This document shows, piece by piece, positions 1 through 64,000 of a DNA stretch of 64,000 bases. The stretch's first letter is position 1; each line of letters opens with the position of its first letter. This stretch comes from Bacteroidota bacterium (GTDB lineage: Bacteria; Bacteroidota; Bacteroidia; 2-12-FULL-35-15). The DNA lies in NCBI GenBank assembly GCA_025963715.1, contig JAOQAG010000024.1, positions 1,155 to 65,154 on the forward strand, given 5' to 3'. The position numbers were made by a program, and so were the translations under genes. The notes below the pieces were generated by a model. That model was not told where the DNA came from. It made no database searches and was given only the letters and a program-made list of their open reading frames with translations.

Positions 1-1244
1 TAAAAAAAGAAAATATTGATTGTGAATTTACCCGGCTGAACGGTTATCTTTTCCTGCATCCGACAGATGAAGATAACTCGCTGCAAAAGGAATTGGAAGC
101 CTGCCTGCGGGTTGGACTGGATGTGGAAATGCAGGAACACACTCCGGGTTTACTGAATAAAAATACGCAGGCACTGGTGTTTAAGAACCAGGGGCAATTT
201 CATCCGCTTAAATATCTGAAAGGCTTATGTGATGCAATTATCCGAAAAGGTGGAAAAATTTTCACAGAAACGCATGTGGAAAAAATCAACAATACCGGGA
301 TAATTACGGACAAGGGGTTTAAGATCTCTGCGGAATATATTGTAGTAGCTACTAATTCGCCGGTCAATAATAAATACGCAATGCATTTAAAACAATTTGC
401 TTACCGGACGTATGCGATCGGCATGCTGGTGAAAAAGAATACCATTCCACAGGCATTATGGTGGGATACGGGCGATTTTAATGCGAATGAGAACATTCCG
501 CCGTATCATTATATCCGTACGCAGCCTTACAATGAATTAATGGACCTGCTGATCTGCGGTGGCGAAGATCATGCAACAGGGCTTGCAAATGCGGACATTA
601 TTCCGGAAGAAAACCGCTATGGATTGCTGGAAGACTGGTTCAACAAACATTTTGCAAAGGGTGAAGTGGTGTTCCGCTGGTCGGGACAGGTAATGGAACC
701 AATGGATTCGCTGGCATTCATCGGGCATAACCCATGGGACAGTGATAATATTTATATCGTAACAGGCGATTCGGGAAATGGGATGACACATTCCACCATC
801 GCAGGAATGCTGATTGCTGATTTAATTACCGGGAAAGAAAATCCATGGGAAAAAATCTACAATCCATCCCGCCTGAAAATAATAAAAGTGGGGAATGTTT
901 TCTTTAAAGAATTTGCAGGCGGTTTTTCAGCTTATATAAAAGATAAGCCGAAACATGCCGATGAAGTAAAACTTTCGGAGATAAAAATCAACGAAGGAAA
1001 GATCATTGAACTGGAGGGAAAAAAGTACGGCGCTTATGCGGACGAGAAAAACAAATTACACCTGGTTGCCGCTGAATGTACACACCTTGGCTGCATTGTA
1101 AAATGGAATAACGATGAAAAAAGTTGGGATTGCCCCTGTCACGGAAGCCGGTTTATGCACACCGGGGAAGTGATCAACGGCCCGGCTAATAAAAATTTAT
1201 TTTATTTCGATGAAAATAACCCGCAACGAAAATTTAACAAATAA
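1..1244 (+). CDS. FAD-dependent oxidoreductase with C-terminal Rieske [2Fe-2S] domain. It is 5'-truncated by the window edge: the frame is open from nt 3 (KKENIDCEFTRLNGYLFLHPTDEDNSLQKELEACL...).
   Basis: The frame runs to the window start with no stop. The C-terminus carries the Rieske motif CTHLGC...CPCHGSRF. The N-terminal part resembles FAD-dependent amino-acid oxidase-like folds (DSGNGMTHSTIAG). Confidence 0.75.
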   Translation, partial: KKENIDCEFTRLNGYLFLHPTDEDNSLQKELEACLRVGLDVEMQEHTPGLLNKNTQALVFKNQGQFHPLKYLKGLCDAIIRKGGKIFTETHVEKINNTGIITDKGFKISAEYIVVATNSPVNNKYAMHLKQFAYRTYAIGMLVKKNTIPQALWWDTGDFNANENIPPYHYIRTQPYNELMDLLICGGEDHATGLANADIIPEENRYGLLEDWFNKHFAKGEVVFRWSGQVMEPMDSLAFIGHNPWDSDNIYIVTGDSGNGMTHSTIAGMLIADLITGKENPWEKIYNPSRLKIIKVGNVFFKEFAGGFSAYIKDKPKHADEVKLSEIKINEGKIIELEGKKYGAYADEKNKLHLVAAECTHLGCIVKWNNDEKSWDCPCHGSRFMHTGEVINGPANKNLFYFDENNPQRKFNK

Positions 1245-1369
1245 TAACCTGGAAATGTGGGAACTGGCATCTATTTTTTATCATTAAAATCTGAATAACA
1301 TTTGACCGCGACAAATAAATTTCAAAAATCAATTAATCAATCATCAACAATTTAAAACCTTTAAATAAA

Positions 1370-1615
1370 ATGGCAACGAATCAAAATAATGGTAACAATC
1401 AGCAAAATACTGGTTCTACCAATCAGAATCAAAAAAATCAGCAATCTACAAATAGAACGGAACAGCCGGAAAGCAATCCTAAAAGAGAAACGAATCCTAA
1501 CAATCCGACAGCTGATAAAACAAAACAGCAACAACCTGTTAACAAGCAAGATCAAAATGAGCCGCCGACAAATTCAAAACAAAACGACAGCAAAACGCCA
1601 AAAGAAAGAATTTAA
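1370..1615 (+). CDS. small Q/N/T-rich intrinsically disordered hydrophilic protein (81 aa)
   Basis: Compositionally extreme ORF (N, Q, T, K, P). It is followed 15 bp later by a clean intrinsic terminator and sits upstream of a ferritin-like stress protein. There is no homology-based support. Confidence 0.4.
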   Translation: MATNQNNGNNQQNTGSTNQNQKNQQSTNRTEQPESNPKRETNPNNPTADKTKQQQPVNKQDQNEPPTNSKQNDSKTPKERI

Positions 1616-1631
1616 TTATTCTTACAGTAAG

Positions 1632-1662
1632 CCTCCTGCTGTTGCGGGAGGTTTATTTTTTT
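1632..1662 (+). terminator. rho-independent terminator (cctcctgc-tgtt-gcgggagg followed by a T-run)
   Basis: GC hairpin followed by tttattttttt, read directly from the sequence. Confidence 0.7.
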
Positions 1663-1689
1663 GCTGAATTTTAAAAATTAAAAAAACAG

Positions 1690-2274
1690 ATGAACATCAT
1701 GCAAAAGAAAACAAGCACCAGGAAAAGTTCCGGAAAAATCGCTGATACAGGAAGTACCGGACTGGAATCATCACAATTAATGAAATTATTTGAAGATGAA
1801 TTGAAAGATATTTACTGGGCGGAAAAGGCCCTGACAAAAGCAATCCCTAAAATGATCAAAAATGCAACATCGCAGGAATTGATCGAAGCATTGGAAAATC
1901 ATTTATCGGAAACCGAAGAACACGTGAGTCGTGTGGAACAGGTTTTTGAAAGCATTGGTAAAAAAGCTGTTGCAAAAAAATGCGAAGCTACCGCCGGACT
2001 GATCAAAGAAGCGCAGGAAATTATGGAAGAATGTGAGGAAGGCGCCATGCGCGATGCGGGAATTATTTCCGCAGGGCAAAAAATCGAACATTATGAAATT
2101 GCATCGTACGGCACTTTACGTGCATTTGCGGATCTTTTGGGATTAGACGAAGCTGTAGAATTACTGGAAGATACATTGAAAGAAGAAAAAGCTGCAGACG
2201 AACGGTTAACAGAGGTGGCAACTTCTGTGATCAACCTGCAAGCCGCACAGCTAGAGGAAGCAGAAGAGGAATAA
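1690..2274 (+). CDS. ferritin-like DUF892 / YciE-YciF family stress protein
   Basis: DIYWAEKALTKAIPKM...ELIEALENHLSETEEHVSRVEQVF is the characteristic YciE/DUF892 ferritin-like helix pattern. An acidic C-terminus follows. Confidence 0.75.
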   Translation: MNIMQKKTSTRKSSGKIADTGSTGLESSQLMKLFEDELKDIYWAEKALTKAIPKMIKNATSQELIEALENHLSETEEHVSRVEQVFESIGKKAVAKKCEATAGLIKEAQEIMEECEEGAMRDAGIISAGQKIEHYEIASYGTLRAFADLLGLDEAVELLEDTLKEEKAADERLTEVATSVINLQAAQLEEAEEE

Positions 2275-2292
2275 AAAACATTTTTTATTTAA

Positions 2293-2330
2293 GCCAGTTT
2301 TCCGGTAAGCGGGGAACTGGCTTTTTATTT
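2293..2330 (+). terminator. rho-independent terminator (gccagtt...aactggc + tttttatttt)
   Basis: Hairpin plus T-run immediately after the stop of the YciE-like gene. Confidence 0.7.
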
Positions 2331-2507
2331 TATCTACTAAGATGATTACTTACCCGACACTTGTTGCGGGGATGACAAATTTCGAAGAGAAGATCAGTGA
2401 TAATCGTTTAAAACACTTTATAAAATTTTAGCTTATGAATGAGGAAACAGAAAATAAAAAAACCGAAGAAGAAGATTCCACGCCACTTTGCCTGGCACTT
2501 AAAACAT

Positions 2508-3248
2508 TTATTTATATAGTTGCTGACAATGCGGACAGTAAAACGTTCTGCGGTTTGTTTTTCCCATGTACGTTCTGATGATCTTGCCTTTGCAGACAGA
2601 GCAGGTTGATTTAGTATTCACGAGCCACTGTTTTTTAAGAATAAATTCTTTTTTCCATCTTAAAAAATCGAAGCTATAATTCACGGATTCTTTGATGAGC
2701 TCATTCATTTTTTTTGCAGGAAGAGCTCCCACTTTTGTTTGTGGTTGAATTTTCACACGAAACAATACTTCATTTTTAATGATGTTTCCCACACCTGCAA
2801 ATATGTTCTGATCCAGCAACACATCGCATACCAGCCGATCGGGGTCTTCTTTTATTTTTTTCTTCGCGGCAGCGGCATCCCAATCCGGGTTCATTACATC
2901 GGCGCTCCAGTCATATACTTCATTGAGATCTTCTGTAATTATTTTAACGGAGCAGGTGTACAAATTCAATTCACCGTTCGGAAATTTAAGACTTAAACGC
3001 GGATCCCTGTCCTTGCGTTCGTTTATGGCATAACTGCCAAACATCAGGAAATGCACACGGATCGTAAAGTCATCAAAACAAATGAGGAAATGTTTGCCAA
3101 AGCTTTTGAAATCAAGCACCACCTTCGATTTAAGCATTTCCAGATCAAACGCTTTGGTATTGCCGGAAGCATCAAGCACTTTTTTGCCTTTAAAACCGGC
3201 AGCGTCAATTGCTTCTCTTAAAATAATAATGGATGGTCCTTCGGGCAT
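2508..3248 (-). CDS. Fpg/Nei family DNA glycosylase (formamidopyrimidine-DNA glycosylase / endonuclease VIII-like)
   Basis: The true start is MPEGPSIIIL (catalytic Pro2/Glu3). A C-terminal zinc finger CSVCKGKI...CPHCQ is present. The ORF-track start at 3287 is 13 codons too far upstream. Confidence 0.8.
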   Translation of the reverse strand: MPEGPSIIILREAIDAAGFKGKKVLDASGNTKAFDLEMLKSKVVLDFKSFGKHFLICFDDFTIRVHFLMFGSYAINERKDRDPRLSLKFPNGELNLYTCSVKIITEDLNEVYDWSADVMNPDWDAAAAKKKIKEDPDRLVCDVLLDQNIFAGVGNIIKNEVLFRVKIQPQTKVGALPAKKMNELIKESVNYSFDFLRWKKEFILKKQWLVNTKSTCSVCKGKIIRTYMGKTNRRTFYCPHCQQLYK

Positions 3249-3296
3249 GTTGTTTTCCGGATAAAAAACATGCCCATACAGGCGCAAAAAAAATCA

Positions 3297-4058
3297 ATGA
3301 AAAAATTCCACACCGGCACTTCCGGATTTAGTTATGCTTACTGGAAAAACAGGTTTTACCCGGAAAAGCTGGCGGCTTCCAAATGGTTCGAATATTACTG
3401 CACACGGTTCAATACGCTGGAGCTCAATAATACGTTTTACCGTTTCCCGGAAGTAAAAAATCTGAAGAAATTTTATGAGCGCGCTCCGGAAGATTTTTTA
3501 TTTTCCATTAAAGCACACAAGGTCATCACGCATACACTGCGGATGAAAAATGCGCGGGAAAAAGTAAATGAATTTATGTCGGTGGTGCAGGAAAGCATCC
3601 GGGAAAAATTAGGCTGTGTACTTTTTCAGCTGCCACCCTCTTTTGTTTATACGGAGGAAAATATGGAGCATATTCTAAACAGCATTCCACATCATCCTTC
3701 CAACGTAATCGAATTTCGCAACAGCAGCTGGTGGGATCCGGCAGTGATCAAAACGCTGCATGCGCAGCAGCTTACATTTTGCAATGTGAGCTATCCCGGT
3801 TTGCCCGAAACATTTCATAAAACAACGGATCTTTTTTATTTGCGGATGCACGGTGTACCCGAACTTTTTAAATCGGCTTATTCCGATGCACAATTGAAAA
3901 AAGTAAAGGAAAATATTCCGGCAGGAATAAAAGAGGTGTATGTATTTTTTAATAATACAATGTATGAAGCGGGATATTCAAATGCCTTGATGCTGCAGGC
4001 GTTGGTGGAAAAAAATAAGGAAGCCACAGATTCACAGATTAATTATTCAAACGATTAA
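3297..4058 (+). CDS. DUF72 (YecE-like) family protein
   Basis: MKKFHTGTSGFSYAYWKNRFYP...LELNNTFYR matches the DUF72 N-terminal signature. The start is chosen at the second Met. Confidence 0.75.
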   Translation: MKKFHTGTSGFSYAYWKNRFYPEKLAASKWFEYYCTRFNTLELNNTFYRFPEVKNLKKFYERAPEDFLFSIKAHKVITHTLRMKNAREKVNEFMSVVQESIREKLGCVLFQLPPSFVYTEENMEHILNSIPHHPSNVIEFRNSSWWDPAVIKTLHAQQLTFCNVSYPGLPETFHKTTDLFYLRMHGVPELFKSAYSDAQLKKVKENIPAGIKEVYVFFNNTMYEAGYSNALMLQALVEKNKEATDSQINYSND

Positions 4059-4232
4059 TTACACAGATGAGTAAATCGCAACGCGATTTTTAAGTAATGA
4101 ATAATTTTTATTTATTTTTAATCGGTGAATCTGTGGCAAAATTCCTACAGCGCTCTGGCATAAAAAATCGCGGTTCAGAAATTCCAATTTAGCAGGCGCG
4201 AGTGTCTCACTCGTGCCTGCATAAGATTATAA

Positions 4233-6680
4233 TTACCGGATCTCTGCTCCTGCTTTTTCCTGGTACGTTTTCATCAATTTTTCCATGATCTTTTCGATCT
4301 GCTTATCAGTAAGCGTGGCGTTTTCATCCTGAATGATAAAGCTGAGCGCATACGATTTTTTTCCGGCCGGTAATTTATCACCTTCATACACATCAAACAA
4401 ATTCACGCTTTTCAGCAATGCTTTTTCCGATTGATATGCCAGTTGTTCCAATTGCTCAAACTTCACCGCTTTATCGATCAGCAAAGCCAGATCGCGTTTT
4501 ACTTCCGGGAATTTAGGAACTTCGGTATACATCAGCGCTTTCCCTTTTTTCACAGCTTCCAAAATCAAATCCCAGTTAAAATCGGCATAAAAAACCTCAT
4601 TTTTAATATCCATTGATTTTAACACTGTTTTTGAAACCGCACCAAATTCCACGATTGTTTTTTTATTCCAGGCATAGGACAATCCTGCCGAAAACAGATC
4701 GGAGCTGATCTCATTCATTTTCACATCAATTCCTAATCGTTCCAACACGGCATTTACAGCGCCTTTCAGCGAATAAAAACTAACCGCATCATTTTTCGCA
4801 TTCCAGCTTTCTTCGGTTTTCCGTCCGCTTACAAACAACGATAAATGTTTTGTTTCCACATATTTTACCGGCTCGCCTTTCACCGCCATGTACGTTTTCC
4901 CAAATTCATACAATTTCAGATCGGCACTTTTGCGGTTTTGGTTGTACGCAATAATTTCCAGTCCACTGAACAATAGCGATTGTCTCAACACATTCAAATC
5001 GCTACTCAATGGATTCAGCATTTTTACATTGTGCTCCGGGTTGATGCTTTTTACTTTCAAGGAATATTCTTCTTTCGTCAGCGATAAATTCATCATCTCC
5101 GAAAAGCCATTATTACTGAGTAGATCTGCGATCGCATTCTGAATTTTTTCTTTGTCCGGTTTTTCTGAAAACGACAGCGATGAATTTAATGCCGTTGGGA
5201 TTTCAATATTATTATAACCGTAAATGCGCAATACTTCTTCGATCACATCCTGTTCGCGCGTTACATCCACTTTAAACGGCGGAATGGAAAGCAGCAATGC
5301 ATCATGTCCTTCATGTTCAATATCGATCCCGAGCGATAGAATTATTTTTTTGATGATCTCCAGATCAATGTGTTTTCCGATCAGGCGATCACATTTTTCA
5401 AATGAAAAAGGCACTTTGAAATTCTCCACTTTTTTCGGATACAGATCAATGATCTCCGACGAAATTTCGCCACCTGCAATTTCTTTGATCAGCAATGCCG
5501 CACGTTTTAATGCATACACCGTCATGTTCGGATCCGTTCCGCGCTCAAAACGAAAAGATGCATCTGTTTTTAAACCGTGTCGTTTTGCAGATTTACGAAC
5601 CGAAGTGGAATTAAAATATGCACTTTCCAGGAAAATATTCGTTGTATTTTCCGATACACCTGATTCCATTCCGCCAAATACACCGGCAATACACATCCCG
5701 CCTTCTGCATCGCAGATCATCAGATCTTCGGAAGATAATTCGCGTTCGGTTTCGTCCAGCGTTTTAAATTTGGTTTTATCTGCGAGCTTTTTCACGATTA
5801 CTTTACCGCCTTTGATTTTATCTGCATCAAATGCATGCATCGGTTGCCCCAGCTCGTGCAATACATAATTGGTAATGTCCACAATGTTATTGATCGGGCG
5901 GATGCCAATCGTTTTCAGCCTGTTTTTGATCCATTCCGGCGATTCAGCTACTTTTACATTGCTGATACTCAGGCCCGAATAACGCGGACAAGCGATCGGA
6001 TCTTCCACTGTTACTTCAATTTTCGAGGATGTGTTATCAACGCGAAAAGCCTCTACATCCGGCAATTGCAGCATTAAATGTTCTCCACCGGATATTTCAT
6101 GTGTATTTAATACCGCCACCAGGTCGCGCGCCACACCCACATGCGAAGCCGCATCTGCACGGTTGGGCGTTAACCCGATCTCGATCGTATAATCTTCTTC
6201 TATTTTAAAATATTCTTTCGCCGGTGTGCCCGGGATCGCATCTGCATCCAGCACTATAATGCCTGCATGTGAAGTTCCAAGTCCGATCTCATCTTCCGCA
6301 CAGATCATTCCTTCGGAAACTGCACCGCGGATCTTCGATTTTTTAATTTCAAACGGTTCTCCCGTTGCCGGATATAATTTAGCGCCCACCGTAGCGATCA
6401 CCACTTTTTGTCCAGCTTCCACATTGGCCGCACCGCAAACGATGTGCAGCAATTCACCGGTTCCGATATCTACGGTCGTTAAATTCAAACGGTCGGCATC
6501 CGGGTGTTTTTCCTTGGTTTTTACTTCACCCACAACCATACCTTCCAAACCGCCTTTCACCGTTTCTGCTTTTTCAATGCTTTCCACTTCCAGGCCGCAG
6601 CCTGTCAGGAGTTTTCCTGCTTCTTCCGGCGACAAATCGGTTTTAACGTACTCTTTCAGCCAATTATATGAGATTTTCAT
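4233..6680 (-). CDS. pheT: phenylalanine--tRNA ligase beta subunit
   Basis: 815 aa with N-terminus MKISYNWLKEYV. The tRNA-binding, B3/B4 and FDX-ACB-like regions are recognisable. Confidence 0.95.
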   Translation of the reverse strand: MKISYNWLKEYVKTDLSPEEAGKLLTGCGLEVESIEKAETVKGGLEGMVVGEVKTKEKHPDADRLNLTTVDIGTGELLHIVCGAANVEAGQKVVIATVGAKLYPATGEPFEIKKSKIRGAVSEGMICAEDEIGLGTSHAGIIVLDADAIPGTPAKEYFKIEEDYTIEIGLTPNRADAASHVGVARDLVAVLNTHEISGGEHLMLQLPDVEAFRVDNTSSKIEVTVEDPIACPRYSGLSISNVKVAESPEWIKNRLKTIGIRPINNIVDITNYVLHELGQPMHAFDADKIKGGKVIVKKLADKTKFKTLDETERELSSEDLMICDAEGGMCIAGVFGGMESGVSENTTNIFLESAYFNSTSVRKSAKRHGLKTDASFRFERGTDPNMTVYALKRAALLIKEIAGGEISSEIIDLYPKKVENFKVPFSFEKCDRLIGKHIDLEIIKKIILSLGIDIEHEGHDALLLSIPPFKVDVTREQDVIEEVLRIYGYNNIEIPTALNSSLSFSEKPDKEKIQNAIADLLSNNGFSEMMNLSLTKEEYSLKVKSINPEHNVKMLNPLSSDLNVLRQSLLFSGLEIIAYNQNRKSADLKLYEFGKTYMAVKGEPVKYVETKHLSLFVSGRKTEESWNAKNDAVSFYSLKGAVNAVLERLGIDVKMNEISSDLFSAGLSYAWNKKTIVEFGAVSKTVLKSMDIKNEVFYADFNWDLILEAVKKGKALMYTEVPKFPEVKRDLALLIDKAVKFEQLEQLAYQSEKALLKSVNLFDVYEGDKLPAGKKSYALSFIIQDENATLTDKQIEKIMEKLMKTYQEKAGAEIR

Positions 6681-6745
6681 TGTTCTTGTATTATTTAAAG
6701 GAGTACAAAAATAAGAAATTTATTGGTAAAAACCTGCCTTTCCGG

Positions 6746-6792
6746 ACCTCACCCCTTCATCCCCTCTCCACAGGGAGAGGGGGCGATGCCCC
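6746..6792. repeat. REP-like palindromic element, family A (core cccctctccacaGGgagagggg)
   Basis: Near-identical copies at about 11551-11599, 22441-22487 and 35278-35323. Confidence 0.8.
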
Positions 6793-6890
6793 TACTATAC
6801 GTGTTCAATCCTAATAGATCATAAGCAGTTAGCTCTCTTTTTTGATCATAAAAATCCTAACAGATCTGCGTTCCTATTTTGCTTCTGCTC

Positions 6891-6938
6891 AAATTTATGA
6901 GATCCCGGGTCAAGCGCGGGATGACAGCTTCGATCTAT
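6891..6938. repeat. REP-like element, family B (gatcccgggtcaagcgcgggatgacag with a flanking aaatttatgag arm)
   Basis: Related copies at 2348-2377, 11285-11330, 11391-11424 and 22530-22572. Confidence 0.7.
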
Positions 6939-6995
6939 ACCTGTTAGTGATAATATGATCCACAATCTCAACTAATCAAACCAACGCAGGCGCGA

Positions 6996-8852
6996 ATGTC
7001 CCAACCTGCATCTAAATCAAATCCATTTAAAATAAGTAATTTCGCAGCAAAAAGCACAATCATGGAAGCACTCCTATCGGGATATACCGCAAAGATCAAT
7101 GAACTAACAACAGCCATTGCCGCACATCAGAAAAAGATCAATGGGATTTTTTACACGCGCTCCATTTTGTTCATTGTATTTTTTGCAGGTTTTTTCCTGT
7201 TGGTTCATACACATGTAACACTTGCTATTGTACTCATTCCCTTTACGGTGATCTTGTTTTTGATCCTGTTGAACCGCGAATTAAAGATCGGCAGGCAGAT
7301 CACTTTTTTAAAAAATTTAATGAAAGCCAACCAGGTAGAAATCGACTTGCTGCATAACCGTTACGAAAAATTTAATCCGGGTAACGAGTTCATTGATAAA
7401 CAACATCATTTTATTTCCGATCTGGATATTTTCGGCAGAAGATCGATTTTTCAGTTGTTGAACCGTACATCCACCTACAGTGGAAGAATGAAGTTGGCCG
7501 GTTGGTTGACGGTTCCATTCCTGCAAAAGGAAGAAATAAAAAAACGCCAGCAAGCCATCACTGAACTATCTGAAAAAAAAGACTGGAGCCACCATTTTAT
7601 TGCATTGGGATTTACCAGCCAGGAACAGGCAACGGATAAAGATGTGATCGAAAACTGGCTGGAAGAAGAAACGCTTTTCTCTCATCCTGTTTTTAAGATC
7701 ATCGGGATTGTGTTACCAGTTGCGACGGTTGCCGCATTGCTGCTTTTTATTTTTAATGTAATTCCTTCCGTTGCTTTTGACAGTTTGTTTTTCCTTCAAT
7801 TGATGATCACCGGAAAATTCACCAAAAAGATCAACCGCATTCACGATCGCCTGAGCCGGAAATTTGATTCCATTGATAAATATTTGTCGCTGATCACACA
7901 CATTGAAGCGGAAGGTTTTAAAAGCGAATTATTAAACCAGTTGAAACAGGAACTAAGGGACGAAAAAGTAAGCGCTGCTGCCAGTATTTTACAATTAAAA
8001 AAATCAGTGGATAAGCTGGATTTCCGCATGAACATTGTAGTAGCGGTGTTGCTGAACGGGATCTTATTATGGGACATCAACATTGTAAAACGCATTGAAG
8101 ACTGGCGAACAATGAACAAAAAATCGTTCCTGAAATGGATCAACATCATTGGCGAGTTTGATGCTTTTATCAGCGTTGGTTTGTATGCCGCTAACAATCC
8201 AGCTTTTGTAATGCCGGAAATAGAAACGGGCACATTTATAATTCATGCACAACAGATCGGGCATCCGCTGATCAATGAAAAAAAGCTGGTGCGGAATGAT
8301 TATCACATTGAAGGATTACCCAAAATTGATTTGCTTACCGGCGCTAACATGGCAGGAAAAAGCACCTTCCTGCGTACCATTGGCGTTAATTTAATTCTTG
8401 CCATGATCGGGGCACCGGTATGCGCAGAAAAATTCCGGTTCAGCCCGATCTTGCTATTTACCAGCTTGCGAACGAATGATTCGCTGCAGGAAAACGAATC
8501 ATTTTTTTATGCTGAATTAAAACGGTTGGGAATGCTTGTGAAAGATTACGAAAATGGACAACGTGTATTTTTCCTGCTCGATGAAATTTTGAAAGGCACC
8601 AATTCCAAAGATCAGCACATTGGCTCCGAAGAGTTAATTAAAAAGATCGTGCAGCTGAACGGCGCCGGTATTGTAGCAACACACGATGTGGAGCTTTCGG
8701 TATTAAGCAGCCAATTCCCGCAAAACGTACGCAATTTATGTTTTGAAATTACCATCAGCAACGACAAGCTGCATTTTGATTATAAAGTAAAAGAAGGCGT
8801 TTGCGCCACGATGAACGCATCTTTCCTGATGAAAAAAATGGGAATTATTTAA
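6996..8852 (+). CDS. MutS-related protein: N-terminal transmembrane region plus MutS domain V ABC-ATPase
   Basis: Walker A GANMAGKSTFLRTIG, then LLDEILKGTNSKDQ and GIVATHDVEL. The N-terminal half carries hydrophobic helices. The alternative start MEALLSG at 7062 is also possible. Confidence 0.75.
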   Translation: MSQPASKSNPFKISNFAAKSTIMEALLSGYTAKINELTTAIAAHQKKINGIFYTRSILFIVFFAGFFLLVHTHVTLAIVLIPFTVILFLILLNRELKIGRQITFLKNLMKANQVEIDLLHNRYEKFNPGNEFIDKQHHFISDLDIFGRRSIFQLLNRTSTYSGRMKLAGWLTVPFLQKEEIKKRQQAITELSEKKDWSHHFIALGFTSQEQATDKDVIENWLEEETLFSHPVFKIIGIVLPVATVAALLLFIFNVIPSVAFDSLFFLQLMITGKFTKKINRIHDRLSRKFDSIDKYLSLITHIEAEGFKSELLNQLKQELRDEKVSAAASILQLKKSVDKLDFRMNIVVAVLLNGILLWDINIVKRIEDWRTMNKKSFLKWINIIGEFDAFISVGLYAANNPAFVMPEIETGTFIIHAQQIGHPLINEKKLVRNDYHIEGLPKIDLLTGANMAGKSTFLRTIGVNLILAMIGAPVCAEKFRFSPILLFTSLRTNDSLQENESFFYAELKRLGMLVKDYENGQRVFFLLDEILKGTNSKDQHIGSEELIKKIVQLNGAGIVATHDVELSVLSSQFPQNVRNLCFEITISNDKLHFDYKVKEGVCATMNASFLMKKMGII

Positions 8853-8864
8853 GGGAAGGAATTA

Positions 8865-9075
8865 TAAATGTTAAATTATAAATGTTAAATTATAAATTAT
8901 GAATGTTAAATTATAAATGCTGTAGATTATAAAACGTTCTCCACGCACAATTTCGTTCCTTTCGTACCGTTTCGTTTTTCGTTGATTTACTCAGTTTCGT
9001 TTTTTTCGTAAAATTTCGTTTTTCGTTGATTTACTCAGTTTCGTTCCTTTCGTAAAATTTCGTTTTTCGTTGATT
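8865..9075. repeat. tandem satellites: about 14-bp unit x4 (ttaaattataaatg) followed by a 44-bp unit x3 (tttcgttcctttcgtaaaa + tttcgtttttcgttgatttactcag)
   Basis: Direct reading shows alternating 19/25-bp sub-units. The spacers are near-identical to each other, so this is not CRISPR-like. Confidence 0.8.
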
Positions 9076-11240
9076 TAAGCTACAGTAGATCTCAAAATCA
9101 GCTTATTAATGTCCAGTGCAATTTTTTGAATGTAAATAAACTGATCAGATACTTTTGTTAAGAACGAGCGTTCTTCTTCCGTATGCGATTCGGCAATCGC
9201 CAGTTCCGAACGCTTGATCAGCTCCGGCATTACCGGTTTTCCATCCGAAGTTATTTCCACATGTTCGTTTTTTAAATGCGCCAGAATATTTTTGATCACC
9301 GGTAAAAATTGGGTGGTTTTATCTTTCAGCTGATAGGAATTATACGAAGACAAAGTGGAAACATGCGACAATAATAAGTGATTGAACACGACCAGGCTGT
9401 ATGTTTGAACGCTGTTTTCCTGTTGGCTCTGCGGTTCCGAAAGCATTCGCTGAAAAGCATCCGATAAATTTGCCATCGCCACATAGGCTTCCTTACGCAA
9501 TAATTTATATTGCATTTCATCAATGGCCCCGCCTGCGATTTTCTTTGAAACCAGCTCAAAATAATTGGCATTGGCACGTGTTGCATTTTGCACAAGTGTA
9601 TCCATTTGCTCGCGTTCCCAGCGCGGCGGGATCAGCAGTGTAGCCACAAACGCCAAAGCAGAACCGATGAGTGTATCGATGATGCGATCGCTGATAAGCT
9701 TATTGAAATTATCCACCTGCAATAAATAAAACGAGATCAGTAAATAGATCGTCATCAGGATCACTGCCGGAAAATAATTGATGCGGATAAAACTATACGC
9801 ACCCGCCATTACCACCACCATGATCACCAATAATACAAGCGGTGATTTTATAAAATACAGCAGCAAGGCACCCACCCCAACACCGATCACTGTTCCGAAA
9901 AGCCGGTTCATGTTGCGCTTCTTCGTAAGGCTGTATGCAGGTTTCAGGATCACAAGAATTGTTAGCAAAATCCAGTAATCGTGCCCGATCGGTAATAATT
10001 TAAGGGAAATGTAACCGATAAAAAGTGTAAGGCTTACGCGGATAGAATGCCTGAAAATATTGGAATGCACATTCAGGTTCTCAAAAAATAAACGTGGGTT
10101 GATCTGTGTGTTTGAAACAAATTTATTATAATCCAGCTCCGACTCCACACTTGCTGTAAAGTTGGGATCGTAGGCCGTATAGCGATGCATGATCAAAACA
10201 CTGCTGTAGATGTCCTGGATATTCTCCAGCACATGGCGCAGGCTGGTGATCTCTTCAATGTTGGAAGCGTCCGCCGATTCTTTGCGGTAATAATCAAAAT
10301 AAATTTCCAGCTCTTTGATCGTTTGTTCCGTCAGTGCATCCGGATACGATTTTTTTCCTTCCTGCATCGCTACGCCAATATTTTCGAGCTCAAACGCGAT
10401 CGCTAAAATTGTTTTTTCAAATTCAGCCAGCACTTCATCGTCGATCTTTGCATGCAGCATTTTATAATCCTGCTGCGAGGTCATTACCTGCTCGAATAAA
10501 TCAACGGAATCATTAAAAATAGCGAGCAGCGTACGGCCTTTATGCGTCGAATCTTTTACAATGCTGCGGGTTTTAAATAAAATTTCGCGTACCAGGTCCT
10601 GCTTCGTGTGCAGCTTCACCTGTCGCTCTATCAGGGCGGTGTAGCTTTCGTCATAATTTACATTTTTGCTATATAATGATGCTTTGACCTGCATGTATTT
10701 CGCGATCGATAAAATGGAATCACCGATGGCTTGCTGCGCCAATTTATAAGGCCGCAAACGGTTGAGCAATACGCTCCATAAAAAATACCAGCAGCCACCG
10801 ATCAGGATAAAAAGCGAATGCAGTACTAATTTTTTTGTATCGTAATTATCGTCAATGTTCAGGATCATGATCAATAATGCAGCAATACCAATGGAAGTAG
10901 CACGCGCACCGTAAATGCCCGCCATCGAAAAAATAAAACTAAAGATCAGTAATTCAATTGCCAGCAGCCAATGATGATTGGCGCTAAAACCGGTGATCAG
11001 CGAAATGGCAAATACCAGCGCGATCGAGATCAGCATTCCGTTTACACGATGATGCAATGGACCCGGACTATCGCACACATTGATGCACAGCGCCCCAAGC
11101 GCAATCACAACGCCCATGGGGATATTGCCAATGTACGCCGAAATAATGATCGGGATCATGATGGCGGCGGTAATCCGCAACCCATCGGTTACATAATAAC
11201 TGGTGGTGAATTGTTTGTATGATTTAAGGAAGTCCGGCAT
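9075..11240 (-). CDS. YccS/YhfK (FUSC-like) family integral membrane protein
   Basis: 721 aa with two blocks of hydrophobic helices separated by a large soluble region, the YccS/FUSC architecture. Confidence 0.65.
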   Translation of the reverse strand: MPDFLKSYKQFTTSYYVTDGLRITAAIMIPIIISAYIGNIPMGVVIALGALCINVCDSPGPLHHRVNGMLISIALVFAISLITGFSANHHWLLAIELLIFSFIFSMAGIYGARATSIGIAALLIMILNIDDNYDTKKLVLHSLFILIGGCWYFLWSVLLNRLRPYKLAQQAIGDSILSIAKYMQVKASLYSKNVNYDESYTALIERQVKLHTKQDLVREILFKTRSIVKDSTHKGRTLLAIFNDSVDLFEQVMTSQQDYKMLHAKIDDEVLAEFEKTILAIAFELENIGVAMQEGKKSYPDALTEQTIKELEIYFDYYRKESADASNIEEITSLRHVLENIQDIYSSVLIMHRYTAYDPNFTASVESELDYNKFVSNTQINPRLFFENLNVHSNIFRHSIRVSLTLFIGYISLKLLPIGHDYWILLTILVILKPAYSLTKKRNMNRLFGTVIGVGVGALLLYFIKSPLVLLVIMVVVMAGAYSFIRINYFPAVILMTIYLLISFYLLQVDNFNKLISDRIIDTLIGSALAFVATLLIPPRWEREQMDTLVQNATRANANYFELVSKKIAGGAIDEMQYKLLRKEAYVAMANLSDAFQRMLSEPQSQQENSVQTYSLVVFNHLLLSHVSTLSSYNSYQLKDKTTQFLPVIKNILAHLKNEHVEITSDGKPVMPELIKRSELAIAESHTEEERSFLTKVSDQFIYIQKIALDINKLILRSTVA

Positions 11241-11284
11241 CTTATAAAACCATCGTGGTTTACTTTAATAGTATTCTTTTTCAA

Positions 11285-11424
11285 GACTGTCATCCCGCAC
11301 TTGTTGCGGGATCGCATAAATGTTTGCAGTAACAATCTAATACTAATATATTTAATATCAATATTAAAACACTTTAGGTTTCATAATTAACCGATCCCGC
11401 AACAAGTGCGGGATGACAGTCGGT
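11285..11424. repeat. MITE-like unit: family-B inverted repeats (gtcatcccgcacttgttgcgggat / atcccgcaacaagtgcgggatgac) flanking a ~70-bp AT-rich core
   Basis: The two terminal copies are inverted and flank the AT-rich core. The unit lies in the yccS-tex intergenic gap. Confidence 0.65.
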
Positions 11425-11550
11425 TTGGTGCTATTCTCTCCGCAACAATATAATTTTTTAATCCGTGAATCTGTGGCTTCTCTTCAATTTAAGTACAAAT
11501 AAAAAATCAGTGCCAACCGCTCATCATAATCTGTTTTCACACACAATACT

Positions 11551-11599
11551 CGCCTCGCCCCCTCTCTTGTGGAGAGGGGATGAAGGGGTGAGGTCTGCC
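11551..11599. repeat. REP-like element, family A (inverted orientation)
   Basis: cgcctcgccccctctcttgtggagaggggatgaaggggtgaggtctgcc. It abuts the tex stop codon. Confidence 0.8.
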
Positions 11600-13863
11600 T
11601 ATTTAAACTTATCCTTCAGCGCCGCCAGCTGCGAAGCAAAATCATTTGCAGGAGGTTCCTGCTTGCCTTTTTTGTTTGGATTGCTATTATTTATTATCGG
11701 TTTTGCTGCTGGTGCTGCCGGTGCCGAAACATTGTCTTTCATGGTGAGAGCAATGCGCTTGCGTTGCTCATCCACTTCCGTAACCGTTACTGTTACTTGT
11801 TGCTGCACTTTCACCACCGTGTTCGGATCGGAAACAAACGTATTTGACAATTGCGAAATATGCACCAGTCCATCCTGGTGAACGCCAATATCCACAAACG
11901 CGCCAAAATTGGTAACATTCGTTACAATTCCCGGCAGCTTCATTCCCACACGCAGGTCTTTTATTTCATGCACCGTATCATCAAATTTAAATACTTCAAA
12001 TGATTTGCGCGGATCGCGGCCGGGTTTGTCCAGCTCATGAATAATATCTGTCAGGGTTGGTAATCCAACTGTTTCCGTTACATATTTCGGCAATGTAATT
12101 TGTTTGCGCAGTTCTTTTTCTGCCATTAGTTGTTCGATCGTGCAATTAAGATCGGTTGCCATTTTTTCCACAATGTGGTAGCTTTCCGGATGCACCGCGC
12201 TTTTATCCAGTGGATGTTTTCCGTTGGAAATGCGCATAAAACCGGCAGCCTGCTCGTATGCTTTTTCGCCCATGCGCGGCACTTTCAATAATTCTTTCCG
12301 TGATTTGAACGGCCCGTTCTCATTTCGGTATTCCACAATATTTCGCGCCAGCTGCGGGCCTAAACCCGATACATACGTCAGTAATTGTTTGCTGGCCGTA
12401 TTCACCTCCACACCTACTTTATTTACAGAACTTTCTACTACTTCATCCAGTTTTTTCTTTAGTAAATACTGATCCACATCGTGCTGGTATTGTCCCACAC
12501 CAATTGATTTTGCATCGATCTTTACCAGCTCCGCCAGTGGATCAGCCAATCTGCGGCCAATGGAAACCGCACCACGTACGGTAAGATCTTTGTCAGGAAA
12601 TTCTTCCCGCGCCACATCCGAAGCCGAATAAATAGAAGCGCCGCTTTCATTCACCATAATGATGTTGATGTCTTTCGGCAATTCTTCAATGCTGCGGATA
12701 AATGTTTCGGTTTCTCTTCCGGCGGTTCCGTTTCCAATCGCAATTGCTTCCAGGTTATATTTTGCGCAGAAAGCGATCACCGTTTGTTTGGTATGGAAAA
12801 TTTTATTCTGCTCGTGCGGATAGATCACCGTATCTTCCAGTAATTTTCCTTGTTTGTCGAGCGCCACAACTTTACATCCGGTACGGAATCCCGGATCAAT
12901 TGCCAGGATCGCTTTTTGGCCGAGTGGCGATGCCAATAATAATTCACGCAAATTATCTGCAAATACCTGGATCGCTTTTTCATCCGCCAGTTCTTTTGTC
13001 AGCATGCGCATCTCACTTTCAATCGAACTTTGCATCATGCGGTTGTACGAATCATCCACTGCTAATTTCACTTGTTCGGCAGCGGAATTATTCGCCGTTA
13101 CAAATTGTTTTCTTAAAAGATCCAATGCGTTTTCTTCCGGCGGTGCAATAAAAATGCTCAGCACTTCTTCGCTCTCTCCCCTGCGGATCGCGAGTAATCG
13201 ATGCGATGGACAATTCATCAGCAATTCTTCCCATTCAAAATAATCTTTGAATTTTTCTCCGCTTTCTTCTTTCCCTTTCAGCACTTTGCTTTTGATCGTT
13301 GCTTCCCGCTTGAATAAATTACGGATCTTATCGCGTGCTTCCGCATTTTCATTTACCCATTCGGCGATGATGTCGCGTGCGCCAGCCAATGCCTCATCCG
13401 AAGTTTTTACTTCTTTTTCTTCCGAGATGAATTTATCCGCTTCCGCATTCACATTGATCTTTCCCTGCTCGAATATAATTTGTGCCAAGGGCTCCAGTCC
13501 TTTTTCACGCGCAATGGTAGCGCGCGTCCTGCGTTTTGGTTTGTAAGGCAGGTAAATATCTTCCAGCGTCGACAGTGTTTCCGCCGCACGCAATTGTTCT
13601 ATTAATTCGGGTGTTAATTTTCCCTGTCCTTCAATGGAATCAATGATGAACTCGCGGCGTTTTTCCAATGCGCGCAAACGCTCTATCTCATCCCGTACAT
13701 TTGCTACCTGCACCTCATCCAAGCTGCCCGTCATTTCTTTCCGGTAACGGGAAATAAAAGGGATCGTGGCACCTTCATCCAACAGATCAACCGTGGCGCT
13801 TACCTGCTGCTCACGGATATTTAATTGTAATGCAATCTTTTTATAAAAACGTATTTCCGACAT
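11599..13863 (-). CDS. tex: transcription accessory protein Tex (S1 RNA-binding domain protein)
   Basis: MSEIRFYKKIALQLNIREQQVSATVDLLDEGATIPFISRYRKE is the canonical Tex N-terminus. YqgF/HhH and C-terminal S1 regions follow. The start is trimmed to MSEIRF. Confidence 0.9.
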   Translation of the reverse strand: MSEIRFYKKIALQLNIREQQVSATVDLLDEGATIPFISRYRKEMTGSLDEVQVANVRDEIERLRALEKRREFIIDSIEGQGKLTPELIEQLRAAETLSTLEDIYLPYKPKRRTRATIAREKGLEPLAQIIFEQGKINVNAEADKFISEEKEVKTSDEALAGARDIIAEWVNENAEARDKIRNLFKREATIKSKVLKGKEESGEKFKDYFEWEELLMNCPSHRLLAIRRGESEEVLSIFIAPPEENALDLLRKQFVTANNSAAEQVKLAVDDSYNRMMQSSIESEMRMLTKELADEKAIQVFADNLRELLLASPLGQKAILAIDPGFRTGCKVVALDKQGKLLEDTVIYPHEQNKIFHTKQTVIAFCAKYNLEAIAIGNGTAGRETETFIRSIEELPKDINIIMVNESGASIYSASDVAREEFPDKDLTVRGAVSIGRRLADPLAELVKIDAKSIGVGQYQHDVDQYLLKKKLDEVVESSVNKVGVEVNTASKQLLTYVSGLGPQLARNIVEYRNENGPFKSRKELLKVPRMGEKAYEQAAGFMRISNGKHPLDKSAVHPESYHIVEKMATDLNCTIEQLMAEKELRKQITLPKYVTETVGLPTLTDIIHELDKPGRDPRKSFEVFKFDDTVHEIKDLRVGMKLPGIVTNVTNFGAFVDIGVHQDGLVHISQLSNTFVSDPNTVVKVQQQVTVTVTEVDEQRKRIALTMKDNVSAPAAPAAKPIINNSNPNKKGKQEPPANDFASQLAALKDKFK

Positions 13864-14021
13864 GTATTTTAATTTTTTTAATATCACAAATATAGCCAAT
13901 AGAGAATGGTAGAACTATTAATATTTTCAACACTTTTAACACAGAGGGCACAGAGGTTTTAGAGCTTCACGGAGAAGAGTTTTTATATAAAAAAATATTA
14001 ATAAAAACTACACTAAGATTA

Positions 14022-14170
14022 ACACACCCCTAACCCCTCTCAAGAGGGGAATGCATCCTGCAAGCATTTGGAATATATTATTATTTTGTAATTTTCTTAA
14101 AAACTATATTTTACAATTTCAGAAGAATGATTCAGTTCCCCTCTTGAGAGGGGTTAGGGGTGTGTTCTGC
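14022..14170. repeat. MITE-like unit: inverted copies of cccctcttgagaggggttaggggtgtg (family A') flanking an ~85-bp AT-rich core
   Basis: Arms at 14022-14058 and 14144-14170. A single further copy sits at 30977-31012. Confidence 0.65.
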
Positions 14171-14202
14171 ATATAGCATAAGCACTGCATCTGCGCACAG
14201 CA

Positions 14203-14240
14203 AAACTTTGAACTTTTGAACTTTAAACTTTGAACTTTTT
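14203..14240. repeat. short tandem aactttgaactttaaactttgaac element (family E)
   Basis: Copies at 30819-30853, 57757-57800 and 57937-57980. Confidence 0.7.
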
Positions 14241-16351
14241 TATGAAATCCTGCTCCAGTTTGTCATCGCTCTTCCCATCATCGAAAAATGATACGCGATG
14301 TTTGCATTTTCGGGATTTTGCAATTCGGGATCTTCGGAAAGTAATTCAATCACCATATTGCGCGCCGCATGCAGGATGGGTGCATCTTTAGAAAGATCGG
14401 CGATATTAAGATCCAGCTCACCGCTTTGCATAGTGCCTGCCATATCACCGGGGCCGCGTAATTTCAGATCCACATCCGCGATCTCAAAACCATCGTTGGT
14501 ACGGCACATTGTTTCCATACGCAATTTACTATCGGGGCCTAATTTATTTCCTGTCATTAAAATACAATACGATTGATCGGCACCGCGGCCAACCCTTCCG
14601 CGCAGCTGGTGCAACTGCGATAAGCCAAAACGTTCGGCACTTTCAATCACCATCACGCTGGCATTCGGAACGTTCACTCCCACTTCAATCACTGTAGTGG
14701 CCACCATAATTTGCGTTTCTCTTTTTACAAAACGCTGCATCTCGTATTCTTTTGCATCCGCTTTCATTTGTCCGTGTACAATGCTCACCTGGTAAGTTGG
14801 CTGCGGAAATGCGCGCACCACACTTTCATAGCCATCCATCAGATCCTTGTAATCCATCTTCTCCGATTCCTTGATCAGCGGATACACAATATAGATCTGC
14901 CTTCCCAATTCGATCTGTTCTTTCATAAAACCAAACACGCGCATACGGTTGCTGTCAAAGCGATGTACGGTTTGGATCGGTTTTCGTCCCGGTGGCATTT
15001 CATCGATCACGCTCACATCCAGATCGCCGTAAAGCGTCATTGCCAGTGTACGTGGAATGGGTGTGGCGCTCATGATCAGCACATGCGGCGCGATGATATT
15101 TTTCGCCCACATTTTTGCACGCTGTGCCACACCAAAACGGTGCTGCTCATCGATCACCACCAAACCAATATTTTTAAACTGCACTACATCTTCCAGCAAG
15201 GCATGTGTACCGATCAGGATCTGCATGTTGCCATTCTGCAATTGTTCGTGCAGGATCCTGCGTGCTTTTGTGCGTGTGGATCCGGTGAGTAAACCCACCG
15301 TAATATTTAAAGGTTTTAATAATTCCGAGATCGTTTCATAATGCTGGTTTGCCAATATTTCCGTTGGCGCCATCAGGCAGGTTTGAAAACCATTGTCAAG
15401 CGCGATCAGCATGTTCATCAATGCCACCAGTGTTTTTCCGCTTCCCACATCGCCCTGTACCAGGCGGTTCATTTGCCTGCCGCTGCCCATATCCAGGCGA
15501 ATTTCCTTGATCACGCGTTTTTGTGCGCCCGTTAATTCAAAAGGCAAATGATGATTAAAAAAATTATTGAAATAATCCCCCACTTTCGAAAATACATTTC
15601 CCCGCACATTTTTTTCGCGTAGACCTTTTTGCCGCAGCAGCTTTAACTGGATGAAAAACAATTCATCAAATTTTAACCGGAACTGCGCATATTTTAATGC
15701 TTCCGGATTTTTCGGAAGATGGATTTGTCTGATCGCTTCTTCTCTCGAAATTAATTGAAAGCGTTCTTTGATTGAATTAGAAAGTGTTTCAGGAATGTTA
15801 TTTTTCAGCTGCGCCACCAGCAATTTTTGCAAACGGGCAATTCCCTTCGTATCCAGGCCCCGCACTTTTAATCGTTCGGTACTATTGTAAACCGCCTGCA
15901 AGGCACTTGCCAGCAAGGTGTTTTCTTCGCTCACCGGATCGATCTCCGGATGCGCAATGTTAAATTTTCCGTTAAATGCCGTCGGTTTCCCGAAGATTAC
16001 ATACTCGTTGCTCATGTGCGGCTTGATCCGTTCGGAAACCCATTTGGCACCCTGGAACCATACCAGTTCCAACACACCTGTGCCATCAGAGAACATCGCA
16101 ACGAAGCGTTTTGTACGTTTGGTTCCCACAAATTCCGTACTCACAATTTTTCCGCGCAGCTGCACATACGGCAGATCGGCATTGATCTCTTTTATTTTAT
16201 AAAATTTGGTACGATCAACATACCGGAAGGGATAAAACGTAAGCAGGTCGTTGTAATTAAAAATGCGCAGCTCTTTTTTAAGCAGATCGGCTTTTTGAGG
16301 GCCAACGCCTTTGAGGTATTCGATAGGAGTATTTAAAAAGTTGCCCGACAT
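14240..16351 (-). CDS. recG: ATP-dependent DNA helicase RecG
   Basis: 703 aa with wedge domain plus DEAD/DEAH helicase motifs (GDVGSGKT, DEQHRFG). Confidence 0.95.
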   Translation of the reverse strand: MSGNFLNTPIEYLKGVGPQKADLLKKELRIFNYNDLLTFYPFRYVDRTKFYKIKEINADLPYVQLRGKIVSTEFVGTKRTKRFVAMFSDGTGVLELVWFQGAKWVSERIKPHMSNEYVIFGKPTAFNGKFNIAHPEIDPVSEENTLLASALQAVYNSTERLKVRGLDTKGIARLQKLLVAQLKNNIPETLSNSIKERFQLISREEAIRQIHLPKNPEALKYAQFRLKFDELFFIQLKLLRQKGLREKNVRGNVFSKVGDYFNNFFNHHLPFELTGAQKRVIKEIRLDMGSGRQMNRLVQGDVGSGKTLVALMNMLIALDNGFQTCLMAPTEILANQHYETISELLKPLNITVGLLTGSTRTKARRILHEQLQNGNMQILIGTHALLEDVVQFKNIGLVVIDEQHRFGVAQRAKMWAKNIIAPHVLIMSATPIPRTLAMTLYGDLDVSVIDEMPPGRKPIQTVHRFDSNRMRVFGFMKEQIELGRQIYIVYPLIKESEKMDYKDLMDGYESVVRAFPQPTYQVSIVHGQMKADAKEYEMQRFVKRETQIMVATTVIEVGVNVPNASVMVIESAERFGLSQLHQLRGRVGRGADQSYCILMTGNKLGPDSKLRMETMCRTNDGFEIADVDLKLRGPGDMAGTMQSGELDLNIADLSKDAPILHAARNMVIELLSEDPELQNPENANIAYHFSMMGRAMTNWSRIS

Positions 16352-16412
16352 ATTTTACAATGCGAATTTACTCAAAAAAAAGAACCGGATTTACGAATAA
16401 TCGTGTAAAAGG

Positions 16413-16446
16413 AACGCCCCGGTATCTCTCTCATACCGGGGCGTTA
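16413..16446 (-). terminator. perfect 14-bp-stem hairpin (aacgccccggtat...ataccggggcgtt) just downstream of the LTXXQ gene
   Basis: Read directly. The T-richness on the minus strand is moderate. Confidence 0.55.
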
Positions 16447-16467
16447 AACTAAACTAAACAACTACTT

Positions 16468-16866
16468 TTATTTTTGCACAGGAAGTGCGGGGGGAGGGTT
16501 ATCGTTGGCCGGTGGTGCCGGAGTCATTCTCTTTTGAGTGCGTTTTTGCTTCATTTCTTCTTTTTTCTGTTCAAACTTTTGGTATTGATCAGGTGTAAGG
16601 ATCGTTTTAAATTCGGCATCTACTTTTTCCATCTCCGCTTTGCGTTTTGCTTCTCCGTCTTCCCTGTCTCTCTCGCGTTTCAGGATCACATCTTTTACTT
16701 TTGCCTGTTGATCTGCTGTCAGCGCCAGCTCTTTTGCCATGCGTTTCGACATATTATCAGCGCGTTCTTCCGGCGTTTTTTTCGGTGGCGGCTGTTTCTC
16801 ATTCTGCGCGTTCATATTTACAGCTGCTATCGAAACTATAAATAAAATCATCATTAATTTTCTCAT
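16468..16866 (-). CDS. periplasmic LTXXQ-motif protein (Spy/CpxP-like) with signal peptide
   Basis: Signal peptide MRKLMMILFIVSIAAVNMNAQ. Two LTxxQ motifs (LTADQQ, LTPDQY) in a K/E-rich helical protein. Confidence 0.65.
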   Translation of the reverse strand: MRKLMMILFIVSIAAVNMNAQNEKQPPPKKTPEERADNMSKRMAKELALTADQQAKVKDVILKRERDREDGEAKRKAEMEKVDAEFKTILTPDQYQKFEQKKEEMKQKRTQKRMTPAPPANDNPPPALPVQK

Positions 16867-16994
16867 TTGCGGGATGTATTTTAAATGTTACTTGTGGGTA
16901 TGACCGGAGAAAATAACGAAGGTTTAACCGGGGAGTAATTTTTTTTATTTTAGCTTTGTTTTGTCTCCCCGAAAGGGAATAAACCGGCAATCCA

Positions 16995-17471
16995 ATGAAA
17001 AAACTAATTCCTTTTCTTTCCCTGATCTTCCTTGCGGGATGTAGCAATAATTCCACAACACTGCAGGTAGAATTTGCGGATGTTTCGGGCCTGCAAACCG
17101 GCTCGCCGCTGCTGTTAAATGGTTTAAAAGTGGGGGAAGTCAAAAAATTCAGCGTGCTGCCTTCCGCTCATATTCTTACGGAGGTGGAACTGAATCCGCT
17201 TGCAAAGCTGCATCAGAATGATACGTTCATGATCGCTTCCCTTGATCTGCTGGGAAGTAAAGGGATCATCGTAAAAGTAAGTAATTCAACAATGGTTCTG
17301 GATCTTGGCCAGGTTCAAAAAGGAATACTTGAACCAACTATCTTGGATACTTCTTTTGTGACCGCCGCCGGAAAAATATTTGGCAAAATTACCACGGAAG
17401 CGCAACTCGACAGCCTGGAAAAGGAAGTGAAGAAGCTGAATAAAAATGTGGAGGAATTGAGGAAGAAGTAG
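16995..17471 (+). CDS. MCE/MlaD-domain lipoprotein
   Basis: Lipobox LAGCS. VSGLQTGSPLLLNGLKVGEVKKF matches the MCE-domain core. Confidence 0.6.
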   Translation: MKKLIPFLSLIFLAGCSNNSTTLQVEFADVSGLQTGSPLLLNGLKVGEVKKFSVLPSAHILTEVELNPLAKLHQNDTFMIASLDLLGSKGIIVKVSNSTMVLDLGQVQKGILEPTILDTSFVTAAGKIFGKITTEAQLDSLEKEVKKLNKNVEELRKK

Positions 17472-17474
17472 TGG

Positions 17475-17760
17475 CTCGCGTGCCCGCGTTTTTTTCTCGC
17501 AGAGACGCAGAGCTGGGTGATCCTGTGTGTTTTGTCTCGCAAAGTTCGCAAAGGCTGTGTGTAATGTATTTCTTATTCTCTAAACTTATTTATTTTTTTC
17601 TCTGCGATCTCTGCGTCTCCGCGAGCAACCTTTTAGAGCCTGCGAGTTTTTCTTTGCGTGCTTTGCGCCTTTGCGAGAAAAAAATGCGGGCCTGCGAGCA
17701 AACACAGTTTACACACAGTCTAACATCCAAGATCTAAAAATCCCCGTCCGAACGGATTCA
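17475..17760. repeat. cluster of short direct and inverted repeats built on CTCGCA(A)AG / CTTTGCGAG / CTCTGCG words
   Basis: ctcgcagagacgcagag ... ctctgcgatctctgcgtctccgcgag ... cctttgcgag ... cctgcgagc. The listed ORF 17471..17737 lies entirely in this repeat material. Confidence 0.6.
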
Positions 17761-17780
17761 TCCGGGCGGGCAACATCCGT

Positions 17781-18806
17781 TTAAATCGTCCAGGTATTTT
17801 TTCCCCGTATCAATGCATCCAGGTCACCTTTGCCTTTTTGTGCAATGGCTTCTTCGATCTGTGCATTAAATGCTTTTTCGTAAGAGAAACGCTCTTCCTG
17901 GTAAAATACACCAAACGGACGCGGCAATGCATCTTCGGAACCGCCTGCATCAAAAAAGCGCACGAGGATACTTGCTTTTACCTGGTCTTTTTCATCGTGG
18001 ATCCATAAGTCGTTTGCCGAAACATCCGCCACGTTTACGATCGTTGGTTTAAAGCCATCCAACTTAATTCCTTTTTCGTTGTTTAAACCAAACGTTAAGG
18101 GTTTGCCTTGCTCAACAAAAAGTGTATTTAATTTTTTGGTTGCTTTTTCGGTAAACACTTCAAAAGCACCGTCGTTGAACACATTACAATTCTGGTAAAT
18201 TTCCACCATCGATGTTCCGGTGTGCGCATTGGCGCGTTTCAGGATCTCCCGCAGGTGAACAGGATCGCGGTCCATGCTGCGTGCAATAAATGTAGAATCC
18301 GCACCGAGGCACAATGCCAGTGGATTGAACGGATGATCCACAGAACCCATCGGGGTTGATTTTGCTACTTTTCCTAAAGGAGAAGTCGGAGAATATTGTC
18401 CTTTTGTTAAACCGTAAATTTCGTTGTTGAACATCAACACATTCACATCAAAATTACGGCGTAATAAATGGATCAGGTGATTGCCGCCAATTGATAAGGC
18501 ATCACCATCACCGGTAACGATCCATACGCTCAGATCGGGGCGTGTTGCTTTTAAGCCGCTGGCTATTGCCGTAGCGCGGCCGTGAATACTGTGCATCCCA
18601 AATGTTTCCATGTAATACGGAAAGCGCGATGAGCAGCCGATCCCGGAAATAAAAACAATATTTTCGCGCGGGATCCCCAACTCCGGCATTACCGTTTGCA
18701 CTTGTTTTAATATCGAATAATCGCCGCAACCCGGGCACCAGCGTACTTCCTGATCGGTTGTAAAATCTTTAGCGGTCAATTTTATGTCTTCGGTTTGTGT
18801 GTCCAT
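17781..18806 (-). CDS. korB: 2-oxoglutarate/2-oxoacid:ferredoxin oxidoreductase, beta (TPP-binding) subunit
   Basis: [20 protein letters not shown] and [14 protein letters not shown]-binding motifs. Confidence 0.9.
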
Positions 18807-18814
18807 CTTACTTT

Positions 18815-18999
18815 TATTTTGTACAACGAATAGCGAATTTTTTCGAATAACGAATCTGTGTACCTACTAAATACCAATTTGTACTAATGTACCAATCTGT
18901 GTTTTTCAAAGTTTACCATTCGTTCTATTCATTAAGTATATAAGTTTGTTACTTTATTATTACAAGCTTTTTTAAGCGTATTGATTCGTAATTCGTTTT
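18815..18999. repeat. intergenic repeat block inside the korA-korB pair: family F (cgaataacgaat) at both ends, family G (ctactaaataccaatctgtactaatataccaatctgtgt) centrally
   Basis: Family G recurs at 59561-59610 and partly at 38066-38090. Family F recurs at 22403-22432 and 52651-52740. Confidence 0.7.
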
Positions 19000-20859
19000 T
19001 TATTCGTTATTCGATGATAACATTTCCACGATCTTATTCTTAATCTCTACTGAAGAAAACGGCAGTCCCTGCACCTTATTCAAGCCTTTAGCATCCACTA
19101 AATATTTATCACGGATGATTTTAATTAATTGTCCGCTGTTGATTTCCGGCATCAATACTTTATCAAAGCCTTTGATTAATTCACCTAAATTTTTCGGCAG
19201 CGGGTTCAGGTATTTCACATGCGCATGCGATACATCGTACCCTTCCGCGATGGCATCCTTCACAGCTGTTTTGATAGATCCGTATGTTCCGCCCCAGCCG
19301 ATCACCAATAACTTTCCTTTTGCATTTCCATTATCAATGGTTTGTAACGGCACGTACTCTGCAATCCTATCCACTTTTGCCTGGCGTAATTTTACCATCA
19401 GCTCGTGGTTTTCCGGATCGTAGGAAATATTCCCGGTCTCATTTTCTTTTTCAATCCCTCCTACTCTGTGCTCCAATCCTTTTGTTCCCGGGATGGCCCA
19501 TTCGCGCGCCAGTTTTTCGTTGCGTTTATACGGAAGGAATTTTTCTCCTTCTTTCAGATTATTTTTTGCAAAAGCCACTTTTATTTCAGGAAGATCTGCA
19601 GCAGCCGGGAATTTCCAGGGCTCAGCTCCGTTGGCAATGTATCCGTCACTTAAAAAGAAAACCGGCGTCATAAATTCAATTGCCAAACGGCAGGCTTCAA
19701 ACGCGGTATCAAAACAATCGCTGGGCGAATATGCTGCAATCACCGGCACAGGCGCTTCTCCGTTTCTTCCGTAGATCGCCTGCATCAGATCCGCTTGTTC
19801 TGTTTTTGTTGGCAAACCGGTACTTGGCCCGCCACGCTGCACATTCACGATTACCAGCGGCAATTCCAGCATCAGCGCCAAACCGATGGCTTCGCCTTTG
19901 AGCGCAATACCGGGGCCGGACGATGCCGTAATTCCCAATGATCCGCCAAAAGACGCACCTATAGCGGAAGTAACAGCTGCGATCTCATCTTCGGCCTGGA
20001 ATGTTTTTACGCCGAAATTTTTATGTTTTGATAATTCATGTAAAATATCCGAAGCCGGTGTGATCGGGTATGTCCCGTAAAATAAGGTTAAACCGGCTTT
20101 TTGCGTTGCCGCGATCAATCCCAGTGCTGCTGCCTGGTTACCCATGATGCTGCGGTAGGTTCCTTTGGAAACCGGCGCGGGTTTTACTTCGTAGCGGTTC
20201 ATCGGTGTTTCCACCGTATCGCCGTAGTTGTAACCGGCTTTTAATACTTTAATATTGGCATCGATCAGGTCCGGACGCTTTTTAAACTGTTCTTTCAAAA
20301 ACTCGATCGAGTTATCGAGGGAACGGTTGTACATCCAGTAAATGTAACCGAGCACAAACATATTTTTGGAACGGTCCATTTCCTTTGTTCCCAGGCCGGA
20401 ACCTTCCAGTGCCGTGCGCGTGATCCTGGTCACATCGATCTCGTATACCTTGTATTTATCAAGTGAGCTGTCCTTTAAGGGATTTACGCCCTCGGGATAT
20501 TTTGCCAGCTTTAGATTTTTTGCATCAAATCCATCGGTATTGGCGATGATGATGCCGCCCGGTTTTAATTGTTTTAAATTCGCTTTCAAAGCAGCGCCGT
20601 TCATTACCACCAGCACATCGGCTGCATCACCGGCAGTAAAGATCTCTTCACTTCCAAAATGCAGCTGAAACCCGGATACACCGGCAATGGTGCCTTGCGG
20701 AGCGCGGATCTCGGCCGGAAAGTTAGGGAATGTGCTGATATCGTTTCCATACAATGCCGCCGTAGTGGTAAACTGCGAACCGGTTAACTGGATCCCGTCG
20801 CCGGAATCACCGGCAAAAAGTATGACCACATTGTTTTTAATTTCTGTTGTTGAGCTCAT
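19000..20859 (-). CDS. korA: 2-oxoglutarate/2-oxoacid:ferredoxin oxidoreductase, alpha subunit
   Basis: 619 aa alpha/gamma fusion typical of KorA ([13 protein letters not shown]...). Confidence 0.9.
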
Positions 20860-21164
20860 CGTTTTTCAGAACCAAAAAAATCAGGGTCGTAGCCCGATTC
20901 AGATGGATTATTTTTATTCAAAGTTAGCGGATAACAAAAAAGGTTTTTCCTGTATGGGAAAAACCTTTTAAATACTGTTTGTTAATATAATTAAAAGCAA
21001 TCCCCGCAAGTACAAAACTTACAACACATGCATGCCATTTTTGTTGTATTTAAAGCGGATTGGTTCATAAATGTCTTTAAAATCGGGTACAAATGTACGT
21101 AATTATAATGTGATTCGGATAATAAAATTTGATTTGTGTACATAAAAATGTTTAATTTGTTGTT

Positions 21165-22400
21165 ATGAAGAAACTAACCCTTTTTGTAGTTGCCATTATC
21201 TTAAGTACAGCAATTGGTGTTGCAGGCGGATTCCAGATCAACCTGCAGGGCCAGAAACAAACAGGCATGGGCCATACCGGTACAGGGCTGCTGCTGGATA
21301 ACGCCAGTATTTTGTTTAACCCGGGTGCAGTTTCTTTTCTTGATTCCCTGCGCGGGGTTTCAGCAGGCGGAAGCTTCATTTTTCCGCGTACCACTTACCT
21401 GGAGCCTTATCCGGGCGTGTACACGGCTAACATCGAAAAGCACATCGGGACACCGGTAACGTTATACGCGGTTTTTAAGTTCAAAAAAACAGCAAAATGG
21501 AACCTTGGATTGGGCATTTATACACCTTTCGGGAGTAAATTGCAGTGGGCCGACGACTGGAAAGGCCAGTTCCTGATCCGCGAGATCAACCTCGAAACAT
21601 TTTTTATTCAGCCCACAGCTTCTTTTAAATTAAACGATAAATGGGGGCTTGGCGTAGGATTTATTTATGCAACAGGCAATTTCAGCCTTCGCAAAGGCAT
21701 TCCGATCCAGGATTCGACCGGCAAATACGGCGAAGGGAATCTGGAAGGAAAAGCCAGCGGCTATGGCTACAATGCGGGGATCTATTTTAAGCCAAATGCA
21801 AAATTTTCCTTCGGACTGGATTACCGCTCGCAGGTAAATGTAAAAGTAACCGGGGGAAGCGCAGAGTTTACTGTTCCGGCTTCCGTTGCTCAATATTTTC
21901 CAACCACCACTTTTTCCACGCATTTAAATTTGCCGCAAACCATTTCCTTTGGAATGGGCTATGTGGTAAATCCTAAAATGACGCTGGCGCTGGATGTGAA
22001 TTTTGTAGGCTGGAAATCTTACGATTCGCTGATCATTGATTTTAAAGATAATACCGACAATCTTAAAGATATTCACTCGGCACGCATGTACCAGAACACG
22101 TTTATTTACCGTTTGGGAATGCAGTATAAATTAAGCTCCAAATGGACCGGCAGATTAGGTGCTTACTTTGATGCAACACCTGTAAAAGCAGGCTATTTTA
22201 CGCCGGAAACACCCGACGAGAACAAGATCGGGGTAACCGCAGGAGCAACATTTAACATCACCAAACTGATCCATTTTGATATGTCGCTGCTGTACATTGA
22301 AGGATTAACACGCACGGATACCAACATTGAAACCGGTTTTGGCGGAACGTACAAATCAAAAGCGGTAATACCGGGCGTTGGTTTGGAGTGGATGTTTTGA
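21165..22400 (+). CDS. outer-membrane transport protein, OMPP1/FadL/TodX family
   Basis: Signal peptide, N-terminal hatch with NPG/NPA-type motif (ILFNPGAVSFLD), alternating beta-strand pattern and an aromatic C-terminus (LEWMF). Confidence 0.65.
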   Translation: MKKLTLFVVAIILSTAIGVAGGFQINLQGQKQTGMGHTGTGLLLDNASILFNPGAVSFLDSLRGVSAGGSFIFPRTTYLEPYPGVYTANIEKHIGTPVTLYAVFKFKKTAKWNLGLGIYTPFGSKLQWADDWKGQFLIREINLETFFIQPTASFKLNDKWGLGVGFIYATGNFSLRKGIPIQDSTGKYGEGNLEGKASGYGYNAGIYFKPNAKFSFGLDYRSQVNVKVTGGSAEFTVPASVAQYFPTTTFSTHLNLPQTISFGMGYVVNPKMTLALDVNFVGWKSYDSLIIDFKDNTDNLKDIHSARMYQNTFIYRLGMQYKLSSKWTGRLGAYFDATPVKAGYFTPETPDENKIGVTAGATFNITKLIHFDMSLLYIEGLTRTDTNIETGFGGTYKSKAVIPGVGLEWMF

Positions 22401-22440
22401 TACGAATAACGAATAAATAACGAAAAACGAATCTGTGTGT

Positions 22441-22487
22441 AGACCTCTCCCCTTCATCCCCTCTCCACAAGAGAGGGGGCAACACCC
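22441..22487. repeat. REP-like element, family A
   Basis: agacctctccccttcatcccctctccacaagagagggggcaacaccc. Confidence 0.8.
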
Positions 22488-22529
22488 GAACTGTGTGTGC
22501 TAAAACCGAAGTGAAATCATAAATTTTTA

Positions 22530-22572
22530 CTGTCATCCCGGGCTTGACCCGGGATCTCATAAATGTTCGCAG
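22530..22572. repeat. REP-like element, family B
   Basis: ctgtcatcccgggcttgacccgggatctcataaatgttcgcag. Confidence 0.7.
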
Positions 22573-22841
22573 AAATGAATTTTACGAATCTGTGTTTGTT
22601 AAGAGATTGGTTTTGTCTGTTTCTCGACTCCACTCGAAATTAGAATTATACCCCGCACCATTTATAATTCAACATTTATAATTTATAATTTTACCCCCTG
22701 TACCATTTATAATCCATAATTTATAATTCCCTAAAAAATTTCTTTAAATGATTTTTAAATAAGTGCCGGTAATTTTTAATCTCCCTATAATTGTGTACTT
22801 TTAGCATACCCCTTAACTAATTTAATTTTATAAAATAAAAG

Positions 22842-24149
22842 ATGAAGAAAATTTACAAATCCCTTTTTGCAGGTGTTCTGGTGCTGGGTTCGGCAGCCGC
22901 AACAAATGCACAGTGCTTTGGCGGACGCTATCACAACTTTGTGTTTGCAGGCAGCACTGTTACTTCCAACGTACAATACGGAAGTAATTTAAAATACAAC
23001 AACACCAATCAAAACCTGATGATGGATGTCTATCAGCCTACAGGCGATGTATCCACCAGCCGTCCGCTGATCATTGTGGCACACGGCGGAAGTTTTGTGG
23101 GTGGCAGCAAAACAGGGACCGATGTGGTTCCTTTGTGCCAGGATTTTGCAAAGCTTGGTTATGTAGCGGTTTCCATCGAGTACCGTGTGGGAATGACGCA
23201 CTTTCCGGTGGGCGGGCCTCCTGACTCTGCTGATGCAGGTGCTGCGGTAATGCGTGCTGTGCATGATGGCCGCGCGGCTGTTCGTTATTTCAGACAAAAT
23301 GCTGCTACCGGTGGTAACACCTACAAAATTGACACAAACAATATTTACTTTGCAGGTGTTTCTGCAGGTGGTTTTATTGCGCTGCACATGGCATACATGG
23401 ATCAGTTGTCGGAATTCCCTAGTTATGTAGATACTACCGGGCAATATGGTTTGCATGGCGGTATTGAAGGATTGAGCGGAAATCCGGGTTATTCTTCAAA
23501 GATCAAATCGATCGTGAATATTTGCGGCGCTTTGGGCGATACGGCCTGGATGCACCACGGCGATATTCCTGTATTGAGCCTGCACGGAAATATGGACAAT
23601 ACTGTTCCTTACGGATCAAACACTATTTATTTATTAGGAGCATATCCGATCCTTGTAGTGGATGGCAGTTCCTCTGTTGCAGCAAGAGCTGACCAGGTAG
23701 GAATTGAAAATTGCTTTAAAACATATTACGGCCAGGATCACGTTCCGGAAGTAGGTACATCTGCAAACAACATTGCATGTTATGATACAACCATTGTTTT
23801 TGCGCGTAACTTCCTGGAGCATCAAACCTGTGGCGTGCCGCTGGTATGTACTTACAACGGGCCGGTTGCCTCTATTGCACTGGGCGTGGATGAAGCCAGC
23901 ATGAGCAGCGATCAGCTGGTAATCTATCCAAACCCGGCAAGCACTTCACTTACTGTTGACCTTTCTGCATTTACAACATCGGTAAAAATTGATGTGTATG
24001 ATGCACTTGGTAAAAAAGTGATGAATTTTACAAGTGTGAAAAATGATAAGTTTGTGGTAAACCGCGGAGGCCTTAAAAATGGCATTTACCTGGTAACGGT
24101 TACTGCTGCCGACGGACAGCGTTACAGTAAACGTGTGATATTGGAATAA
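22842..24149 (+). CDS. alpha/beta-hydrolase-fold esterase/lipase with T9SS type-A C-terminal sorting domain
   Basis: Oxyanion HGGSF, nucleophile elbow GVSAGG, signal peptide. The C-terminal ~80 aa (VIYPNPASTSLTV...GIYLVTV) are a Por/T9SS CTD. Confidence 0.75.
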   Translation: MKKIYKSLFAGVLVLGSAAATNAQCFGGRYHNFVFAGSTVTSNVQYGSNLKYNNTNQNLMMDVYQPTGDVSTSRPLIIVAHGGSFVGGSKTGTDVVPLCQDFAKLGYVAVSIEYRVGMTHFPVGGPPDSADAGAAVMRAVHDGRAAVRYFRQNAATGGNTYKIDTNNIYFAGVSAGGFIALHMAYMDQLSEFPSYVDTTGQYGLHGGIEGLSGNPGYSSKIKSIVNICGALGDTAWMHHGDIPVLSLHGNMDNTVPYGSNTIYLLGAYPILVVDGSSSVAARADQVGIENCFKTYYGQDHVPEVGTSANNIACYDTTIVFARNFLEHQTCGVPLVCTYNGPVASIALGVDEASMSSDQLVIYPNPASTSLTVDLSAFTTSVKIDVYDALGKKVMNFTSVKNDKFVVNRGGLKNGIYLVTVTAADGQRYSKRVILE

Positions 24150-24173
24150 GCATTTAAGCATGATTATAAATTA

Positions 24174-24211
24174 AAACGCTCCGGGGATTATTTTCCGGAG
24201 CGTTTTTTTTG
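24174..24211 (+). terminator. rho-independent terminator (aaaacgctccgg...ccggagcgtttttttt)
   Basis: Perfect hairpin plus T8, 25 bp after the esterase stop. Confidence 0.85.
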
Positions 24212-24336
24212 TTGGTGTTTAACCGCAGAGAACGCTAAGGAGGCGCAGAGTTCGCGGAGGCTGGAATTAAAAATTAATTGAAATCGGAAAGTTTATACCA
24301 GGCTTATAACTATTTAATTGAAAAAACCTTAATTTG

Positions 24337-24431
24337 TGCGTCATTGCGAGGGCTTTTCGCCCGAAGCAATCTCATACCAGAATATAAACTAGAGTGAGAT
24401 TGCTTCGGGCGAAAAGCCCTCGCAATGACGT
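24337..24431. repeat. long near-perfect inverted repeat, family C (gcgtcattgcgagggcttttcgcccgaagcaatctca ... tgagattgcttcgggcgaaaagccctcgcaatgacg)
   Basis: ~37-bp arms with a ~20-bp loop. A second, near-identical copy lies at 36299-36393. A related element (ctccgctcgaaatgacag) lies at 54819-54907. Confidence 0.85.
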
Positions 24432-24487
24432 TCTTAAAATAATTTATTTTCATGGTGCAAAGTTTCGGATACTCACTAAAAATTAAA

Positions 24488-24582
24488 CCACATAAGGCAC
24501 AAAGAACACATAGGTTCTACATGTTAAGTACTACATTTTTACGCCTCGCCTTATGTGCTCTTTGTGCCTTATGTGGTAGAAA
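24488..24582. repeat. inverted repeat, family D (ccacataaggcacaaagaacacataagg ... ccttatgtgctctttgtgccttatgtgg)
   Basis: Single-arm copies at 35802-35835 and 57662-57695. Word-variants cactaag/cactgag at 57527-57640 and 57890-57912. Confidence 0.8.
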
Positions 24583-24639
24583 AAAATGCCGGATAATTAA
24601 AGATGTTGTTAGTACTCAAGGGTGGGGATCCCTATAAAT

Positions 24640-24935
24640 AAATGACAGGAGTCGGACACTGGCGCCGGTGATAATTTCACCTTGGTGCTACAGCCGCCTT
24701 CACTACTTCGTCTTTGTGATAGGAGAGTGATAAGATCACAATTTCCGCACGCACATTCATCTTTTTTTCTTTAATTGCCTGAGGGTCTTGAATGATGGGT
24801 TTTGAAACACCATAACCTTTTGTTTTGAGCCTGCCCGGATCAATTCCTTTTTTAATAAGATACTTTGCAATTGCAGCTGCGCGCCTTTGCGAAAGCTACA
24901 CCAGGGTAATCCACCCGTTCCGGCTCAACTCTTTT
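24640..24935 (-). pseudogene. remnant of an OmpA-family C-terminal (peptidoglycan-binding) domain, interrupted by stop(s)
   Basis: Minus-strand translation gives ...LSQRRAAAIAKYLIKKGIDPGRLKTKGYGVSKPIIQDPQAIKEKKMNVRAEIVILS..., an OmpA_C signature. It has an in-frame stop just upstream (...NGWITLV*) and no intact N-terminal part. Confidence 0.4.
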
Positions 24936-25084
24936 AAATGATATGTTTCCTGGTCTTTTTTCTCCACAAATTTCAAATGCTGAATGCGCGTTCAGATAGT
25001 ATAACACGGATTGGTAACAAAATGGGCGGAAAGCCCGGTGGATATGGACAAACAGGCTATAACAGGCTGTATTCGGACAGCCAG

Positions 25085-25795
25085 CTAGCCTTTATCAAAA
25101 TTATAATAGCTATAATCCTGCAGCACTGTATATAAAAACTGGGAAGGCGGCACATTGGTGGTAATCCCCATCGTATCTTTTGTTTTCATAAAAAGCTTAT
25201 CGATGGCTTCTGTGTTGTTGGTTTGTACGCTGATGCGCATTACCTCCTTAATAATAGCAACATCATTATCCGAAAGGCGCGACACTTCCGGGAATACAAC
25301 AGTATATTCGGGTTTTACTTTATTTAAGATCGTATCGCTCAGCTGCACCCGTTGTTTCATTTTTATAACAGTTGTACCGGCAGCAAGGTCGCCGAGGCGC
25401 TGCCCCTTGCCATTTACAACAATGGTAATGAGCGCTACTGATCCGGAAACGAGGCTGATATCAACGATCCGGAAAAGCCAGCGTAGCAGGTACCCGCCAA
25501 AGCCGGTGCGGGAACCGTCTATTTTTACTACTTTAATTTTAAGGATCATTTTGCCAAATGATCTTCCGTTAAAAAAGGTTTCGCAAAGCAGGTGATAAAA
25601 AGCGAGGGGCAAAAATAAAAGGAGGCCAAGCGGACCCCAGTGGCGTCCTATTACTCCAATTATAAACAAAGCGATAAGAGCGTAAGCAAAAAAGAATGAA
25701 TAATCTATTAAGGAAGCCAGGAGGCGATCTCCAACACTTGCAACTTCATATTCTATATCAACGTTTTGGGTAGTTTGTATGCGAATGTTATCCAT
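25085..25795 (-). CDS. RDD family membrane protein
   Basis: RLLASLIDYSFFFAYALIALFII...FNGRSFGKMILKIKVVKIDGS is the RDD-domain signature. Confidence 0.8.
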   Translation of the reverse strand: MDNIRIQTTQNVDIEYEVASVGDRLLASLIDYSFFFAYALIALFIIGVIGRHWGPLGLLLFLPLAFYHLLCETFFNGRSFGKMILKIKVVKIDGSRTGFGGYLLRWLFRIVDISLVSGSVALITIVVNGKGQRLGDLAAGTTVIKMKQRVQLSDTILNKVKPEYTVVFPEVSRLSDNDVAIIKEVMRISVQTNNTEAIDKLFMKTKDTMGITTNVPPSQFLYTVLQDYSYYNFDKG

Positions 25796-25941
25796 CTGAA
25801 AAAATGCTTCTGAAATTTTTAATCGTTCATAAAAATAACCATTTCAGGGAATTATCATGAATTATTTTTTGATGATTATTTTACTTAAATTTACAACGCT
25901 ATTTTTGGCTACTCATCAGGAAACTTACCGGGACAACAAAA

Positions 25942-26919
25942 TTGAAGGAAATTACATTTTTAAATCAAAATGTCAGCAAATGGCAACAGTTTGAAACACT
26001 GATCACCCGGAAAGGAGCTACGGATCCTGATCTGATGGCGGATCTGTTCATACAGCTTACCGACGATCTTTCCTACTCCAAAACACATTATCCGAAATCA
26101 AAAACCACGCAGTACTTAAATGCTATTGCGGCCAAAGTGCACCAGGAGATCTATAAAAACAAAAAGGAGAAAAAAAGCCGCATTGTTACCTTCTGGAAAT
26201 ACGAACTGCCTTTTATTTTCAAAAATTCACACAAACAACTGGGATATGCTGCGCTTATCTTTTTTATTGCGTTACTGATCGGCATTGTTTCCGCAGCTTA
26301 TGATGATACGTTTATACGGCTGATCCTGGGCGACGGTTATGTAAATCAAACCATTGAGAACATTAACAAAGGTGATCCGATGGCCATTTATAAAAGCGCC
26401 GGACAGGTAAATATGTTTTTTGGAATTACGATCAACAATATTTATGTTGCTTTTTTATGTTTTATTTTCGGGATCATCTTTTCGCTGGGAACGGGATATA
26501 TGTTATTTACGAATGGTGTAATGCTGGGCGCTTTTCAATATTTTTTCTATTCAAAAGGTTTATTAGCGCAATCCATGCTGGTGATCTGGATCCATGGCAC
26601 ACTGGAAATTTCGGCGATCATTATTGCGGGTTGTGCCGGGCTAACCATGGGAAACAGCTTTTTATTCCCGGGAACATATTCGCGCGGGGTATCGTTTATT
26701 AAAGGCGCCAAACAAGGGTTAAAAATTGCGATAGGCCTGGTTCCTGTATTTATTACTGCCGGATTTTTAGAGAGCTTTGTAACACGTTATACGCAAATGC
26801 CTGTCTGGCTAAGCTTATCGATCATCTTTACATCCTTATTTTTTATTATCTGGTACTTTATTATTTACCCGATCCGGTTAAATAAAAAGGCGCTTCCATC
26901 TGCAGACTTACACAATTAA
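25942..26919 (+). CDS. SpoIIM-like (DUF95) stage-II-sporulation-protein-M family membrane protein
   Basis: N-terminal soluble part plus 6 TM helices with the DUF95 pattern (FFIALLIGIVSAAYDD..., GTLEISAIIIAG). Confidence 0.7.
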   Translation: MKEITFLNQNVSKWQQFETLITRKGATDPDLMADLFIQLTDDLSYSKTHYPKSKTTQYLNAIAAKVHQEIYKNKKEKKSRIVTFWKYELPFIFKNSHKQLGYAALIFFIALLIGIVSAAYDDTFIRLILGDGYVNQTIENINKGDPMAIYKSAGQVNMFFGITINNIYVAFLCFIFGIIFSLGTGYMLFTNGVMLGAFQYFFYSKGLLAQSMLVIWIHGTLEISAIIIAGCAGLTMGNSFLFPGTYSRGVSFIKGAKQGLKIAIGLVPVFITAGFLESFVTRYTQMPVWLSLSIIFTSLFFIIWYFIIYPIRLNKKALPSADLHN

Positions 26920-26939
26920 AAAGTAAAATAACTAACCAC

Positions 26940-27893
26940 ATGAACCAGGAAAAGATCAATTATAGAGTAGCACGGGATTTTGGAGAAACATTTAATATTT
27001 CTATAAAATTCTTACGGCAGAATTTTAAATTATTTTTCCAATCGGTTGTTTTTATAGCCGGTCCGTTCTTATTATTAAGCGCTATTGCCAGCGCCTTTTA
27101 CCAGGCGGATGCACTAGCCCAGTTATCAACCGGCCGTGCAAATATATTTGCACAGTTCGGGACGATGTATTTTGTTTATTTAATTGCTGCATCTTTTTCC
27201 AATCTTGCACTTACAGGAACTGTTTTTGCATACATGCTGGTTTATTCGGAAAAAGGTCCGGGCAATTTTTCGGTAAACGATGTTGCCCGAAGATTATGGG
27301 CGAGTGCCGGTGGACTGATCATTGTATTTTTATTATTTACTTTTTTAATAGGACTTGCTGTGGGGTTCCTGGTGATTGTTTTTGCGGGTGTTATACAAAG
27401 CTCCCCGGTTTTGGCTGTTCTTTTAGGACTTTGTTTGTTTGTGGGAATGCTTCTGTTGATGCCACCTCTGATCTGGCAGTTAAGCGTTGTTTATCTTGTT
27501 AAAATGCAGGACAATGACATTCCTTTTGATGCATACGGCAAAACACGCCAGGTGATGAAAGGTAATTACTGGCGCACCTGGCTTCTTACCGTTTGTACAT
27601 TTCTTACCATAGGAATTGCATCTTTTGCATTTGCGATCCCACAGGCCGTTTACAGGTGGATCGTTATGTATACTGCCGCCAGGCAAGGCGGCAGCATGGG
27701 AGAAACGTCTGTCACTTTCCTGATCATTGTAACCCTTTGCACATTTGGCACTACACTTATTTATTCGGTGCTGTATGTTATTTCCGGTTTTCATTATTAC
27801 AGCCTTGCGGAGAAAAAAGACGGAGCGGGCTTGATGGAACGCATTAATGAGATCGGACAAAAGCCTGTAAACAATGTGGAACAGCAGTATTAA
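26940..27893 (+). CDS. polytopic membrane protein, unknown function
   Basis: About 6-7 hydrophobic helices. It is conserved in position between the SpoIIM-like and DUF4129 genes. No motif recognised. Confidence 0.55.
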   Translation: MNQEKINYRVARDFGETFNISIKFLRQNFKLFFQSVVFIAGPFLLLSAIASAFYQADALAQLSTGRANIFAQFGTMYFVYLIAASFSNLALTGTVFAYMLVYSEKGPGNFSVNDVARRLWASAGGLIIVFLLFTFLIGLAVGFLVIVFAGVIQSSPVLAVLLGLCLFVGMLLLMPPLIWQLSVVYLVKMQDNDIPFDAYGKTRQVMKGNYWRTWLLTVCTFLTIGIASFAFAIPQAVYRWIVMYTAARQGGSMGETSVTFLIIVTLCTFGTTLIYSVLYVISGFHYYSLAEKKDGAGLMERINEIGQKPVNNVEQQY

Positions 27894-28605
27894 AACTTTT
27901 TATTTTTTCATTTCCATCCTGTTATACATGTTTTTGTACAGCACAAGATCCTATTGTGCAACTGATCCTGTAAAAAAGATCGTGTATGATTCTTCCAAAG
28001 TGGAAGCCCGTTTTATTCCTGCGGAAAAGCAAAAGGAACTCCTGGATGACAGCGATTATAAATACGACCGGAACGGGCCGCAACCTGTTACTTTCTGGGA
28101 TCGTTTCTGGTCGTCGGTGCGAAAGCTTATCCGAAAAATGTTCAGGAGTAAAGGCGGTGTTGCTGGCGTTCACATCTTTGAATATGTGCTGATGGCAGCC
28201 GCTGTTGTATTGGTGGTGGTATTGTTATTAAAAAACAATGTGCGTGCATTGTTTTATGGAAAAAGCGCTCCCATTGCCATTGACTTTACGGAGCTTAAGG
28301 AAGACATTCACCAGATCAATTTTGATGAATTGATTGCCGAAGCCATTTCGAGAAAGGATTTTAGAAAAGCGATCCGCCTGCATTTTTTAAAATTACTGAA
28401 ACAACTCTCCGATAAAAATTTAATTGCCTGGCAGCTGGATAAAACCAACATCGATTATTCCGTCGAATTATCGAAAAGCCAATACAGCAGTAAGTTTAAA
28501 GAAATAACATTTTTGTACGAATACATCTGGTACGGCGATTTTCAGATAAATGAAACGAGCTACGGATCAATGGTATTAAAATTTAAAGAATTTAAAATTT
28601 CGTGA
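27874..28605 (+). CDS. DUF4129 domain protein (transglutaminase-like, membrane-anchored)
   Basis: TM helix VLMAAAVVLVVVLLL, then DFRKAIRLHFLKLLKQLSDKNLIAWQLDKTN...EYIWYGDF, which is DUF4129-like. It overlaps the previous gene by 20 nt, and the true start may be a downstream Met. Its stop overlaps the next gene's GTG start (GTGA). Confidence 0.65.
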   Translation: MWNSSIKTFYFFISILLYMFLYSTRSYCATDPVKKIVYDSSKVEARFIPAEKQKELLDDSDYKYDRNGPQPVTFWDRFWSSVRKLIRKMFRSKGGVAGVHIFEYVLMAAAVVLVVVLLLKNNVRALFYGKSAPIAIDFTELKEDIHQINFDELIAEAISRKDFRKAIRLHFLKLLKQLSDKNLIAWQLDKTNIDYSVELSKSQYSSKFKEITFLYEYIWYGDFQINETSYGSMVLKFKEFKIS

Positions 28606-29822
28606 CCAAAGGAAACAGAAAATATATTATTGTGCTGGCACTCTGTTTCATCGGATTGATCACCATTCAGTTATTGGCTCCAAAACCAATCAACTGGAAC
28701 CTTTCGTATTCTAAAAAAGACAAGATCCCATACGGCACTTCTGCTTTGTACAATGTGCTTCCGGATCTGTTTCCGGGGCAGCAGATCACAGATGCATCCA
28801 TGCCGGTTTATAATACGCTGACCGAGAACAACACTGCTGCCGCTAATTATATTGTTATCAATGCGCTGTTCCAGGTTGATTCACTCGACATGCGCAACCT
28901 TTTTAATTTTGTAGAAAAAGGAAACAGCGCATTTATTGCAGCCAATGATTTTGAAGGTGTTTTTGCTGATTCATTAAAATTAGGTACCACTGATTTTAAT
29001 GATCTTAATTTAAAAAAGAAAAAAGATAACTCTGCAGTTAGCGCTATTTACAATTACCCCGGTATTAATTTTATCAATCCCGCTTTAAAGAACAATGACG
29101 GATACCAGTATACAAAATGTTTTGACAATGTTTGTTTCAGTTCTTTCGATACATCAAAAGCAACTGTTTTAGGAAATAATACAAGTGGCCGGATAAATTT
29201 TATTTCCATGAAGATCGGAAAAGGCACGATCTACATCAGCACTGTTCCCGAAGCATTTTGCAATTACAATGTGGTGCATGAAAAAAACCAGGATTATGCA
29301 AGTAAAGCGCTTTCGTATTTACCCTTACAGCCCATTATCTGGGATGAATATTACAAAGCAAATAACAAAGTCCGGGAAAGTATTTTAAGGGTGATCTTTA
29401 ATAATCCTGCATTATCCATGGCGTATTATATTTTGCTGTTTGCCCTGATTTGTTTTATGGTTTTTGCTGCAAAACGCAAGCAACGCATCATTCCGGTGAT
29501 AGAGCCATTGCAAAATACAACGCTGCAGTTTGTGGATATTGTAGGCTCTTTATATTATCAAACCAGGGATCATAAAAACATTGCGGATAAAAAAATAATT
29601 TACTTTTTAGAATATATCCGTACCGCATTCCAGGTAAAAACAAATGTATACGATGATGTTTTTATCAGGCGGATCTCTGATCTGTCGGGGATAGACGACC
29701 AGCAGGTAAAAGAATTATTCTATTATTTTTCGGAGATCGGCATTAAACAAACAATCACGCAACAGGAACTGATCAGGCTCAACAAAATGATCGGGGCGTT
29801 TCACAAACTAAACAAACGATAA
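28602..29822 (+). CDS. DUF4350 domain protein
   Basis: N-terminal TM anchor plus a large extracytoplasmic domain and a C-terminal TM. The architecture and position match DUF4350 in MoxR/DUF58 clusters. GTG start is coupled to the upstream stop. Confidence 0.65.
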   Translation: MTKGNRKYIIVLALCFIGLITIQLLAPKPINWNLSYSKKDKIPYGTSALYNVLPDLFPGQQITDASMPVYNTLTENNTAAANYIVINALFQVDSLDMRNLFNFVEKGNSAFIAANDFEGVFADSLKLGTTDFNDLNLKKKKDNSAVSAIYNYPGINFINPALKNNDGYQYTKCFDNVCFSSFDTSKATVLGNNTSGRINFISMKIGKGTIYISTVPEAFCNYNVVHEKNQDYASKALSYLPLQPIIWDEYYKANNKVRESILRVIFNNPALSMAYYILLFALICFMVFAAKRKQRIIPVIEPLQNTTLQFVDIVGSLYYQTRDHKNIADKKIIYFLEYIRTAFQVKTNVYDDVFIRRISDLSGIDDQQVKELFYYFSEIGIKQTITQQELIRLNKMIGAFHKLNKR

Positions 29823-29837
29823 TCAATTTATAAACAC

Positions 29838-30815
29838 ATGGAAGAAAATATTTTTCAAAACAGGGTTGATCTAAGCCGTTTACAGCAAGCCGTAAGCAGC
29901 ATTAAAAACGAAGTAAGCAAAATAATTGTCGGGCAGGATCAAATGATCGACTTATTAATTGCCGCTATTTTAGCCGATGGACATGTGCTGATAGAAGGTG
30001 TTCCGGGAGTTGCAAAAACGCTGACAGCAAAATTACTTTCCAAAACATTGTCTGTTGATTTTTCGCGGATCCAGTTCACACCCGACCTGATGCCTTCGGA
30101 TATTATCGGAACAAATGTGTACAATCTTAAAATATCGGATTTTGAATTTAAGCAAGGTCCTTTATTCTCCAATGTAATTCTGATCGATGAAATTAACCGT
30201 GCTCCTGCAAAAACACAATCCGCTTTGTTTGAAGCAATGGAGGAACGCCAGATCACCGTGGAAGGAAAAACCCACATACTTGCCGCTCCGTTTATTGTGC
30301 TTGCCACTCAAAATCCTATTGAGCAGGAAGGCACGTACCGTTTGCCGGAAGCGCAGCTCGACCGTTTTTTGTTTAAAATAGAAGTGGGTTATCCTTCACT
30401 GGAAGATGAAACAAAGATCATTTCGGATTTTCATCTCCGCAAGGATAAAAACGATATTACCATCATTAATGGTGTAATGAATACCGAAGATATAAAAAGC
30501 TACCGGGCGACTGTGAGCGAGATCCATGTGGAGGATCACCTGATCGGATACATTGCAAAAATAGTGAATCAAACACGTAACAATTCCTCTTTATACTTAG
30601 GCGCTTCGCCGCGTGCATCACTGGCAATACTTACCAGTGCAAAAGCAATTGCTGCTATGCGCGGACGCGATTTTGTAACACCGGATGATATTAAATTTGT
30701 TGCGACCGCCGTTTTAAAACACCGGATCATACTTACTCCTGAAAAAGAAATGGAAGGGATTACAACGAGTGAAGTGGTAAAACAGATCATCGAAAAGATA
30801 GAAGTGCCGAGATAA
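29838..30815 (+). CDS. MoxR-family AAA+ ATPase
   Basis: IVGQDQMIDLLIAAILADGHVLIEGVPGVAKT (Walker A) and LIDEINRAPAKTQSALFEAMEERQITV. Confidence 0.9.
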   Translation: MEENIFQNRVDLSRLQQAVSSIKNEVSKIIVGQDQMIDLLIAAILADGHVLIEGVPGVAKTLTAKLLSKTLSVDFSRIQFTPDLMPSDIIGTNVYNLKISDFEFKQGPLFSNVILIDEINRAPAKTQSALFEAMEERQITVEGKTHILAAPFIVLATQNPIEQEGTYRLPEAQLDRFLFKIEVGYPSLEDETKIISDFHLRKDKNDITIINGVMNTEDIKSYRATVSEIHVEDHLIGYIAKIVNQTRNNSSLYLGASPRASLAILTSAKAIAAMRGRDFVTPDDIKFVATAVLKHRIILTPEKEMEGITTSEVVKQIIEKIEVPR

Positions 30816-30818
30816 GGA

Positions 30819-31012
30819 AGTTCAAAGTTTAAAGTTCAAAAGTTCAAAGTTTGCTGTACGGATAACAAACAGGAACGAAACTGCGAATCTGTGCGTGAGG
30901 GAACCCGGATCAGACGGATGCTGCAGATCTTAACGGATTAAAAAACAGGATTACTGTTATAAAATTTGCAGGATCAAATTCCCCTCTTGAGAGGGGTTAG
31001 GGGTGTGTAATA
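30819..31012. repeat. repeat insertion block between MoxR and DUF58: family E (agttcaaagtttaaagttcaaa), family I (gataacaaacaggaacgaaac...cgaatctgtg), family A' (cccctcttgagaggggttaggggtgtg)
   Basis: Three different interspersed repeat families packed into an otherwise tight operon gap. Confidence 0.7.
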
Positions 31013-31088
31013 ACATACTTGTAAATTCATTTCTGCAGAGATAACAAAAAATAAAATTATTTAAATTACTATTATAAAACCATAAAGC

Positions 31089-32423
31089 GTGAAATCACTT
31101 TTTAAATCCCTTTACATTGCCAACCGCCTGTACTTTTTCCTCACGGCGGAAGTGGTATTGTTTGTACTCGGGTTTTTCTTTCCGCTGCTTTATAGCATTG
31201 CTCTTTACCTGACGGTGATCACTGCTGCTTTAATTGTGGTTGACTTTATTATTTTATTTTCAAACAAGAATGGATTTTTTGCCCGTCGCGATACGTACGA
31301 CAAACTTTCCAATGGCGATAAAAATTCGATCCAGCTTTTTGTAGAAAACAAATACATGTTCGCTGTAAAGATCAACGTGATCGATGAGCTGCCGTTTCAG
31401 TTCCAGTCGCGCAACATTTCATTTACACTGGCAGTTGAACCGGGCAAAAGCAAAACGCTTGAATATACTGTTATACCGGTAAAGCGTGGCGAGTATCATT
31501 TTGGCGCTATCAATATTTATGTAAAAAGTCCGGTTGGATTTATTGAAAAAAGGTACCGCTTTTCGCAGGACATGATGGTTCCGGTCTATCCTTCTTTTAT
31601 GCAAATGCGCAAGTACGAATTGCTTGCGATCTCCAACAGGCTAACCGATTCGGGATTAAAAAAAATCAGGAAAATAGGACGTAACAGTGAGTTTGATCAA
31701 ATAAAGGAATATGTTGCCGGTGATGATTACCGCACCATTAACTGGAAAGCCACTGCGCGTAAAAATAAATTAATGATCAACCAGTACCAGGATGAAAAAT
31801 CGCAGCAGGTGTATTCGGTTATTGATATGGGCCGCATCATGCGAATGCCGTTCGAAGGTTTAAGCTTGTTGGATTATGCCATCAACTCCAGCCTGGTGAT
31901 CTCCAACATTGCCATGCTTAAAAGCGATAAGGCGGGCATTGTAACGTTTTCAAACAAAGTGCAGTCGGTGCTGGTAGCTGATCGTAAAGGCGGACATTTA
32001 AACAAGATCCTTCAATTATTATACAATCAAAAAACGGGTTACCTGGAAAGTGATTACGAAAATTTATACCTCCATATCAAAACCCGCATCAATCAGCGAA
32101 GCTTGTTATTACTGTATACTAATTTTGAAAGCTTAGCGGGTTTACAACGCCAGATAAAATATTTGCGGCGGCTGGCAAAAGATCATTTACTGGTAGTGAT
32201 CTTTTTTGAAAATACAGAACTGCGCACGTATGTGGATAAACCTGCCGAAAGCACCGAAGAGATCTATGACAAGGTGATTGCGGAAAAATTTATTTATGAA
32301 AAAAAATTAATTACCCGTGAACTGGAAAAATATGGAATCCATACTATCTTAACCAGTCCGCAAAAACTCTCGGTAAATACCATTAATAAGTATTTGGAAT
32401 TAAAGATGCGTGGATTAATTTAG
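31089..32423 (+). CDS. DUF58 domain protein (MoxR partner, vWA-like)
   Basis: Two N-terminal TM helices. DDYRTINWKATARKNKLMINQYQDE is the DUF58 hallmark. Confidence 0.85.
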   Translation: MKSLFKSLYIANRLYFFLTAEVVLFVLGFFFPLLYSIALYLTVITAALIVVDFIILFSNKNGFFARRDTYDKLSNGDKNSIQLFVENKYMFAVKINVIDELPFQFQSRNISFTLAVEPGKSKTLEYTVIPVKRGEYHFGAINIYVKSPVGFIEKRYRFSQDMMVPVYPSFMQMRKYELLAISNRLTDSGLKKIRKIGRNSEFDQIKEYVAGDDYRTINWKATARKNKLMINQYQDEKSQQVYSVIDMGRIMRMPFEGLSLLDYAINSSLVISNIAMLKSDKAGIVTFSNKVQSVLVADRKGGHLNKILQLLYNQKTGYLESDYENLYLHIKTRINQRSLLLLYTNFESLAGLQRQIKYLRRLAKDHLLVVIFFENTELRTYVDKPAESTEEIYDKVIAEKFIYEKKLITRELEKYGIHTILTSPQKLSVNTINKYLELKMRGLI

Positions 32424-32431
32424 CCAGGAAC

Positions 32432-32929
32432 ATGGATTTCGAAGAAAAAAAGCCGAAGAAAAAACTCACACCTCAACAGGCGCTTATTAAAGGACAGGCG
32501 ACTTGTGCCTACCAGGAGCGCAGCCAGCAGGAAATGCGCGATAAGTTATATGAATGGGGCTTGTACAGTGAGGATGTGGAAAATATCATCGCAAGGCTGA
32601 TCACCGATAATTTTTTAAATGAGGAGCGTTTCGCGAAAGCATTTGCCGGCGGGAAATTCCGGATCAAAAAATGGGGAAGGGTAAAAATAAAGATCGAATT
32701 AAAAAAGCGGAAGATCTCGGATTACTGCATCCGCAAGGCAATGGAGGAAATTCCTGACAAGGAATATACAAAAACGATGAAAGAGGTGATCGCTAAAAAA
32801 TTAAGGGAAAACCCAAAAGGCAAGCAGCAGGTGCGCAATTACAAAGCGGCGCAATATGCTATTTCACGCGGTTTTGAAGGAGATCTGGTGTGGGATGTGC
32901 TGAGGGATCCGGACAATGAACAGGAATAA
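32432..32929 (+). CDS. recX: RecX-family regulatory protein
   Basis: Three-helix-repeat pattern (LTPQQALIKGQATCAYQERSQQEMRDKL...EDVENIIARL...EERFAKAF). It starts 9 bp after the DUF58 stop. No recA is adjacent. Confidence 0.65.
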   Translation: MDFEEKKPKKKLTPQQALIKGQATCAYQERSQQEMRDKLYEWGLYSEDVENIIARLITDNFLNEERFAKAFAGGKFRIKKWGRVKIKIELKKRKISDYCIRKAMEEIPDKEYTKTMKEVIAKKLRENPKGKQQVRNYKAAQYAISRGFEGDLVWDVLRDPDNEQE

Positions 32930-33068
32930 TTCTTTTGGTACAGATAACAAACAGGAACCAATCTACGAATCCGGGTGTAAACCGGGTACAAACAACTGAT
33001 CAGGAAAAAAGTTCAGAATGCTGCGATAGCCGGAATAAGCAGCAGGACGCTGCAAATTTACGGAAAGT

Positions 33069-33563
33069 CTACTTAATTTTTCCGGATCTCATCAACGAAT
33101 CAAGGCGCATGGATTGCGCTTTTTTATAGTTTGATACGCTTTTTGAATCGCTCCAGAAACCATCCGTTTTTTTTAGGTCTTCTTTATTAAGAACATAAAA
33201 TGAATAAACGAGAAGGCTTGTATTGCTTGCTGTTATTGTAGCATCAGGTGGGCTGATCCATGTAGCCGAAGAAAACTTCGCTTCATTATCCGTAATATCT
33301 TTCCCGTTCTTCAGTATTTTTAAACTTATGATTTTATGAAAGGAAGCTGTATCCAGGTAGAGGATCCCTTCTTTATTCATAACGTTTTTTCCTGCATTGT
33401 TGATGAGCGCGGGGTTGGTTGAGCCTACTACATAACACCAGCCCGAATAATCAGACGGTATTTCAATTTCTAATGGTGTGCTTTCTGATGCTTTTTTTTC
33501 CTTGCAAAAGGAAAAAAGCCCCAGTACAAAAAAGCCCAGGATAATGAATGTTGTTTTTTTCAT
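33069..33563 (-). CDS. lipoprotein, unknown function
   Basis: Signal peptide plus cysteine (LFSFCKEK). Confidence 0.5.
   Translation of the reverse strand: MKKTTFIILGFFVLGLFSFCKEKKASESTPLEIEIPSDYSGWCYVVGSTNPALINNAGKNVMNKEGILYLDTASFHKIISLKILKNGKDITDNEAKFSSATWISPPDATITASNTSLLVYSFYVLNKEDLKKTDGFWSDSKSVSNYKKAQSMRLDSLMRSGKIK
33103..33127 (+). terminator. candidate recX terminator (gcgcatggattgcgc + ttttttat), embedded in the 3' coding end of the convergent lipoprotein gene
   Basis: The hairpin and T-run are on the plus strand. The same bases encode ...KKAQSMRLDSL... on the minus strand. Confidence 0.45.
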
Positions 33564-33613
33564 GTTTTTATTTAGAGGATCAGGCCTGTCGATTGATTCT
33601 TCTGATGGTCCTG

Positions 33614-34093
33614 TTAATTCAACAAACCTGTTTCTTTCAGCACCGGTACCGCTTCCTGTTTGTATAATACCGAAATGGTGCGGCGCAATACTTTTCCTTC
33701 CGGCCCATCGAAATAAATTACCAAACGCGGATACGAAAAACGGGGTGTTTTAAAATAAACCGATTTTATTTTTTCCCGCGGGATCATTGGTGTTTTACTT
33801 CCGTTAAATCCATCCTGGATCCTTTTCAGGGAAAGCACCAGTAAAAACAAAGCGCCGTAATTAAGAGGCTGCTTAAAAAATCCCATTCCGTAATACGTGA
33901 TCGAAATGGCAACATATCCAAAAAGGAAAAAGAAGAGGATGTAATTTAAAACGCTGAAAATTCCCCAGCCTTCTCCCAGCTCATGTTCCAACGGAATACG
34001 CGTGGGTTGTTTGCTGTTGAAGATAAAAAGATTGGTATCGGAAATATGACAATATTCCCGTTTGCTGGTTCTGAAAAACTTTGTTTGCATCAT
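33614..34093 (-). CDS. small membrane protein, unknown function
   Basis: Two central hydrophobic helices. No motif recognised. Confidence 0.45.
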   Translation of the reverse strand: MMQTKFFRTSKREYCHISDTNLFIFNSKQPTRIPLEHELGEGWGIFSVLNYILFFFLFGYVAISITYYGMGFFKQPLNYGALFLLVLSLKRIQDGFNGSKTPMIPREKIKSVYFKTPRFSYPRLVIYFDGPEGKVLRRTISVLYKQEAVPVLKETGLLN

Positions 34094-34187
34094 GCTTGAT
34101 CCTTGCTATTGGCTATTGTTGATTTTAGCCGCTACAAAAATAGGGTTATTTCCCGTTCCGTTTGCGCATATTTATTAACTTTGGGGC

Positions 34188-35277
34188 ATGATTACTACAG
34201 ACCAACTAAAAGACCTTCGGGAGCGCACGGATGCGTTGAGGGGGCATCTTTGACGTCGACCGCAAATTACGGGAAATAGCCGAAGAAGAGGAAAAAGCAC
34301 TTGCTCCCAATTTCTGGGACAATCCTAAAAAAGCAGAAGAACTGCTGAAACAAACCAAGATCAAAAAAAACTGGACCAAGTCGTATGCTTCTTTAGCGGG
34401 CAGCATGGACGACCTGGAGCTGATGTATACTTTTTTTAAGGAAGGGGAAGCATCGGAAGAGGATGTGATGCAGCAATTTGGCCTTACAAGCACCTTGCTG
34501 GAAGAGATCGAGTTTAAGAACATGCTGAGCGGCAAGGAGGATATCCTGAGCTGCGTGGTGCAGATCAATGCCGGTGCCGGTGGTACCGAAAGCTGCGACT
34601 GGGCCGAAATGCTCATGCGCATGTACCTGATGTGGGGCGAAAAGAATGGATACAAGGTAAAAGAAACCGATCGCTCGGAAGGCGATGTGGCCGGAATTAA
34701 ATCGGTAACGCTGGAGTTTGAAGGCGATTATGCCTTTGGATATTTAAAAGGCGAAAACGGTGTACACCGCCTGGTGCGCATTTCCCCGTTTGATTCCAAT
34801 GCAAAACGGCATACGTCGTTTGCATCGGTGTATGCTTATCCGCTGATCGATGACACGATTGAGATCGATGTAAATCCCGGTGACCTGGAATTTGAAACGT
34901 TTCGCTCCGGCGGTGCGGGCGGACAAAATGTGAACAAGGTGGAAACGGCGGTACGACTGTATCACAAACCATCGGGTATCATCATCAAAAACCAGGAATC
35001 GCGCTCGCAATTGCAAAACAAAGAAAATGCGATCAAGTTATTGAAGTCGCAATTATTTGAAATTGAGCTGCGCAAACAACGCGAAGCGATTGATGCGATC
35101 GAAGGAAATAAAAAGAAAATTGAATGGGGATCTCAGATCCGTAATTATGTTTTTCATCCGTATAAACTGATCAAGGATGTGCGCACGGGTTACGAAACGT
35201 CCAATATACAGGCGGTGATGGATGGCGATCTCAAGGATTTTATAAAAGCGTATTTGATGGAGTATGGGAATAGTTAA
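34188..35277 (+). CDS. prfB: peptide chain release factor 2, expressed through a +1 programmed ribosomal frameshift
   Basis: Frame-0 [24 protein letters not shown] ends at an in-frame TGA inside AGGGGG CAT CTT TGA C (34239-34254). The +1 frame continues [14 protein letters not shown]... into the track ORF 34405..35277, which carries SPF and GGQ motifs. Confidence 0.9.
34239..34254 (+). other. prfB: prfB +1 frameshift site: internal SD-like AGGGGG, 3-nt spacer, slippery CUU, UGA, C
   Basis: Exact match to the canonical RF2 autoregulatory frameshift cassette. Confidence 0.85.
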
Positions 35278-35323
35278 CACCTCTCCCCTTCATCCCCTCT
35301 CCACAGGAGAAGGGGGCGAGGCG
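35278..35323. repeat. REP-like element, family A
   Basis: cacctctccccttcatcccctctccacaggagaagggggcgaggcg, directly after the prfB stop. Confidence 0.8.
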
Positions 35324-35373
35324 TAAAAAACCAGCCACTGTTGGCGCTTACATTATTAATATAACTTATATAG

Positions 35374-35784
35374 ATGGTAAAGAAAAACAAGAACAACAAT
35401 CGTCCTACACAGCCTCTCTCCCTTGAGGGGAGAGCCGGAGAGGGGTATATTGTTTATCACAATACGCGCTGCTCTAAAAGTCGCGAGGCTTGCAGTATTT
35501 TGGAAGAAGAAGGTGTAAAATTTGAGACCATCGAATATTTAAAAACGCCGCCAACACAAACAAAAATAAAAGAGCTAAAAATGCTGGGTATAAAAGCCGC
35601 AGAATTGGTGCGGAAGAGCGAACCTTTGTTCAGGGAAAAATTTGCAAATAAAAAATTAACGGAAACGCAATGGATCAAAATACTGGCAGAAAATCCGGTG
35701 TTGATCGAACGCCCGATTGTAGTAAAAGGCAACAAAGCGATCATCGGAAGGCCGCCGGAAAAGGTGCTGGAGCTGATCGGCTAA
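35374..35784 (+). CDS. ArsC/Spx-family (YffB-like) thioredoxin-fold protein
   Basis: IVYHNTRCSKSREA (CxxS/redox Cys near the N-terminus) and LIERPIVV. A 22-aa N-terminal extension contains a family-A'-like palindrome (ctctcccttgaggggagag), so the real start is uncertain. Confidence 0.7.
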   Translation: MVKKNKNNNRPTQPLSLEGRAGEGYIVYHNTRCSKSREACSILEEEGVKFETIEYLKTPPTQTKIKELKMLGIKAAELVRKSEPLFREKFANKKLTETQWIKILAENPVLIERPIVVKGNKAIIGRPPEKVLELIG

Positions 35785-36298
35785 AAACTATAGATTTTTT
35801 CCACCACATAAGGCACAAAGAAACACATAAGGCGAAGCGTGTTGCTGTGTTTGTAATGCTCCACTTGTTGTGCAGTTGTTGGGCGCTCATTATTTTTGCA
35901 TGGTTGGCCCAATGGGTTTTATCGGGTTTAAAGCTAAACAAATGTTTATATTGTTTTGAGGGGAACAAACAAACGGTTAAAATTATTTGACGAACGGTTA
36001 ACTACATTCCAAAATAGTAACCAATATTTAATCCGGCATTCCACAAATAACCAGTAACAGGCGCATCTATTATTTTTAAAACGCCGTACCTGAATGTCGG
36101 TTCAATTCGCAGATCATTCCTGCTGTTTAATCACTACTTTCCTTTGATCCATTTATTAAGCCTTTCAGCGAGTATGCCGCAATTAGGATGTTCTACCGAG
36201 CGGCAGGGGCACATTTGCAACAAAAAATAGTATCCGCCAGAGCTTAAAATAAAATGAGTATCCGGAACTTTGCACCATAAAAAGAATTTACTTTAAAA

Positions 36299-36393
36299 AC
36301 GTCATTGCGAGGGCTTTTCGCCCGAAGCAATCTCATTGTAGTTTTATACCCTGGTGTGAGATTGCTTCGGGCGAAAAGCCCTCGCAATGACGC
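36299..36393. repeat. long inverted repeat, family C (second copy)
   Basis: Arms near-identical to 24337-24431. The loop differs. Confidence 0.85.
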
Positions 36394-36463
36394 ATTGATT
36401 AAAACTTTTTCCAATAAAATAACTATGGCCTGGTATAAACTTTCCGACTTCATTTAAAATAAA

Positions 36464-37858
36464 TCAGTAATTACTGATGATTACTTTTTTTCTTACCAAA
36501 ACACTGTTTCCCTCAAGCACTTGTACAAAGTACAGCCCCGGCTGTAAAATTTCGCGTTGTATCGTAATAGTTTGCCCGCTTATGTTTTTTGTTTCTTTTA
36601 CAAGCTGCCCCAGGGCGTTAAAAACAGTAAGCGTTGCATTCCTCAACATTGCATCCGGATAGATGGTGGTTTCAGATGTAAAAGGATTGGGATAGATCCT
36701 CCCCTTTTCTGCAGCATTGTTTTCCTCAATACCGCTAAAGGCATTGATCTGGAATTTAAAAATTGTTCCAAGGCTGTCGGTTCCTCCCAACTCTGTCATC
36801 CCATATAAATTGGTACCATCCGAGATCAGGGAACCGCAGGCAAAATTTCCGCTTGTGTGCCCGTCAAAATCCATCATATCAGCAAAACCAGTTCCATCCG
36901 GTTTTATTTTAAACAAAACTCCTTTATCGTTTGCACCACCTACTGCCGTCATTCCATACAAAAATGTTCCATCGTAAAAAAGGGAACCTTCGGCAAAACG
37001 TCCGTTTGAAGCGCCTGCAAAATCAAGTAATTTTGAGTAATTTGTTCCATCCGTTTTTATTTTAAAAATGGTTCCGTCGTTATGCGCTCCTCCAAAGGAA
37101 TTCATTCCATATAAAAATGTTCCGTCATATATCAGCGAGCCGTATGCTCCGGTACCGCTTACAGTGTCATTAAAATCAAACAAATTCAAAGAGCCCGTGC
37201 CGTCCGGTTTTATTTTAAAGATCTCTCCGTTATTGTAAGCGCCACCGCCAAAGGTTAAACCGTAAAAATAAGTTCCGTCGTAAATAAGACTCCCCGGACC
37301 GGCACCGTTTAAAACATCAAAATCAAATACATTTGCATAGCCGGTGCCATCGGTATTGACCTTAAATAATATTCCGGCACTGTTTATTCCTCCGGCAGAG
37401 GTAGTGCCATACAATACGCCCCCAACAAGCACAAGAGGTGCCAGCGGATTATTACCGGTTAAAATGCTATCAAACGTGTGAAGCCTGGTATACCCTGTTC
37501 CATCCGGAAGTATTTTAAAAATTGTTCCATAATTATCAGCGTTACCGATAAAAGAAGTGGTTCCATATAAAAATACACCGTCCGAGATCAAAGGCCCAAA
37601 AGGAGTGGCTCCGGTGGTTGTGCTGTCAAAATCAAATAGCCTGGTAAACAGGCTTCCGTCGGGCTTTATTTTAAAGATAGTTCCAAAATTACCGGTACCG
37701 CCATGCAGCGCTGTTCCGTACAAAAATGTTCCGTCGAAAAAAAGATCTGTTTTAGGATTGCTTCCGGTTGAAATTCCTGTAAAATCGAGCAGTTTGGTAT
37801 ATTGTGCATTGGCAGCTACTGAAACCAGGAAGAAAAAGAAAATAAATTTTGTTTTCAT
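36464..37858 (-). CDS. secreted protein with about 8 GloVer (Gloeo_Verruco, choice-of-anchor) tandem repeats and T9SS type-A C-terminal sorting domain
   Basis: Signal peptide MKTKFIFFFFLVSVAANAQ. ~48-aa repeats of the form LYGTT..GG..N.GTIFKIKPDGTGY..L.DF. C-terminal RIYPNPFTSETTIY...GLYFVQV. Confidence 0.75.
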   Translation of the reverse strand: MKTKFIFFFFLVSVAANAQYTKLLDFTGISTGSNPKTDLFFDGTFLYGTALHGGTGNFGTIFKIKPDGSLFTRLFDFDSTTTGATPFGPLISDGVFLYGTTSFIGNADNYGTIFKILPDGTGYTRLHTFDSILTGNNPLAPLVLVGGVLYGTTSAGGINSAGILFKVNTDGTGYANVFDFDVLNGAGPGSLIYDGTYFYGLTFGGGAYNNGEIFKIKPDGTGSLNLFDFNDTVSGTGAYGSLIYDGTFLYGMNSFGGAHNDGTIFKIKTDGTNYSKLLDFAGASNGRFAEGSLFYDGTFLYGMTAVGGANDKGVLFKIKPDGTGFADMMDFDGHTSGNFACGSLISDGTNLYGMTELGGTDSLGTIFKFQINAFSGIEENNAAEKGRIYPNPFTSETTIYPDAMLRNATLTVFNALGQLVKETKNISGQTITIQREILQPGLYFVQVLEGNSVLVRKKVIISNY

Positions 37859-38089
37859 CGTGCATCGTTGTTTGTGATCGTTGTATTGAAAATACATTCA
37901 CTATAAAAATACACTTTTTAGTAATTGCCAGTGAAGCGGGGGGAATAAAAACCGCCCCGCAGAGATGCGGGGCGGTTAATATAAACGTTTTATTGTATCA
38001 CTATTTTTTTGCTGCCTGTAATGATTACAGGCGGTTTTTGTTTTGTTACTTTTCACACGTATTACCTGATACAAACTACTAAATACTAA

Positions 38090-41000
38090 TTATTGCTGTT
38101 TCACCATTTTTTTAGTTTCAATAATTTTACCATCCACTACCAATGTATAGGTATAAATACCATTGGAAAGATCATCGCCAAACACATTTAATTGTCCCGC
38201 TCCTTTTTGTGTTAATTCCGTTGCCTGGATCAATTTGCCTTGCGCATTGTAAAACAAAATTTGTGCTTTACTTACGTTATCCGGTAAAAAATAAGTAATT
38301 ACCGTTTGTTCAGCCCATGGATTTGGCGTGTTCTGATTCAAAACAATGTTTTGTCCGTCGTTTAAATTAACGTGAATAGGAGTTGCATTGCTGGTGCCGT
38401 TCAATGCCTGGTGGCTTGCACAACATGCATTGATCATATCTGATAATACATTGATCTGATTTTGGAGGTTAGTGTTTTGATTTTGCACGTACGTGTTGAT
38501 CGAATCCTGGTGGTGGTTAATATTGCTTACACTATCCAACTTTGCCTGTTGTTCCTGCATGCCTTTCATTAAAATAGCAATAAAAGCATTATAGTTAAGT
38601 GCTTTGTATGTTACAGCAGGATGTACCAATACACCCGCGGTATCGTAATCAGCAGGTTTCACTGTCGAATAAATTAATTCTGGTAATACTGTTTGAACAT
38701 CCTGAGCAATTAAACCGTATTGTTTTTGCCCCGGGAATTTAAAACCGTTTGTATTTGCAGTATCAAGGTAATATTGCCGGGGTTTTAATTGCTTAATAAT
38801 TCCCATAGCGTTGGTAATGGAATCAATGTTTGTTTTAAACATTATATCGGATGTTAAAATATTATTACTGCCGCTAAGTGTTCCATTAAACAGTACATTG
38901 CCTTCAAACCGTCCTGCATAGTTTGTGGTTGCTCCACTTGCCGACGCATAAATCCCGTAAGCCGTATTGCCGCCTGTAGCGGTAGTAAATATGCCGTAAT
39001 TGGTTGCACCGGAAGCAAATCCGATTGCACTAAATACACCACCCTGATTGGTAACAGTGCCATCCATAGCATCGGCTTCAACCCCTGTATTGTTTGGTGC
39101 AGTACCCGATCCTGTAAATAATCCGCCATCATTACCTGTGGATGAGCCCGAAGCGCTTGCGTCCACAGCAATATTATCTCCGCTCCCGGTTTTTGTGGTT
39201 GTAAATTTTCCAGCCTCAAAATCATCGCTGGTGCTTACTTCCAGTTTTGCTATTGTTGGTGCTACTGTACCTATTCCGATTCTGTTTACACCAGCCGTGC
39301 CCGATCCGGTAAACACAATATTGTTATTGTTCATAGGTACTTCGCGGTTATTAAGCAATGCTGCCGGATTTCCCGGCTGCCCTACATCCTGCCCGAAAGC
39401 TACATAATTGGGGGTTATAAGGCTTAAGGATGTTCCGTTATGTGCGCCAGCAACGCCACCCGATGCACTTGCAGGTACGTAGATCACATCCCCGTTTGCA
39501 TCAATTGTGAGCAAACCTGTTCCCGGATTAGGAACGGTTGCCGATGATGTATTTAAGTTTGTAAAACGTAAACCGCTGCTTCCTGTACCACCCGTTCCGG
39601 CAGTAGGACTTACCAGCTGAGAGCTGATCTCCAGTGTGTTTCCGGGAACCATCGTATTGATTCCCATAAACCGCTGCTTTAAAAGTTGCGTGGCTGTATT
39701 GGTCATTGTATTGTCCTTTATAAAAATAGCAAGGTCGCCTGTTTGTGTTTGCGAAAAATCAGAAAACTTGCCAGTCGTCATAGGATTTGCAGGATCCTGC
39801 TGATAGTTGGTTAAGCGGAACAAAGCATCGCCGTTTGAAGCAGCTGTTGTTTTATCGGATAATATTTCCAGCCTCCTTGCCGGATCTTTAAATGGAAATA
39901 AAGGATTGTTGTAAAAATTACCGATCCCCCAGTTGCCAATCGGGCTTATGCGGGCAGTTTCAAGCCCATCCGTACCTGTTGCCGGTGGCGTGCCTGCGCC
40001 GGATGGCGTGGTGGTGGACGTAAAAATAAAACGGAAATAATCGGGCCCGTTACCCGGAGGCAAACCGCTTACCTGGTTATCGCCCCAGTTCAATACGGCA
40101 TCCTGCCGGTCGAAACCGGTGATGGTTCCCGCTTCCTGTTTTAAACCAATGTATACGTTATCGCTCTGGTTGGATACAAACATCCCGATGTCCATCCAGG
40201 AGCGCCATCCGTCGTTGGTAGCACCTTGCACATCATACCCTAAATGCAATAAGCTTAAAGGCCGTGTGATAGGCGTTGTAGGATCGTGGCTGATAGCAAC
40301 ACGTGTGCGGTTAGCCGCTAAACCACCGGGATTAAATGCAACACCGTTGTTTAACGCACCTATCTGTGTAATGCGGATGCGTTCGCCGTTGTTGGAATAC
40401 AAACTCAAACGGTCGTTCTCCTGCTGGTTAATGCGCGCTTCCAGGTTAGTAGCATTGGTAGGCGCATAGCCCACTTTTAAGCCATCGCCAGCCGTTTGCC
40501 CGGTTCCGTTTTGATTGGTAACCTGCATATACACTTGCCTGTTTTGATCCAGGCTAAGATGTAAGAGGGATTGCGGACGAACATAAATTGCCGAGCTGGC
40601 CGGATTTCCAAAAGTATTTCCCAAACCAAATTCGCCCGTAGGCGCAAAACGGGCAATGTGCCTGCCGTCCAGATCGTCTTCCGAATTTAGATTGGGATCA
40701 ATAGTAGTACCCGCACCAAGCCCCATAAAGCGGAAAGCAAAATCGTCGGGTCCTGTTCCGGTCGGATTGGAATTATCGCTCCATGAAACCACCATCTCCG
40801 TTTGATCCTGCCCCGGTACCAATTGCCTGATCCCGAAATACATTAAATCATTGTTACCGGTAAATGTTATCCCCGTTTTCATCCAGGGGCGGTAACCGTA
40901 TTCTTGTGTAAAACCGCCACCAGTAACAGAATTTTGCGGGCCGTTCAAATGTAAAAGTGAGAAAGCGCCCTTTTGTTGATAGATCGGGCCAAGAAAACCT

Positions 41001-41353
41001 TGTGTTTGAGTATTATCCCCCAATAACAAATAACCGCTGGTGTTTACACCAGTGAGATAACCATTGATAGGATATTGAGGTGTGCCCGGAACGCCAAAAT
41101 CTCCGTTTAGTTTTTCACGGAAAGCGCCATTTGTTTGGGTATAAATTGGGGAGTTAAATAATGTACCAAAAATGTTATTGTTACCACCAAAAGGTGTATT
41201 TCCTGCTCGTGACCAAAAGGCGCCGCTATTGGTACCATTAAGCAATACACTGGCAGGATTATTATTTGTTGGATTTTGCTGTGCAATTACATTCTCATGT
41301 AAGCCCAAACCAAAACCCAATAAGGCAATTGTTTTTAATATTTTATTTTTCAT
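38090..41353 (-). CDS. large secreted tail-fibre-like protein: peptidase-S74 intramolecular-chaperone autoprocessing domain plus T9SS type-A C-terminal domain
   Basis: Signal peptide. An ~800-aa G/N/T-rich region. ILTSDIMFKTNIDSI...LKPRQYY...YGLIAQDVQTVLPELIY matches the S74 / endosialidase-chaperone signature. A coiled-coil stretch follows. C-terminal AQILFYNAQGKLI...GIYTYTLVV is a T9SS CTD. Confidence 0.7.
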   Translation of the reverse strand: MKNKILKTIALLGFGLGLHENVIAQQNPTNNNPASVLLNGTNSGAFWSRAGNTPFGGNNNIFGTLFNSPIYTQTNGAFREKLNGDFGVPGTPQYPINGYLTGVNTSGYLLLGDNTQTQGFLGPIYQQKGAFSLLHLNGPQNSVTGGGFTQEYGYRPWMKTGITFTGNNDLMYFGIRQLVPGQDQTEMVVSWSDNSNPTGTGPDDFAFRFMGLGAGTTIDPNLNSEDDLDGRHIARFAPTGEFGLGNTFGNPASSAIYVRPQSLLHLSLDQNRQVYMQVTNQNGTGQTAGDGLKVGYAPTNATNLEARINQQENDRLSLYSNNGERIRITQIGALNNGVAFNPGGLAANRTRVAISHDPTTPITRPLSLLHLGYDVQGATNDGWRSWMDIGMFVSNQSDNVYIGLKQEAGTITGFDRQDAVLNWGDNQVSGLPPGNGPDYFRFIFTSTTTPSGAGTPPATGTDGLETARISPIGNWGIGNFYNNPLFPFKDPARRLEILSDKTTAASNGDALFRLTNYQQDPANPMTTGKFSDFSQTQTGDLAIFIKDNTMTNTATQLLKQRFMGINTMVPGNTLEISSQLVSPTAGTGGTGSSGLRFTNLNTSSATVPNPGTGLLTIDANGDVIYVPASASGGVAGAHNGTSLSLITPNYVAFGQDVGQPGNPAALLNNREVPMNNNNIVFTGSGTAGVNRIGIGTVAPTIAKLEVSTSDDFEAGKFTTTKTGSGDNIAVDASASGSSTGNDGGLFTGSGTAPNNTGVEADAMDGTVTNQGGVFSAIGFASGATNYGIFTTATGGNTAYGIYASASGATTNYAGRFEGNVLFNGTLSGSNNILTSDIMFKTNIDSITNAMGIIKQLKPRQYYLDTANTNGFKFPGQKQYGLIAQDVQTVLPELIYSTVKPADYDTAGVLVHPAVTYKALNYNAFIAILMKGMQEQQAKLDSVSNINHHQDSINTYVQNQNTNLQNQINVLSDMINACCASHQALNGTSNATPIHVNLNDGQNIVLNQNTPNPWAEQTVITYFLPDNVSKAQILFYNAQGKLIQATELTQKGAGQLNVFGDDLSNGIYTYTLVVDGKIIETKKMVKQQ

Positions 41354-41365
41354 ATTGTTAAGTAT

Positions 41366-42319
41366 TTACCTTAACAACTGAATAAAACCTTTTTTTGTTT
41401 GTTTGCTTTTTTGTTCTGATATATAATAATACACACCATTGTTACAATTTATACCTGCGCTCGTTTTACCATCCCAACCTATATTATAACTTCCTTCAAA
41501 TACTTTTAATCCCCAGCGATCATAGATCGTGTATTTATCGCCTTCTTCGATACCAGTGATAAAAAAAAGATCATTTATACCATCGTTGTTGGGTGTAAAA
41601 ACGTTTGAGATTGGTAAGGCATCTTCCAGATCAATGATACTTACATCCTCAACATAATAATAAGAATTCGGAGTAGACGATGGTTGTATTTCAAGCGTAT
41701 CATTTTCTAATGTTGAATCTGAATAATTGCCAATAGTAATGTACTGCTCGTTTCCATTTGCTTTAAAATCCCCGCTAATCAATACCCATCCCGTTGTATC
41801 TGTTATAAAACTACCTGCTGGGTTTTTAATTTGTGGAGAATAATAGCTAAAAGGATATGTATCTGTACGACTGATCGCAGTATTAGAAAGGTAAGCCCCG
41901 ATATTTGAAACAGCATATTGGCTGTAATCCGATAAAGAAACATAAAACGAAACCTGATAAGTATGACCTGATAACATGGGCTGAGATAATTTACTCTGTA
42001 TGTATTCCATCCATATTCCGGAGGACAAATCCATTGCCAAGAAACCGCAATAGCCGTTCCCTGAACGCGCGTATTCATAGCCAATACCATTGGAAGGAAC
42101 ACCCACCAAACCGGTATTACATACATTCAAATAATCGGATGTTGCACCAGTTGGTGTATCCCATCCCAAACAATGAGTAATCTGGTGATCCCAAGGTACC
42201 GAAGGACCAATAGGACAAGTATCATAAATTTCAAAATCTCCATTGTAAACAAGGTTAGTTTGGGCGTTGCAAAACACCGAAGCAAAAACAAAAAATAATA
42301 TGTAAAAGGGTTTATTCAA
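41366..42319 (-). CDS. secreted protein with T9SS type-B (gliding-motility-associated CHU_C-like) C-terminal sorting domain, paralogue 1
   Basis: TTG start. Signal peptide MNKPFYILFFVFASVFCNAQ. C-terminal NVFTPNNDGINDLFFITG...YTIYDRWGLKVFEG...GWDGK...GVYYYI is the type-B CTD signature. Confidence 0.8.
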   Translation of the reverse strand: MNKPFYILFFVFASVFCNAQTNLVYNGDFEIYDTCPIGPSVPWDHQITHCLGWDTPTGATSDYLNVCNTGLVGVPSNGIGYEYARSGNGYCGFLAMDLSSGIWMEYIQSKLSQPMLSGHTYQVSFYVSLSDYSQYAVSNIGAYLSNTAISRTDTYPFSYYSPQIKNPAGSFITDTTGWVLISGDFKANGNEQYITIGNYSDSTLENDTLEIQPSSTPNSYYYVEDVSIIDLEDALPISNVFTPNNDGINDLFFITGIEEGDKYTIYDRWGLKVFEGSYNIGWDGKTSAGINCNNGVYYYISEQKSKQTKKGFIQLLR

Positions 42320-42570
42320 TTATTAAGATTGATTACGTTTTTATCACAAGCATTTTTTAACAGCCATTGTGACTTGTCTGTATCAAATTTAAGGCTTTTA
42401 TCTCATAAATATTTCTCCTTTCTTCTTTAAATAAAAATCTAATAGAAACTGAAAATTAGAACATCTGCATTACATTTCAATGGACACTTTTGATGCTCTG
42501 GGACATTTTCCGGTTTCCAACATGCTCAACAAAACCTAACACTGTAATTTTACTGCAATTATAAGTGTTG

Positions 42571-42593
42571 CCGCGGACAAAATTTGTCCGCGG
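42571..42593. promoter_or_regulatory. perfect 11-bp inverted repeat ccgcggacaaa-a-tttgtccgcgg in the conserved leader, flanked by two direct repeats aacatgctcaaYaaaac
   Basis: Read directly. An identical copy lies at 44088-44110 in the second unit. Confidence 0.5.
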
Positions 42594-42858
42594 TCAATAT
42601 AATTAGGGTTTTCTTTAGCTCTGTGGTATTTTATTGGAATTTGAACATGCTCAATAAAACAGGGCACATTGTTTTTCAAAGATGAGGAGAGAAAAAGAGG
42701 AAGTCAATCCGTAAAAACACGGTATTTTACCCGTAAAAAAACGGGTATGGGTTTTATTTTAATAATAGAAAAAAAAATGAGAATGTTGTTACCTATCCGT
42801 AAGTATAAGGCGAGCTAAGGACCTACTAGTGCAGGTAATTTTCGAAATACAGGTTGTT

Positions 42859-43836
42859 TTACCTTAACAATTGAATAAAACCTTTTTTTGTTTGTTTACC
42901 TTTTTGTTCTGCAATGTAATAATACACACCGTTGCTACAATCTAACCCTGCATTGGTTTTGCCATCCCAGCCTACATTATAACGACCTTCAAATACTTTG
43001 ACACCCCAACGATCATAAATTATATATTTGTCGATTTCTTCTAAACCTGTGATTAGAAAGAGATCATTTTCCCCATCACTGTTTGGTGTAAAAACATTTG
43101 CAATAGGCTTCTGATCTGTTATATCAAAGGTACTTCCACCATCCACAAAATAATAAGCATTTGGTACATCAGTATTGTGTAAAACAGTAAGCGTATCGGT
43201 CGTTATTGAATCCTTAAAATTACCAATAGTAATATATTCTTCTCCTCCCAATGCGCTATAATCACCCGAAATTAATGTCCATGATGTCGTATCGTTTAAA
43301 AACACGCCGACAGGGCTTGTAATTTGCGGCACATAGTTTAGTGGTGCAGGGCTACAACTATTACCAACAGGAGTATTCGAGATATAAAAACCAAGTTGTC
43401 CAACAGCAATATTTGAATTATTACCTAAGGAAACATAAAATCCAATACGGTAGATATGCCCTGCAACAAGAGGACTGATGAATTTCCCCTGTATGTACTC
43501 CCACCAAAAACTTCCATTATAACATCCGCCACCACTTAAAGTGTAAGCATAAAAACCACAATAGCCGTTTCCGGAATAGGGCATTTGATAACCAAATCCA
43601 TTGGCTGGAATTGCGACGGTTGATGTATTGCAAGTATTCAAATAATCTGATGTTGCATAGGTCGGTGCTTTCCATCCTAAACAATGCTCTATTTCATAAG
43701 GAATAGAAAAGGGGCTGGATGGGCCAACAGGGCAAACGTCATACATCTCAAAATCCCCATTGTAAACAAGGTTCGTTTGAGCCTTGCAGAACACTGAAGC
43801 AAAAACAAAAAATAATATGTAAAAGGTTTTATTCAA
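42859..43836 (-). CDS. secreted protein with T9SS type-B C-terminal sorting domain, paralogue 2
   Basis: N-terminus and C-terminus are near-identical to paralogue 1. The central ~200 aa are about 50-60% identical. Confidence 0.8.
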   Translation of the reverse strand: MNKTFYILFFVFASVFCKAQTNLVYNGDFEMYDVCPVGPSSPFSIPYEIEHCLGWKAPTYATSDYLNTCNTSTVAIPANGFGYQMPYSGNGYCGFYAYTLSGGGCYNGSFWWEYIQGKFISPLVAGHIYRIGFYVSLGNNSNIAVGQLGFYISNTPVGNSCSPAPLNYVPQITSPVGVFLNDTTSWTLISGDYSALGGEEYITIGNFKDSITTDTLTVLHNTDVPNAYYFVDGGSTFDITDQKPIANVFTPNSDGENDLFLITGLEEIDKYIIYDRWGVKVFEGRYNVGWDGKTNAGLDCSNGVYYYIAEQKGKQTKKGFIQLLR

Positions 43837-44087
43837 TTGTTAAGATTGATTACGTTTTTATCACAAGCATTTTTTAACAGCCATTGTGACTTGCCTGTAT
43901 CAAATTTAAGGCTTTTATCTCATAAATATTTCTCCTTTCTTCTTTAAATAAAAATCTAATAGAAATTGAAAATTAGAACATCTGCATTACATTTCAATGG
44001 ACACTTTTTGATCTCTGGGACATTTTCCGGTTTCCAACATGCTCAACAAAACCTAACACTGTAATTTTACTACAATTATAAGTGTTG

Positions 44088-44110
44088 CCGCGGACAAAAT
44101 TTGTCCGCGG
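44088..44110. promoter_or_regulatory. second copy of the 11-bp perfect inverted repeat
   Basis: ccgcggacaaaatttgtccgcgg. Confidence 0.5.
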
Positions 44111-44342
44111 TCAATATAATTAGGGTTTTCTTTAGCTCTATGGTATTTTATTGGAATTTGAACATGCTCAATAAAACAGGGCACATTGTTTTTCAAAGAT
44201 GAGGAGAGAAAAAGAGGATATCAATCCGTAAAAACACGGTATTTTACCAGTAAGAAAACGGGTGTTCTTTTTTTATATCTTTACAAGAAGCATTTATACC
44301 TGTTACCATTACAATACAAAGCATACTAACCACAACCACAAA

Positions 44343-45173
44343 ATGAAAAAACACCGCCTCCTCCTTATCTGTTTTTGCCTTTTTACTTCTTTTATAAAAA
44401 GCCAGGAAAACAATACAGCCCAGGCTACTGCTTTTTATAAAACAGCACAGCACAAAGTGGAGCTGGAACAATATGATTCGGCTACTTATTATTTTGGCCG
44501 TGCAATTGATTTACATTATCCCGATAAAAAGGTATACGGCAATCGTGGTGTAAATGAATCCCGGCAAGAGAAATATGCCGAAGCACTTATTGATTACGAT
44601 ACCGCGTTAAAATACATGCCGGATAATGCACTGCTATTATGTAACAAAGGAATTGCGCTTGCACGCTTAAAAAGAAATGAGGAAGCCATTACGTATTTTA
44701 ACCTTGCACTTAAAATCGACAGTACCGATGCTGAAACATACAGCTGCCGGGGCGTTACTTACCAGGAAATGAATGATAGCATTGCTGCCCTTAAAGATTA
44801 CAACCATGCGATCATCTTGAGTCCCAATTTTGCCGATTATTATTACAACAGAGCGCGCCTGTTTAAAGATTCGAAGCTGGCCATTAAAGATTACGAAAAG
44901 GCAATTAAACTGGAGCCGGGTATGTATGATGCTTATTATAACCTTGGGGTAGTATATCTTAACACAGATAAATTTAAGAATGCCATCAGCATATTTCAAA
45001 AAGCATTACTGCTTACAACCGATCATAAAGCAGAAGTAAATTATGAGCTGGCAGAATGTTATTGGTATTCCAACAAAAATGATAAAGCGTGTGTTTATTT
45101 CAAACTAGCATTATCATTGGGCTATACCGGGGAAATTGCAAAAGACCTGCAGGAATATTGCAATGGTAAATAG
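44343..45173 (+). CDS. TPR-repeat protein with signal peptide
   Basis: MKKHRLLLICFCLFTSFIKSQ, then about 7 TPR units (AxxYxxAL...P). Confidence 0.75.
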   Translation: MKKHRLLLICFCLFTSFIKSQENNTAQATAFYKTAQHKVELEQYDSATYYFGRAIDLHYPDKKVYGNRGVNESRQEKYAEALIDYDTALKYMPDNALLLCNKGIALARLKRNEEAITYFNLALKIDSTDAETYSCRGVTYQEMNDSIAALKDYNHAIILSPNFADYYYNRARLFKDSKLAIKDYEKAIKLEPGMYDAYYNLGVVYLNTDKFKNAISIFQKALLLTTDHKAEVNYELAECYWYSNKNDKACVYFKLALSLGYTGEIAKDLQEYCNGK

Positions 45174-45340
45174 TAAAGCCCCTTCAGACCCAACCAACGC
45201 TTTTGTTTTTTTCCACTGTTTTTAAAAAACAACCCGTCTTAACAAAAAGCTGATCTAATGATTCCTTTATCGTAATTGTTTTTTCTTAAAATTTGTAATA
45301 TATTAGCGTGGATAACCACATAAACAGTTTTTACATTCGA

Positions 45341-48172
45341 ATGAAAATTACTACTCCACGAAGCAAGCTTCTTGCTTTTGTATTTTTATTAGTGTCCGTT
45401 TCATCAGTATTTGCACAGGTAAGTTATAATGCAGCTGCCATTTACAGCATCCGCAAAGTAGCTCCCAACTACGGCGGTAAGCCCATACAAGTGCGCCGCA
45501 CCTGCGATAACGCCGTAAAAGATATTCCATTTACTTCCTGCGGCGACCTCGATACCGTTGCACTCAAAACATTTGTGGTTGCAGCAAATCCTTTAAGCTC
45601 CATCACTGCCGCATCTGCCGCAGCATACAGCCTGCGCAGGTTAAGCTGCAGCTATGCTGGCAATGCTATACAAGTGAGACGCAGCAGCGACAATGCAACA
45701 CAAAACATTGGCTTTAACGCCTGGGGCGATTTGGATACCGCTGCCCTGCGCACCTTTGTAGGAGCCAACAGCGCCTTTGTTACCATCTGGTACGATCAAA
45801 GCGGGAACGCCCGCAATGCCACACAAGCTGTAACCACGCTGCAACCCCGGATCATGAATGCCGGTGTGATAGAGCGGCAGGGCGGAATGCCCGCCATCCG
45901 CTGGCTTGGTATTGGCTACGCATTAGCTACTGCCTCCTTTACAGCTTACGGAAGTGCTGCCTGCTATAACGCGGTGGCAAAAGTAAACGCCAATACTACT
46001 ACCGGTTACAATACCACCGTAAATAAATGTACGGCCAACTTTCCGGCGCCCTTGGATCTTTACAACGCACAGCTGGTAATCGGATCCGGACCCAGCTATA
46101 CTTTTTTTAGCATGTCGCAAACATTTGATGTTACACAAAGCTATGCCATCTGGACCTACCAGGCTTCCTCCGGCGGAAGCGTAAATGCTTATAAAAACAG
46201 CACCAATATATGCACCGGCAGTGTTGTTTATTATGGCGATATCGGAACCCCGCTGGTATTAGGCAGCAGGGCCGATATACTTACCGGGCTGGATGGCTGG
46301 ATGTCGGAAGTGATCACCTTTGCCGTATTACCAAGTGCTACAGAGCGCGCCTTTGTGGAATGGACACAGGGACAATATTACAACCTCAGCGGCGCGCCTG
46401 CATTAGGAACAATCCCTCCGGGCGCACCCAGCGGCTATATTGCCACCTGGTACGATCAAAGCGGAAACTCCGTAAATGCAGTACAGGCTACAATCGCCAA
46501 CCAGCCCAGGATCATCAACGTGGGCGTGATAGAGAAAGACGGAACCAAAACAGCCCTGCACTTTGGCGGTGCATCGCAAAACCTTACCGTTGCCACACCT
46601 GTTACCTCCTACCCTGCTTCCATCAGTGTGTTAGGCAATACCGCAGGCGCATCCACCAACGGTGCATTTGTAAAACTGGGCGCAACCTCCGGAAGCGGCG
46701 GCATTGGCATCGGCATTGGTAACTCTGGCGGAAACTTTGATGCTGCGGGTACATCACTAATCGGCTTAAAGGAATTCCAGGTATGGTGCGCTTCCAGCCC
46801 CAATGTAAATTTTCCTTCCAGCCCGTTTACAGTAACACAGATCCAGCAAACTGCTGTTGCAGGCAGTGGCATGACGGCTTTCCTGAACGGAACAAACGTA
46901 CCTTTGGCTTCGGCAGGCAACGTTACCGATGGCAGCACTCTCAGCGGCAATCTCTTTATTGGCGGGTATAACAACGGCACCAGCCGTTTTCCGGTGATGA
47001 AACAATCGGAAGTGATCGTATACGGAAGCGCGCTTTCCGTTACACGCCGCACTTTACAGGAAACCAACCAGGCAGCGTATTATAGCCTTACCATCAGCAA
47101 TAATAAATACACACCACCGGCTAGCGGCTACCGTTTTTATGTAACCGGTGTGGGCCGCGAAACTGTCAGCGACAGCGTAGCAGCAACCCGCAGCTCTGCC
47201 GGAATGGGCTTTATTGTGGGACAAAGCGGAACCGACTTTTTAAAAGACAACGGCGATTATATTACCGCAGGTATGGATTGCCCGGTACCAAGCAGCTCCA
47301 CCTCCAACCTTCCGGCAACCGTAACTCAGCGCTGGACCAATGATTGGTATATCCATAAAACGGATGTGAGCTCCAACAACGGCACCATCACTATTTATTT
47401 TGATTACAGCGAATACGGCGTATGGGGATTACCGGGCATTGCGGCCAATTATGTATTGCTGGATCGCAGTACACCTTCCGGAACGTTTGCTATTGTGGCC
47501 GGAACAACGCCAAGCGTATCGGGCAACCGGGTTTTGTTTTCGGTAGATGCCGCCAACATTACCACCGACAGGTATTACACTATTGGGACAAAAAACATTG
47601 CATTAAGTCCATTGCCAATAGAGTTGCTGGAGTTTAAAGCAGAAGCCTGCGATAAAGATGTCTGTCTCAACTGGAGCACTGCCACCGAAACCAACAACGA
47701 TTTTTTTACCATAGAAAAAACAGCGAACGGTACTGATTTTGAAACCGTGACCACTGTGGATGGCGCCGGTAACAGCACACAACGCCGCAACTATACTGCA
47801 ATGGATCATGCACCATACGAAGGAAAATCCTATTACCGTTTAAAACAAACGGATTTTAACGGGCATTATACTTACTCCGGTTTGGAAGATGTAGCGTTTA
47901 CCGGAACAACAGATTTTTCGTTTGAAGTATTCCCCAATCCAAATGCAGGTGAAAACATTCAGCTGGCCATTAACACTTCCAAAGGCGAAGAGATCCTGGT
48001 GGTGGTATATGATGCAACAGGCAGGGAATCGTACTCGAAAGTAATTATTACGGATGATAATTCCGACAATGTGTTTGCGATGGATCCTTCCGGAAAATTA
48101 AAACCGGGCATTTACTTTATTACCGCCACTTCCAAACAGGCAATCTACAGCAAGCGGATGATCGTGCAGTAA
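45341..48172 (+). CDS. large secreted repeat protein with T9SS type-A C-terminal sorting domain
   Basis: Signal peptide MKITTPRSKLLAFVFLLVSVSSVFAQ. Internal repeats include YSIRKVAPNYGGKPIQVRR / YSLRRLSCSYAGNAIQVRR and WYDQSGN..NA.QA....QPRI.N.GVIE. C-terminal FEVFPNPNAGENIQL...GIYFITA. Confidence 0.7.
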   Translation: MKITTPRSKLLAFVFLLVSVSSVFAQVSYNAAAIYSIRKVAPNYGGKPIQVRRTCDNAVKDIPFTSCGDLDTVALKTFVVAANPLSSITAASAAAYSLRRLSCSYAGNAIQVRRSSDNATQNIGFNAWGDLDTAALRTFVGANSAFVTIWYDQSGNARNATQAVTTLQPRIMNAGVIERQGGMPAIRWLGIGYALATASFTAYGSAACYNAVAKVNANTTTGYNTTVNKCTANFPAPLDLYNAQLVIGSGPSYTFFSMSQTFDVTQSYAIWTYQASSGGSVNAYKNSTNICTGSVVYYGDIGTPLVLGSRADILTGLDGWMSEVITFAVLPSATERAFVEWTQGQYYNLSGAPALGTIPPGAPSGYIATWYDQSGNSVNAVQATIANQPRIINVGVIEKDGTKTALHFGGASQNLTVATPVTSYPASISVLGNTAGASTNGAFVKLGATSGSGGIGIGIGNSGGNFDAAGTSLIGLKEFQVWCASSPNVNFPSSPFTVTQIQQTAVAGSGMTAFLNGTNVPLASAGNVTDGSTLSGNLFIGGYNNGTSRFPVMKQSEVIVYGSALSVTRRTLQETNQAAYYSLTISNNKYTPPASGYRFYVTGVGRETVSDSVAATRSSAGMGFIVGQSGTDFLKDNGDYITAGMDCPVPSSSTSNLPATVTQRWTNDWYIHKTDVSSNNGTITIYFDYSEYGVWGLPGIAANYVLLDRSTPSGTFAIVAGTTPSVSGNRVLFSVDAANITTDRYYTIGTKNIALSPLPIELLEFKAEACDKDVCLNWSTATETNNDFFTIEKTANGTDFETVTTVDGAGNSTQRRNYTAMDHAPYEGKSYYRLKQTDFNGHYTYSGLEDVAFTGTTDFSFEVFPNPNAGENIQLAINTSKGEEILVVVYDATGRESYSKVIITDDNSDNVFAMDPSGKLKPGIYFITATSKQAIYSKRMIVQ

Positions 48173-48293
48173 AACATAACAGCAATTTTTTTTCATAAAA
48201 ACAATGTTTTTAACGCCTGGATTTTTAACAAAATTCCGGGCAAAAAAAGCACTCTTTCCTAAACAAATAAATCTTAAATTTGGGGTTCAAAAT

Positions 48294-48368
48294 TAACACA
48301 TCTAACATCTAACATCTAACATCTAACATCTAACATCTAACATCTAACATCTAACATCTAACATCTAA
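48294..48368. repeat. heptanucleotide microsatellite (CATCTAA)x~10, ending ~25 bp upstream of the fumC start codon
   Basis: Perfect tandem copies read directly. Confidence 0.9.
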
Positions 48369-48392
48369 TTACTAAATACTCAAGACTAAAAA

Positions 48393-49790
48393 ATGGAATA
48401 CAGAATTGAAACCGACACGATGGGCGAGGTAAAAGTACCTGCTGATAAATACTGGGGAGCACAAACAGAACGCTCACGCAACAACTTTAAAATAGGACCG
48501 GAAGCGTCCATGCCGAAAGAGATCATTTATGCTTTCGGTTACCTGAAAAAAGCGGCCGCAATGGCAAACAATGAATTGGGCGTACTGGATGCAGCAAAAA
48601 AAGATCTGATCGCAAAAGCGTGTGACGAAATTATTGCAGGCAAACTGGATGATCAATTCCCATTGGTGATCTGGCAAACAGGATCGGGAACACAATCCAA
48701 CATGAATGCAAATGAAGTGATCGCCTACCGCGCACACGTAATGAACGGCGGAAAATTAAGCGACGAGAAAAAAGTATTGCACCCGAACGATGATGTAAAT
48801 AAATCACAATCATCCAATGATACCTACCCCACTGCCATGCACATTGCGGCTTACAAACAGGTGGTGGACATTACCATCCCGGGAATGGAAAAATTAAGAG
48901 ATACACTGGTAAAAAAATCAAACGATTTTAAAAGCATCGTAAAAACCGGCCGTACGCATTTTATGGATGCCACACCGCTTACACTGGGGCAGGAATTCAG
49001 CGGTTACGCACAACAGGTTACCAACAGTATCCGCGCCATTAAAAACGCGCTGGAAATGGTAAGCGAGCTGGCACTGGGCGGAACAGCCGTAGGAACCGGA
49101 TTGAATACACCAAAAGGATACGATGTACTGGTTGCTAAAAAAATTGCAGAGCTTACCGGCTTGCCATTTGTAACGGCACCCAATAAATTTGAAGCGCTTG
49201 CTGCGCACGATGCGATGGTGGAATTATCCGGCGCCTTAAAACGCTCGGCAGTGGCCCTGATGAAAGTAGCCAACGATGTGCGCATGTTGAGCTCCGGCCC
49301 ACGCTGCGGGATCGGCGAAATTATTATTCCGGATAACGAACCGGGATCATCCATTATGCCGGGCAAAGTAAACCCTACACAGCCGGAAGCGCTTACCATG
49401 GTATGCGCCCAGGTAATGGGGAATGATGTGGCGGTTTCTATCGGCGGATCAAACGGGCATTTTGAGCTGAACGTGTTCAAGCCATTGATCGCAGCAAACG
49501 TATTGCAATCCGCACGTTTGATCGGTGATGCATGCGTATCGTTCAACGATAATTGCGCAATTGGTATTGAGCCGAACCTTCCGGTATTGAAACAACACCT
49601 CGAAAATTCGCTGATGCTGGTAACTGCATTAAACACACACATCGGTTACGAAAAAGCTGCGAAGATTGCGAAAACGGCACACAAAGGAAATAAAACCCTG
49701 CGTGAAGCGGCAATTGAGCTGGGCTATGTAACCAACGAACAATTTGACGAGTGGGTAAAACCGGAAGATATGACCGGCTCCATGAAATAA
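48393..49790 (+). CDS. fumC: fumarate hydratase, class II
   Basis: [13 protein letters not shown] signature. 465 aa. Confidence 0.95.
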
Positions 49791-49883
49791 TATATTTTGA
49801 GAACATCATTGAGGGAATAACCGGCGATAAAGCAAATGCGGATGCAATAAACAACCGCTGCTCCCGTTGACTAATAACCTTCA

Positions 49884-50579
49884 ATGATGTTCAAAAATAA
49901 TCATCCCCTCCATTTTTTGAAACGCTACACTTTGAAAAAACTTCTTTACATATTATTTACCATTGCCATGAGTTTAATTGCAATGCAGGCGCATTCACAA
50001 AAGGATACGGTGATTAACGGACAGCATTATACGCTGAACCCGGGAGGAAAACGCAAAGGCCCGCCACTCGACAGTACCTTTGTGATCAACAATAAAAAAA
50101 TGAAATTTTACAATACCTGGCTTACAGCCGGTGCCGGTGTACAACAAAACTTAAGCTATAAAAGAGCGCTGGGCTTTGCTGGCGGCCTGGATCTTAATTT
50201 CCACATTCAACGGCAATATTTTCAGTTAGGAACCCTCATTACCGGCGAGCATTTTGGTTTTTACAACAATTATCAATTTCATGCAGGATACGGAAAACGC
50301 TTTGAGGACAAAGATTTCCACACGGCCGTATTTGTCGGGCTTACTTATTCCAGCGGTTACGGAAAAGTGGATTCCACCCAAACCTACGAACGCCCGTACA
50401 AACAACCCGGCATTTATGTACAGGGCGAACTGGTGAAAAAAATTGCCTACGATGTAGGGATCGGTGTAAGTTTATTCGGCGATTTTAATGCGGAACAATC
50501 CATGATCGGTGCACGTTTGGTTGCGTATTTCTCCGGCGCTTATAAGGGGAAATTCAATGATCAGTATAGAGGAAAATAA
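49884..50579 (+). CDS. secreted hypothetical protein (possible small beta-barrel)
   Basis: Signal peptide ...LFTIAMSLIAMQAHSQ. Aromatic/Gly-rich alternating pattern. No motif recognised. Confidence 0.45.
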   Translation: MMFKNNHPLHFLKRYTLKKLLYILFTIAMSLIAMQAHSQKDTVINGQHYTLNPGGKRKGPPLDSTFVINNKKMKFYNTWLTAGAGVQQNLSYKRALGFAGGLDLNFHIQRQYFQLGTLITGEHFGFYNNYQFHAGYGKRFEDKDFHTAVFVGLTYSSGYGKVDSTQTYERPYKQPGIYVQGELVKKIAYDVGIGVSLFGDFNAEQSMIGARLVAYFSGAYKGKFNDQYRGK

Positions 50580-50733
50580 AGAAGTTAAAAGTTTTAATTC
50601 AAAATTCAAAAGGTGCTGTGCGCAGGCAAAAGTTTTACCGCGAAGACACGAAGAAAAAAAGAAATGTTTTGTTTACACCTGATAAGTTTTGGTCACACGC
50701 TTTGAAAATCTGTTTTTATCCGCTACATCAGCG

Positions 50734-51321
50734 TTATCCGCGTTCCATCCCTTTCAGCACCTCATCCACATTCGGCAGGGTTTTCAAATTGGTTTTTATT
50801 TTATCATACAGCCCTTCAAATGTAGATTGGTGATCCAGCGCTTTTAAAGCATATTCAAACGGGTACAGGGATAAAACCACACCATCCCTGTTGTATTTTA
50901 ATACCATCTTCCGCAAAGGAAATTCCGGCTGATTATCCGTATACAATTTAAAACCAAATTGGTTGATCAGAAAATCGCTGAACGAATACGCTAAAAACAA
51001 TGCCGCCTGCGTTTCTTCAAAATTAAATGCCTTGCAGTACAATTGAAAGCCAATGCCCTCATCAATCACCTGGTCTAAATTAGCAGGATGTGTTGACGGG
51101 CTGCTAACTTTTTTTTCAAACTTATATTCCAGAAAATAACTCTCCACCATTTTCATACAACCCTCTACCAGTGTGGATTCCATTTTATCTTCCGTATATC
51201 TTTTATCAAAATATTCGTTCGTATAAACGCCTTTAAAGTCGGCTTGCTGATCATTCTGTTGTTTTTGTTGCTGATCGTTGTTTTCTTTTTTCGATCCGAA
51301 TAGTTTTTTGAAAAAGCTCAT
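50734..51321 (-). CDS. hypothetical cytoplasmic protein
   Basis: ORF with an N-terminal Q-rich linker. No motif recognised. Confidence 0.45.
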   Translation of the reverse strand: MSFFKKLFGSKKENNDQQQKQQNDQQADFKGVYTNEYFDKRYTEDKMESTLVEGCMKMVESYFLEYKFEKKVSSPSTHPANLDQVIDEGIGFQLYCKAFNFEETQAALFLAYSFSDFLINQFGFKLYTDNQPEFPLRKMVLKYNRDGVVLSLYPFEYALKALDHQSTFEGLYDKIKTNLKTLPNVDEVLKGMERG

Positions 51322-51526
51322 GTCTGTAGTAATTTTTCATTTAAAAAAAAGCGCTCTTCCATTCAGAAAAACGCTTTTCATTTATTTTTATTTCTTTTAT
51401 CCGTTTTAAATCTGCTGCATCCGCATCATCCGCGTTCCATCACTCACAGCCCCGATAGCTATCGGGACGCAGTTTCATTCCTGTTCCTGCCCGAATCGTT
51501 CAGGCGGGCGTTATCGTGTACCCGCA

Positions 51527-52615
51527 CTAAACGAATTTCTCGCCTTTCGAAACCTTCACATCATTCACAAACGTGCGGATCTGTTGCTCATCTTCTTTTT
51601 TGCAGATCAGCAAAATCCCATCCGATTCCACCACAATATAACCTTCCAGTCCCTGCATTACCACCAGCTTATCTTTCGGAACATTCACAATGCAATTTTT
51701 TGAATCATACAGGATCACATTTTTACCCACCACTGCATTTTCCTTATCATCCTGCTTGATGTGATCATAGAGCGAACCCCATGTTCCCAGGTCGCTCCAG
51801 CCGATGATAGAAGAGCGCACATATACATTGTCCGCTTTTTCCATCAGTGCATAATCGATCGAAATGTTTTTGCAGGCCGTGTATGCTTTCGCGATAAATT
51901 CCGTTTCCTGCGGCGTATTGTACACCGCATTTCCTTCACTAAAAATAGCATGCATCTCAGGTGCATGTTTTTCAAATGCATTGATCACGCTTTTTACGCT
52001 CCAGATAAAAATCCCCGAATTCCATAAAAAATCGCCACTCTGCAAAAAGAATTTTGCCATGTCGAGGTCCGGTTTTTCGGTAAACGTTTTTACTTTTTTA
52101 ATGCGTTTGTCCTTTTCCTTTTCATCCGATTCTACAAACTGGATGTAACCGTAACCCGTATCCGGTCGGCTTGGGCGGATGCCCAATGTTACCAAACAAT
52201 CTTCCGAAGCAGCTTTGATATAACACGCTCTGATCGCTTTTACAAACGTATCTTCCTTGGTAATTAAATGGTCGGATGGTGCAATCACCGTAAGCGCATC
52301 CGGGTTGGATTGTGCAATTTTATAACATGCATAAGCAACACATGGTGCCGTATTTTTACGTGCAGGCTCACTTAAAATATTGGCGCTGTTAATTCCTTTT
52401 AATTGTTCTTTCACCAGGTCCACATAGGAATCATTGGTAACAATAAAAATATTTTCTTTGGGACATAAACGTAAAAAGCGATTGTACGTTTGTTGCAACA
52501 ACGTATGCCCTGTTCCTAAAATATCCAGAAATTGTTTTGGATGTGCCGTTCTACTCATCGGCCAAAAGCGGCTTCCAACGCCACCCGCCATTATCACACA
52601 ATAATTATTTTTCAC
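51527..52615 (-). CDS. mannose-1-phosphate guanylyltransferase (GDP-mannose pyrophosphorylase)
   Basis: VIMAGGVGSRFWPMSR...PKQF nucleotidyltransferase N-terminus. 362 aa. No C-terminal isomerase domain. Confidence 0.8.
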   Translation of the reverse strand: MKNNYCVIMAGGVGSRFWPMSRTAHPKQFLDILGTGHTLLQQTYNRFLRLCPKENIFIVTNDSYVDLVKEQLKGINSANILSEPARKNTAPCVAYACYKIAQSNPDALTVIAPSDHLITKEDTFVKAIRACYIKAASEDCLVTLGIRPSRPDTGYGYIQFVESDEKEKDKRIKKVKTFTEKPDLDMAKFFLQSGDFLWNSGIFIWSVKSVINAFEKHAPEMHAIFSEGNAVYNTPQETEFIAKAYTACKNISIDYALMEKADNVYVRSSIIGWSDLGTWGSLYDHIKQDDKENAVVGKNVILYDSKNCIVNVPKDKLVVMQGLEGYIVVESDGILLICKKEDEQQIRTFVNDVKVSKGEKFV

Positions 52616-52650
52616 GTATGGTCAGTCTTCTGATTTATACTATATTTTTT

Positions 52651-52740
52651 CTACGAATAACGAATTTAAACGAATAACGAATACTCACATAGTAGCATGT
52701 ACACAGATTCGTTATTCGTTTAAATTCGTTATTCGTTGTA
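52651..52740. repeat. ~30-bp-arm inverted repeat of family F (cgaataacgaatttaaacgaataacgaata ... tattcgttattcgtttaaattcgttattcg)
   Basis: Read directly. It lies between manC-like and the aminotransferase gene. Confidence 0.8.
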
Positions 52741-54039
52741 CTATTTCAATTTTTTTAATGCATCCCGTAAATTACCAATCACACCATCCACATCCTCTAA
52801 TTTACAGGTCCCAACGGATAAGCGGTACCAGCTTGAATCAGTCGAAGCGCCAAATGCGTAAAACGGAACGATCGCTACTTTTCCTTCATCCAGGATGTAT
52901 TTTGTAACATCGGGTGTAGTTTTCAAAACGGTTCCATCTGCAGTTGTTTGTCCGTGCAGCGAAAACTGAACGGTTAAATAAATAGCCGCTTCCGGAGCGA
53001 TGGCATCCACTTTAAATCCTTCTGCTTTTAAGCTTTGGAAACCTTTGTAAAAACCAACCAAACGATCGTTGATCTTCGATTTGATATCCGTTAAAAACGA
53101 ATCATAACTTGCCAGGTCATCCAGATACACGGCGCTTGCCAGCTGTTCAGCTTTTGGCGCCCATGCACCTACGTGCGTTAAAATAGATTTCATTTTATCG
53201 ATGATCTTTTTCGGGCCCATGCTCCAGCCAACGCGAACGCCGGTTGCAGCAAGCGATTTGGAGATCCCATCTACAAACACTGTATAATTTTTCATTTCCG
53301 GACGTAAGGAAACCGGGTTAAAATGTTCGGTATCGCCATGCGTTAGCGCCCAGTAGATCTGATCGTACATCAGGTACAATTGTTTTTTTCCGGTCGCATT
53401 CCGTTTTACATTTTCTTCCAGGATCATGTCGCAGATCTCTTCCAGGTCTTTTTTACGGAAAGTAGTTCCGGTAGGATTCAAGGGCGAGCACAAGGCGATC
53501 AGATTCGCGGAAGCGATGTGCGGCTTCAGATCCGCAGCCGTAGGCATAAATTTATTTTCCGGAGATGTTTCGATCAGCACTTGTTTTGCATTATTCAAAT
53601 ACGTATAGTGATTGTTATTCCAGGATGGAACCGGGAACACAACGGTATCGCCTTCATCTACCAGTGCCCTGAAAATAGCGTAGATCACAGGACGTGCGCC
53701 ACCGGCAATCACGATCTCATCCACTTTATAATCCAGGTTACCGCGCTCTTTCAATAATTTTGAAACGGCAGCACGCAACTCCGGCATCCCATCGGCAGCC
53801 GGGTAATTGGTCTGGTCGTCCTCATACTCCGCGATGATCGCTTTTTTTAATTCAGCAGGGATCGGAAATACTTTCGGGTTAAAATCACCAATGGTAAGAT
53901 TATATACTTTTTCGCCTTTTTTTATTTTCTCATTTACTTCCGCGGCAAGCTTTATAATTTCGGAACCGATGATATTTTCTGCAAGCTTTGAAACTTTCAA
54001 ATCAATGTTTTTGTCAACTGCGGTGGTACTCATTTTCAA
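52741..54039 (-). CDS. class I/II PLP-dependent aminotransferase
   Basis: DGISKSLAATGVRVGW (PLP-lysine region). 432 aa. Confidence 0.8.
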   Translation of the reverse strand: MKMSTTAVDKNIDLKVSKLAENIIGSEIIKLAAEVNEKIKKGEKVYNLTIGDFNPKVFPIPAELKKAIIAEYEDDQTNYPAADGMPELRAAVSKLLKERGNLDYKVDEIVIAGGARPVIYAIFRALVDEGDTVVFPVPSWNNNHYTYLNNAKQVLIETSPENKFMPTAADLKPHIASANLIALCSPLNPTGTTFRKKDLEEICDMILEENVKRNATGKKQLYLMYDQIYWALTHGDTEHFNPVSLRPEMKNYTVFVDGISKSLAATGVRVGWSMGPKKIIDKMKSILTHVGAWAPKAEQLASAVYLDDLASYDSFLTDIKSKINDRLVGFYKGFQSLKAEGFKVDAIAPEAAIYLTVQFSLHGQTTADGTVLKTTPDVTKYILDEGKVAIVPFYAFGASTDSSWYRLSVGTCKLEDVDGVIGNLRDALKKLK

Positions 54040-54128
54040 AAATTTAAATCGTGAATATTCATTCGTTTTTCTACAAGAACAAATTTAAAAAAAACACAAT
54101 AGCAGGGCAGTAAATAATGGTTAAATAT

Positions 54129-54779
54129 TTAACTAATCAGGGGATTTTCGGCAAATAATGGGCTGGAAACCACCAATACTTCGGTTAACGGGTTAAATAA
54201 GTACATCCGGTTGGTTTTTAGCTCCTTGCATTTAAAGCGTTTCCGCACCTGTTCGCCTTTGATAAAATAGCGGTTCTCGTTGTAGGAAAACGTGCTGCCG
54301 TGTTTTACATCTTCCAGCAAAACAGTGGTTTGGCGCACATCGTAGCGTTTGAGCACGCGCAGCAAATTAATGTCGGAACAGCTGGAAGCCGCAGGATTAT
54401 TCATGTATTTGCGCAATGCCGTGATCACATCCACCGGAAAGATCTCCGGGTCCAGGAACTGGTGCATCAGCATTTTGTAATGCAGCTTCCATTCATCGCC
54501 ATGCGGCTTTACGCGATCCTGGTTCTTGTTCCAGTTGGTTAAATGCGCAATCTCATGCACCAGCGTGATCAGGAACGCATACTTGTTCATATCATAATTG
54601 ATGGTGATCAGGTGGTTCTCGCCTTTTACCGGCGGGCGGTAATCGCCGTATTTGGAAGAGCGGCTTTTTTTTATCTTTAATTTGAAATCAAATTTATAGA
54701 TCCATTCGGAGATCACAGGCACCGCCTTTTCCGGAATGTATTTATGTAATATGGATTGATTTCGCTCTAGTTGTGTCAT
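54129..54779 (-). CDS. SprT-like zinc-metallopeptidase-fold protein
   Basis: HExxH in LITLVHEIAHLTNW. SprT-like spacing. Confidence 0.6.
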   Translation of the reverse strand: MTQLERNQSILHKYIPEKAVPVISEWIYKFDFKLKIKKSRSSKYGDYRPPVKGENHLITINYDMNKYAFLITLVHEIAHLTNWNKNQDRVKPHGDEWKLHYKMLMHQFLDPEIFPVDVITALRKYMNNPAASSCSDINLLRVLKRYDVRQTTVLLEDVKHGSTFSYNENRYFIKGEQVRKRFKCKELKTNRMYLFNPLTEVLVVSSPLFAENPLIS

Positions 54780-54818
54780 TGAAAATTACGTTATACACCT
54801 CAACTCTTTCATTTCGTT

Positions 54819-54907
54819 TGTTTCTCAGCTCCGCTCGAAATGACAGGCATTGTACAAGTTTAAAACCGATCGCAATCATTGTCATTTCGAGCGGAGCCGA
54901 GAAACGT
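54819..54907. repeat. inverted repeat related to family C (gtttctcagctccgctcgaaatgacagg ... cattgtcatttcgagcggagccgagaaacg)
   Basis: A single related arm lies at about 22601-22640. Confidence 0.7.
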
Positions 54908-55031
54908 GCAATTTTTTATTACTGTAATAATCAAACAATTTATAAGAACACAAAAATACGCATGAAACGTATGAAGAAATAGCGATCCGGGAAAATTTTA
55001 TTAATTTTTTAATCTGTGAATCTGTGGCAAC

Positions 55032-57179
55032 CTACTTCAACAATTGATAAACAAGCAAACTCGCGAGATACGCCATGGCACCCATATAGAAAAACTGGAG
55101 GAGCGGCCATTTAATGTTTTTTGTTTCGCGGTACACAATCGCAAGCGTACTCATGCACTGCATGGCAAATGCATAAAACAGCAGCAATGAAAACCCAACG
55201 GCGATCGAAAATTTTGGCAAGCCTGTTTTCGGATTTATTTCTGCACGCATTTTATCGCGGATGGATAAGGTGTTGCCCGCATCTCCGGCGCTGTAAATGG
55301 TTGCCATGGTGCCTACAAATACTTCACGCGCTGCAAAAGATGTGATCAGTGAAATCCCTATTTTCCAATCGAAACCCAAAGGCGCAATCGCCGGTTCAAT
55401 AGCCCTTCCCAGCATTCCGGCATACGATGCTTCCAGTTTTTCGGAAGAAGCCATTGCCTTTAACTGTGCCGGTACCATGTACCCTGCCAGCTTCGGATCG
55501 TTGTATTTTTTTTCAATGTCCGCAAATTTATTTCCCGGTGCATGCGATGTTAAAAACCATAAAATAATGGATACCGCCACAATGATCTTTCCGGCATCCA
55601 CCAAAAACATTTTCACTTTATCAACGATCGTTAAACCCACCGTTCGCCATTGTGGCGTGCGATACACCGGCAGCTCCATAATAAAATAACTTTTTTCGCG
55701 TGCTTTCAAGATCCATTTCATTACCAGCGCAGCGCCGATTGCCGCCATGAATCCGATCAGGTAAAGTGCCATCAGGATCAGACCCTGGTAATTAAAAAAG
55801 CCATTGTTCTTATCGTGCGGCACTACCAGCGAGATCAACAGCGTGTACACCGGCAAGCGGGCCGAGCAGCTCATCAGCGGCGTTACCATGATGGTGATCA
55901 TCCGTTCTTTCCAGTTGCTGATCGTGCGGGCGCTCATGATCGCAGGCACTGCACAGGCAACACCGCTGATAAGCGGGATCACCGAGCGTCCGTTAAGTCC
56001 AAACTTGCGCATCATCTTATCCATAATAAAGCTCACGCGCGCCATGTAGCCGGTATCCTCCAGTATGGCAATGAACGTGAACAGCAAAGCGATCTGCGGC
56101 ACAAACACCACCACGCCGCTTAATCCGGCTAAGATCCCGTTCACCAATAAATTGGTAAGCTCGCCCTGCGGCAATGCGTGTGTGGCCCAATCGGAAAGCG
56201 TTACAAACAACGCCTCGATCCAGTCCATGGGATACGCCGCAAGAAAAAAGATGGTTTGGAATATAAAAAAGAGAATGGTTAAAAAAATGACGTAGCCCCA
56301 GACGCGGTGCGTTAAGATCCCATCCAGCTTTTGCGTTACAGATTTTACACGCAGCCCCGGCTTACGGGTAATACATTCTTCCACGATCCGGTTAATCACT
56401 TTGTACCGCTCTACGCTTTCCAGTGCCTGCAGCTTGTTTTTATCGATCACCAGTGTGTTGAGCGCATCCGCGATCTTATTTGCTTCTGTATTTTTTTGTC
56501 CAACCAGCAGGCTTTCATCCAGGTTATTCGCCAGCTGAAAAGCCGCAAAATCGCTTTTCACTTTTTGTACTGATTTGATGCGCTCGATAATCTCCGGCGC
56601 TATTTTTTTAATGTCGATAAAATCATAGGAGGGTACCGGCAATGGTTGTAACAATGCCCTTTTCAGCTCCTCGATACCGTTCTTGTTCCGCGCGCTCAAC
56701 CCTACCACTTTTACACCCAGGCGTTCTGATAAACGCACCAGGTCAATCGCATCGCCTTCCTTTTCCACCATGTCCATCATGTTGAGGGCAAGGATCACAG
56801 GGATTTTTAAATCAATGATCTGCGATACTAAAAATAAATTGCGTTTGAGATTGCTTGCATCGGCAACAATAATGGTCACATCGGGATGTTCTGCATTATT
56901 TTCGTTACACAGCACATCAAATGCAACGCGCTCGTCCAGCGATTTGGGGTACAAGCTATATGTTCCGGGAAGATCAATAAAATCAGCAGTTACCTGGTCG
57001 GTCAGCCGGGCGGTGCCAATTTTTTTATCGACGGTAACACCGGGAAAATTTCCTGTTTTTTGGTTTAAGCCGGTAAGGGCATTAAACAATGTGGATTTGC
57101 CACTGTTCGGATTTCCGACAAGTGCAATTTTAAGTGTATTTTTTTCCGTGAAATTTACGAAGGATTGATTGGGTTCCAC
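55032..57179 (-). CDS. feoB: ferrous iron transporter FeoB
   Basis: G-domain IALVGNPNSGKSTLFNALTG. Polytopic C-terminal permease. Confidence 0.95.
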   Translation of the reverse strand: MEPNQSFVNFTEKNTLKIALVGNPNSGKSTLFNALTGLNQKTGNFPGVTVDKKIGTARLTDQVTADFIDLPGTYSLYPKSLDERVAFDVLCNENNAEHPDVTIIVADASNLKRNLFLVSQIIDLKIPVILALNMMDMVEKEGDAIDLVRLSERLGVKVVGLSARNKNGIEELKRALLQPLPVPSYDFIDIKKIAPEIIERIKSVQKVKSDFAAFQLANNLDESLLVGQKNTEANKIADALNTLVIDKNKLQALESVERYKVINRIVEECITRKPGLRVKSVTQKLDGILTHRVWGYVIFLTILFFIFQTIFFLAAYPMDWIEALFVTLSDWATHALPQGELTNLLVNGILAGLSGVVVFVPQIALLFTFIAILEDTGYMARVSFIMDKMMRKFGLNGRSVIPLISGVACAVPAIMSARTISNWKERMITIMVTPLMSCSARLPVYTLLISLVVPHDKNNGFFNYQGLILMALYLIGFMAAIGAALVMKWILKAREKSYFIMELPVYRTPQWRTVGLTIVDKVKMFLVDAGKIIVAVSIILWFLTSHAPGNKFADIEKKYNDPKLAGYMVPAQLKAMASSEKLEASYAGMLGRAIEPAIAPLGFDWKIGISLITSFAAREVFVGTMATIYSAGDAGNTLSIRDKMRAEINPKTGLPKFSIAVGFSLLLFYAFAMQCMSTLAIVYRETKNIKWPLLQFFYMGAMAYLASLLVYQLLK

Positions 57180-57200
57180 TTCACAAATATAAAATTATTT

Positions 57201-57428
57201 TTACTTTATACTTGTTACCATGATTGTGGATGCTTCTTCTTTGCGAAGGCTCAGCAGGTAACCGGCTACGGAAATTGCGATCGGATCGCCAAGCGGCGCA
57301 ATACGGTCGAGCTTAACGATCTCTCCCGGCGTACAGCCCATTTCCAGTAATTTCAAAGCCATTTTTTTATCGGTAAAGGAATCTATAATGGCGCTCTGCC
57401 CGACTTTCAACTGAGATAAATTTTTCAC
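57201..57428 (-). CDS. feoA: FeoA
   Basis: 75 aa, SH3-like FeoA pattern (LSQLKVGQSAIIDSF...GCTPGEIV). It ends 21 bp upstream of feoB. Confidence 0.8.
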   Translation of the reverse strand: MKNLSQLKVGQSAIIDSFTDKKMALKLLEMGCTPGEIVKLDRIAPLGDPIAISVAGYLLSLRKEEASTIMVTSIK

Positions 57429-57526
57429 CGCGTATTCTTTTATTGTATATACGAAAGTACGGCTTTTTTAGAGGCTTGAAAAATAAAACCAATACCTAAA
57501 AGAAGGTATATTTTCATTGTGTATTT

Positions 57527-57980
57527 TACCACTAAGGCACTAAGAACACTGAGCCCCCGCCCATTAACCACAAAAGAAAACAAAAGAAACAAAAGACGAA
57601 GCTAATATTTTACCACTAAGGCACTGAGGGCACTAAGGTTATTTCCCCCAGCCCCCGTCAACCACATAAGGCACAAAGAAACACATAAGGCGGGGCTTGT
57701 TAACCTGTGGTGTAGTGTATGATGTGTTTTAATAAATAATTAAATCGTCATCCGTACACAGCAAACTTTGAACTTTTTAACTTTAAACTTTGAACTTCTT
57801 TTGCCTTCGTGGCTTCGTGGTAAAAAAACCGCTCCGCAGGAACACACAGCATCCTTTTTATTTTGAATTTCCTCCCTTTTTCTTTCCCTTTCTTAGTGCC
57901 TTAGTGGTAAAAAATGATCGCGCAAGCGATCCACACAGCAAACTTTGAACTTTCCAACTTTAAACTTTGAACTTTTTATT
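57527..57980. repeat. dense repeat field in the feoA / mlaE divergent region: family D word-variants (accactaaggcactaag, accacataaggcacaaag) and family E (aactttgaactttaaactttgaac) x2
   Basis: Read directly. Confidence 0.75.
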
Positions 57981-58024
57981 CGGTATTTATTCTTATTTTT
58001 ATGAAAATTATTTGAAGCGCATAC

Positions 58025-58765
58025 ATGAGGATTTTCTTCCATTTTGGCAGGTATTTTATATTGATGAAGCGGGCTTTCGGGAAACCGGAAAAATTTTCTA
58101 TTTTCATCAATCGCTGTTTTGAAGAAATGAACCTGCTGGGCGTTGGCTCACTGGGGATCGTGGCCATCATTTCGGTTTTTATGGGCGCCGTTATTACCAT
58201 TCAATCAGCTTTTAATTTTGAGAGCCCCCTCATTCCTTTATACGCTGTTGGTGTAGCCGTTCGCGATTCGATGATCCTCGAATTTTCACCCGCCATTGTG
58301 AGCCTTATCCTGGCAGGAAAAGTAGGTTCGAGCATTGCTTCCGAAATAGGCACCATGCGCGTTTCCGAGCAAATCGATGCGCTGGAGATCATGGGGATCA
58401 ATTCTGCCGGTTACCTGGTGCTTCCAAAGATCGTTGCTTCCGTTTTGTTTTTTCCGATACTGGTTATTTTTTCCATGTTTTTAGGGATCCTCGGCGGTTA
58501 TGTATTCGGGCTGATGGCAGGTGTGGTGAGCAATTATGAGTACATCTACGGAATCACCTATGAGTTCCGTCCGTATAACGTTATTTATGCACTCATCAAA
58601 TCGGGTGTATTCGCATTTATCATTGCATCGGTACCGGCTTACCATGGATATTATACCAGCGGCGGCGCATTGGAAGTGGGCCGCTCCAGCACCAAAGGTG
58701 TGGTGTACAGCAGTGTCCTGATCCTTGCATTCGATTTAATTTTAACTCAATTACTCTTAGTTTGA
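58025..58765 (+). CDS. mlaE: MlaE-family ABC transporter permease
   Basis: Conserved MlaE core (SEQIDALEIMGI...). Confidence 0.85.
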   Translation: MRIFFHFGRYFILMKRAFGKPEKFSIFINRCFEEMNLLGVGSLGIVAIISVFMGAVITIQSAFNFESPLIPLYAVGVAVRDSMILEFSPAIVSLILAGKVGSSIASEIGTMRVSEQIDALEIMGINSAGYLVLPKIVASVLFFPILVIFSMFLGILGGYVFGLMAGVVSNYEYIYGITYEFRPYNVIYALIKSGVFAFIIASVPAYHGYYTSGGALEVGRSSTKGVVYSSVLILAFDLILTQLLLV

Positions 58766-59514
58766 TCCAGATCAATAACATATCAAAATCGTTTTCGGGC
58801 CGCAATGTGATCGATGATATTTCGTTCACATTCGAAACCGGAAAAACCAATATGATCATCGGCGAAAGCGGATCCGGAAAAACTACACTGCTGAAATGCA
58901 TGGTGGGATTGAATGATATTGATAGCGGACAGATCCTGTACGATGGCAGAAGCTTTACGGAATTGAATTTTAATGAAAAAAAAGATGTCCGGAAGGAGAT
59001 CGGAATGCTGTTCCAGGGCGGCGCTTTGTTCGACTCTAAAACGGTAGAAGAAAATGTGGTGTTCCCGATCTCGATGTTTACAGACATGAGTGAAAGTGAG
59101 CGGCGCGATCGTGCTAATTTTTGTTTGCAGCGCGTGAATCTTCACAATGCCAATAATTTATATCCGTCGGAGATCAGCGGCGGGATGAAAAAACGCGTAG
59201 CGATTGCACGTGCCATTGCGGTACAACCTAAATATTTATTTTGTGATGAGCCTAACTCCGGGCTGGATCCAAAAACATCCATCGTGATCGATAACCTGAT
59301 CAAAGAGATCACGGATGAATACCACATTACTACGGTGGTGATCACACATGATATGAACTCGGTAATAGAGATCGGCGATCACATCATGTTCATCTACAAA
59401 GGCAACAAACACTGGGAAGGTAGTAAACAGGAGATCCTGAAAACGGATGATCCGGAAGTGTGCGATTTTGTATATGCTACTAAATTCATGCGGGATCTGA
59501 AATCTAAATTCTAA
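58762..59514 (+). CDS. mlaF: MlaF-family ABC transporter ATP-binding protein
   Basis: Walker A GESGSGKTT, ABC signature LSGGMKKRVAIARA. Its start overlaps the mlaE stop. Confidence 0.9.
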   Translation: MIQINNISKSFSGRNVIDDISFTFETGKTNMIIGESGSGKTTLLKCMVGLNDIDSGQILYDGRSFTELNFNEKKDVRKEIGMLFQGGALFDSKTVEENVVFPISMFTDMSESERRDRANFCLQRVNLHNANNLYPSEISGGMKKRVAIARAIAVQPKYLFCDEPNSGLDPKTSIVIDNLIKEITDEYHITTVVITHDMNSVIEIGDHIMFIYKGNKHWEGSKQEILKTDDPEVCDFVYATKFMRDLKSKF

Positions 59515-59622
59515 AGTACAGATAACGCCCGCCTGAACGATTCGGGCAGGAACAGGAACGAAACTACTAAATACCAATCTGTACTAATATACCAATCTGT
59601 GTGGTTGCTTCCGGCAAGCTGT

Positions 59623-59995
59623 GTAATAGAAACGCAGATTTTATAGGATCGGTTAGGATTAAAAAGATAGCTGTGTCTATCAGCAGGCGCGAGTGTCCCA
59701 CTCGTGCTTTTTTATTTTATGGCATCCTGCCATTGTACAAAAGCTTTAAGTTTGTGTAAATTGGAACCCAGATTTTATAGGATCGGTTAGGATTAAAAAA
59801 GATAGCTGTGTCTATCAGCAGGCGCGAGTGTCCCACTCGTGCTTTTTTATTTTATGGCGTCCCGCCATTGTACAAAAGCTTTAAGTTTGTGTGAATTGGA
59901 ACGCAGATTTTATATGATCGGTTAGGATTAAAAAAGATAGCTGTGTGTGCTATTATCAGCTAAGATTAAAAAGATGGCTGTATTTTCTACTTAAT
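59623..59995 (+). repeat. tandem array of ~135-bp units (2 full plus 1 degenerate). Each unit has a TAAGTTTG -7-like box and a terminator hairpin (gcaggcgcgagtg-tccc-actcgtgc + ttttttatttt). Candidate tandem sRNA genes.
   Basis: Units at about 59623-59762, 59763-59897 and 59898-59995. A lone copy of the hairpin core lies at 4195-4225. Confidence 0.6.
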
Positions 59996-60074
59996 GCGAA
60001 TTTACAAATCTATGTGTTGTAGTATGTATTTAGACCCAGCATACTAATTACTAAAGACCAACGACTAATTACTA

Positions 60075-60115
60075 TAAAAAAACGTCCCGAAGATTTTCTT
60101 CGGGACGTTTTTTTA
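60075..60115. terminator. bidirectional rho-independent terminator (aaaaaacgtcccgaag...cttcgggacgttttttt)
   Basis: Perfect hairpin flanked by A-run and T-run. Confidence 0.85.
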
Positions 60116-60137
60116 TGTAATTCTATTGTACTAAAGA

Positions 60138-61223
60138 CTATTTAGAAACAACGAATTTTTTAGTGAACATGTGTCCGTTTGCAGTTAATTGGTAAAAGTA
60201 GTTACCGGAAGCTAAGTTAGAAGCATCGATATCCACTTTGTAAGTACCTGCATCCTGGTGACCGTATGTGTTGTTAGCAATTTTACGTCCAACCTGATCA
60301 TAAACAACTAAAGTTACGTTGTTAGAACCTTTTTCCAAAGTATACTCAACAGTAGCTTTGTCAACAGTTGGGTTAGGGTAAGTTGTTAATTTCATACCGT
60401 TGTAGAATTCAGTAACACCAGTAGCGTCGCTGATTACAGCCCAGATAGCGATATCGTTATCTAATCCGCCTGTTCCGAAAGTTGGAGAAGCAGGATCGCT
60501 GAACAATGCATCAGTTACATACCATTTAGTTCCGTATTTGTGGAAAGCTAAATCGATGTTAGCAGCATCATTTTGGTTATCACTAACGATACCTACAGTA
60601 TCACCGGCAGCTAATGAAGTTGCATCAACTCCGATAGCGAAATCGCCTGTGAAAGTAGCAACAACTGACAAAGGAACGTAGTTCCATTCTCCTGGCATTG
60701 TATCAATGTTAGAGAACAATAAGTCAGCAGTAGAAACTGCAACACCGCTAGGTCCTTCAGCGTTTAATACTGTAGAGTTGAAAGTACCGCTGTTATCAGT
60801 ATTGTAAGCTTTGTTAGCAGCTAAGTTGTAAGTGTTGATTTTCAATTTTGATGTTGCAGAGCTTCCTGCATCGCTTTCCATAGCAGCGAACCAGATCAAA
60901 GCACCAACAATGTGAACAGGAGTTGCATTTAAGTTAGCATAACCCTGAGCACAAACGTTTAATCCGTCAACGTTATTTCCGTAGATGTAACCACCGCCAG
61001 TATAACCGTAGATAGATGCTGCTCCACCTCCAGGTAAAAATTCAGGTAAAAAGTCGATAACGTTAACAATACCTGTTGTATCGTTACCGGCACGTTCAAC
61101 AGAAGAAGCATGTACAAATGGTTTTGTTCCATTAACGTGTGCTTTTCCGGCTTTAGAGCCAGTTTGTGCAAAAGTTGCTACAGATAACAAGGTAGCACCT
61201 GCGATTAAGTAGATTTTTTTCAT
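60138..61223 (-). CDS. secreted protein with T9SS type-A C-terminal sorting domain, unknown function
   Basis: Signal peptide. C-terminal LTTYPNPTVDKATVEY...GNYFYQL. Confidence 0.7.
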   Translation of the reverse strand: MKKIYLIAGATLLSVATFAQTGSKAGKAHVNGTKPFVHASSVERAGNDTTGIVNVIDFLPEFLPGGGAASIYGYTGGGYIYGNNVDGLNVCAQGYANLNATPVHIVGALIWFAAMESDAGSSATSKLKINTYNLAANKAYNTDNSGTFNSTVLNAEGPSGVAVSTADLLFSNIDTMPGEWNYVPLSVVATFTGDFAIGVDATSLAAGDTVGIVSDNQNDAANIDLAFHKYGTKWYVTDALFSDPASPTFGTGGLDNDIAIWAVISDATGVTEFYNGMKLTTYPNPTVDKATVEYTLEKGSNNVTLVVYDQVGRKIANNTYGHQDAGTYKVDIDASNLASGNYFYQLTANGHMFTKKFVVSK

Positions 61224-61323
61224 TGGATTTGTTTTTAAAAAAATTATTTAGGTTAAATTGTAAGCACTAAATTACTACTATTTTGTAAATAAACAAGTGC
61301 TCATCCGTGTTAAAAAATAAGAA

Positions 61324-61354
61324 ATCCCAAAAATTTATGATTTTTTGGGATTTC
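61324..61354 (-). terminator. terminator hairpin (atcccaaaaa...tttttgggat)
   Basis: Read directly. Confidence 0.7.
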
Positions 61355-61381
61355 CTATGTGAATTAAAAAGGTAGTTATTG

Positions 61382-62464
61382 TTATTTAACGATTACCATT
61401 TTCATAGCAGTAGTTGCATTTGCACCAACTGTTAATGAATAATAATAAACACCTGCAGCAAGATTTTCACCATTGAATTTCAATGAATGCTGTCCTGCGC
61501 TTTGTGTTCCTTCATTTTGTTCAGCTACTTTGTTTCCGGTTACATCGTAAACAGTAATGGAAATTGCTGCTGTTTTGTTCAGTTCGTAGTTAATAACAGA
61601 TGTAGAGCTGAATGGGTTTGGCATGTTCTGAGCAACTTTTACTCCGTTTACAAATTCGTTAATGCCTGTTGAAACACCTTCTGTTAAAAGGATCTCATCC
61701 AATCTTATTACGTCCATATCGTTTGCAGTGTGATGGAAAGCGATTGCTACCTGTATTCCATTAAAAGACGCAGGGATAGCCATGGAATGCAATACCCATG
61801 TAGTATCTGTTGCATAGGTTGGCGACGGATATGCTGCATCTGCCAATGAATAAATGCTTGTTGCCGCATCAAAATCGGTAAAGTTCATTGGTGTAGAGAA
61901 GACGTCAGAAACCAATACGGAATAACCATCACGGTAACGGTTAAAACGATCGTACCATGATAATGTAGCACCGGCAGCAGGGATTGTTACAGGCCCGATT
62001 TCCAGCCAGTTGTCAGCTTGTCCTGCAGGATCAAACCAAGATGTTCCTGACCAGAAGAATGCTGTATCAGTACCCAATGGAGCTGGTGTTTCCCATGGAT
62101 GGTAATAGTTAGCACCGTGAGGAACAGTACAAGTAGCACATGATTGTCCATAAATGCTTGAATCTGTTGAATAATAAACGCCGAATGATGTTGCATAACC
62201 GGCATTGTGAGTTGTTAAACCATCGATATCTTCCGTTACAACGTCAAATGTAGGAGCATCGGCAGAATTGATGATAGTGCTTGGCAATGGTTGGTACATT
62301 AAAGTATCACCCGCCATACGCGTAGTGTTTGCAGGCATTGCTACAATGTGTGTTCTTGTGGTTGATTTGTGGTCGGTACCGGTTTGTGACGTACCTTTTA
62401 CCTGCTGAGCATTTGCTGAACAAACAATTGCCGTAGCTGCAATTAATGTGTAGATTTTTTTCAT
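61382..62464 (-). CDS. secreted protein with T9SS type-A C-terminal sorting domain, unknown function
   Basis: Signal peptide. C-terminal QNMPNPFSSTSVINY...GVYYYSL. Confidence 0.7.
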   Translation of the reverse strand: MKKIYTLIAATAIVCSANAQQVKGTSQTGTDHKSTTRTHIVAMPANTTRMAGDTLMYQPLPSTIINSADAPTFDVVTEDIDGLTTHNAGYATSFGVYYSTDSSIYGQSCATCTVPHGANYYHPWETPAPLGTDTAFFWSGTSWFDPAGQADNWLEIGPVTIPAAGATLSWYDRFNRYRDGYSVLVSDVFSTPMNFTDFDAATSIYSLADAAYPSPTYATDTTWVLHSMAIPASFNGIQVAIAFHHTANDMDVIRLDEILLTEGVSTGINEFVNGVKVAQNMPNPFSSTSVINYELNKTAAISITVYDVTGNKVAEQNEGTQSAGQHSLKFNGENLAAGVYYYSLTVGANATTAMKMVIVK

Positions 62465-62547
62465 GAGCTAAGATTTTAAGTTTATTTATAAAGCACTAAA
62501 TTACGGTTTTTCCTTCTAATTTGCAATTTATAGTGGCAGAAGAGCAT

Positions 62548-62582
62548 AAAAAAATCCCAAAATTTCTTTTGGGATTTTTTGT
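62548..62582. terminator. bidirectional terminator (aaaaaaatcccaaaa...ttttgggatttttt)
   Basis: Read directly. Confidence 0.8.
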
Positions 62583-62645
62583 AATCGGCTAAGTATACAT
62601 TTTTACAGCTATTTGCGAGCCAAAAAATCTGTTCCTGACAAATCT

Positions 62646-64000
62646 CTATGCCAATTCTGCTTCTTCCATATAACTTTCGATCGGAGGACAGGCGCAGATC
62701 AGGTTCCTGTCGCCAAATGCATTGTCCACGCGGGCCACACTCGGCCAGAATTTAGCATCTTTTACCCATTTCAGCGGATAAACTGCTTTTTCGCGGGAAT
62801 ACCCATGTTTCCAATCGCTGCTGATCACTGATTTTGCCGTATGCGGGGCATTCTTCATCACATTGTCGTCTTTGTCCGCTTTTCCTTCCGCGATCTCATC
62901 AATTTCTTTTTTAATAGCGATCATAGCCGCACAAAAACGATCCAGCTCTTCTTTGCTTTCACTTTCGGTTGGTTCCACCATTAATGTATCGTGTACCGGG
63001 AAAGAAACGGTTGGCGCATGGAATCCGTAATCCATCAATCGTTTTGCGATATCGCCCACCTCTACTCCTGCATCGCGTTTAAAGGCCACACAATCCAGGA
63101 TCATTTCGTGCGCACAGCGTCCGTTTTTACCGCTGTACAATGTCGGGTAATAACCTGCCAGCGATTCTTTAATATAGTTGGCATTTAAAATGGCCATACG
63201 GGTAGCTTCGGTAACGCCATCGCCACCGAGCATTTTAATGTATCCGTAGGAGATCAGCAAGATCAGGGAACTGCCGAACGGCGCCGCTGATACTGCAGAA
63301 ATACCCTGGTCGCCACCGGTTTTTACCAATGTATGCGATGGCAGGAAGGGCACTAATTGTTTTGCAACACCGATTGGCCCCATGCCGGGACCGCCGCCGC
63401 CGTGAGGGATTGCGAATGTTTTGTGCAAATTTAAGTGGCACACATCCGCGCCAATGTTGCCCGGACTGGTTAATCCAACCTGTGCATTCATGTTTGCACC
63501 GTCCATATATACCTGTCCGCCATTTTCATGAATGATGTCCGTGATCTCGATGATGCTTTCTTCGTATACACCGTGTGTACTTGGGTACGTCACCATCAGG
63601 CAGGATAAATTATCTTTGTGCAATACGGCTTTTTCGCGCATGTCGTTCACGTCAATGTTTCCTTTTTCATCGCATTTTACCAGTACGATCTTCATTCCGC
63701 ACATGGCAGCGCTGGCAGGGTTGGTACCGTGCGCTGATGTTGGGATAAGCGCAATGTTGCGGTGTGCATCGCCGCGCGACTGGTGATAAGCCTGGATCAC
63801 TAATAATCCGGCATATTCGCCCTGTGCGCCGCTGTTTGGCTGAAAGCTCATTTTTGCAAAACCGGTGATCTCGCTCAGGGAACGGTCCAGCTCGTCGATC
63901 ATTTCGATGTAGCCTTCCGCTTGCTCTACCGGAACAAATGGGTGAATGTTTGCAAATTCCGGCCAGGTGATCGGCATCAGCTCCGAAGCTGCATTTAGCT
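62646..64000 (-). CDS. gcvP: glycine dehydrogenase (decarboxylating) P-protein, C-terminal portion. The 5' part lies beyond the window.
   Basis: C-terminal GcvP region ([11 protein letters not shown]..., [24 protein letters not shown]). The frame is open to nt 64000. Confidence 0.9.

Follow-up and report, generated by a model that had tools for sequence, protein, structure and literature searches.

The 64,000-nt stretch analysed here (the window) comes from an uncultured Bacteroidia MAG and is ordinary core chromosome, with a gene content of housekeeping genes and T9SS tails. We found no transposase or RAYT gene and no recombinase gene in these 64 kb. The nearest relatives of the window are MAGs of one clade, and the sequence collections hold no closely related strain, the next-best FadL being 79% identical. 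Small non-coding repeats of several distinct classes lie between the genes (Table 1): hairpins carrying a CGTC or TGTC tag (families B, the core of C, and C'), a MITE (family C), G+C-rich hairpin modules (A, A', J and I2), and non-palindromic arrays of 6-10-nt words (D, E, F, G, I1 and others). The hairpins and the MITE belong to known kinds, and the word modules to a little described variant.

Table 1. Repeat elements of the window, in positional order.
Position	Strand	Element	Context and properties
2348..2377	-	B, degenerate relative	
4192-4216		J, third copy	12 nt past pheT stop
6746..6792	+	A: C-rich leader ACCTCACCCCTTCAT, stem CCCCTCTCC/GGAGAGGGG	divergent pheT-mutS2 gap; RNA fold -21.7 kcal/mol
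6883..6929	-	B, single: hairpin and CATAAATTTGAGCAGAA tail	
8860..8920	+	AATTATAAATGTTA word array	7 nt past mutS2 stop
8951..9077	-	44-nt unit x2.9; unit of four ACGAAA words and CTGAGT	begins at FUSC-family gene stop codon
11285..11423	.	B, head-to-head dimer of TGTC-tagged hairpins (TGTC-ATCCCGCA-CTTGT-TGCGGGAT)	67-nt AT-rich spacer
11551..11597	-	A	3 nt past tex stop codon, sense of tex
14021..14166	.	A', inverted pair, 31-nt arms	arms 100% complementary; 84-nt AT-rich spacer
14196..14243	-	E (AAGTTCAAAGTTTAAAGTTC...GCTGTG)	begins at recG stop codon, sense of recG; MFE -1.4 kcal/mol
17474..17699	.	D-like CGCAGAG/CGCAAAG arrays, inverted repeat	40-nt arms, 146-nt spacer; 3 nt past mlaD stop
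18821..18902	+	F (18821-18869) chained to G (18864-18902)	F word end 20 nt from korB start codon
18983..19013	-	F words	overlap and provide korA stop codon
22401..22440	+	F (TACGAATAACGAAT...ACGAATCTGTGTGT)	begins at base after fadL stop; MFE 0
22442..22488	+	A	directly 3' of the F array following fadL stop
22528..22574	+	B, single	stem CCCGGG/CCCGGG compensatory relative to 11285 copy
24268..24486	+	C, MITE copy 1	element 24278-24476 (199 nt); imperfect terminal inverted repeats
24485..24576	.	D, CAC-word array CCACATAAGGCACAAAGAACACATAGG	inverted pair
30812..30857	+	E, then I1	2 nt past moxR stop, sense of moxR
30856..30896	+	I1 (GTACGGATAACAAACAGGAAC...CGAATCTGTGCGT)	
30978..31008	+	A', single (TTCCCCTCTTGAGAGGGGTTAGGGGTGTGT)	
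32938..32978	+	I1	8 nt past recX stop
35278..35323	+	A	1 nt past prfB stop codon, sense of prfB
35801..35832	+	D array	16 nt past arsC stop; unstructured
36244..36463	-	C, MITE copy 2	element 36254-36453; opposite orientation to copy 1
48298..48368	+	perfect (ACATCTA)x10 array	25 nt upstream of fumC start codon
50580..50625	+	E-like, then CGCGAAG/CACGAAG array	1 nt past stop of ORF 49884-50579
51471..51515	-	I2, 98% identical to 59521 copy	11 nt past nucleotidyl-transferase gene stop, gene's sense
52652..52741	.	F, inverted pair, 30-nt arms	arms 100% complementary; 24-nt spacer
54820..54905	.	C', tail-to-tail dimer of TGTC-tagged hairpins (GTCATTTCGAGCGGAGCCGAGAAAC)	
55011..55028	+	AATCTGTGAATCTGTGGC word module	5 nt from feoB stop
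57527..57690	+	D-type cluster, four arrays	CACTAAG, ACAAAAG, CACTAAG/CACTGAG, CACATAAGG
57756..57801	-	E	feoA-mlaE gap
57804..57907	-	two D-type arrays	CCACGAAGCCACGAAGG at 57804-57820, CCACTAAGGCACT at 57895-57907
57933..57977	-	E	word end toward mlaE start codon, 48 nt off
59521..59602	+	I2 (GATAACGCCCGCCTGAACGATTCGGGCAGGAACAGG, 59521-59565) chained to G (59564-59602)	6 nt past ABC ATPase gene stop
59620..59946	+	135-nt tandem repeat, 2.4 copies	unit of GATC-type words and hairpin J (GCAGGCGCGAGTGTCCCACTCGTGC), then T-run

Repeated 16-mers, counted where 300 nt or more separate the copies, account for 17.6% of the intergenic bases as against 0.8% of the coding bases; 2273 bases are covered, compared with about 100-160 in Markov simulations. 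When the intergenic DNA was searched against itself with BLAST (E <= 1e-3, 100 nt or more between copies, the duplication at 42.3-44.3 kb excluded), 2227 of 8846 nt (25%) were recurrent, and three shuffled controls gave none. A first-pass annotation had described the repeats as dense, intergenic and modular, and this description holds; its statement that almost every gap above 100 bp contains one was too broad, as a copy is present in 20 of the 32 gaps of at least 100 nt. The nine families it listed were all re-found by approximate matching within about 15 nt of their reported positions, but A' at 35412 is a weak relative only, a loosely related hairpin (CTCTCCCTTGAGGGGAGAG) that probably lies within mis-called 5' sequence of arsC. 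The suggestion that repeats drove the duplication at 41-44 kb found no backing: no copy of families A-I lies at its junctions, and nothing links the repeats to it. Strict word arrays (the same 6-mer at least three times, at a period of 6-12) occur at 2.2 per 10 kb in the window and at 0.40-0.45 per 10 kb in related genomes. In 22-kb tiles the window exceeds the median of 51 related loci, yet stays within their range. Copy numbers for the whole genome are extrapolated from the window.

Some matches of 11-12 nt in AT-rich promoter regions are noise. That low-complexity AT-rich DNA gave rise to the repeats as a whole by chance, or that they are artefacts of MAG assembly, has practically no probability in our view: next to the empty shuffled controls, a search with the C-core pattern returned 4 occurrences against an expectation of 0.00, three Logan contigs, from an independent assembly of run SRR13312996, match the window at 100% identity across many modules, and the same elements appear in other genomes and metagenomes. 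We rejected a chance or artefact origin on the controls, the pattern search and the independent assembly. All four internal ends of the Logan contigs fall inside repeat modules, at 8917 (the AATTATAAATGTTA array), 14214 (the family E module at recG), 22456 (the family A copy behind fadL) and 59917.

Family C is a true MITE of about 200 nt with a REP dimer at its centre, the only one among the repeats. Its two copies align over roughly 200 nt. At the centre of the first lie two CGTC-tagged hairpins, head-to-head (24339-24374 and 24395-24430). Exact 10-bp direct repeats flank both copies, TAAAAATTAA at 24268-24277 and 24477-24486 for the first and TTAAAATAAA at 36244-36253 and 36454-36463 for the second, whose target duplication adjoins the stop codon of a T9SS gene (36464-37897); the empirical chance rate of such repeats is about 3e-6 per position and offset. 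Folded as DNA, the element has an energy of -53.9 kcal/mol (z -12). Family C would have inserted by cut or copy transposition, giving rise to the 10-bp target duplications, and it is through these duplications that this family alone shows insertion polymorphism.

The tagged hairpins B, C core and C' share one layout, in which a CGTC or TGTC tag is followed by a stem opening with A-T and then T-A and by a short loop and tail, and they are found singly or as head-to-head or tail-to-tail dimers. Their stems covary strongly: among 21 distinct hairpins, selected by tag, loop and tail only, 94.6% of stem positions are paired and 5 of 8 pairs show compensatory changes, values reached by none of 500 shuffles. 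The published description of the CGTC-tagged REP superfamily (tag, A-T first pairs, 8-bp stem, 5-nt loop, head-to-head dimers) is matched, and these hairpins are members of that superfamily; like it, they may spread as hairpins. The generic C motif occurs in more than 120 IMG/VR contigs, and the C' variant three times in the related MAG locus L123.

Families B and A' also form the inverted pairs at 11285-11423 and 14021-14166, which had been read as a MITE signature. The pairs exist, but target-site duplications, exact at both C copies, are absent around the B dimer and the A' pair, and the two pairs look like REP head-to-head dimers. An arm of the A' pair is identical at 32 of 32 positions in the related MAG locus L122. 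Invertons are common in Bacteroidota, and inverted repeats of 30-40 nt around AT-rich cores of 67-146 nt in promoter-bearing gaps (these two pairs, 17474-17699 and 18821-19013) could be invertons served by a recombinase encoded elsewhere. We consider this highly improbable: typical inverton cores are longer, the window yielded no recombinase gene, and the families to which the arms belong are mostly found singly.

The word modules are built differently, each consisting of two to ten copies of one 6-10-nt word, and TRF reports numerous arrays with a period of 7-10. Modules of E, F, G and I1 terminate in CTGTGT, a word enriched 13-fold in intergenic DNA, and their junctions often read TGTAC. Copies at dispersed sites share 90-95% identity over 40-45 nt. 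Within the D-type cluster at 57527-57690 every array is homogeneous for its own word. The AATTATAAATGTTA array has a reverse-complement relative at 22660-22728, and further copies of the AATCTGTGAATCTGTGGC module lie at 4120-4137, 11460-11477 and, reversed, 4023-4040. Single D, E, F and G copies have an MFE near 0 and fold no better than shuffles, mostly worse. The palindromic REP/MITE-like label given to all nine families is right for B, C and C' but not for these unfolded tandem arrays. It is unlikely that the nine families are of one kind, short palindromic mobile elements that terminate transcription or stabilise mRNA. The REP-like families, the MITE and the inverted pairs of B, A', D and F speak for such a unity, and REPs are known downstream of genes, even providing stop codons (PMC3733652). 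The folding of D-G contradicts it, as do the B and A' pairs without target duplications and the differing architectures (tagged hairpin, leader plus hairpin, word array). Many modules do lie at gene 3' ends, where a terminator role had been proposed; the A and B hairpins, however, are not canonical intrinsic terminators, because no T-run follows them.

About 20 of the 38 gene 3' ends have a module that begins 0-16 nt past the stop codon, in an orientation fixed for each family. Sharing of at least 16 nt with another gap is seen at 14 of the 38 3' ends and at 2 of 30 5' ends, a count that leaves out the three 5' ends belonging to the 41-44 kb duplication. The F pair at 52652-52741 takes up the whole gap separating two co-directional genes, and one of its arms begins at the stop codon of an aminotransferase gene. 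In metagenome contigs the F module is strictly polar: a stop or start codon adjoins its word end in 58 of 90 cases and its CTGTG end in 11 of 92, and 43 of 123 modules end 0-28 nt, most often 3-9 nt, upstream of the ATG of a long ORF.

We think it probable that the intergenic DNA has been colonised by several classes of repeat, namely tagged REPs, one MITE, G+C-rich hairpins and word modules. Replication slippage would amplify words and make them locally homogeneous, and whole modules would be copied to new sites. All classes would accumulate in transcribed gene margins, directly past stops and, for F, also directly before starts, where they may be tolerated and, perhaps, have taken on roles as UTR or intercistronic elements. 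Against this reading stands the polarity of the word modules, which is strict and would not be expected from simple selfish spread or slippage; the window's lack of a mobilising enzyme and the B and A' pairs without target duplications also weigh against it. Polarity at coding boundaries is what one would expect if the word modules, and perhaps the A hairpins, were selected cis-elements of mRNA margins. In 3' UTRs and pre-start leaders they could provide unstructured platforms or bind proteins, or the TAnnTTCG words could be promoter-like boxes. Translation initiation in Bacteroidota does not use Shine-Dalgarno pairing. The lack of folding in the arrays agrees with such a role, and so does a vocabulary shared across families of Bacteroidota; a similar function has been proposed for the TAACTGA repeats of Beggiatoaceae and five Bacteroidetes (PMC4679880).

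Comparison between species bears on both readings. Just past the recG stop, the window carries E words, four related species carry F words (L122, L128, L130 and L138, with RecG only 80-89% identical), L123 carries an A hairpin and L126 other words; modules thus turn over quickly between species. F words also stand upstream of thiL, sua5, rpsG and a PduO-type adenosyltransferase gene in several metagenome contigs. The persistence of F at the orthologous recG site and before the same gene families would also be expected from purifying selection on a functional element. The quite different modules found at that site in close relatives argue the other way. Moreover, the downstream genes are unrelated housekeeping genes and therefore form no regulon, ACGAAU past stops and AUUCGU before starts leave no one RNA-level function for both contexts, and many genes of the window carry no module and have ordinary hairpin-plus-T terminators instead. 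Selected cis-elements are thus possible but rather unlikely, and we favour colonisation by several repeat classes.

The element types extend well beyond the window. The first-pass annotation would have been undermined had they not been enriched elsewhere; as far as this was checked, contig breaks, metagenome matches and related loci all place them outside. The F module occurs in more than 120 metagenome contigs, and the same words are present in Chryseobacterium and Vicingaceae loci. By resemblance, we propose the word modules as Bacteroidota counterparts of the cyanobacterial STRR and of the Beggiatoa heptamer repeats.

The intergenic DNA of the window is densely populated by dispersed repeats. 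Sixteen-mers that recur in the window make up 17.6% of intergenic bases as compared with 0.8% of coding bases, and an all-against-all BLAST of the intergenic segments assigned 2227 of 8846 intergenic nt (25%) to dispersed repeats; the same search on shuffled controls (n = 3) gave 0 nt. Strict word arrays, in which one 6-mer stands at least three times with a period of 6-12, number 14 in the window versus 1 in a shuffle, or 2.2 per 10 kb versus 0.40-0.45 in 1.4 Mb of related genomes, a roughly 5-fold higher density. When repeat density was measured in 22-kb tiles, a test of low power, the window lay above the median yet within the range. Repeat finding and approximate matching recovered each family of the first-pass annotation within about 15 nt of its reported place, except for A' at 35412, which is only a loose relative. 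The accompanying statement that almost every gap above 100 bp carries a repeat was too strong, since 20 of 32 gaps do.

Run SRR13312996 was also assembled independently, and three Logan contigs from it (4.7-9.6 kb) match the window at 100% identity. Each of the four internal ends of these contigs (8917, 14214, 22456 and 59917) falls within a repeat module, suggesting that more near-identical copies of these modules exist, within the window or beyond it. The repeats interrupt short-read assemblies exactly at gene ends.

The gene content is that of an ordinary chromosome (pheT, mutS2, tex, recG, korAB, fadL, moxR, recX, prfB, arsC, fumC, feoAB, mlaE/F and a gcvP fragment) at a G+C content of about 41%. 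We found no tRNA genes in the window, no transposase-type domains or RAYT among its genes, and no Rfam family at the gathering threshold; the sub-threshold Rfam matches are to generic long-hairpin models only, and lie on the inverted pairs. Several of the proteins carry type IX secretion (T9SS) tails and the DNA is therefore from a member of the Bacteroidota. The nearest homologue of FadL, after a 100%-identical protein of an NCBI MAG labelled 'Bacteroidetes bacterium' (locus tags JWP12_), has 79% identity. A RecG-based scan of species genomes placed the source among the uncultured MAGs of the RIFCSPLOWO2_12_FULL_35_15 group, a clade within which RecG identity is 75-89%, the Flavobacteriales coming next at about 62-66%.

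The repeats had been described as one kind of element, a picture that RNA folding does not bear out, as it cleanly divides them into hairpins and structure-free arrays. Families A, B, J and I2 and the arm of C form hairpins at -10 to -22 kcal/mol. Families E, F, G and D, the (ACATCTA)n array and an array of AATTATAAATG have minimum free energies of about 0 and fold no better than their own shuffles, mostly worse; this structure-free group corresponds to the TRF arrays of period 7-10. An intrinsic terminator role, suggested earlier for such repeats, fails for A, A' and B for want of a T-run: what comes next to their hairpins is GCGAGGC, TTAGGGG and CNCATAAAT, respectively. Ordinary hairpin-plus-T terminators are present at other genes of the window, and among the repeat hairpins only J is followed by a T-run, in a 135-nt tandem repeat whose units look like a terminator on the plus strand.

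Positions and settings of repeat features (window numbering; L-numbers denote loci of related MAGs)
Feature	Position	Description
Target duplication of C copy 1	24268-24277 and 24477-24486	TAAAAATTAA, exact 10-bp direct repeat
Target duplication of C copy 2	36244-36253 and 36454-36463	TTAAAATAAA, exact 10-bp direct repeat
135-nt tandem repeat	59620-59946	2.4 copies, 94% identity; hairpin J then T-run in every unit
Third copy of J	4192-4216	without T-run
TRF arrays of period 7-10	8860, 14204, 17599, 18984, 22402, 30818, 48298, 52653, 57570, 57614, 57764, 57941	
Perfect (ACATCTA)x10 heptamer array	48298-48368	fumC start codon 25 nt downstream
F after stop		fadL, korA, aminotransferase gene
E after stop		recG, moxR; E-like after ORF 49884-50579
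I after stop		recX, nucleotidyl-transferase gene, ABC ATPase gene
A after stop		tex, prfB
Site directly after recG stop, window		E words
Site directly after recG stop, L122, L128, L130, L138		F words
Site directly after recG stop, L123		A-type hairpin, its first bases completing the stop codon
Site directly after recG stop, L126		other 7-nt words

Three of the hairpin families (B, the core of C, and C') begin with a short tag, which is TGTC in 4/4 B copies, CGTC in 4/4 arms of the C core and TGTC in C'. Family B reads TGTC-ATCCCGCA-CTTGT-TGCGGGAT-C, a tag, an 8-bp stem opening A-T, T-A, a 5-nt loop and a tail. A permissive scanner for tagged hairpins was dropped, as shuffles gave as many matches as the window. 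To examine covariation without circularity, we searched the whole of the fetched DNA with criteria for tag, loop and tail alone. The resulting 21 distinct sequences have 13 different stems, are 94.6% paired and show compensatory changes in 5 of 8 pairs; stem pairs 1 and 2 of B are invariant AU/UA. None of 500 shuffles attained the pairing and compensation of these 21 sequences, and slid registers drop to 20-49% paired. The C core obeys the same A-T rule, with a longer stem than that of B and an internal loop. The few dimers available are head-to-head in B (11285-11423) and in both C cores, and tail-to-tail in C', while three B copies are single. Family B reaches five copies per 64 kb, and related hairpins occur at 0.42 per 10 kb in loci of the clade.

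These properties recall the CGTC-tagged REPs of Di Nocera, De Gregorio and Rocco (2013; PMC3733652), which have tag variants TGTC and CCTC, an 8-9 bp stem whose first pairs are A-T and T-A and a 4-5 nt loop, form mostly head-to-head dimers with the tags outside, reach high copy number in a genome, occur in five phyla including Bacteroidetes, and have no dedicated transposase reported. The tagged hairpins of the window fit membership of this superfamily: B, the C core and C' share the CGTC/TGTC tag, the A-T/T-A stem opening and the position after coding regions; B adds the 8-bp stem, 5-nt loop and short tail; such head-to-head dimers as occur have their tags outside; and no transposase lies alongside, here within the window. 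They differ in that the C core has a longer stem, broken by a GA/GAA internal loop and embedded in a MITE, and in that B carries a conserved 17-nt extension (CATAAATGTTYGCAGWA). The inverted doublets with short spacers in the B dimer, the C core and the C' dimer also resemble the REPIN/RAYT system (Bertels and Rainey; Nunvar et al.), from which they are set apart by a CGTC/TGTC rather than GTAG tag and by the lack of a RAYT gene within the window. RAYT subclasses 2.4 and 2.6 belong to Bacteroidetes (PMC6006769). CGTC REPs are not linked to RAYTs (PMC3733652). The window adds cleanly covarying Bacteroidota examples to a class that has no known mobilising enzyme.

The arm of C (CGTCATTGCGAG...CGAAGCAATC) is one form of a very widespread motif. 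The generic pattern, GTCATTGCGAG-N5-25-CGAAGCAATC, is present in at least 120 viral-classified IMG/VR contigs, with up to 6 copies per contig among the matches listed; in these listed matches the GTCATTGCGAG and CGAAGCAATC halves are conserved and the inner hairpins between them diverse. The recG-tex gap of one related MAG (L123:12360-12900) holds about four tandem copies of a unit of about 200 nt, adjoined by REP-type hairpins and an A-like hairpin.

Family C as a whole is a real MITE. Its two copies, 199-200 nt long and in opposite orientations, align over about 200 nt and are non-coding apart from spurious short ORFs; the element folds into a long hairpin (-53.9 kcal/mol, z -12). The ends, TGAAATCGGAAAGTTT... 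and ...AAACTTTCGGATACTCA, are imperfect terminal inverted repeats with about 70% match, and each copy is flanked by an exact target-site duplication. The empirical rate of 10-mer coincidence at such offsets in the window is about 3e-6 per position and offset, and the two precise duplications are therefore not due to chance. The first-pass annotation had taken inverted pairs around AT-rich cores (11285-11424, 14022-14170) as a MITE signature; a MITE nature holds for C, with its 10-bp duplications at both copies, and not for the B pair at 11285-11423 (flanks TTTTTCAAGA / TCGGTTTGGT) or the A' pair at 14021-14166 (flanks CTAAGATTA / TCTGCATAT), neither of which has a direct repeat shared between its flanks.

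Known bacterial MITEs include Correia/NEMIS of Neisseria and Nezha of cyanobacteria. C resembles such elements in its length, non-coding nature, long hairpin, terminal inverted repeats and target-site duplications. IS630-type elements duplicate TA; the duplication made by C differs in being 10 bp long, and no autonomous parent IS was found in the window. Comparison of the outer arms of C with a further 3.4 Mb, fetched from related and metagenomic loci, gave no match. A CGTC-REP dimer inside a MITE that makes 10-bp duplications is a concrete lead towards a transposase. We also considered that the word modules might be tiny TA-flanked, mariner-like elements. With TA already present inside the words, TA flanks are uninformative, and terminal inverted repeats of a consistent kind did not emerge; this idea was rejected.

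The structure-free repeats have an organization of their own. E, F, G and I1 share a common plan, in which a few copies of a 6-10-nt word separated by short spacers are closed by CTGTGT, often with TGTAC at the junctions. The 9.1 kb of intergenic DNA contain 22 occurrences of CTGTGT/ACACAG and the 54.5 kb of coding DNA 9, which makes this sequence 13-fold enriched between genes. The D-type arrays are each homogeneous for their own word (CACTAAG, CACATAAGG, CGCAGAG, CGCAAAG or CACGAAG), which points to local amplification. Whole word modules recur at distant sites with 90-95% identity over 40-45 nt and must therefore be copied as units too. We infer a history in which words are amplified by replication slippage, modules are copied between sites, and their survival beside coding regions reflects tolerance there. 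The perfect (ACATCTA)x10 array upstream of fumC is a candidate for slipped-strand length variation. An IMG/VR contig (L324, at about 3600-3800) contains a long tandem array of an 11-nt unit, (A/C/T)(A/C)(C/G)AATCTGTGA, which includes AATCTGTG, known from the window as the closing word of modules F, G and I.

The word arrays are a Bacteroidota variant of heptamer/STRR-type repeats. Elhai et al. reportedly described, in 2008, small dispersed repeats (SDRs) of 20-30 nt in the intergenic DNA of Nostoc/Anabaena, lying amid heptamer arrays and MITE-like elements; like the window modules these would be very small and dispersed, in another phylum and with other sequences. Other counterparts are cyanobacterial STRRs, long SSRs (Mrazek 2007) and the TAACTGA repeats, which Beggiatoaceae, Cyanobacteria and five Bacteroidetes have next to start codons (MacGregor 2015, PMC4679880). 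These share with D, E, F, G and I1 the tandem intergenic words of about 7 nt, the frequent location a few nt from a start codon or right after a stop, the mixing of several words per gap and the sporadic spread across lineages. The words here differ (ACGAAT, AAGTTCA, CACNNAG, GATAAC and others, usually no more than 2-4 copies, variably spaced), E, F, G and I1 have the closing CTGTGT/TGTAC punctuation in common, and whole modules are dispersed at 90-95% identity; the accessible text of MacGregor 2015 contains no mention of CTGTGT punctuation or of a polarity rule such as the one described below. Apart from this study (PMC4679880), our search of the literature returned little on word modules and their polarity, and searching for the module sequences literally gave only unrelated primer matches.

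Downstream of each stop codon we listed 80 nt in gene sense. There are 38 3' ends whose gap measures 60 nt or more, and about 20 of them have a module beginning 0-16 nt past the stop, in an orientation that is constant per family; the korA and DUF72 ORFs terminate within an array. An objective test, which asked for at least 16 nt common to another gap within 40 nt of a gene end (11-mers being too noisy in AT-rich promoters), was positive at 14/38 3' ends versus 2/30 5' ends, with three 5' ends of the duplication at 41-44 kb set aside. The word end lies towards the coding region, as established for F and as seen in the window for E, G and I1. Two roles for the word arrays were rejected: Rho utilisation, since by inspection their sense strand is not C-rich or G-poor, and provision of stop codons in three frames, which is true for TAA-containing words and fails for CGCAGAG, CACAGAG and CACGAAG. 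The arsC ORF has a Pfam match that opens at residue 28 and an A'-like hairpin at 35412-35445 within its first 80 nt (35374-35454), and its annotated start is probably too far upstream. Repeats of this kind create spurious small ORFs and shift annotated starts or stops, as in korA, DUF72 and arsC.

A search around recG in 18 related MAGs with the strict family motifs of the window gave almost no matches, and relaxed motifs together with reading by eye revealed the same repeat types there as other variants, including different modules at the site directly after the recG stop. The A' arm is identical at 32/32 positions in one related MAG (L122), and two further contigs have it at 94-97% identity. 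Loci of Chryseobacterium (among them L146, from a MAG so labelled) and of Vicingaceae also contain the words ACGAAT, AATCTGTG and AAAGTTY, as do IMG/VR contigs.

The F pattern, CGAAT..ACGAAT..ACGAATCTGTG, is present in at least 120 metagenome contigs, where its polarity is marked. Of 109 intergenic copies among the matches listed, 90 could be assessed, and in 58 of these no more than 25 nt separate the word end from a coding boundary, which is a same-strand stop in 23 cases and an opposite-strand start in 35. Such closeness to a coding boundary is seen for the CTGTG end in only 11/92 cases among the same matches. In 43 of 123 listed copies F stands 0-28 nt before the ATG of a long ORF, most often 3-9 nt. 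The downstream genes include thiL (three times), a PduO-type adenosyltransferase gene (three), rpsG (two), sua5 (two), thyA, dnaE, nadB and others, and several of them recur across different contigs. As these are functionally unrelated housekeeping genes, we rejected an F regulon. Carriage of F by phages was also rejected: F is essentially absent from viral contigs, the single IMG/VR contig found being a long AATCTGTG array. The Bacteroidetes -7 promoter consensus is TAnnTTTG, and F words before starts read TAnnTTCG in gene sense, one base off.

Polar word modules adjoin the start and stop codons of ordinary housekeeping genes in at least 120 metagenome contigs. One might propose, as something of a long shot, that the modules (ACGAAT, AAGTTCA, GATAAC and TACTAAATACC words with a CTGTGT/TGTAC close) form a Bacteroidota-wide polar coding-boundary class with a shared vocabulary, its word end set against a same-strand stop or an opposite-strand start, either put there by an undescribed DNA-level process or kept as a general mRNA-margin device in a phylum without Shine-Dalgarno-guided initiation. 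The persistence of F at orthologous sites, together with its polarity, keeps a functional reading alive, as a tentative and rather doubtful prospect. An effect of the modules on transcription, translation or mRNA decay would make them a general gene-expression feature of a major phylum; as selfish elements, they would follow a targeting rule that lacks an explanation.

The repeats had further been suggested to drive a tandem duplication at 41-44 kb, for which we found no support, as no copy of families A-I lies at its junctions. This segment (41366-44261) consists of tandem CHU_C (T9SS) paralogue genes, 77% identical over 1.4 kb; their upstream non-coding DNA, at 92% over 300 nt, is much better conserved than the coding DNA (about 79%). 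Another gene for a T9SS-tailed protein (36464-37897) contains 153-nt periodic repeats in its coding region (36890-37750), presumably repeated protein domains. An 81-aa small ORF at 1371-1616, a gene call shared by a Logan contig, is extremely Q/N/K/P-rich (MATNQNNGNNQQNTGSTNQNQKNQQ...). Finally, prfB (release factor 2; 34186-35277) contains at 34248-34254 the sequence CTTTGAC, a classical site of programmed +1 frameshifting, where its frame switches from ...ALRGHL*.

Follow-up and report, generated by a model that had tools for sequence, protein, structure and literature searches.

Described systems related to the locus

A similar gene set is known from mycobacteria: M. chelonae BB28_RS01875-01900 encode an adjacent membrane protein, DUF4350, MoxR, DUF58, SpoIIM and RDD proteins equivalent to Rv3689 and Rv3691-Rv3695, and these counterparts were repressed together, with log2 changes of -6 to -8 (PMC8191103). 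The SpoIIM-like Rv3694c and the RDD protein Rv3695 co-purify with the divisome protein Rv0954 (PMC8093794), although this divisome link comes from just one co-IP list, obtained in a phylum far from the one studied here. In archaea, the arCOG01314/MoxR-GvpN/vWA system unites DUF4350, a COG0714 ATPase and a vWA protein in a predicted secretion or membrane-remodelling complex, and bacterial SpoIIM homologs adjoin vWA and COG0714 genes (Makarova et al. 2015, PMC5898192). Further relatives of parts of the locus are the MoxR-vWA(DUF58)-YebA operon (Zhang & Aravind 2012, PMC3495828; yeaC-yeaD-yebA in B. subtilis), the Bat operon (MoxR-DUF58-BatA-BatB-BatC-BatD-BatE) and SpoIIM of the B. subtilis DMP engulfment complex. 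No experimental characterisation of any member of the present cluster type was found in the literature, nor any function test in literature mentioning DUF4350 or DUF4129, and its description as functionally uncharacterised in the first-pass annotation stands.

The locus lies in a 64-kb stretch of Bacteroidota DNA, all of which was analysed and is referred to as the window, and comprises the following features:

25085-25795, minus strand: RDD-family membrane protein, 236 aa (Pfam RDD, 3.4e-17)
25796-25941, no strand: divergent intergenic region, 146 bp (sequence and TAnnTTTG scan)
25942-26919, plus strand: SpoIIM-like polytopic membrane protein, 325 aa (Pfam SpoIIM, 2e-36)
26940-27893, plus strand: p3, polytopic membrane protein, 317 aa (Pfam matches of orthologs)
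27874-28605, plus strand: p4, membrane protein, 243 aa (DUF4129 via orthologs)
28602-29822, plus strand: DUF4350 bitopic membrane protein, 406 aa (Pfam DUF4350, 4e-13)
29838-30815, plus strand: MoxR-family AAA+ ATPase, 325 aa (AAA_3, 4.9e-64; AAA_lid_2, 2.7e-25)
30816-31088, no strand: spacer, 273 bp, with repeats A, B and C
31089-32423, plus strand: DUF58 protein, 444 aa, GTG start (Pfam DUF58, 1.2e-14)
32432-32929, plus strand: recX, 165 aa (RecX HTH1, HTH2 and HTH3 all above gathering score)
32938-33122, plus strand: 3' end of the unit, a repeat B copy and a terminator-like hairpin (repeat and terminator scans)

The mycobacterial moxR2 region (Rv3689-Rv3695) is like the window cluster in gene content, as judged from the annotation in PMC8191103 and not from sequence comparison; its genes are adjacent, co-regulated and, as in the window, uncharacterised, but it belongs to another phylum, has SpoIIM (Rv3694c) on the opposite strand, and lacks both recX and a repeat-filled gap. 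The archaeal system shares the triad of DUF4350, COG0714 AAA+ and vWA proteins, including a DUF58-type vWA protein (Ig-like plus vWA) and a DUF4350 architecture of signal anchor, flavodoxin-like/GH42M-like ectodomain and C-terminal transmembrane (TM) segment. The archaeal additions are S-layer and Ig-like proteins, arCOG02884 among them, whereas the window cluster adds SpoIIM-like, RDD, DUF4129 and GPDPase_memb-like membrane proteins. MoxR, DUF58 and a DUF4129 membrane protein are shared with the MoxR-vWA-YebA operon; however, YebA combines some eight TM segments with a catalytic peptidase domain of the TGL type, neither of which is present in p4, with its TM segment and DUF4129 alone, and the window cluster has four further membrane proteins. 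The Bat operon, also in Bacteroidota, resembles the locus in its MRP-type MoxR, DUF58 and membrane-associated partners, but begins with MoxR, followed by DUF58, the vWA proteins BatA/BatB and TPR proteins, whereas MoxR and DUF58 are last in the window cluster, in which a domain search found no BatA/B-type vWA or TPR gene. Finally, the window SpoIIM-like protein is, like B. subtilis SpoIIM, a polytopic membrane scaffold of the PF01944 family (2e-36), but carries an extra conserved N-terminal domain (DUF8413), and the cluster differs from B. subtilis in having no SpoIID or SpoIIP partner and a host that is not a spore former.

Gene layout and conservation of gene order

ORF calls on the window reproduced the annotated coordinates, both overlaps and the 273-bp gap, and gave junctions of +20, -20, -4, +15, +273 and +8 nt from SpoIIM to recX. 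The seven co-directional genes had been described as joined by overlaps or by gaps of 9 bp or less; the tight packing and the overlaps hold, the limit does not, since SpoIIM/p3 and DUF4350/MoxR are separated by 20 and 15 nt, respectively. Both of these gaps, though above 9 bp, are short. The overlaps at 27874-27893 (20 nt, p3/p4) and at GTGA 28602-28605 (p4/DUF4350) are both real, the former recurring in the ORF coordinates of many close relatives. The proposed domain names RDD, SpoIIM, DUF4350, AAA_3, DUF58 and RecX all scored above the Pfam gathering score, whereas DUF4129 in the window copy fell below its cut-off.

Gene neighbourhoods were compared across 80 related genome loci and 3 metagenome loci (83 related loci). 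The order SpoIIM-membrane-DUF4129-DUF4350-MoxR-DUF58 was constant across the 80 related genomes, from Bacteroidota, Ignavibacteriota, KSB1, Rhodothermales, Latescibacterota and Spirochaetes, with stop and start codons often overlapping, and was kept in the 3 metagenome loci as well. As this order repeats in more than 60 genomes of several phyla, the association exceeds chance, and the anticipated conserved, operon-like unit pairing MoxR and DUF58 (vWA-like) with several membrane proteins is real. Among 69 loci, p4 was present in all, p3 and SpoIIM in 67 each, MoxR directly 3' of DUF4350 in 63, and MoxR together with DUF58 in 61. MoxR/DUF58 lay away from the membrane genes in 6/69 loci, and the ATPase and membrane modules are therefore separable; a SusC/SusD pair occupies the place of MoxR/DUF58 beside the membrane genes in locus L007, and locus L063 has p4 and DUF4350 alone.

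The RDD gene, first noted as divergent from the operon, proved to be a member of the unit. Across the 56 loci with both flanks, its orthologs were divergent upstream in 36 and co-directional right after DUF58 in 15, i.e. on one side or the other in 51, the latter arrangement (directly 3', same strand) being that of Ignavibacteriota, KSB1, Latescibacterota and Spirochaetes; RDD is therefore the seventh component. The components are SpoIIM-like, p3 (GPDPase_memb-like), p4 (TM plus DUF4129), DUF4350, MoxR, DUF58 and RDD; these seven proteins constitute an inner-membrane system that is widespread and vertically conserved, and of which the locus encodes one copy. TAnnTTTG is the -7 box consensus of Bacteroidota promoters, and the divergent region holds a perfect box of this type, TATTTTTG, at 25900-25907 (plus strand), 35 nt 5' of the SpoIIM-like start codon, which is likely to be the operon promoter. 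GC content is unremarkable.

The explanation favoured here, with moderate confidence, is that a MoxR ring in the cytoplasm, docked on a DUF58 adaptor, remodels a complex of the other membrane proteins, with recX as a passenger and the gap as a repeat insertion.

Membrane components

Six of the seven system proteins are membrane proteins, MoxR being the sole soluble one, with topology taken from hydropathy and charge bias alone and ambiguous for p4. The N-terminal domain of the SpoIIM-like protein (approximately 95 aa) is highly conserved in the conservation profile and predicted to be cytoplasmic, and is recorded on orthologs as PF28475 DUF8413 in newer Pfam releases. In the RDD protein, the RDD domain (residues 18-140) is followed by a tail of approximately 100 aa. 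The window copy of p3 gave no match in a Pfam search; among 22 orthologs, PF10110 was matched by 7 (best 3.6e-7) and UPF0259 and DUF4013 by 3 each, which places p3 in the GPDPase_memb / UPF0259 / DUF4013-like group. This gene is duplicated in some relatives, with two copies in loci L001, L009 and L017.

For p4, a central TM segment (approximately residues 94-120) precedes a C-terminal DUF4129 domain, for which hydropathy and charge bias would allow a location on either face of the membrane. The window copy scored E=0.017 and 15.6 bits against DUF4129 (cut-off 24.8), and PF13559 was matched by 25/26 diverse orthologs (best 1.5e-13), so the DUF4129 assignment holds. The label 'transglutaminase-like' does not: a profile search found no transglutaminase core in p4 even at E<=10, and the family comprises 6,535 clusters at 50% identity, the best 150 members being without exception short (143-320 aa) and stand-alone. 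A transglutaminase-like p4 was consequently rejected in favour of TM plus DUF4129 only.

YebA-like TGL proteins carry DUF4129 as their C-terminal domain. This, together with the shared MoxR and DUF58 pair, would favour membrane-proximal degradation or quality control, in which DUF58 recruits substrates, MoxR unfolds them and a peptidase cleaves, as predicted for MoxR-vWA-YebA (PMC3495828). Domain searches found no peptidase domain in any of the seven system proteins, however, and with p4 being short and devoid of the Transglut_core domain a protease would need to act in trans, making degradation rather improbable compared with the remodelling complex favoured above.

The DUF4350 protein has, from conservation and hydropathy, an N-terminal anchor, a periplasmic alpha/beta domain, a TM segment at approximately residues 268-291 and a C-terminal tail, helical and conserved, that is predicted to be cytoplasmic. 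An AlphaFold2 model of moderate confidence (pLDDT 70.6, shallow alignment) matched in its periplasmic domain the middle domain of GH42 beta-galactosidases (Foldseek, E ~6e-5), independently repeating an HHpred result of PMC5898192. The same study describes the DUF4350 fold as distantly related to GldG-type domains and in its section 3.2 proposes secretion for arCOG01314 systems; a novel protein secretion system, i.e. a membrane-protein conduit with MoxR as its energy source, would also suit a cluster in which most components are membrane proteins. The DUF4350 protein nevertheless gave no match to a GldG model, the secreted S-layer and Ig-like proteins on which the archaeal model was built are missing from the bacterial cluster, and no conserved outer-membrane component or cargo gene adjoins it, the neighbours being variable. 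A suggested link to T9SS or gliding was likewise not found, given the missing GldG match and T9SS-type neighbours that differ between loci. To our knowledge, no MoxR ATPase drives translocation, and secretion is regarded as improbable, with remodelling of a membrane complex retained as the preferred explanation.

MoxR and DUF58

Walker A (GVPGVAKT) and Walker B (LIDEINR) motifs of MoxR are conserved across 70 sequences, and the protein matches PDB 2r44 (E=8e-83). Locus L066 has, besides its in-cluster MoxR (69% identical to the window MoxR), a separate MoxR paralog with 45% identity. A secondary MoxR match, to PF20030 bpMoxR (8e-13), along with the action of MoxR-vWA pairs in such pathways (PMC7159879; bioRxiv 10.64898/2026.09.08.750141), raises the idea of a threat-sensing or defence module akin to ternary MoxR-vWA-beta-propeller systems or the Esr pathway. 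Against this, beta-propeller, kinase, FHA and effector genes are all absent, PADLOC returned generic AAA+ matches only, GC content is, as noted, unremarkable, and the fetched loci keep one fixed gene order across phyla where defence islands are patchy and variable; a defence role is thus highly improbable, and MoxR is considered below as the motor of the remodelling complex.

In the DUF58 protein, an N-terminal TM hairpin (approximately 12-58) is followed by a beta-sandwich of Ig/macroglobulin-like type (63-167), then by the conserved DUF58 motif region and, at 240-440, by an alpha/beta domain that is vWA-like. A model of moderate confidence (pLDDT 68, shallow alignment), which covers the protein except region 173-238, shows the hairpin, the sandwich and the vWA-like fold, with Foldseek matches to complement C3 MG domains (E ~2e-7) and the Rpn10 vWA domain (8.7e-6). 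Where a vWA domain would have its MIDAS residues, judged by motif position in the model, the protein has D246-M-G-R-I and T344-N345-F as opposed to the canonical DxSxS and TDG, and G248, R249, M251, T344, N345, F346 and E347 are invariant across phyla. The vWA-like domain as modelled is without a canonical MIDAS, the usual metal-binding motif, and partner binding is therefore probably not metal-mediated. In the majority of loci from Ignavibacteriota, KSB1, Latescibacterota and Spirochaetes, the MoxR and DUF58 genes share a 4-nt overlap, which fits translational coupling and a fixed stoichiometry.

The MoxR/DUF58 spacer

The 273-bp gap does contain three interspersed repeat families, as first described, each with copies elsewhere in the window:

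30817-30857: repeat A, degenerate tandem with a period of ~7 nt; copies at 14203-14237, 57758-57798 and 57935-57974 (95-100% identity)
30856-30889: repeat B; copy at 32938-32971 (88%), directly after recX
30978-31008: repeat C, hairpin CCCCTC/GAGGGG; copies at 14022-14052 and 14136-14165 (100%)

These families were absent from 83/83 related loci, in which the MoxR/DUF58 spacer is -4 nt (ATGA overlap) in most of the distant taxa and typically 0-60 nt, 273 nt being the longest seen at this junction. The gap is a genome-specific insertion of short interspersed repeats into an ancestrally overlapping junction. It had been proposed to carry an internal promoter or terminator, and in a regulatory reading either an internal promoter or a partial terminator would uncouple DUF58-recX from the upstream genes. 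The exceptional spacer length, two weak sigma-70-like matches (30938-30965 and 30987-31016) and the GC-rich hairpin formed by repeat C are compatible with this. However, scans of the gap found no intrinsic terminator, TAnnTTTG -7 box or Rfam family (RNA fold z-score -2.1), the repeat C hairpin has no T-run, and promoter-like matches across the region were fewer (18) than in shuffles (26). The same repeats also lie between other co-directional genes, e.g. at 13900-14239, and related genomes hold their own different repeats at several operon junctions with gene order kept. A regulatory gap is thus unlikely and an effect on stoichiometry no more than possible; the gap most likely leaves co-transcription intact.

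recX and the 3' end

The recX gene, which starts 8 nt after DUF58, is probably co-transcribed with the operon here. No recA was found in the 64-kb window or in the fetched flanks of any related locus, confirming that part of the first-pass annotation; the association it called odd is instead lineage synteny, recX adjoining DUF58 in 20/62 testable loci, each of them from a close relative within the Bacteroidia, and in 0 distant taxa. It lies 2.3 kb away in L011 and 3.9 kb away in L032. On this distribution recX was rejected as a part of the system and is a passenger limited to one Bacteroidia subclade. Downstream, a terminator-like hairpin and its T-run (33102-33122) face a convergent gene (33069-33563, minus strand).

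Proposed mechanism and significance

In the proposed remodelling complex, DUF58 would be anchored at the cytoplasmic face by its N-terminal TM hairpin, with its Ig-like and vWA-like domains docking a MoxR hexamer, whose ATP hydrolysis would remodel, assemble or disassemble a complex made up of the remaining five membrane proteins. Contacts may be the conserved membrane-proximal segments predicted to be cytoplasmic, namely the helical tail at the C-terminus of DUF4350 and the N-terminal domain of SpoIIM, and remodelling would alter the state of the DUF4350 domain in the periplasm, whose fold is of an oligomerisation type. Such a change would make the system a chaperone-like device remodelling an envelope or membrane complex and, with no peptidase encoded, one that would act without degradation; the site of action may be the division site or the cell wall. 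The earlier suggestion of a membrane-protein maturation or quality-control machine is reasonable as a hypothesis. Two features are peculiar to this lineage, the recX gene at the operon end and the gap filled with repeats, whereas the gene set itself is already known in mycobacteria and, in related form, in archaea, and is represented here by a local copy of a widespread uncharacterised system.

Gene layout

All genes named in the first-pass annotation were recovered in an ORF listing over 23-35 kb of the window, with the RDD gene divergent from a co-directional series running from the SpoIIM-like gene to recX.

Genes of the cluster and recX (window positions, ORF listing over 23-35 kb)
25085-25795, minus strand: RDD protein
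25942-26919, plus strand: SpoIIM-like protein
26940-27893, plus strand: p3, polytopic membrane protein
27874-28605, plus strand: p4, predicted membrane protein assigned to DUF4129
28602-29822, plus strand: DUF4350 protein
29838-30815, plus strand: MoxR
31089-32423, plus strand: DUF58 protein, GTG start
32432-32929, plus strand: RecX

Both overlaps reported earlier, the 20 nt shared by p3 and p4 and the GTGA shared by p4 and DUF4350, were confirmed, and the ORF coordinates give junction spacings from SpoIIM-like to recX of +20, -20, -4, +15, +273 and +8 nt; the description of the gaps as 9 bp or less does not hold at two junctions, all junctions being short except one. Base composition is even throughout the cluster region. 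By exact protein identity the window corresponds to a MAG of a soil Bacteroidota (locus tags JWP12_1900 to 1903; MCW3084534.1, MCW3084538.1). Also, the sole intergenic plus-strand TAnnTTTG box upstream of the operon lies at 25900-25907, 35 nt 5' of the SpoIIM-like start. By hydropathy, transmembrane (TM) segments are present in every component except MoxR, and RecX likewise has none.

Downstream of the RDD gene, 935 bp poor in ORFs contain a near-perfect long inverted repeat at 24329-24440, whose arms are each roughly 40 nt long (GTCATTGCGAGGGCTTTTCGCCCGAAGCAATCTCA followed by its reverse complement). The weak Rfam hits (E<=1) all fall on this hairpin, at about 24330-24540, and are sub-threshold (e.g. 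BTnc060, 36 bits versus a gathering score of 229). On the minus strand at approximately 24650-24900, an apparent OmpA C-terminal-domain-like peptide (…LSQRRAAAIAKYLIKKGIDPGRLKTKGYG…) was read by eye, which may be a gene remnant since the ORF listing contains no ORF of 60 aa or more there.

Conservation of gene order

Three metagenomic contigs and 80 loci from one-genome-per-species contigs were identified via a DUF4350 alignment and then searched with the eight window proteins. Among these loci the order SpoIIM, p3, p4, DUF4350, MoxR, DUF58 was invariant, being seen in Bacteroidia, Cytophagia, Flavobacteriales, Marinilabiliaceae, Rhodothermales, Balneolaceae and Chlorobiota, and also in Ignavibacteriota, KSB1, Latescibacterota, Spirochaetes and one MAG labelled Syntrophomonadaceae. 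The neighbourhood comparison bears out the earlier claim of an operon-like cluster with a MoxR-DUF58 membrane system as real and conserved.

Conservation among loci with enough flank (69; 56 for RDD)
p4 present: 69/69
p3 present: 67/69
SpoIIM-like present: 67/69
MoxR immediately 3' of DUF4350: 63/69
MoxR and DUF58: 61/69
RDD upstream, divergent: 36/56
RDD co-directional, immediately 3' of DUF58: 15/56
RDD not found: 5/56

An RDD gene therefore lies on one side of the cluster or the other in 51/56 loci, and the retention of this linkage despite a change of side and strand is good evidence that RDD is a member of the system. Two exceptional loci bear on how the remaining genes are grouped. A SusC/SusD pair sits directly 3' of DUF4350 in related locus L007 (9436-13963), in the place usually occupied by MoxR and DUF58, and in related locus L063 (6236-12143) only p4 and DUF4350 are still together, with PMI, RsmH and SLT transglycosylase genes on their flanks. 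These exceptions indicate that p4 and DUF4350 form the tightest pair, and that the MoxR-DUF58 module is separable from the membrane genes. The p3 gene occurs as a tandem duplicate at three loci (L001, 5355-7283; L009; L017), with the remaining operon unchanged.

Domain identities of the membrane components and MoxR

Six of the labels proposed earlier pass the Pfam gathering score: RDD (E=3e-17), SpoIIM (PF01944, 125.8 bits versus a cut-off of 26.9, E=2e-36), DUF4350 (PF14258, 50.4 bits, cut-off 30.4, E=4e-13), AAA_3 for MoxR (214.5 bits, cut-off 27, E=5e-64), DUF58 (PF01882, 54.5 bits versus a cut-off of 23.4, E=1e-14) and RecX (repeats HTH1 33, HTH2 50.8 and HTH3 28.8 bits, cut-off 26 each). 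Newer Pfam annotation places DUF8413 at the N-terminus of the SpoIIM-like orthologs. MoxR additionally matches AAA_lid_2 (88.3 bits), has PDB 2r44 as its closest solved structure (E=8e-83) and carries intact Walker A (GVPGVAKT) and Walker B (LIDEINR) motifs that are kept in 70 orthologs; its adjacent partner is the next gene, DUF58.

The window p4 scores 15.6 bits against DUF4129 (PF13559, cut-off 24.8, E=0.017). When diverse p4 orthologs were scanned one by one, 25/26 matched PF13559 at E<=0.01 (best 1.5e-13), which supports the family call, and on this profile evidence the window p4 is probably a divergent DUF4129 member. The epithet 'transglutaminase-like' had to be dropped: Pfam detected no Transglut_core/TGL domain on p4 at E<=10, nor on the other cluster proteins, and an exhaustive profile search returned a family of 6,535 clusters at 50% identity, the best 150 of which are all short (143-320 aa) and stand-alone; among these 150, nothing connected p4 with fusions that carry TGL. 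The window p3 has no domain match of its own; matches among 22 orthologs (GPDPase_memb in seven, best 3.6e-7; UPF0259 in three; DUF4013 in three; DUF7544 in two) place it with polytopic membrane proteins of these types.

The DUF4350 protein has the architecture of a signal anchor, an ectodomain and a C-terminal TM segment, with hydropathy placing the TM segments at residues about 6-30 and about 268-292. Its AlphaFold2 model (pLDDT 71) comprises the signal anchor, an alpha/beta ectodomain, the TM segment at about 268-291 and a well-modelled five-helix C-terminal domain. The modelled ectodomain resembles the middle ('trimerisation') domain of GH42 beta-galactosidase (Foldseek, E about 6e-5), a match that fits a published HHpred link. 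Conservation is highest at the start of the tail beside the TM segment (KRKQRIIPVI...LYYQ..HK) and in WDEYYK just before it. Identity as GldG was considered and rejected, the GldG model TIGR03521 being unmatched and no NCBIfam match being found at E<=0.01; no evidence was found for a link to T9SS or gliding.

A vWA-like domain in the DUF58 model

The AlphaFold2 model of DUF58 is of moderate confidence (pLDDT 68).

Regions of DUF58 in the AlphaFold2 model
Residues 12-58: N-terminal TM hairpin
Residues 63-167: beta-sandwich, confident
Residues 173-238: highly conserved stretch, unmodelled
Residues 240-440: alpha/beta domain of alternating beta and alpha elements

In Foldseek comparisons the sandwich matched domains of the macroglobulin/Ig-like type (E about 2e-7), and the match for the alpha/beta domain was the vWA domain of Rpn10 (8jtk_B, E=8.7e-6, 197 columns); a profile search of the PDB gave no related solved structure at E<=1. 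As modelled, the C-terminal half of DUF58 has a vWA (Rossmann-like alpha/beta) fold. The bulk of the protein is predicted to lie in the cytoplasm, where MoxR is, because a basic N-terminus is followed by two TM segments.

[quoted passage not shown] T ... D, with TDG at the second site. The expected sites in DUF58, as placed by model and motif position rather than by a residue-level structural alignment, are D246-M-G248-R249-I250 after beta1 and T344-N345-F346 at the end of beta4, and the canonical residues were not found there. Residues G248, R249, M251, T344, N345, F346 and E347 do not vary between phyla. The pattern suggests a conserved variant of the vWA domain in which no metal would be bound. 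The second MoxR paralog, at related locus L066, was rejected as a source of a canonical DUF58 for comparison, its neighbour being a Der/EngA GTPase.

The recX gene and its surroundings

The recX start lies 8 nt 3' of DUF58, and the two genes are probably co-transcribed. Placement of recX directly after DUF58 was seen in 20/62 testable loci, all from Bacteroidia MAGs, and in all 20 of these DUF4350 identity to that of the window is at least about 52%. The adjacency is missing in three equally close loci (L001, L010, L017), in L035 and L037, and in all distant taxa; recX lies 2.3 kb downstream in L011 and 3.9 kb downstream in L032. A tblastn search with E. coli RecA found no recA, either in the window or among the 83 loci, so the position of recX away from recA is normal for the clade. 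The association described earlier as odd is confined to close relatives, and from gene order it is plain synteny, a lineage-specific accident.

Downstream of recX, related locus L002 matches the window, with a small reverse gene followed by prfB. In the window, prfB (RF2) occupies 34190-35277 on the plus strand and contains CTT TGA C, the classical programmed +1 frameshift site of prfB, at 34248-34254; the ORF from the ATG at 34190 stops at the TGA of this site, and the body of the gene is in the +1 frame (ORF 34405-35277).

The MoxR-DUF58 spacer

The three repeat families reported in the 273-bp spacer between MoxR and DUF58 (30816-31088) were confirmed, and their copies recur in the window; those outside the spacer are all intergenic.

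Repeat families within the spacer
Repeat A, 30817-30857: copies at 14203-14237, 57758-57798 and 57935-57974, identity 95-100%
Repeat B, 30856-30889: copy at 32938-32971, just 3' of recX, identity 88%
Repeat C, 30978-31008: copies at 14022-14052 and 14136-14165, identity 100%

The 340-bp spacer at 13900-14239, between two co-directional minus-strand genes, is a mosaic of elements present in the MoxR-DUF58 spacer, with a C-C-A array in which the C copies are inverted.

Repeats A, B and C had no copies among the 83 related loci. Most distant taxa show a 4-nt overlap of MoxR and DUF58, a spacer of 0-60 nt is typical in Bacteroidota, and the 273 nt in the window is the largest spacer found at this junction. 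In several close relatives the spacer is likewise expanded, to 100-270 nt, and is filled with repeats of period about 7 nt that differ from those of the window; in L014 the same repeat element occurs at three operon junctions. More generally, each genome of this Bacteroidia clade has its own degenerate intergenic tandem repeats of period about 7 nt, sharing architecture and differing in sequence: GTTCAAA/GTTTAAA in the window (at 30817-30857, with further families of this sort at 48284-48388 among others), GGTCATT in L016, L026 and L044, GTAAAAG in L024, and GTTAATA in L014 and L020. Such repeats often start immediately 3' of a stop codon, often occupy more than one junction within a single operon, and are found at the MoxR-DUF58 junction in L008, L014, L016, L020, L024, L026 and L044.

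A regulatory spacer, with the internal promoter or terminator suggested earlier, is ranked below the envelope role developed in the next section. Scans of 30816-31088 gave no terminator-like site, nothing convincing against promoter consensuses and no Bacteroidota -7 box (TAnnTTTG), and Rfam at E<=1 gave no structured RNA or riboswitch; the RNA structure is modest (fold z-score -2.1). Modulation of DUF58 and recX expression by the spacer is possible. The simplest reading is that genome-specific REP-like/MITE-like repeats were inserted where the two genes were ancestrally coupled, and that the operon tolerates them.

Relation to known systems and possible role

Clusters of this kind have been described previously. 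DUF4350 (arCOG01314), a COG0714 AAA+ ATPase and an Ig-vWA protein were predicted to form a secretion or membrane-remodelling complex (Makarova et al. 2015, PMC5898192), and bacterial SpoIIM homologs adjoin vWA and COG0714 genes (PMC5898192). A Mycobacterium chelonae transcriptome table includes adjacent genes for a membrane protein, DUF4350, MoxR, DUF58, SpoIIM and RDD, which correspond to Rv3689 and Rv3691-Rv3695 and are jointly repressed (PMC8191103); the MoxR/DUF58 genes of the M. smegmatis SigF-regulon paper proved to be a different cluster. Rv3694c and Rv3695 are among the co-purifiers of the divisome protein Rv0954 (PMC8093794). The kind of cluster is therefore already known; no functional test was found in the searched literature that mentions DUF4350 or DUF4129.

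The window cluster differs from the Bat (Bacteroides aerotolerance) operon, in which BatA/BatB vWA and TPR genes follow MoxR-DUF58, whereas here no VWA or TPR families are present and DUF58 is followed by recX and then a convergent gene. It also differs from MoxR-vWA-beta-propeller ternary conflict systems, neither the beta-propeller sensor nor effector genes having been found. A role in conflict or defence is ranked lower given this lack of sensor and effector and a fixed, core-like synteny that conflicts with it; PADLOC was negative, giving only generic AAA+ matches (DolB, 2e-8; IetA, 1e-5). Secretion, as in the published prediction, is likewise placed lower, there being no conserved cargo or outer-membrane component at the cluster. 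The same applies to degradation or quality control: a related MoxR-vWA-YebA operon has been read as serving degradation close to the membrane (Zhang and Aravind 2012, PMC3495828), but no peptidase is encoded in the cluster. Overall, the observations of the first-pass annotation were essentially right, with small corrections, and its interpretation stands for the operon and the MoxR-DUF58 system and falls for RecX and transglutaminase; like recX, the repeat-filled spacer is an accident of this lineage.

The solid base for a mechanism is a fixed seven-gene set, frequent stop/start overlaps, six membrane proteins with one soluble AAA+ ATPase, and an adaptor that, as modelled, has a vWA-like fold with an altered MIDAS site. 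DUF58 would tether a MoxR hexamer to the inner face of the membrane, and ATP-driven remodelling would target a scaffold of the SpoIIM-like, RDD, p3, p4 and DUF4350 proteins, working via the conserved cytoplasmic segments that these proteins have next to the membrane; as a result the periplasmic domain of DUF4350, with its oligomerisation-type fold, would change state. In Bacillus subtilis, SpoIIM is a scaffold for wall hydrolases with SpoIID and SpoIIP as partners (the DMP complex); neither partner gene was found among the cluster proteins by Pfam. By analogy with this role, and given the mycobacterial co-purification with a divisome protein, cell-wall or division-site remodelling may be the most attractive specific role, though weakly so. 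We tentatively propose, as a reading that may well prove wrong, that an envelope machine, discrete and ancient, is formed by the products of these seven genes, and that in it a MoxR ring, via a conserved MIDAS-less vWA adaptor, acts on the SpoIIM/RDD/DUF4129/DUF4350 scaffold and controls such remodelling, a machine that would be common to FCB-group phyla, Spirochaetes, KSB1 and Latescibacterota and, according to the literature, Actinobacteria.

For the window alone, the cluster is an ordinary orthologous copy with two lineage-specific decorations. More broadly, it is widely conserved, with its gene order retained in phyla that are far apart. The unit is delimited here as seven genes, RDD in and recX out, with a tight membrane core (p4 and DUF4350, 69/69 loci) set apart from the MoxR-DUF58 module, a concrete predicted topology and an invariant non-canonical MIDAS site. 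So delimited, the system lends itself to direct tests in tractable carriers, for example mycobacteria or cultured Cytophagia and Flavobacteriia. If true, the proposed role would give five DUF-level families their first function together, and would establish that MoxR-vWA coupling has a mode independent of metal.

Follow-up and report, generated by a model that had tools for sequence, protein, structure and literature searches.

The handling of type A versus type B substrates by type IX secretion systems (T9SS), and orphan type B substrates, have been described previously (PMC12618676). No description of a gene pair consisting of a type B gene and a Peptidase_S74 (S74) gene was found. In many Bacteroidota loci fumC is directly preceded by prfB and arsC, and prfB-arsC-fumC is an old Bacteroidota linkage. 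Across 23 other loci, most of which have prfB just before arsC, the gap between arsC and fumC ranges from 18 nt to 3.9 kb; it is 12.6 kb in an uncultured Bacteroidota bacterium represented by an NCBI metagenome-assembled genome (MAG; locus tags JWP12_19xx), where it contains five T9SS cargo genes and one TPR gene (Table 1). The sequence analysed, called the window here, is a 64-kb stretch of one MAG contig, which may be misassembled at repeats. The interval is probably a non-mobile patchwork of independent gene units in a rearrangement-prone gap of the ancient linkage. The four units would be the GloVer gene, a type B-S74 cassette, the TPR gene and the 954-aa gene.

Table 1. Features of the arsC-fumC interval and its borders (window coordinates; profile scores in bits, with cut-offs)
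Feature	Position	Strand	Remarks
arsC, glutaredoxin-type arsenate reductase (left housekeeping border)	35374..35784	+	TIGR00014 108.8, cut-off 106
REP-like inverted-repeat element, just 3' of GloVer gene	36244..36418	.	perfect 36-nt arms, 36300-36335 and 36357-36392
Unit 1, GloVer repeat protein	36464..37858	-	464 aa from Met14 (also 464 aa in NCBI MCW3084543.1); signal peptide; 7 GloVer repeats, period 147-156 nt (TIGR03803 225, cut-off 44); type A CTD (TIGR04183 46.5, cut-off 23)
Unit 2b, 1087-aa tail-fibre-like protein	38090..41353	-	signal peptide; Peptidase_S74 (PF13884 45, cut-off 22; residues 835-894); type A CTD (TIGR04183 32.9, cut-off 23; Pfam PF18962 25.0, just below cut-off 27)
S74 intramolecular-chaperone domain of Unit 2b	38420..38851	-	Ser835 codon 38849-38851; Lys840 codon 38834-38836
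Unit 2a, 317-aa type B CTD protein	41366..42319	-	signal peptide; ~215-aa N-domain; CHU_C CTD (66.4); TIGR04131 44.5, cut-off 35
Promoter-leader copy 1, 5' of 317-aa gene	42320..42743	-	97.4% identical to 43837-44260
Unit 2c, 325-aa second type B paralogue	42859..43836	-	TIGR04131 42.2, cut-off 35
Promoter-leader copy 2, 5' of 325-aa gene	43837..44260	-	perfect hairpin GACCGCGGACAAATTTTGTCCGCGG
Unit 3, TPR protein	44343..45173	+	276 aa from Met28; signal peptide; TPR_1/TPR_2 and related models
Unit 4, 954-aa protein	45341..48172	+	943 aa from Met12; two ConA/LamG-like modules; type A CTD (TIGR04183 42.9, cut-off 23)
fumC promoter-leader	48275..48368	+	-7 box TAAATTTG at 48275-48282, then ACATCTA array
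fumC, class II fumarate hydratase (right housekeeping border)	48393..49790	+	TIGR00979 766, cut-off 665

The six ORFs stand at exactly the coordinates given in an earlier note on this DNA. HMM searches of the interval recovered seven GloVer repeats, a Peptidase_S74 domain, three type A CTDs and two type B CTDs, bearing out that note's description of a GloVer tandem-repeat protein with a CTD, a tail-fibre-like protein with both an S74 domain and a T9SS CTD, two type B paralogues and a 954-aa CTD protein with an internal repeat, as well as its arsC and fumC flanks, for each of which the diagnostic TIGR model scored above its cut-off. The note had counted all six products as T9SS cargo; this stands for five, as no CTD was found on the TPR protein by Pfam, NCBIfam or our own CTD HMMs. 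Sec export together with a CTD makes the five probable T9SS surface or secreted cargo. Each is the only member of its 90% identity cluster. Eight ORFs of the window carry a CTD, five of them within the interval; a rough hypergeometric estimate gives p ~0.006 for at least five of eight in a run of six among ~52 genes, with one of the five CTD genes being a tandem duplicate.

Comparison of synteny with relatives, proposed earlier as a test of whether these genes are accessory, revealed that the interval does vary. arsC directly adjoins fumC (18-80 nt) in L009, L021, L036, L037 and L073; an OMP_b-brl_3 barrel fills the gap in L022 (fumC 96% identical), and an AAA_15/AAA_21 ATPase pair occupies it in L005. 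The closest relative is L082 (fumC 97.8%, NTP-transferase 97.8% and SprT-like protein 98.1% identical), where synteny 3' of fumC reaches FeoB at the end of the locus; in L085 (fumC 95%) it reaches MlaE. Both have an orthologue of the 954-aa gene just upstream of fumC (86% and 73% identical, respectively), which adjoins fumC directly in L085 and is separated from it by a 253-aa gene in L082. The 954-aa gene has thus been kept near fumC in this lineage. Upstream of these orthologues, the genes are entirely different, and the TPR gene is not among them. None of the other five genes was found at the syntenic position in L082 or L085, an absence judged from that position and, indirectly, from finding no close homologues in the databases; the relatives are incomplete MAGs or contigs. 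The best non-self database matches are 56% identical for the GloVer protein, 63% over 47% of the length for the S74 protein, and 57-58% for the type B proteins.

A mobile genomic island, acquired horizontally as a 12-kb block with the inverted-repeat element and the heptamer microsatellite as its ends, would fit the length of the interval (at most 3.9 kb in every other locus examined), the spread of gene G+C content from 0.36 to 0.49 around a window mean of 0.42, and the lack of close homologues of five of the six genes in relatives. Such an origin is nevertheless quite unlikely: the rightmost gene, being conserved beside fumC in L082 and L085, is not part of any insertion, the units are found singly in other genomes, and no integrase, transposase, tRNA, att-like repeat or flanking direct repeat was found. 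Hence the interval is not one island bounded by REP elements, as had been proposed. The earlier note placed the inverted repeat and heptamer array correctly, but they are not boundary markers. The inverted repeat belongs to a dispersed REP-like family, because another copy (87% identical) occurs at 24313-24486, likewise just downstream of a gene for a type A cargo, and the window has at least six further hairpin repeats between other genes. It matched no real Rfam family; sub-threshold matches to miRNA hairpins were rejected as artefacts. The heptamer array (10.1 copies of ACATCTA, 48298-48368) lies in a conserved fumC leader, which is kept in L082 around a degenerate array and is absent from L085.

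The four cargo architectures of the interval, though described earlier as unusual, each occur in a family with hundreds to thousands of members built alike. A GloVer protein with a T9SS CTD, singled out as uncommon, is common: of the best 120 homologues (out of 4412 matches), 107 are likewise ~460 aa proteins of this layout with PF18962, and the NCBIfam label for the family is 'choice-of-anchor'. The S74 domain is likewise combined with a CTD in 107 of the best 120 homologues (at least 404 matches), and LamG-like modules with a CTD in 114 of the best 120 homologues of the 954-aa protein (at least 811 matches). The ~320-aa type B architecture is found in 819 clusters at 50% identity (E<=1e-30). 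The 954-aa protein has a GH54-like N-terminal segment (PF09206, 44 bits, covering only profile positions 11-87 of 315), beta-sandwich domains and an internal two-module repeat; its AF2 model (mean pLDDT 86.7) gave Foldseek matches to GH54 AbfB, neurotoxin Hc, laminin G and neurexin LNS. All NCBIfam equivalog matches of the TPR protein are far under their cut-offs.

The type B and S74 genes, previously taken as unrelated items, together form a two-gene cassette that is conserved and self-contained. Twelve nucleotides separate the 317-aa type B gene from the S74 gene downstream of it, and a CHU_C (type B) homologue is directly upstream of the S74 homologue in eight of eight other loci (L090, L169, L170 and L173-L177), in a census of nine loci picked from the homologue list and not an unbiased survey. 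The type B homologues of these eight loci are 37-48% identical to the 317-aa protein, and the genes around the pairs are unrelated. Where genes were called (L169, L170 and L173-L177), both members of the pair share a strand and are 11-53 nt apart; the pair in L090 was seen by tblastn. More distant type B relatives in L091 and L092 adjoin other type A proteins, without S74.

The two type B paralogues of the window (CHU_C, 66-67 bits each) share 60% amino acid identity, and ~50-60% identity in the DNA of their mature domains; the 317-aa protein also has a weak match to CBM_4_9 (E 3.4e-4). In leader copy 1, the sequence TAAATTTG at 42391-42384 is a -7 box of the Bacteroidota type, 64 nt ahead of the start codon, and the hairpin GACCGCGGACAAATTTTGTCCGCGG of copy 2 sits between two TTGAGCATGTT...CAGAGC boxes (fold z = -3.1). 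Gene conversion would most likely explain how the 424-nt leader was kept 97% identical while the type B bodies strongly diverged. The sequence comes from a MAG, and copies with near-identical 5' flanks and similar 3' ends resemble an allelic bubble, as if a metagenome assembler had laid two strain alleles in tandem; such an artefact is very improbable, given that 11 of 424 positions distinguish the leaders, that a unique 116-nt spacer (42744-42858) parts the type B units, and that L177, an independent assembly from another sample, has the same arrangement and leader homogenisation. There, two tandem type B genes upstream of an S74 gene mirror the duplicates of the window, with 277 nt of leader and signal peptide 91% alike and proteins 40% identical.

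The 1087-aa product of the second cassette gene has a conserved, internally duplicated N-domain (residues ~65-470), a hypervariable G/A/T/N/S-rich middle (471-817), an S74 intramolecular-chaperone domain with a long helix (835-978, of which 921-978 are a predicted 58-residue helix) and a type A CTD (1009-1087). Residues S835, D836 and K840 are invariant in a 45-sequence alignment (A3), and among 120 homologues each is at least 80% conserved. PDB profile matches (6f45, 7dc3) and fold matches (7dc3, 3gw6) are phage and MYRF intramolecular chaperones. Were this a decayed phage tail-fibre gene among other leftovers of a prophage or tailocin, its Peptidase_S74 domain, its matches to five PHROG tail-fibre families and its tblastn matches to T5-like phage tail fibres would be expected, as might the match of the 954-aa protein to phrog_10356, 'virion structural protein' (4e-34). 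However, the phage likeness is confined to residues 718-952, the distal tip and chaperone domain, to which all five PHROG families align; the protein carries both a signal peptide and a T9SS CTD; this cellular architecture recurs in housekeeping contexts in at least 404 homologues; only two weak matches were obtained among 2.9 million viral contigs; and no capsid, terminase, sheath or baseplate genes were found nearby. A phage remnant is therefore extremely unlikely.

The six proteins might instead act jointly on the surface as the products of one integrated locus, an adhesin or S-layer-like set of operons. Their genes are clustered in two transcription blocks diverging around 43837-44342, the clustering of CTD genes is somewhat above chance by our own estimate, and in L176, too, a TPR gene precedes the cassette by ~1 kb. 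This is unlikely, since conservation elsewhere is limited to the type B-S74 pair, the GloVer, TPR and 954-aa genes have other neighbours in every other locus seen, and the L176 TPR protein is 25-27% identical to that of the window, a generic TPR similarity. There is no S-layer-type domain, and nothing supports the earlier S-layer-like reading.

The following fates of the proteins are proposed on the basis of established T9SS and S74 biology. In a partial scan, neither T9SS core genes nor a porP/sprF gene turned up in the 64-kb window, so the secretion competence of the organism is assumed. All six proteins would be exported by Sec, the TPR protein, without a CTD, remaining in the periplasm. 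PorV would take the three type A cargoes through the SprA/Sov translocon, and after removal of the CTD they may be released or attached to the cell surface. The type B genes have no adjacent porP/sprF and so encode 'orphan' type B substrates, which would remain attached to the surface through a PorP/SprF-like shuttle whose gene lies elsewhere. Trimerisation of the fibre would be driven by the S74 domain, which would then cleave itself at Ser835 (Ser835-Lys840 dyad), and this cut would also take off the fibre's own CTD. The cluster overall is ordinary cargo with one modestly novel component, the type B-S74 pair, in which the type B protein encoded alongside may, at low to moderate confidence, hold the mature fibre on the surface as its dock or partner.

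The interval between arsC and fumC encodes six ORFs at the positions listed in an earlier note on this DNA, which had described it as a 12-kb island of six T9SS cargo genes. HMM searches recovered the GloVer repeats, the Peptidase_S74 domain, and C-terminal sorting domains (CTDs) of types A and B as that note had predicted, and arsC and fumC were borne out as housekeeping flanks. There are, however, five cargo genes rather than six: the TPR protein, which matched only generic TPR models, has a signal peptide but no CTD. The type A CTDs of the GloVer, S74, and 954-aa proteins reach the last residues (TIGR04183, cut-off 23) and correspond by profile comparison to solved T9SS CTDs in the PDB (8glk, 8glj, and 5jvk). 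Sec signal peptides, each combining a hydrophobic core with an end of the A-x-A/Q type (such as ...VAANAQ, ...ENVIAQ, and ...SSVFAQ), were recognized by eye in the translations of the type A cargo. The source is an NCBI metagenome-assembled genome (202-kb contig, proteins MCW3084543-48, locus tags JWP12_19xx), and at 90% identity none of the five cargo proteins clusters with any other protein.

Genes encoded between arsC and fumC, with the profile models matched
Feature	Position	Strand	Models
GloVer protein, 7 repeats and type A CTD	36464-37897	-	TIGR03803, TIGR04183
S74 fibre-like protein, type A CTD	38090-41353	-	Peptidase_S74, TIGR04183
Type B CTD protein (317 aa)	41366-42319	-	TIGR04131, 44.5 bits vs cut-off 35
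Type B CTD protein (325 aa)	42859-43836	-	TIGR04131, 42.2 bits vs cut-off 35
TPR protein	44262-45173	+	TPR models
954-aa protein, type A CTD, two GH54-model segments	45308-48172	+	TIGR04183, PF09206

Eight ORFs of the window carry a CTD, five of them within the interval, a modest clustering (p ~0.006 by a rough estimate of our own) in which a tandem duplicate is one of the five. Among the three type A cargo genes elsewhere, 60138-61223 and 61382-62464 encode tandem ~360-aa paralogues and 22842-24149 encodes a BD-FAE/esterase-CTD protein; as such genes are found outside the interval too, CTD genes are frequent throughout the genome. Established T9SS cargo of type A includes the gingipains of P. 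gingivalis and RemA, AmyB, and ChiA of F. johnsoniae, with which the type A proteins described here share a Sec signal peptide and a ~75-aa TIGR04183/PF18962 domain at the C-terminus, whereas their passenger domains are uncharacterised and their secretion is predicted from sequence. None of the T9SS machinery (SprA/Sov, PorV, PorK-N/GldK-N, PorU) was found among the ORFs scanned in the window, but because there are eight CTD genes in 64 kb, the host very likely possesses a T9SS. Upstream of arsC, prfB (34190-35277) carries a classic programmed +1 frameshift site: the ATG is at 34190 and 'CAT CTT TGA C' at ~34240-34250, preceded by an AGGGGG Shine-Dalgarno-like element, and ORF 34405-35277, as listed, covers just the downstream frame.

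The earlier note had also considered the domain combinations unusual, but each architecture proved to be common when homologues were surveyed. The GloVer protein (TIGR03803, 225.4 bits versus a cut-off of 44, in 7 stretches with a DNA period of 147-156 nt; TIGR04183, 46.5 bits versus 23) has 4412 homologues at E<=1e-5; among the best 120, PF18962 is present in 107, most of which share the ~460-aa layout, contrary to the suggestion that GloVer repeats are uncommonly joined to a T9SS CTD. Seven ~50-aa repeats followed by a C-terminal sorting signal are typical of the TIGR03803 family, which NCBIfam labels 'choice-of-anchor', and the window protein is an ordinary member with no notable difference. 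At least 404 homologues of the S74 protein (named 'tail fiber domain-containing protein' at the source) were found; the best 120 all have PF13884, 107 of these also have PF18962, and several homologues add collagen repeats. The 954-aa protein has at least 811 homologues, in forms of ~930-950 aa and ~1230-1250 aa, with PF18962 in 114 of the best 120. The ~320-aa type B family comprises 819 clusters of 50% identity at E<=1e-30, and its N-domain also occurs four to five times over in giant proteins of 1.3-3.4 kaa. Each of the proteins thus belongs, with nothing exceptional about it, to a large, experimentally uncharacterised Bacteroidota CTD family; literature searches on TIGR03803, and on PF13884 together with PF18962, returned nothing relevant.

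The 954-aa protein (type A CTD, TIGR04183, 42.9 bits versus 23) gave a confident AF2 model (mean pLDDT 86.7) that shows a pair of ConA/LamG-like modules, additional beta-sandwich domains, and the CTD; in structure it comes closest to GH54 AbfB, clostridial neurotoxin Hc, laminin G, and neurexin LNS. Assignment as a GH54 alpha-L-arabinofuranosidase was considered and rejected, because both matches to the GH54 model PF09206 cover just positions 11-87 of 315 (the first ~77 residues) and the catalytic region was not recovered; the Foldseek match to GH54 has a TM score of 0.40 on the target with 14-17% identity. The ConA-like beta-sandwich fold is common to this protein, AbfB (1WD3), and ConA/LamG-like lectins, but the carbohydrate-binding domain of AbfB is missing. 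A lectin-like binding protein is more likely than a GH54 enzyme. Residues 97-364 match PHROG 10356 ('virion structural protein') with an E-value of 4e-34.

Synteny analysis confirmed that the interval is variable between relatives, as expected of an island, but revealed a patchwork and not one unit. Among 80 fumC loci from GTDB species representatives, 23 have arsC upstream of fumC, mostly with prfB just before arsC, and on these grounds prfB-arsC-fumC is an old linkage by comparison of gene order. The distance from arsC to fumC is 18 nt to 3.9 kb in other genomes and 12.6 kb in the window. Several Flavobacteriales MAGs have nothing in this slot, locus L022 (fumC 96% identical) has an OMP_b-brl_3 barrel, and locus L005 (8198-9984) has a defence-like AAA_15/AAA_21 ATPase with a 200-aa protein. 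The closest relatives, contigs of incomplete genomes located via the 954-aa protein, are L082 (fumC 97.8%, NTP-transferase 97.8%, and SprT-like protein 98.1% identical) and L085 (fumC 95%). The gene order downstream of fumC is shared up to FeoB in L082, which is the last gene of that locus, and up to MlaE in L085; just upstream of fumC, both have an orthologue of the 954-aa protein (86% and 73% identical, respectively), which is adjacent to fumC in L085. The genes preceding this orthologue bear no resemblance to those of the window: they are defence-like in L082 (183-3948: HEPN/Polbeta NTase, KAP-like NTPase, and T5orf172), and MgtE with a 2-hydroxyacid dehydrogenase in L085. Because L082 and L085 retain only the 954-aa orthologue at this site, the gene is, by this comparison, a fast-evolving, lineage-conserved neighbour of fumC, and the other five are genome-specific at the arsC-fumC site relative to these two loci. 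The best non-self database matches are 56% identical for the GloVer protein, 63% over 47% of the length for the S74 protein, and 57-58% for the type B proteins.

Several smaller features of this locus were recorded. The 954-aa protein evolves much faster than its neighbours (86% versus 95-98% identity to L082), and the variable slot beside fumC and the 954-aa gene takes differing kinds of accessory genes. In L082 (9679-10660), the 954-aa orthologue and fumC are separated by an inserted 253-aa CarboxypepD_reg gene, beyond which a relic, '...GQAISSKRMIVQ', matches the last residues of the 954-aa CTD.

A mobile genomic island could be suspected from the presence/absence polymorphism at the site, but this explanation is unlikely: no tRNA was found in the window, no integrase, transposase, or other mobility domain among its scanned ORFs, and no direct repeats bracketing the interval. 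The G+C content of the genes is 0.36-0.49, compared to a window mean of 0.42. The repeats that had been proposed as flanks of the island are real and located as described, but they are not boundary markers. The inverted repeat has perfect 36-nt arms (36300-36335 and 36357-36392), and the heptamer array (ACATCTA x10 at 48298-48368) is situated in the conserved fumC promoter-leader; because the inverted repeat has a second copy, similar hairpin repeats occupy many intergenic regions of the window, and the array is internal to the fumC leader, neither marks an island border. Taken as a whole, the region is an ordinary cluster of accessory cargo genes occupying a variable slot, and as an 'island of unusual cargo' it matters little, since environmental Bacteroidota carry very many CTD proteins.

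The REP-like element containing the inverted repeat is ~175 nt long, with two copies (24313-24486 and 36244-36418) that are 87% identical and have a perfect 36-bp stem, each 100-170 nt to the 3' side of a type A cargo gene and oriented alike with respect to that gene. These elements may act as terminators or mRNA stabilisers. Short repeats at 35800-35843, 24541-24585, and 57658-57701 adjoin and co-occur with them. Many intergenic regions also contain low-complexity tandem or palindromic arrays (8948-9077, 14196-14240, 52653-52736, 57756-57977, and 59625-59934); these fall into several families found repeatedly in the window, including a 44-nt unit in three copies, AACTTTGAACTTT-type repeats, CGAATAACGAAT palindromes, and a 135-nt unit in 2.3 copies. 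A -7 box of the Bacteroidota type (TAAATTTG, 48275-48282) is found just before the ACATCTA array. The leader is conserved in L082 (10718-10844), where the array is degenerate, and the array is absent from L085 (12900-12985); being degenerate in the closest relative and absent in the next, this microsatellite has, to judge from these sequences, expanded recently. Logan assembly L001, which is independent, is broken within the array. An identical fumC was found only in a Logan contig of 3 kb, and SRR13312996 shares the identical fumC region.

The S74 protein consists of a signal peptide, an N-domain, a variable middle, the Peptidase_S74 domain (PF13884, residues 835-894, 45 bits versus a gathering score of 22), a helix, and a type A CTD (TIGR04183, 32.9 bits versus 23; the Pfam model PF18962, at 25.0 versus 27, is below its cut-off). 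Among 45 sequences, the S835 and K840 dyad (SDIMFK, S-x4-K) and D836 never vary, and among 120 they are conserved to at least 80%. The N-domain (~65-470) is internally duplicated, with 50% mean identity over 45 homologues and pLDDT of 70-87, and has no fold match in the PDB by Foldseek, the model of the S74 protein being of low confidence. The middle is hypervariable, with 15% identity and 51% gaps at residues 471-610, and 30% identity in a G/A/T/N/S-rich segment at 611-817. In the AF2 monomer, the fibre region is modelled badly (pLDDT below 50 at 472-610 and over much of 628-842), as would be expected for an obligate trimer, trimerisation and autoproteolytic release being predicted. AF2 also predicts a 58-residue helix (921-978) after the S74 domain. 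In this family the CTD (window 38093-38329, residues 1009-1087) is the best-conserved part, with 63% mean identity among 45 homologues, which hints at a specific recognition partner.

S74 domains trimerise the fibre upstream of them and then cleave themselves at the serine. In the PDB, the family profile matched 6f45 (2.5e-12), a chain of the phage S16 long tail fibre, and 7dc3 (3.9e-6), the ICA domain of MYRF, and Foldseek matched 7dc3 and the K1F endosialidase chaperone 3gw6, in the chaperone domain only. The chaperones of phage tail fibres and tailspikes (K1F 3GW6, S16 gp37 6F45, and T5-like) and of eukaryotic MYRF (7DC3) have in common with the window protein PF13884, the Ser-x4-Lys arrangement, a long helix after the domain, and a G/S/T/N-rich fibre-like segment just before it. 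Whereas the phage domain ends its protein and is then discarded, here it is followed by ~100 more residues, among them the T9SS CTD, so that self-cleavage would separate the fibre from its own secretion and anchoring signal; also unlike phage proteins, the window protein is cellular and chromosomal and begins with a signal peptide and a conserved non-phage N-domain. Because resemblance to phage proteins extends over residues 718-952 alone, both with PHROGs and by tblastn against 50,697 phage records, and IMG/VR contains only two weak matches, the S74 protein is, as far as its sequence indicates, a cellular protein that borrows a phage fibre tip and chaperone module.

The two type B proteins are 60% identical to each other and match CHU_C with 66.4 bits (317 aa) and 67.0 bits (325 aa) versus 27. 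The fold of the N-domain is tentatively assigned through a weak CBM_4_9 match, the only one found; a type B profile had no significant match among PDB sequences. A metagenome scan with the type B alignment returned mostly generic type B CTDs and four full-length proteins, because the CTD motif alone served as the pattern. A cognate porP/sprF-like gene directly downstream is usual, but not obligatory, for type B genes (9 of 12 in F. johnsoniae; PMC12618676). The 317-aa gene is followed directly by the S74 gene and the 325-aa gene by a 539-nt non-coding stretch, and no PorP_SprF match was found among the window ORFs scanned; both proteins are for this reason placed, on gene context, in the 'orphan' subclass. 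The F. johnsoniae orphans (Fjoh_1123, Fjoh_1720, Fjoh_4934), likewise TIGR04131/CHU_C proteins with no downstream porP/sprF, are served by an unlinked shuttle, Fjoh_1677 (PMC12618676); the comparison with the window proteins concerns CTD class and gene context, and here, in contrast, a fibre gene with a type A CTD is directly downstream and this arrangement is conserved across genomes.

This conservation was evident from the genomic context of eight S74-protein homologues (loci L169, L170, L173, L174, L175, L176, and L177, and metagenome locus L090), all eight of which have a CHU_C protein directly upstream, for a pairing census of nine loci including the window. The upstream partners are 296-355 aa long and have 37-48% identity to the 317-aa protein; where genes are called (seven loci), the two genes are on the same strand with a gap of 11-53 nt, compared to 12 nt in the window. 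The S74 homologues in L090, L169, and L170 are 38-43% identical to the window protein (tblastn), and the cassette is surrounded by unrelated housekeeping genes in every locus. In L177, as in the window, two tandem type B genes precede the S74 gene. Distant type B relatives in L091 and L092 adjoin other type A CTD proteins. A TPR gene near the cassette in L176 was rejected as a homologue of the window TPR gene, being generic (25-27% identity). In the intergenic DNA upstream of the type B gene in L175 (3437-3984), a stop-terminated ~95-aa fragment (...GAFSLFHLNGSQGTFVQEGGYRPWMRTGISLTDNNDFSYFGL...) is homologous to the S74-family N-domain; this pseudogene relic suggests cassette turnover.

The tandem type B genes of the window share a leader and signal peptide of 424 nt that is 97.4% identical between copies (42320-42743 and 43837-44260), compared to nucleotide identities of ~50-60% for the mature domain and 72-88% for the CTD. 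The tandem pair of L177 (2736-3012 and 3895-4170) likewise shares 277 nt of leader and signal peptide at 91%, with proteins 40% identical. No match to the 424-nt leader was found in other genomes by blastn or shared 11-mers; it is kept between paralogues of the same genome and nowhere else, which makes a conserved riboswitch or small RNA unlikely. Scanning the window at the gathering threshold and the interval at E<=1 with Rfam revealed no real match, the only hits being miRNA-hairpin artefacts on the inverted repeat element. Because the leaders are unconserved between genomes and belong to no Rfam family, their homogenisation is best explained by local gene conversion or partial reduplication. 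Variable surface-protein families with homogenised 5' regions are known, e.g. Mycoplasma vlp/vsp, which similarly combine a near-identical promoter-leader and signal peptide with strongly divergent mature regions; here, however, there are only two copies and the mechanism is a proposal. The shared part contains no invertible element or variable homopolymer that might serve as a phase-variation switch. Within the 424-nt leader (RNA fold z-score -3.1), a perfect hairpin, GACCGCGGACAAATTTTGTCCGCGG, is flanked by two direct 'TTGAGCATGTT...CAGAGC' boxes ~130 nt apart, which may be a regulator-binding architecture. No description of the cassette, or of recurrent homogenised leaders of duplicated type B genes, was found in the literature, and nothing in the searchable literature links S74/PF13884 to T9SS.

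Type A cargo is collected by PorV and then released or statically anchored, whereas type B cargo remains on PorP/SprF-like shuttles, one of which may serve several 'orphan' substrates from an unlinked locus (PMC12618676). From the observed domains, signals, synteny, pairing, and dyad, and otherwise from established knowledge or inference, a mechanism can be put forward in which the fibre would trimerise via the phage-type intramolecular chaperone and be exported by the CTD located after it. Because this CTD is C-terminal to the cleavage site, self-cleavage at Ser835 would remove the sorting signal along with the chaperone; cleavage would therefore have to follow export or be tolerated by it, and retention of the mature fibre would require a partner, for which the type B protein, always encoded alongside, is the obvious candidate: the cleaved fibre would be held on the cell only by docking of its N-domain to this shuttle-anchored protein, although we regard such docking as rather improbable. 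Binding specificity might then be varied through the hypervariable middle and through the duplication and divergence of the type B genes, whose leaders are homogenised. The entire scheme, in which the cassette is an unrecognised two-component T9SS-dependent surface fibre with chaperone, CTD export, Ser835 cleavage, type B docking, and specificity variation, is speculative and on balance doubtful.

The cassette unites the two classes of T9SS signal in one operon, and gives the large orphan family of ~320-aa type B proteins its first functional context. It also sets a self-cleaving phage chaperone between a fibre and that fibre's own secretion signal, which raises the question of when cleavage occurs and how the fibre is retained on the cell.
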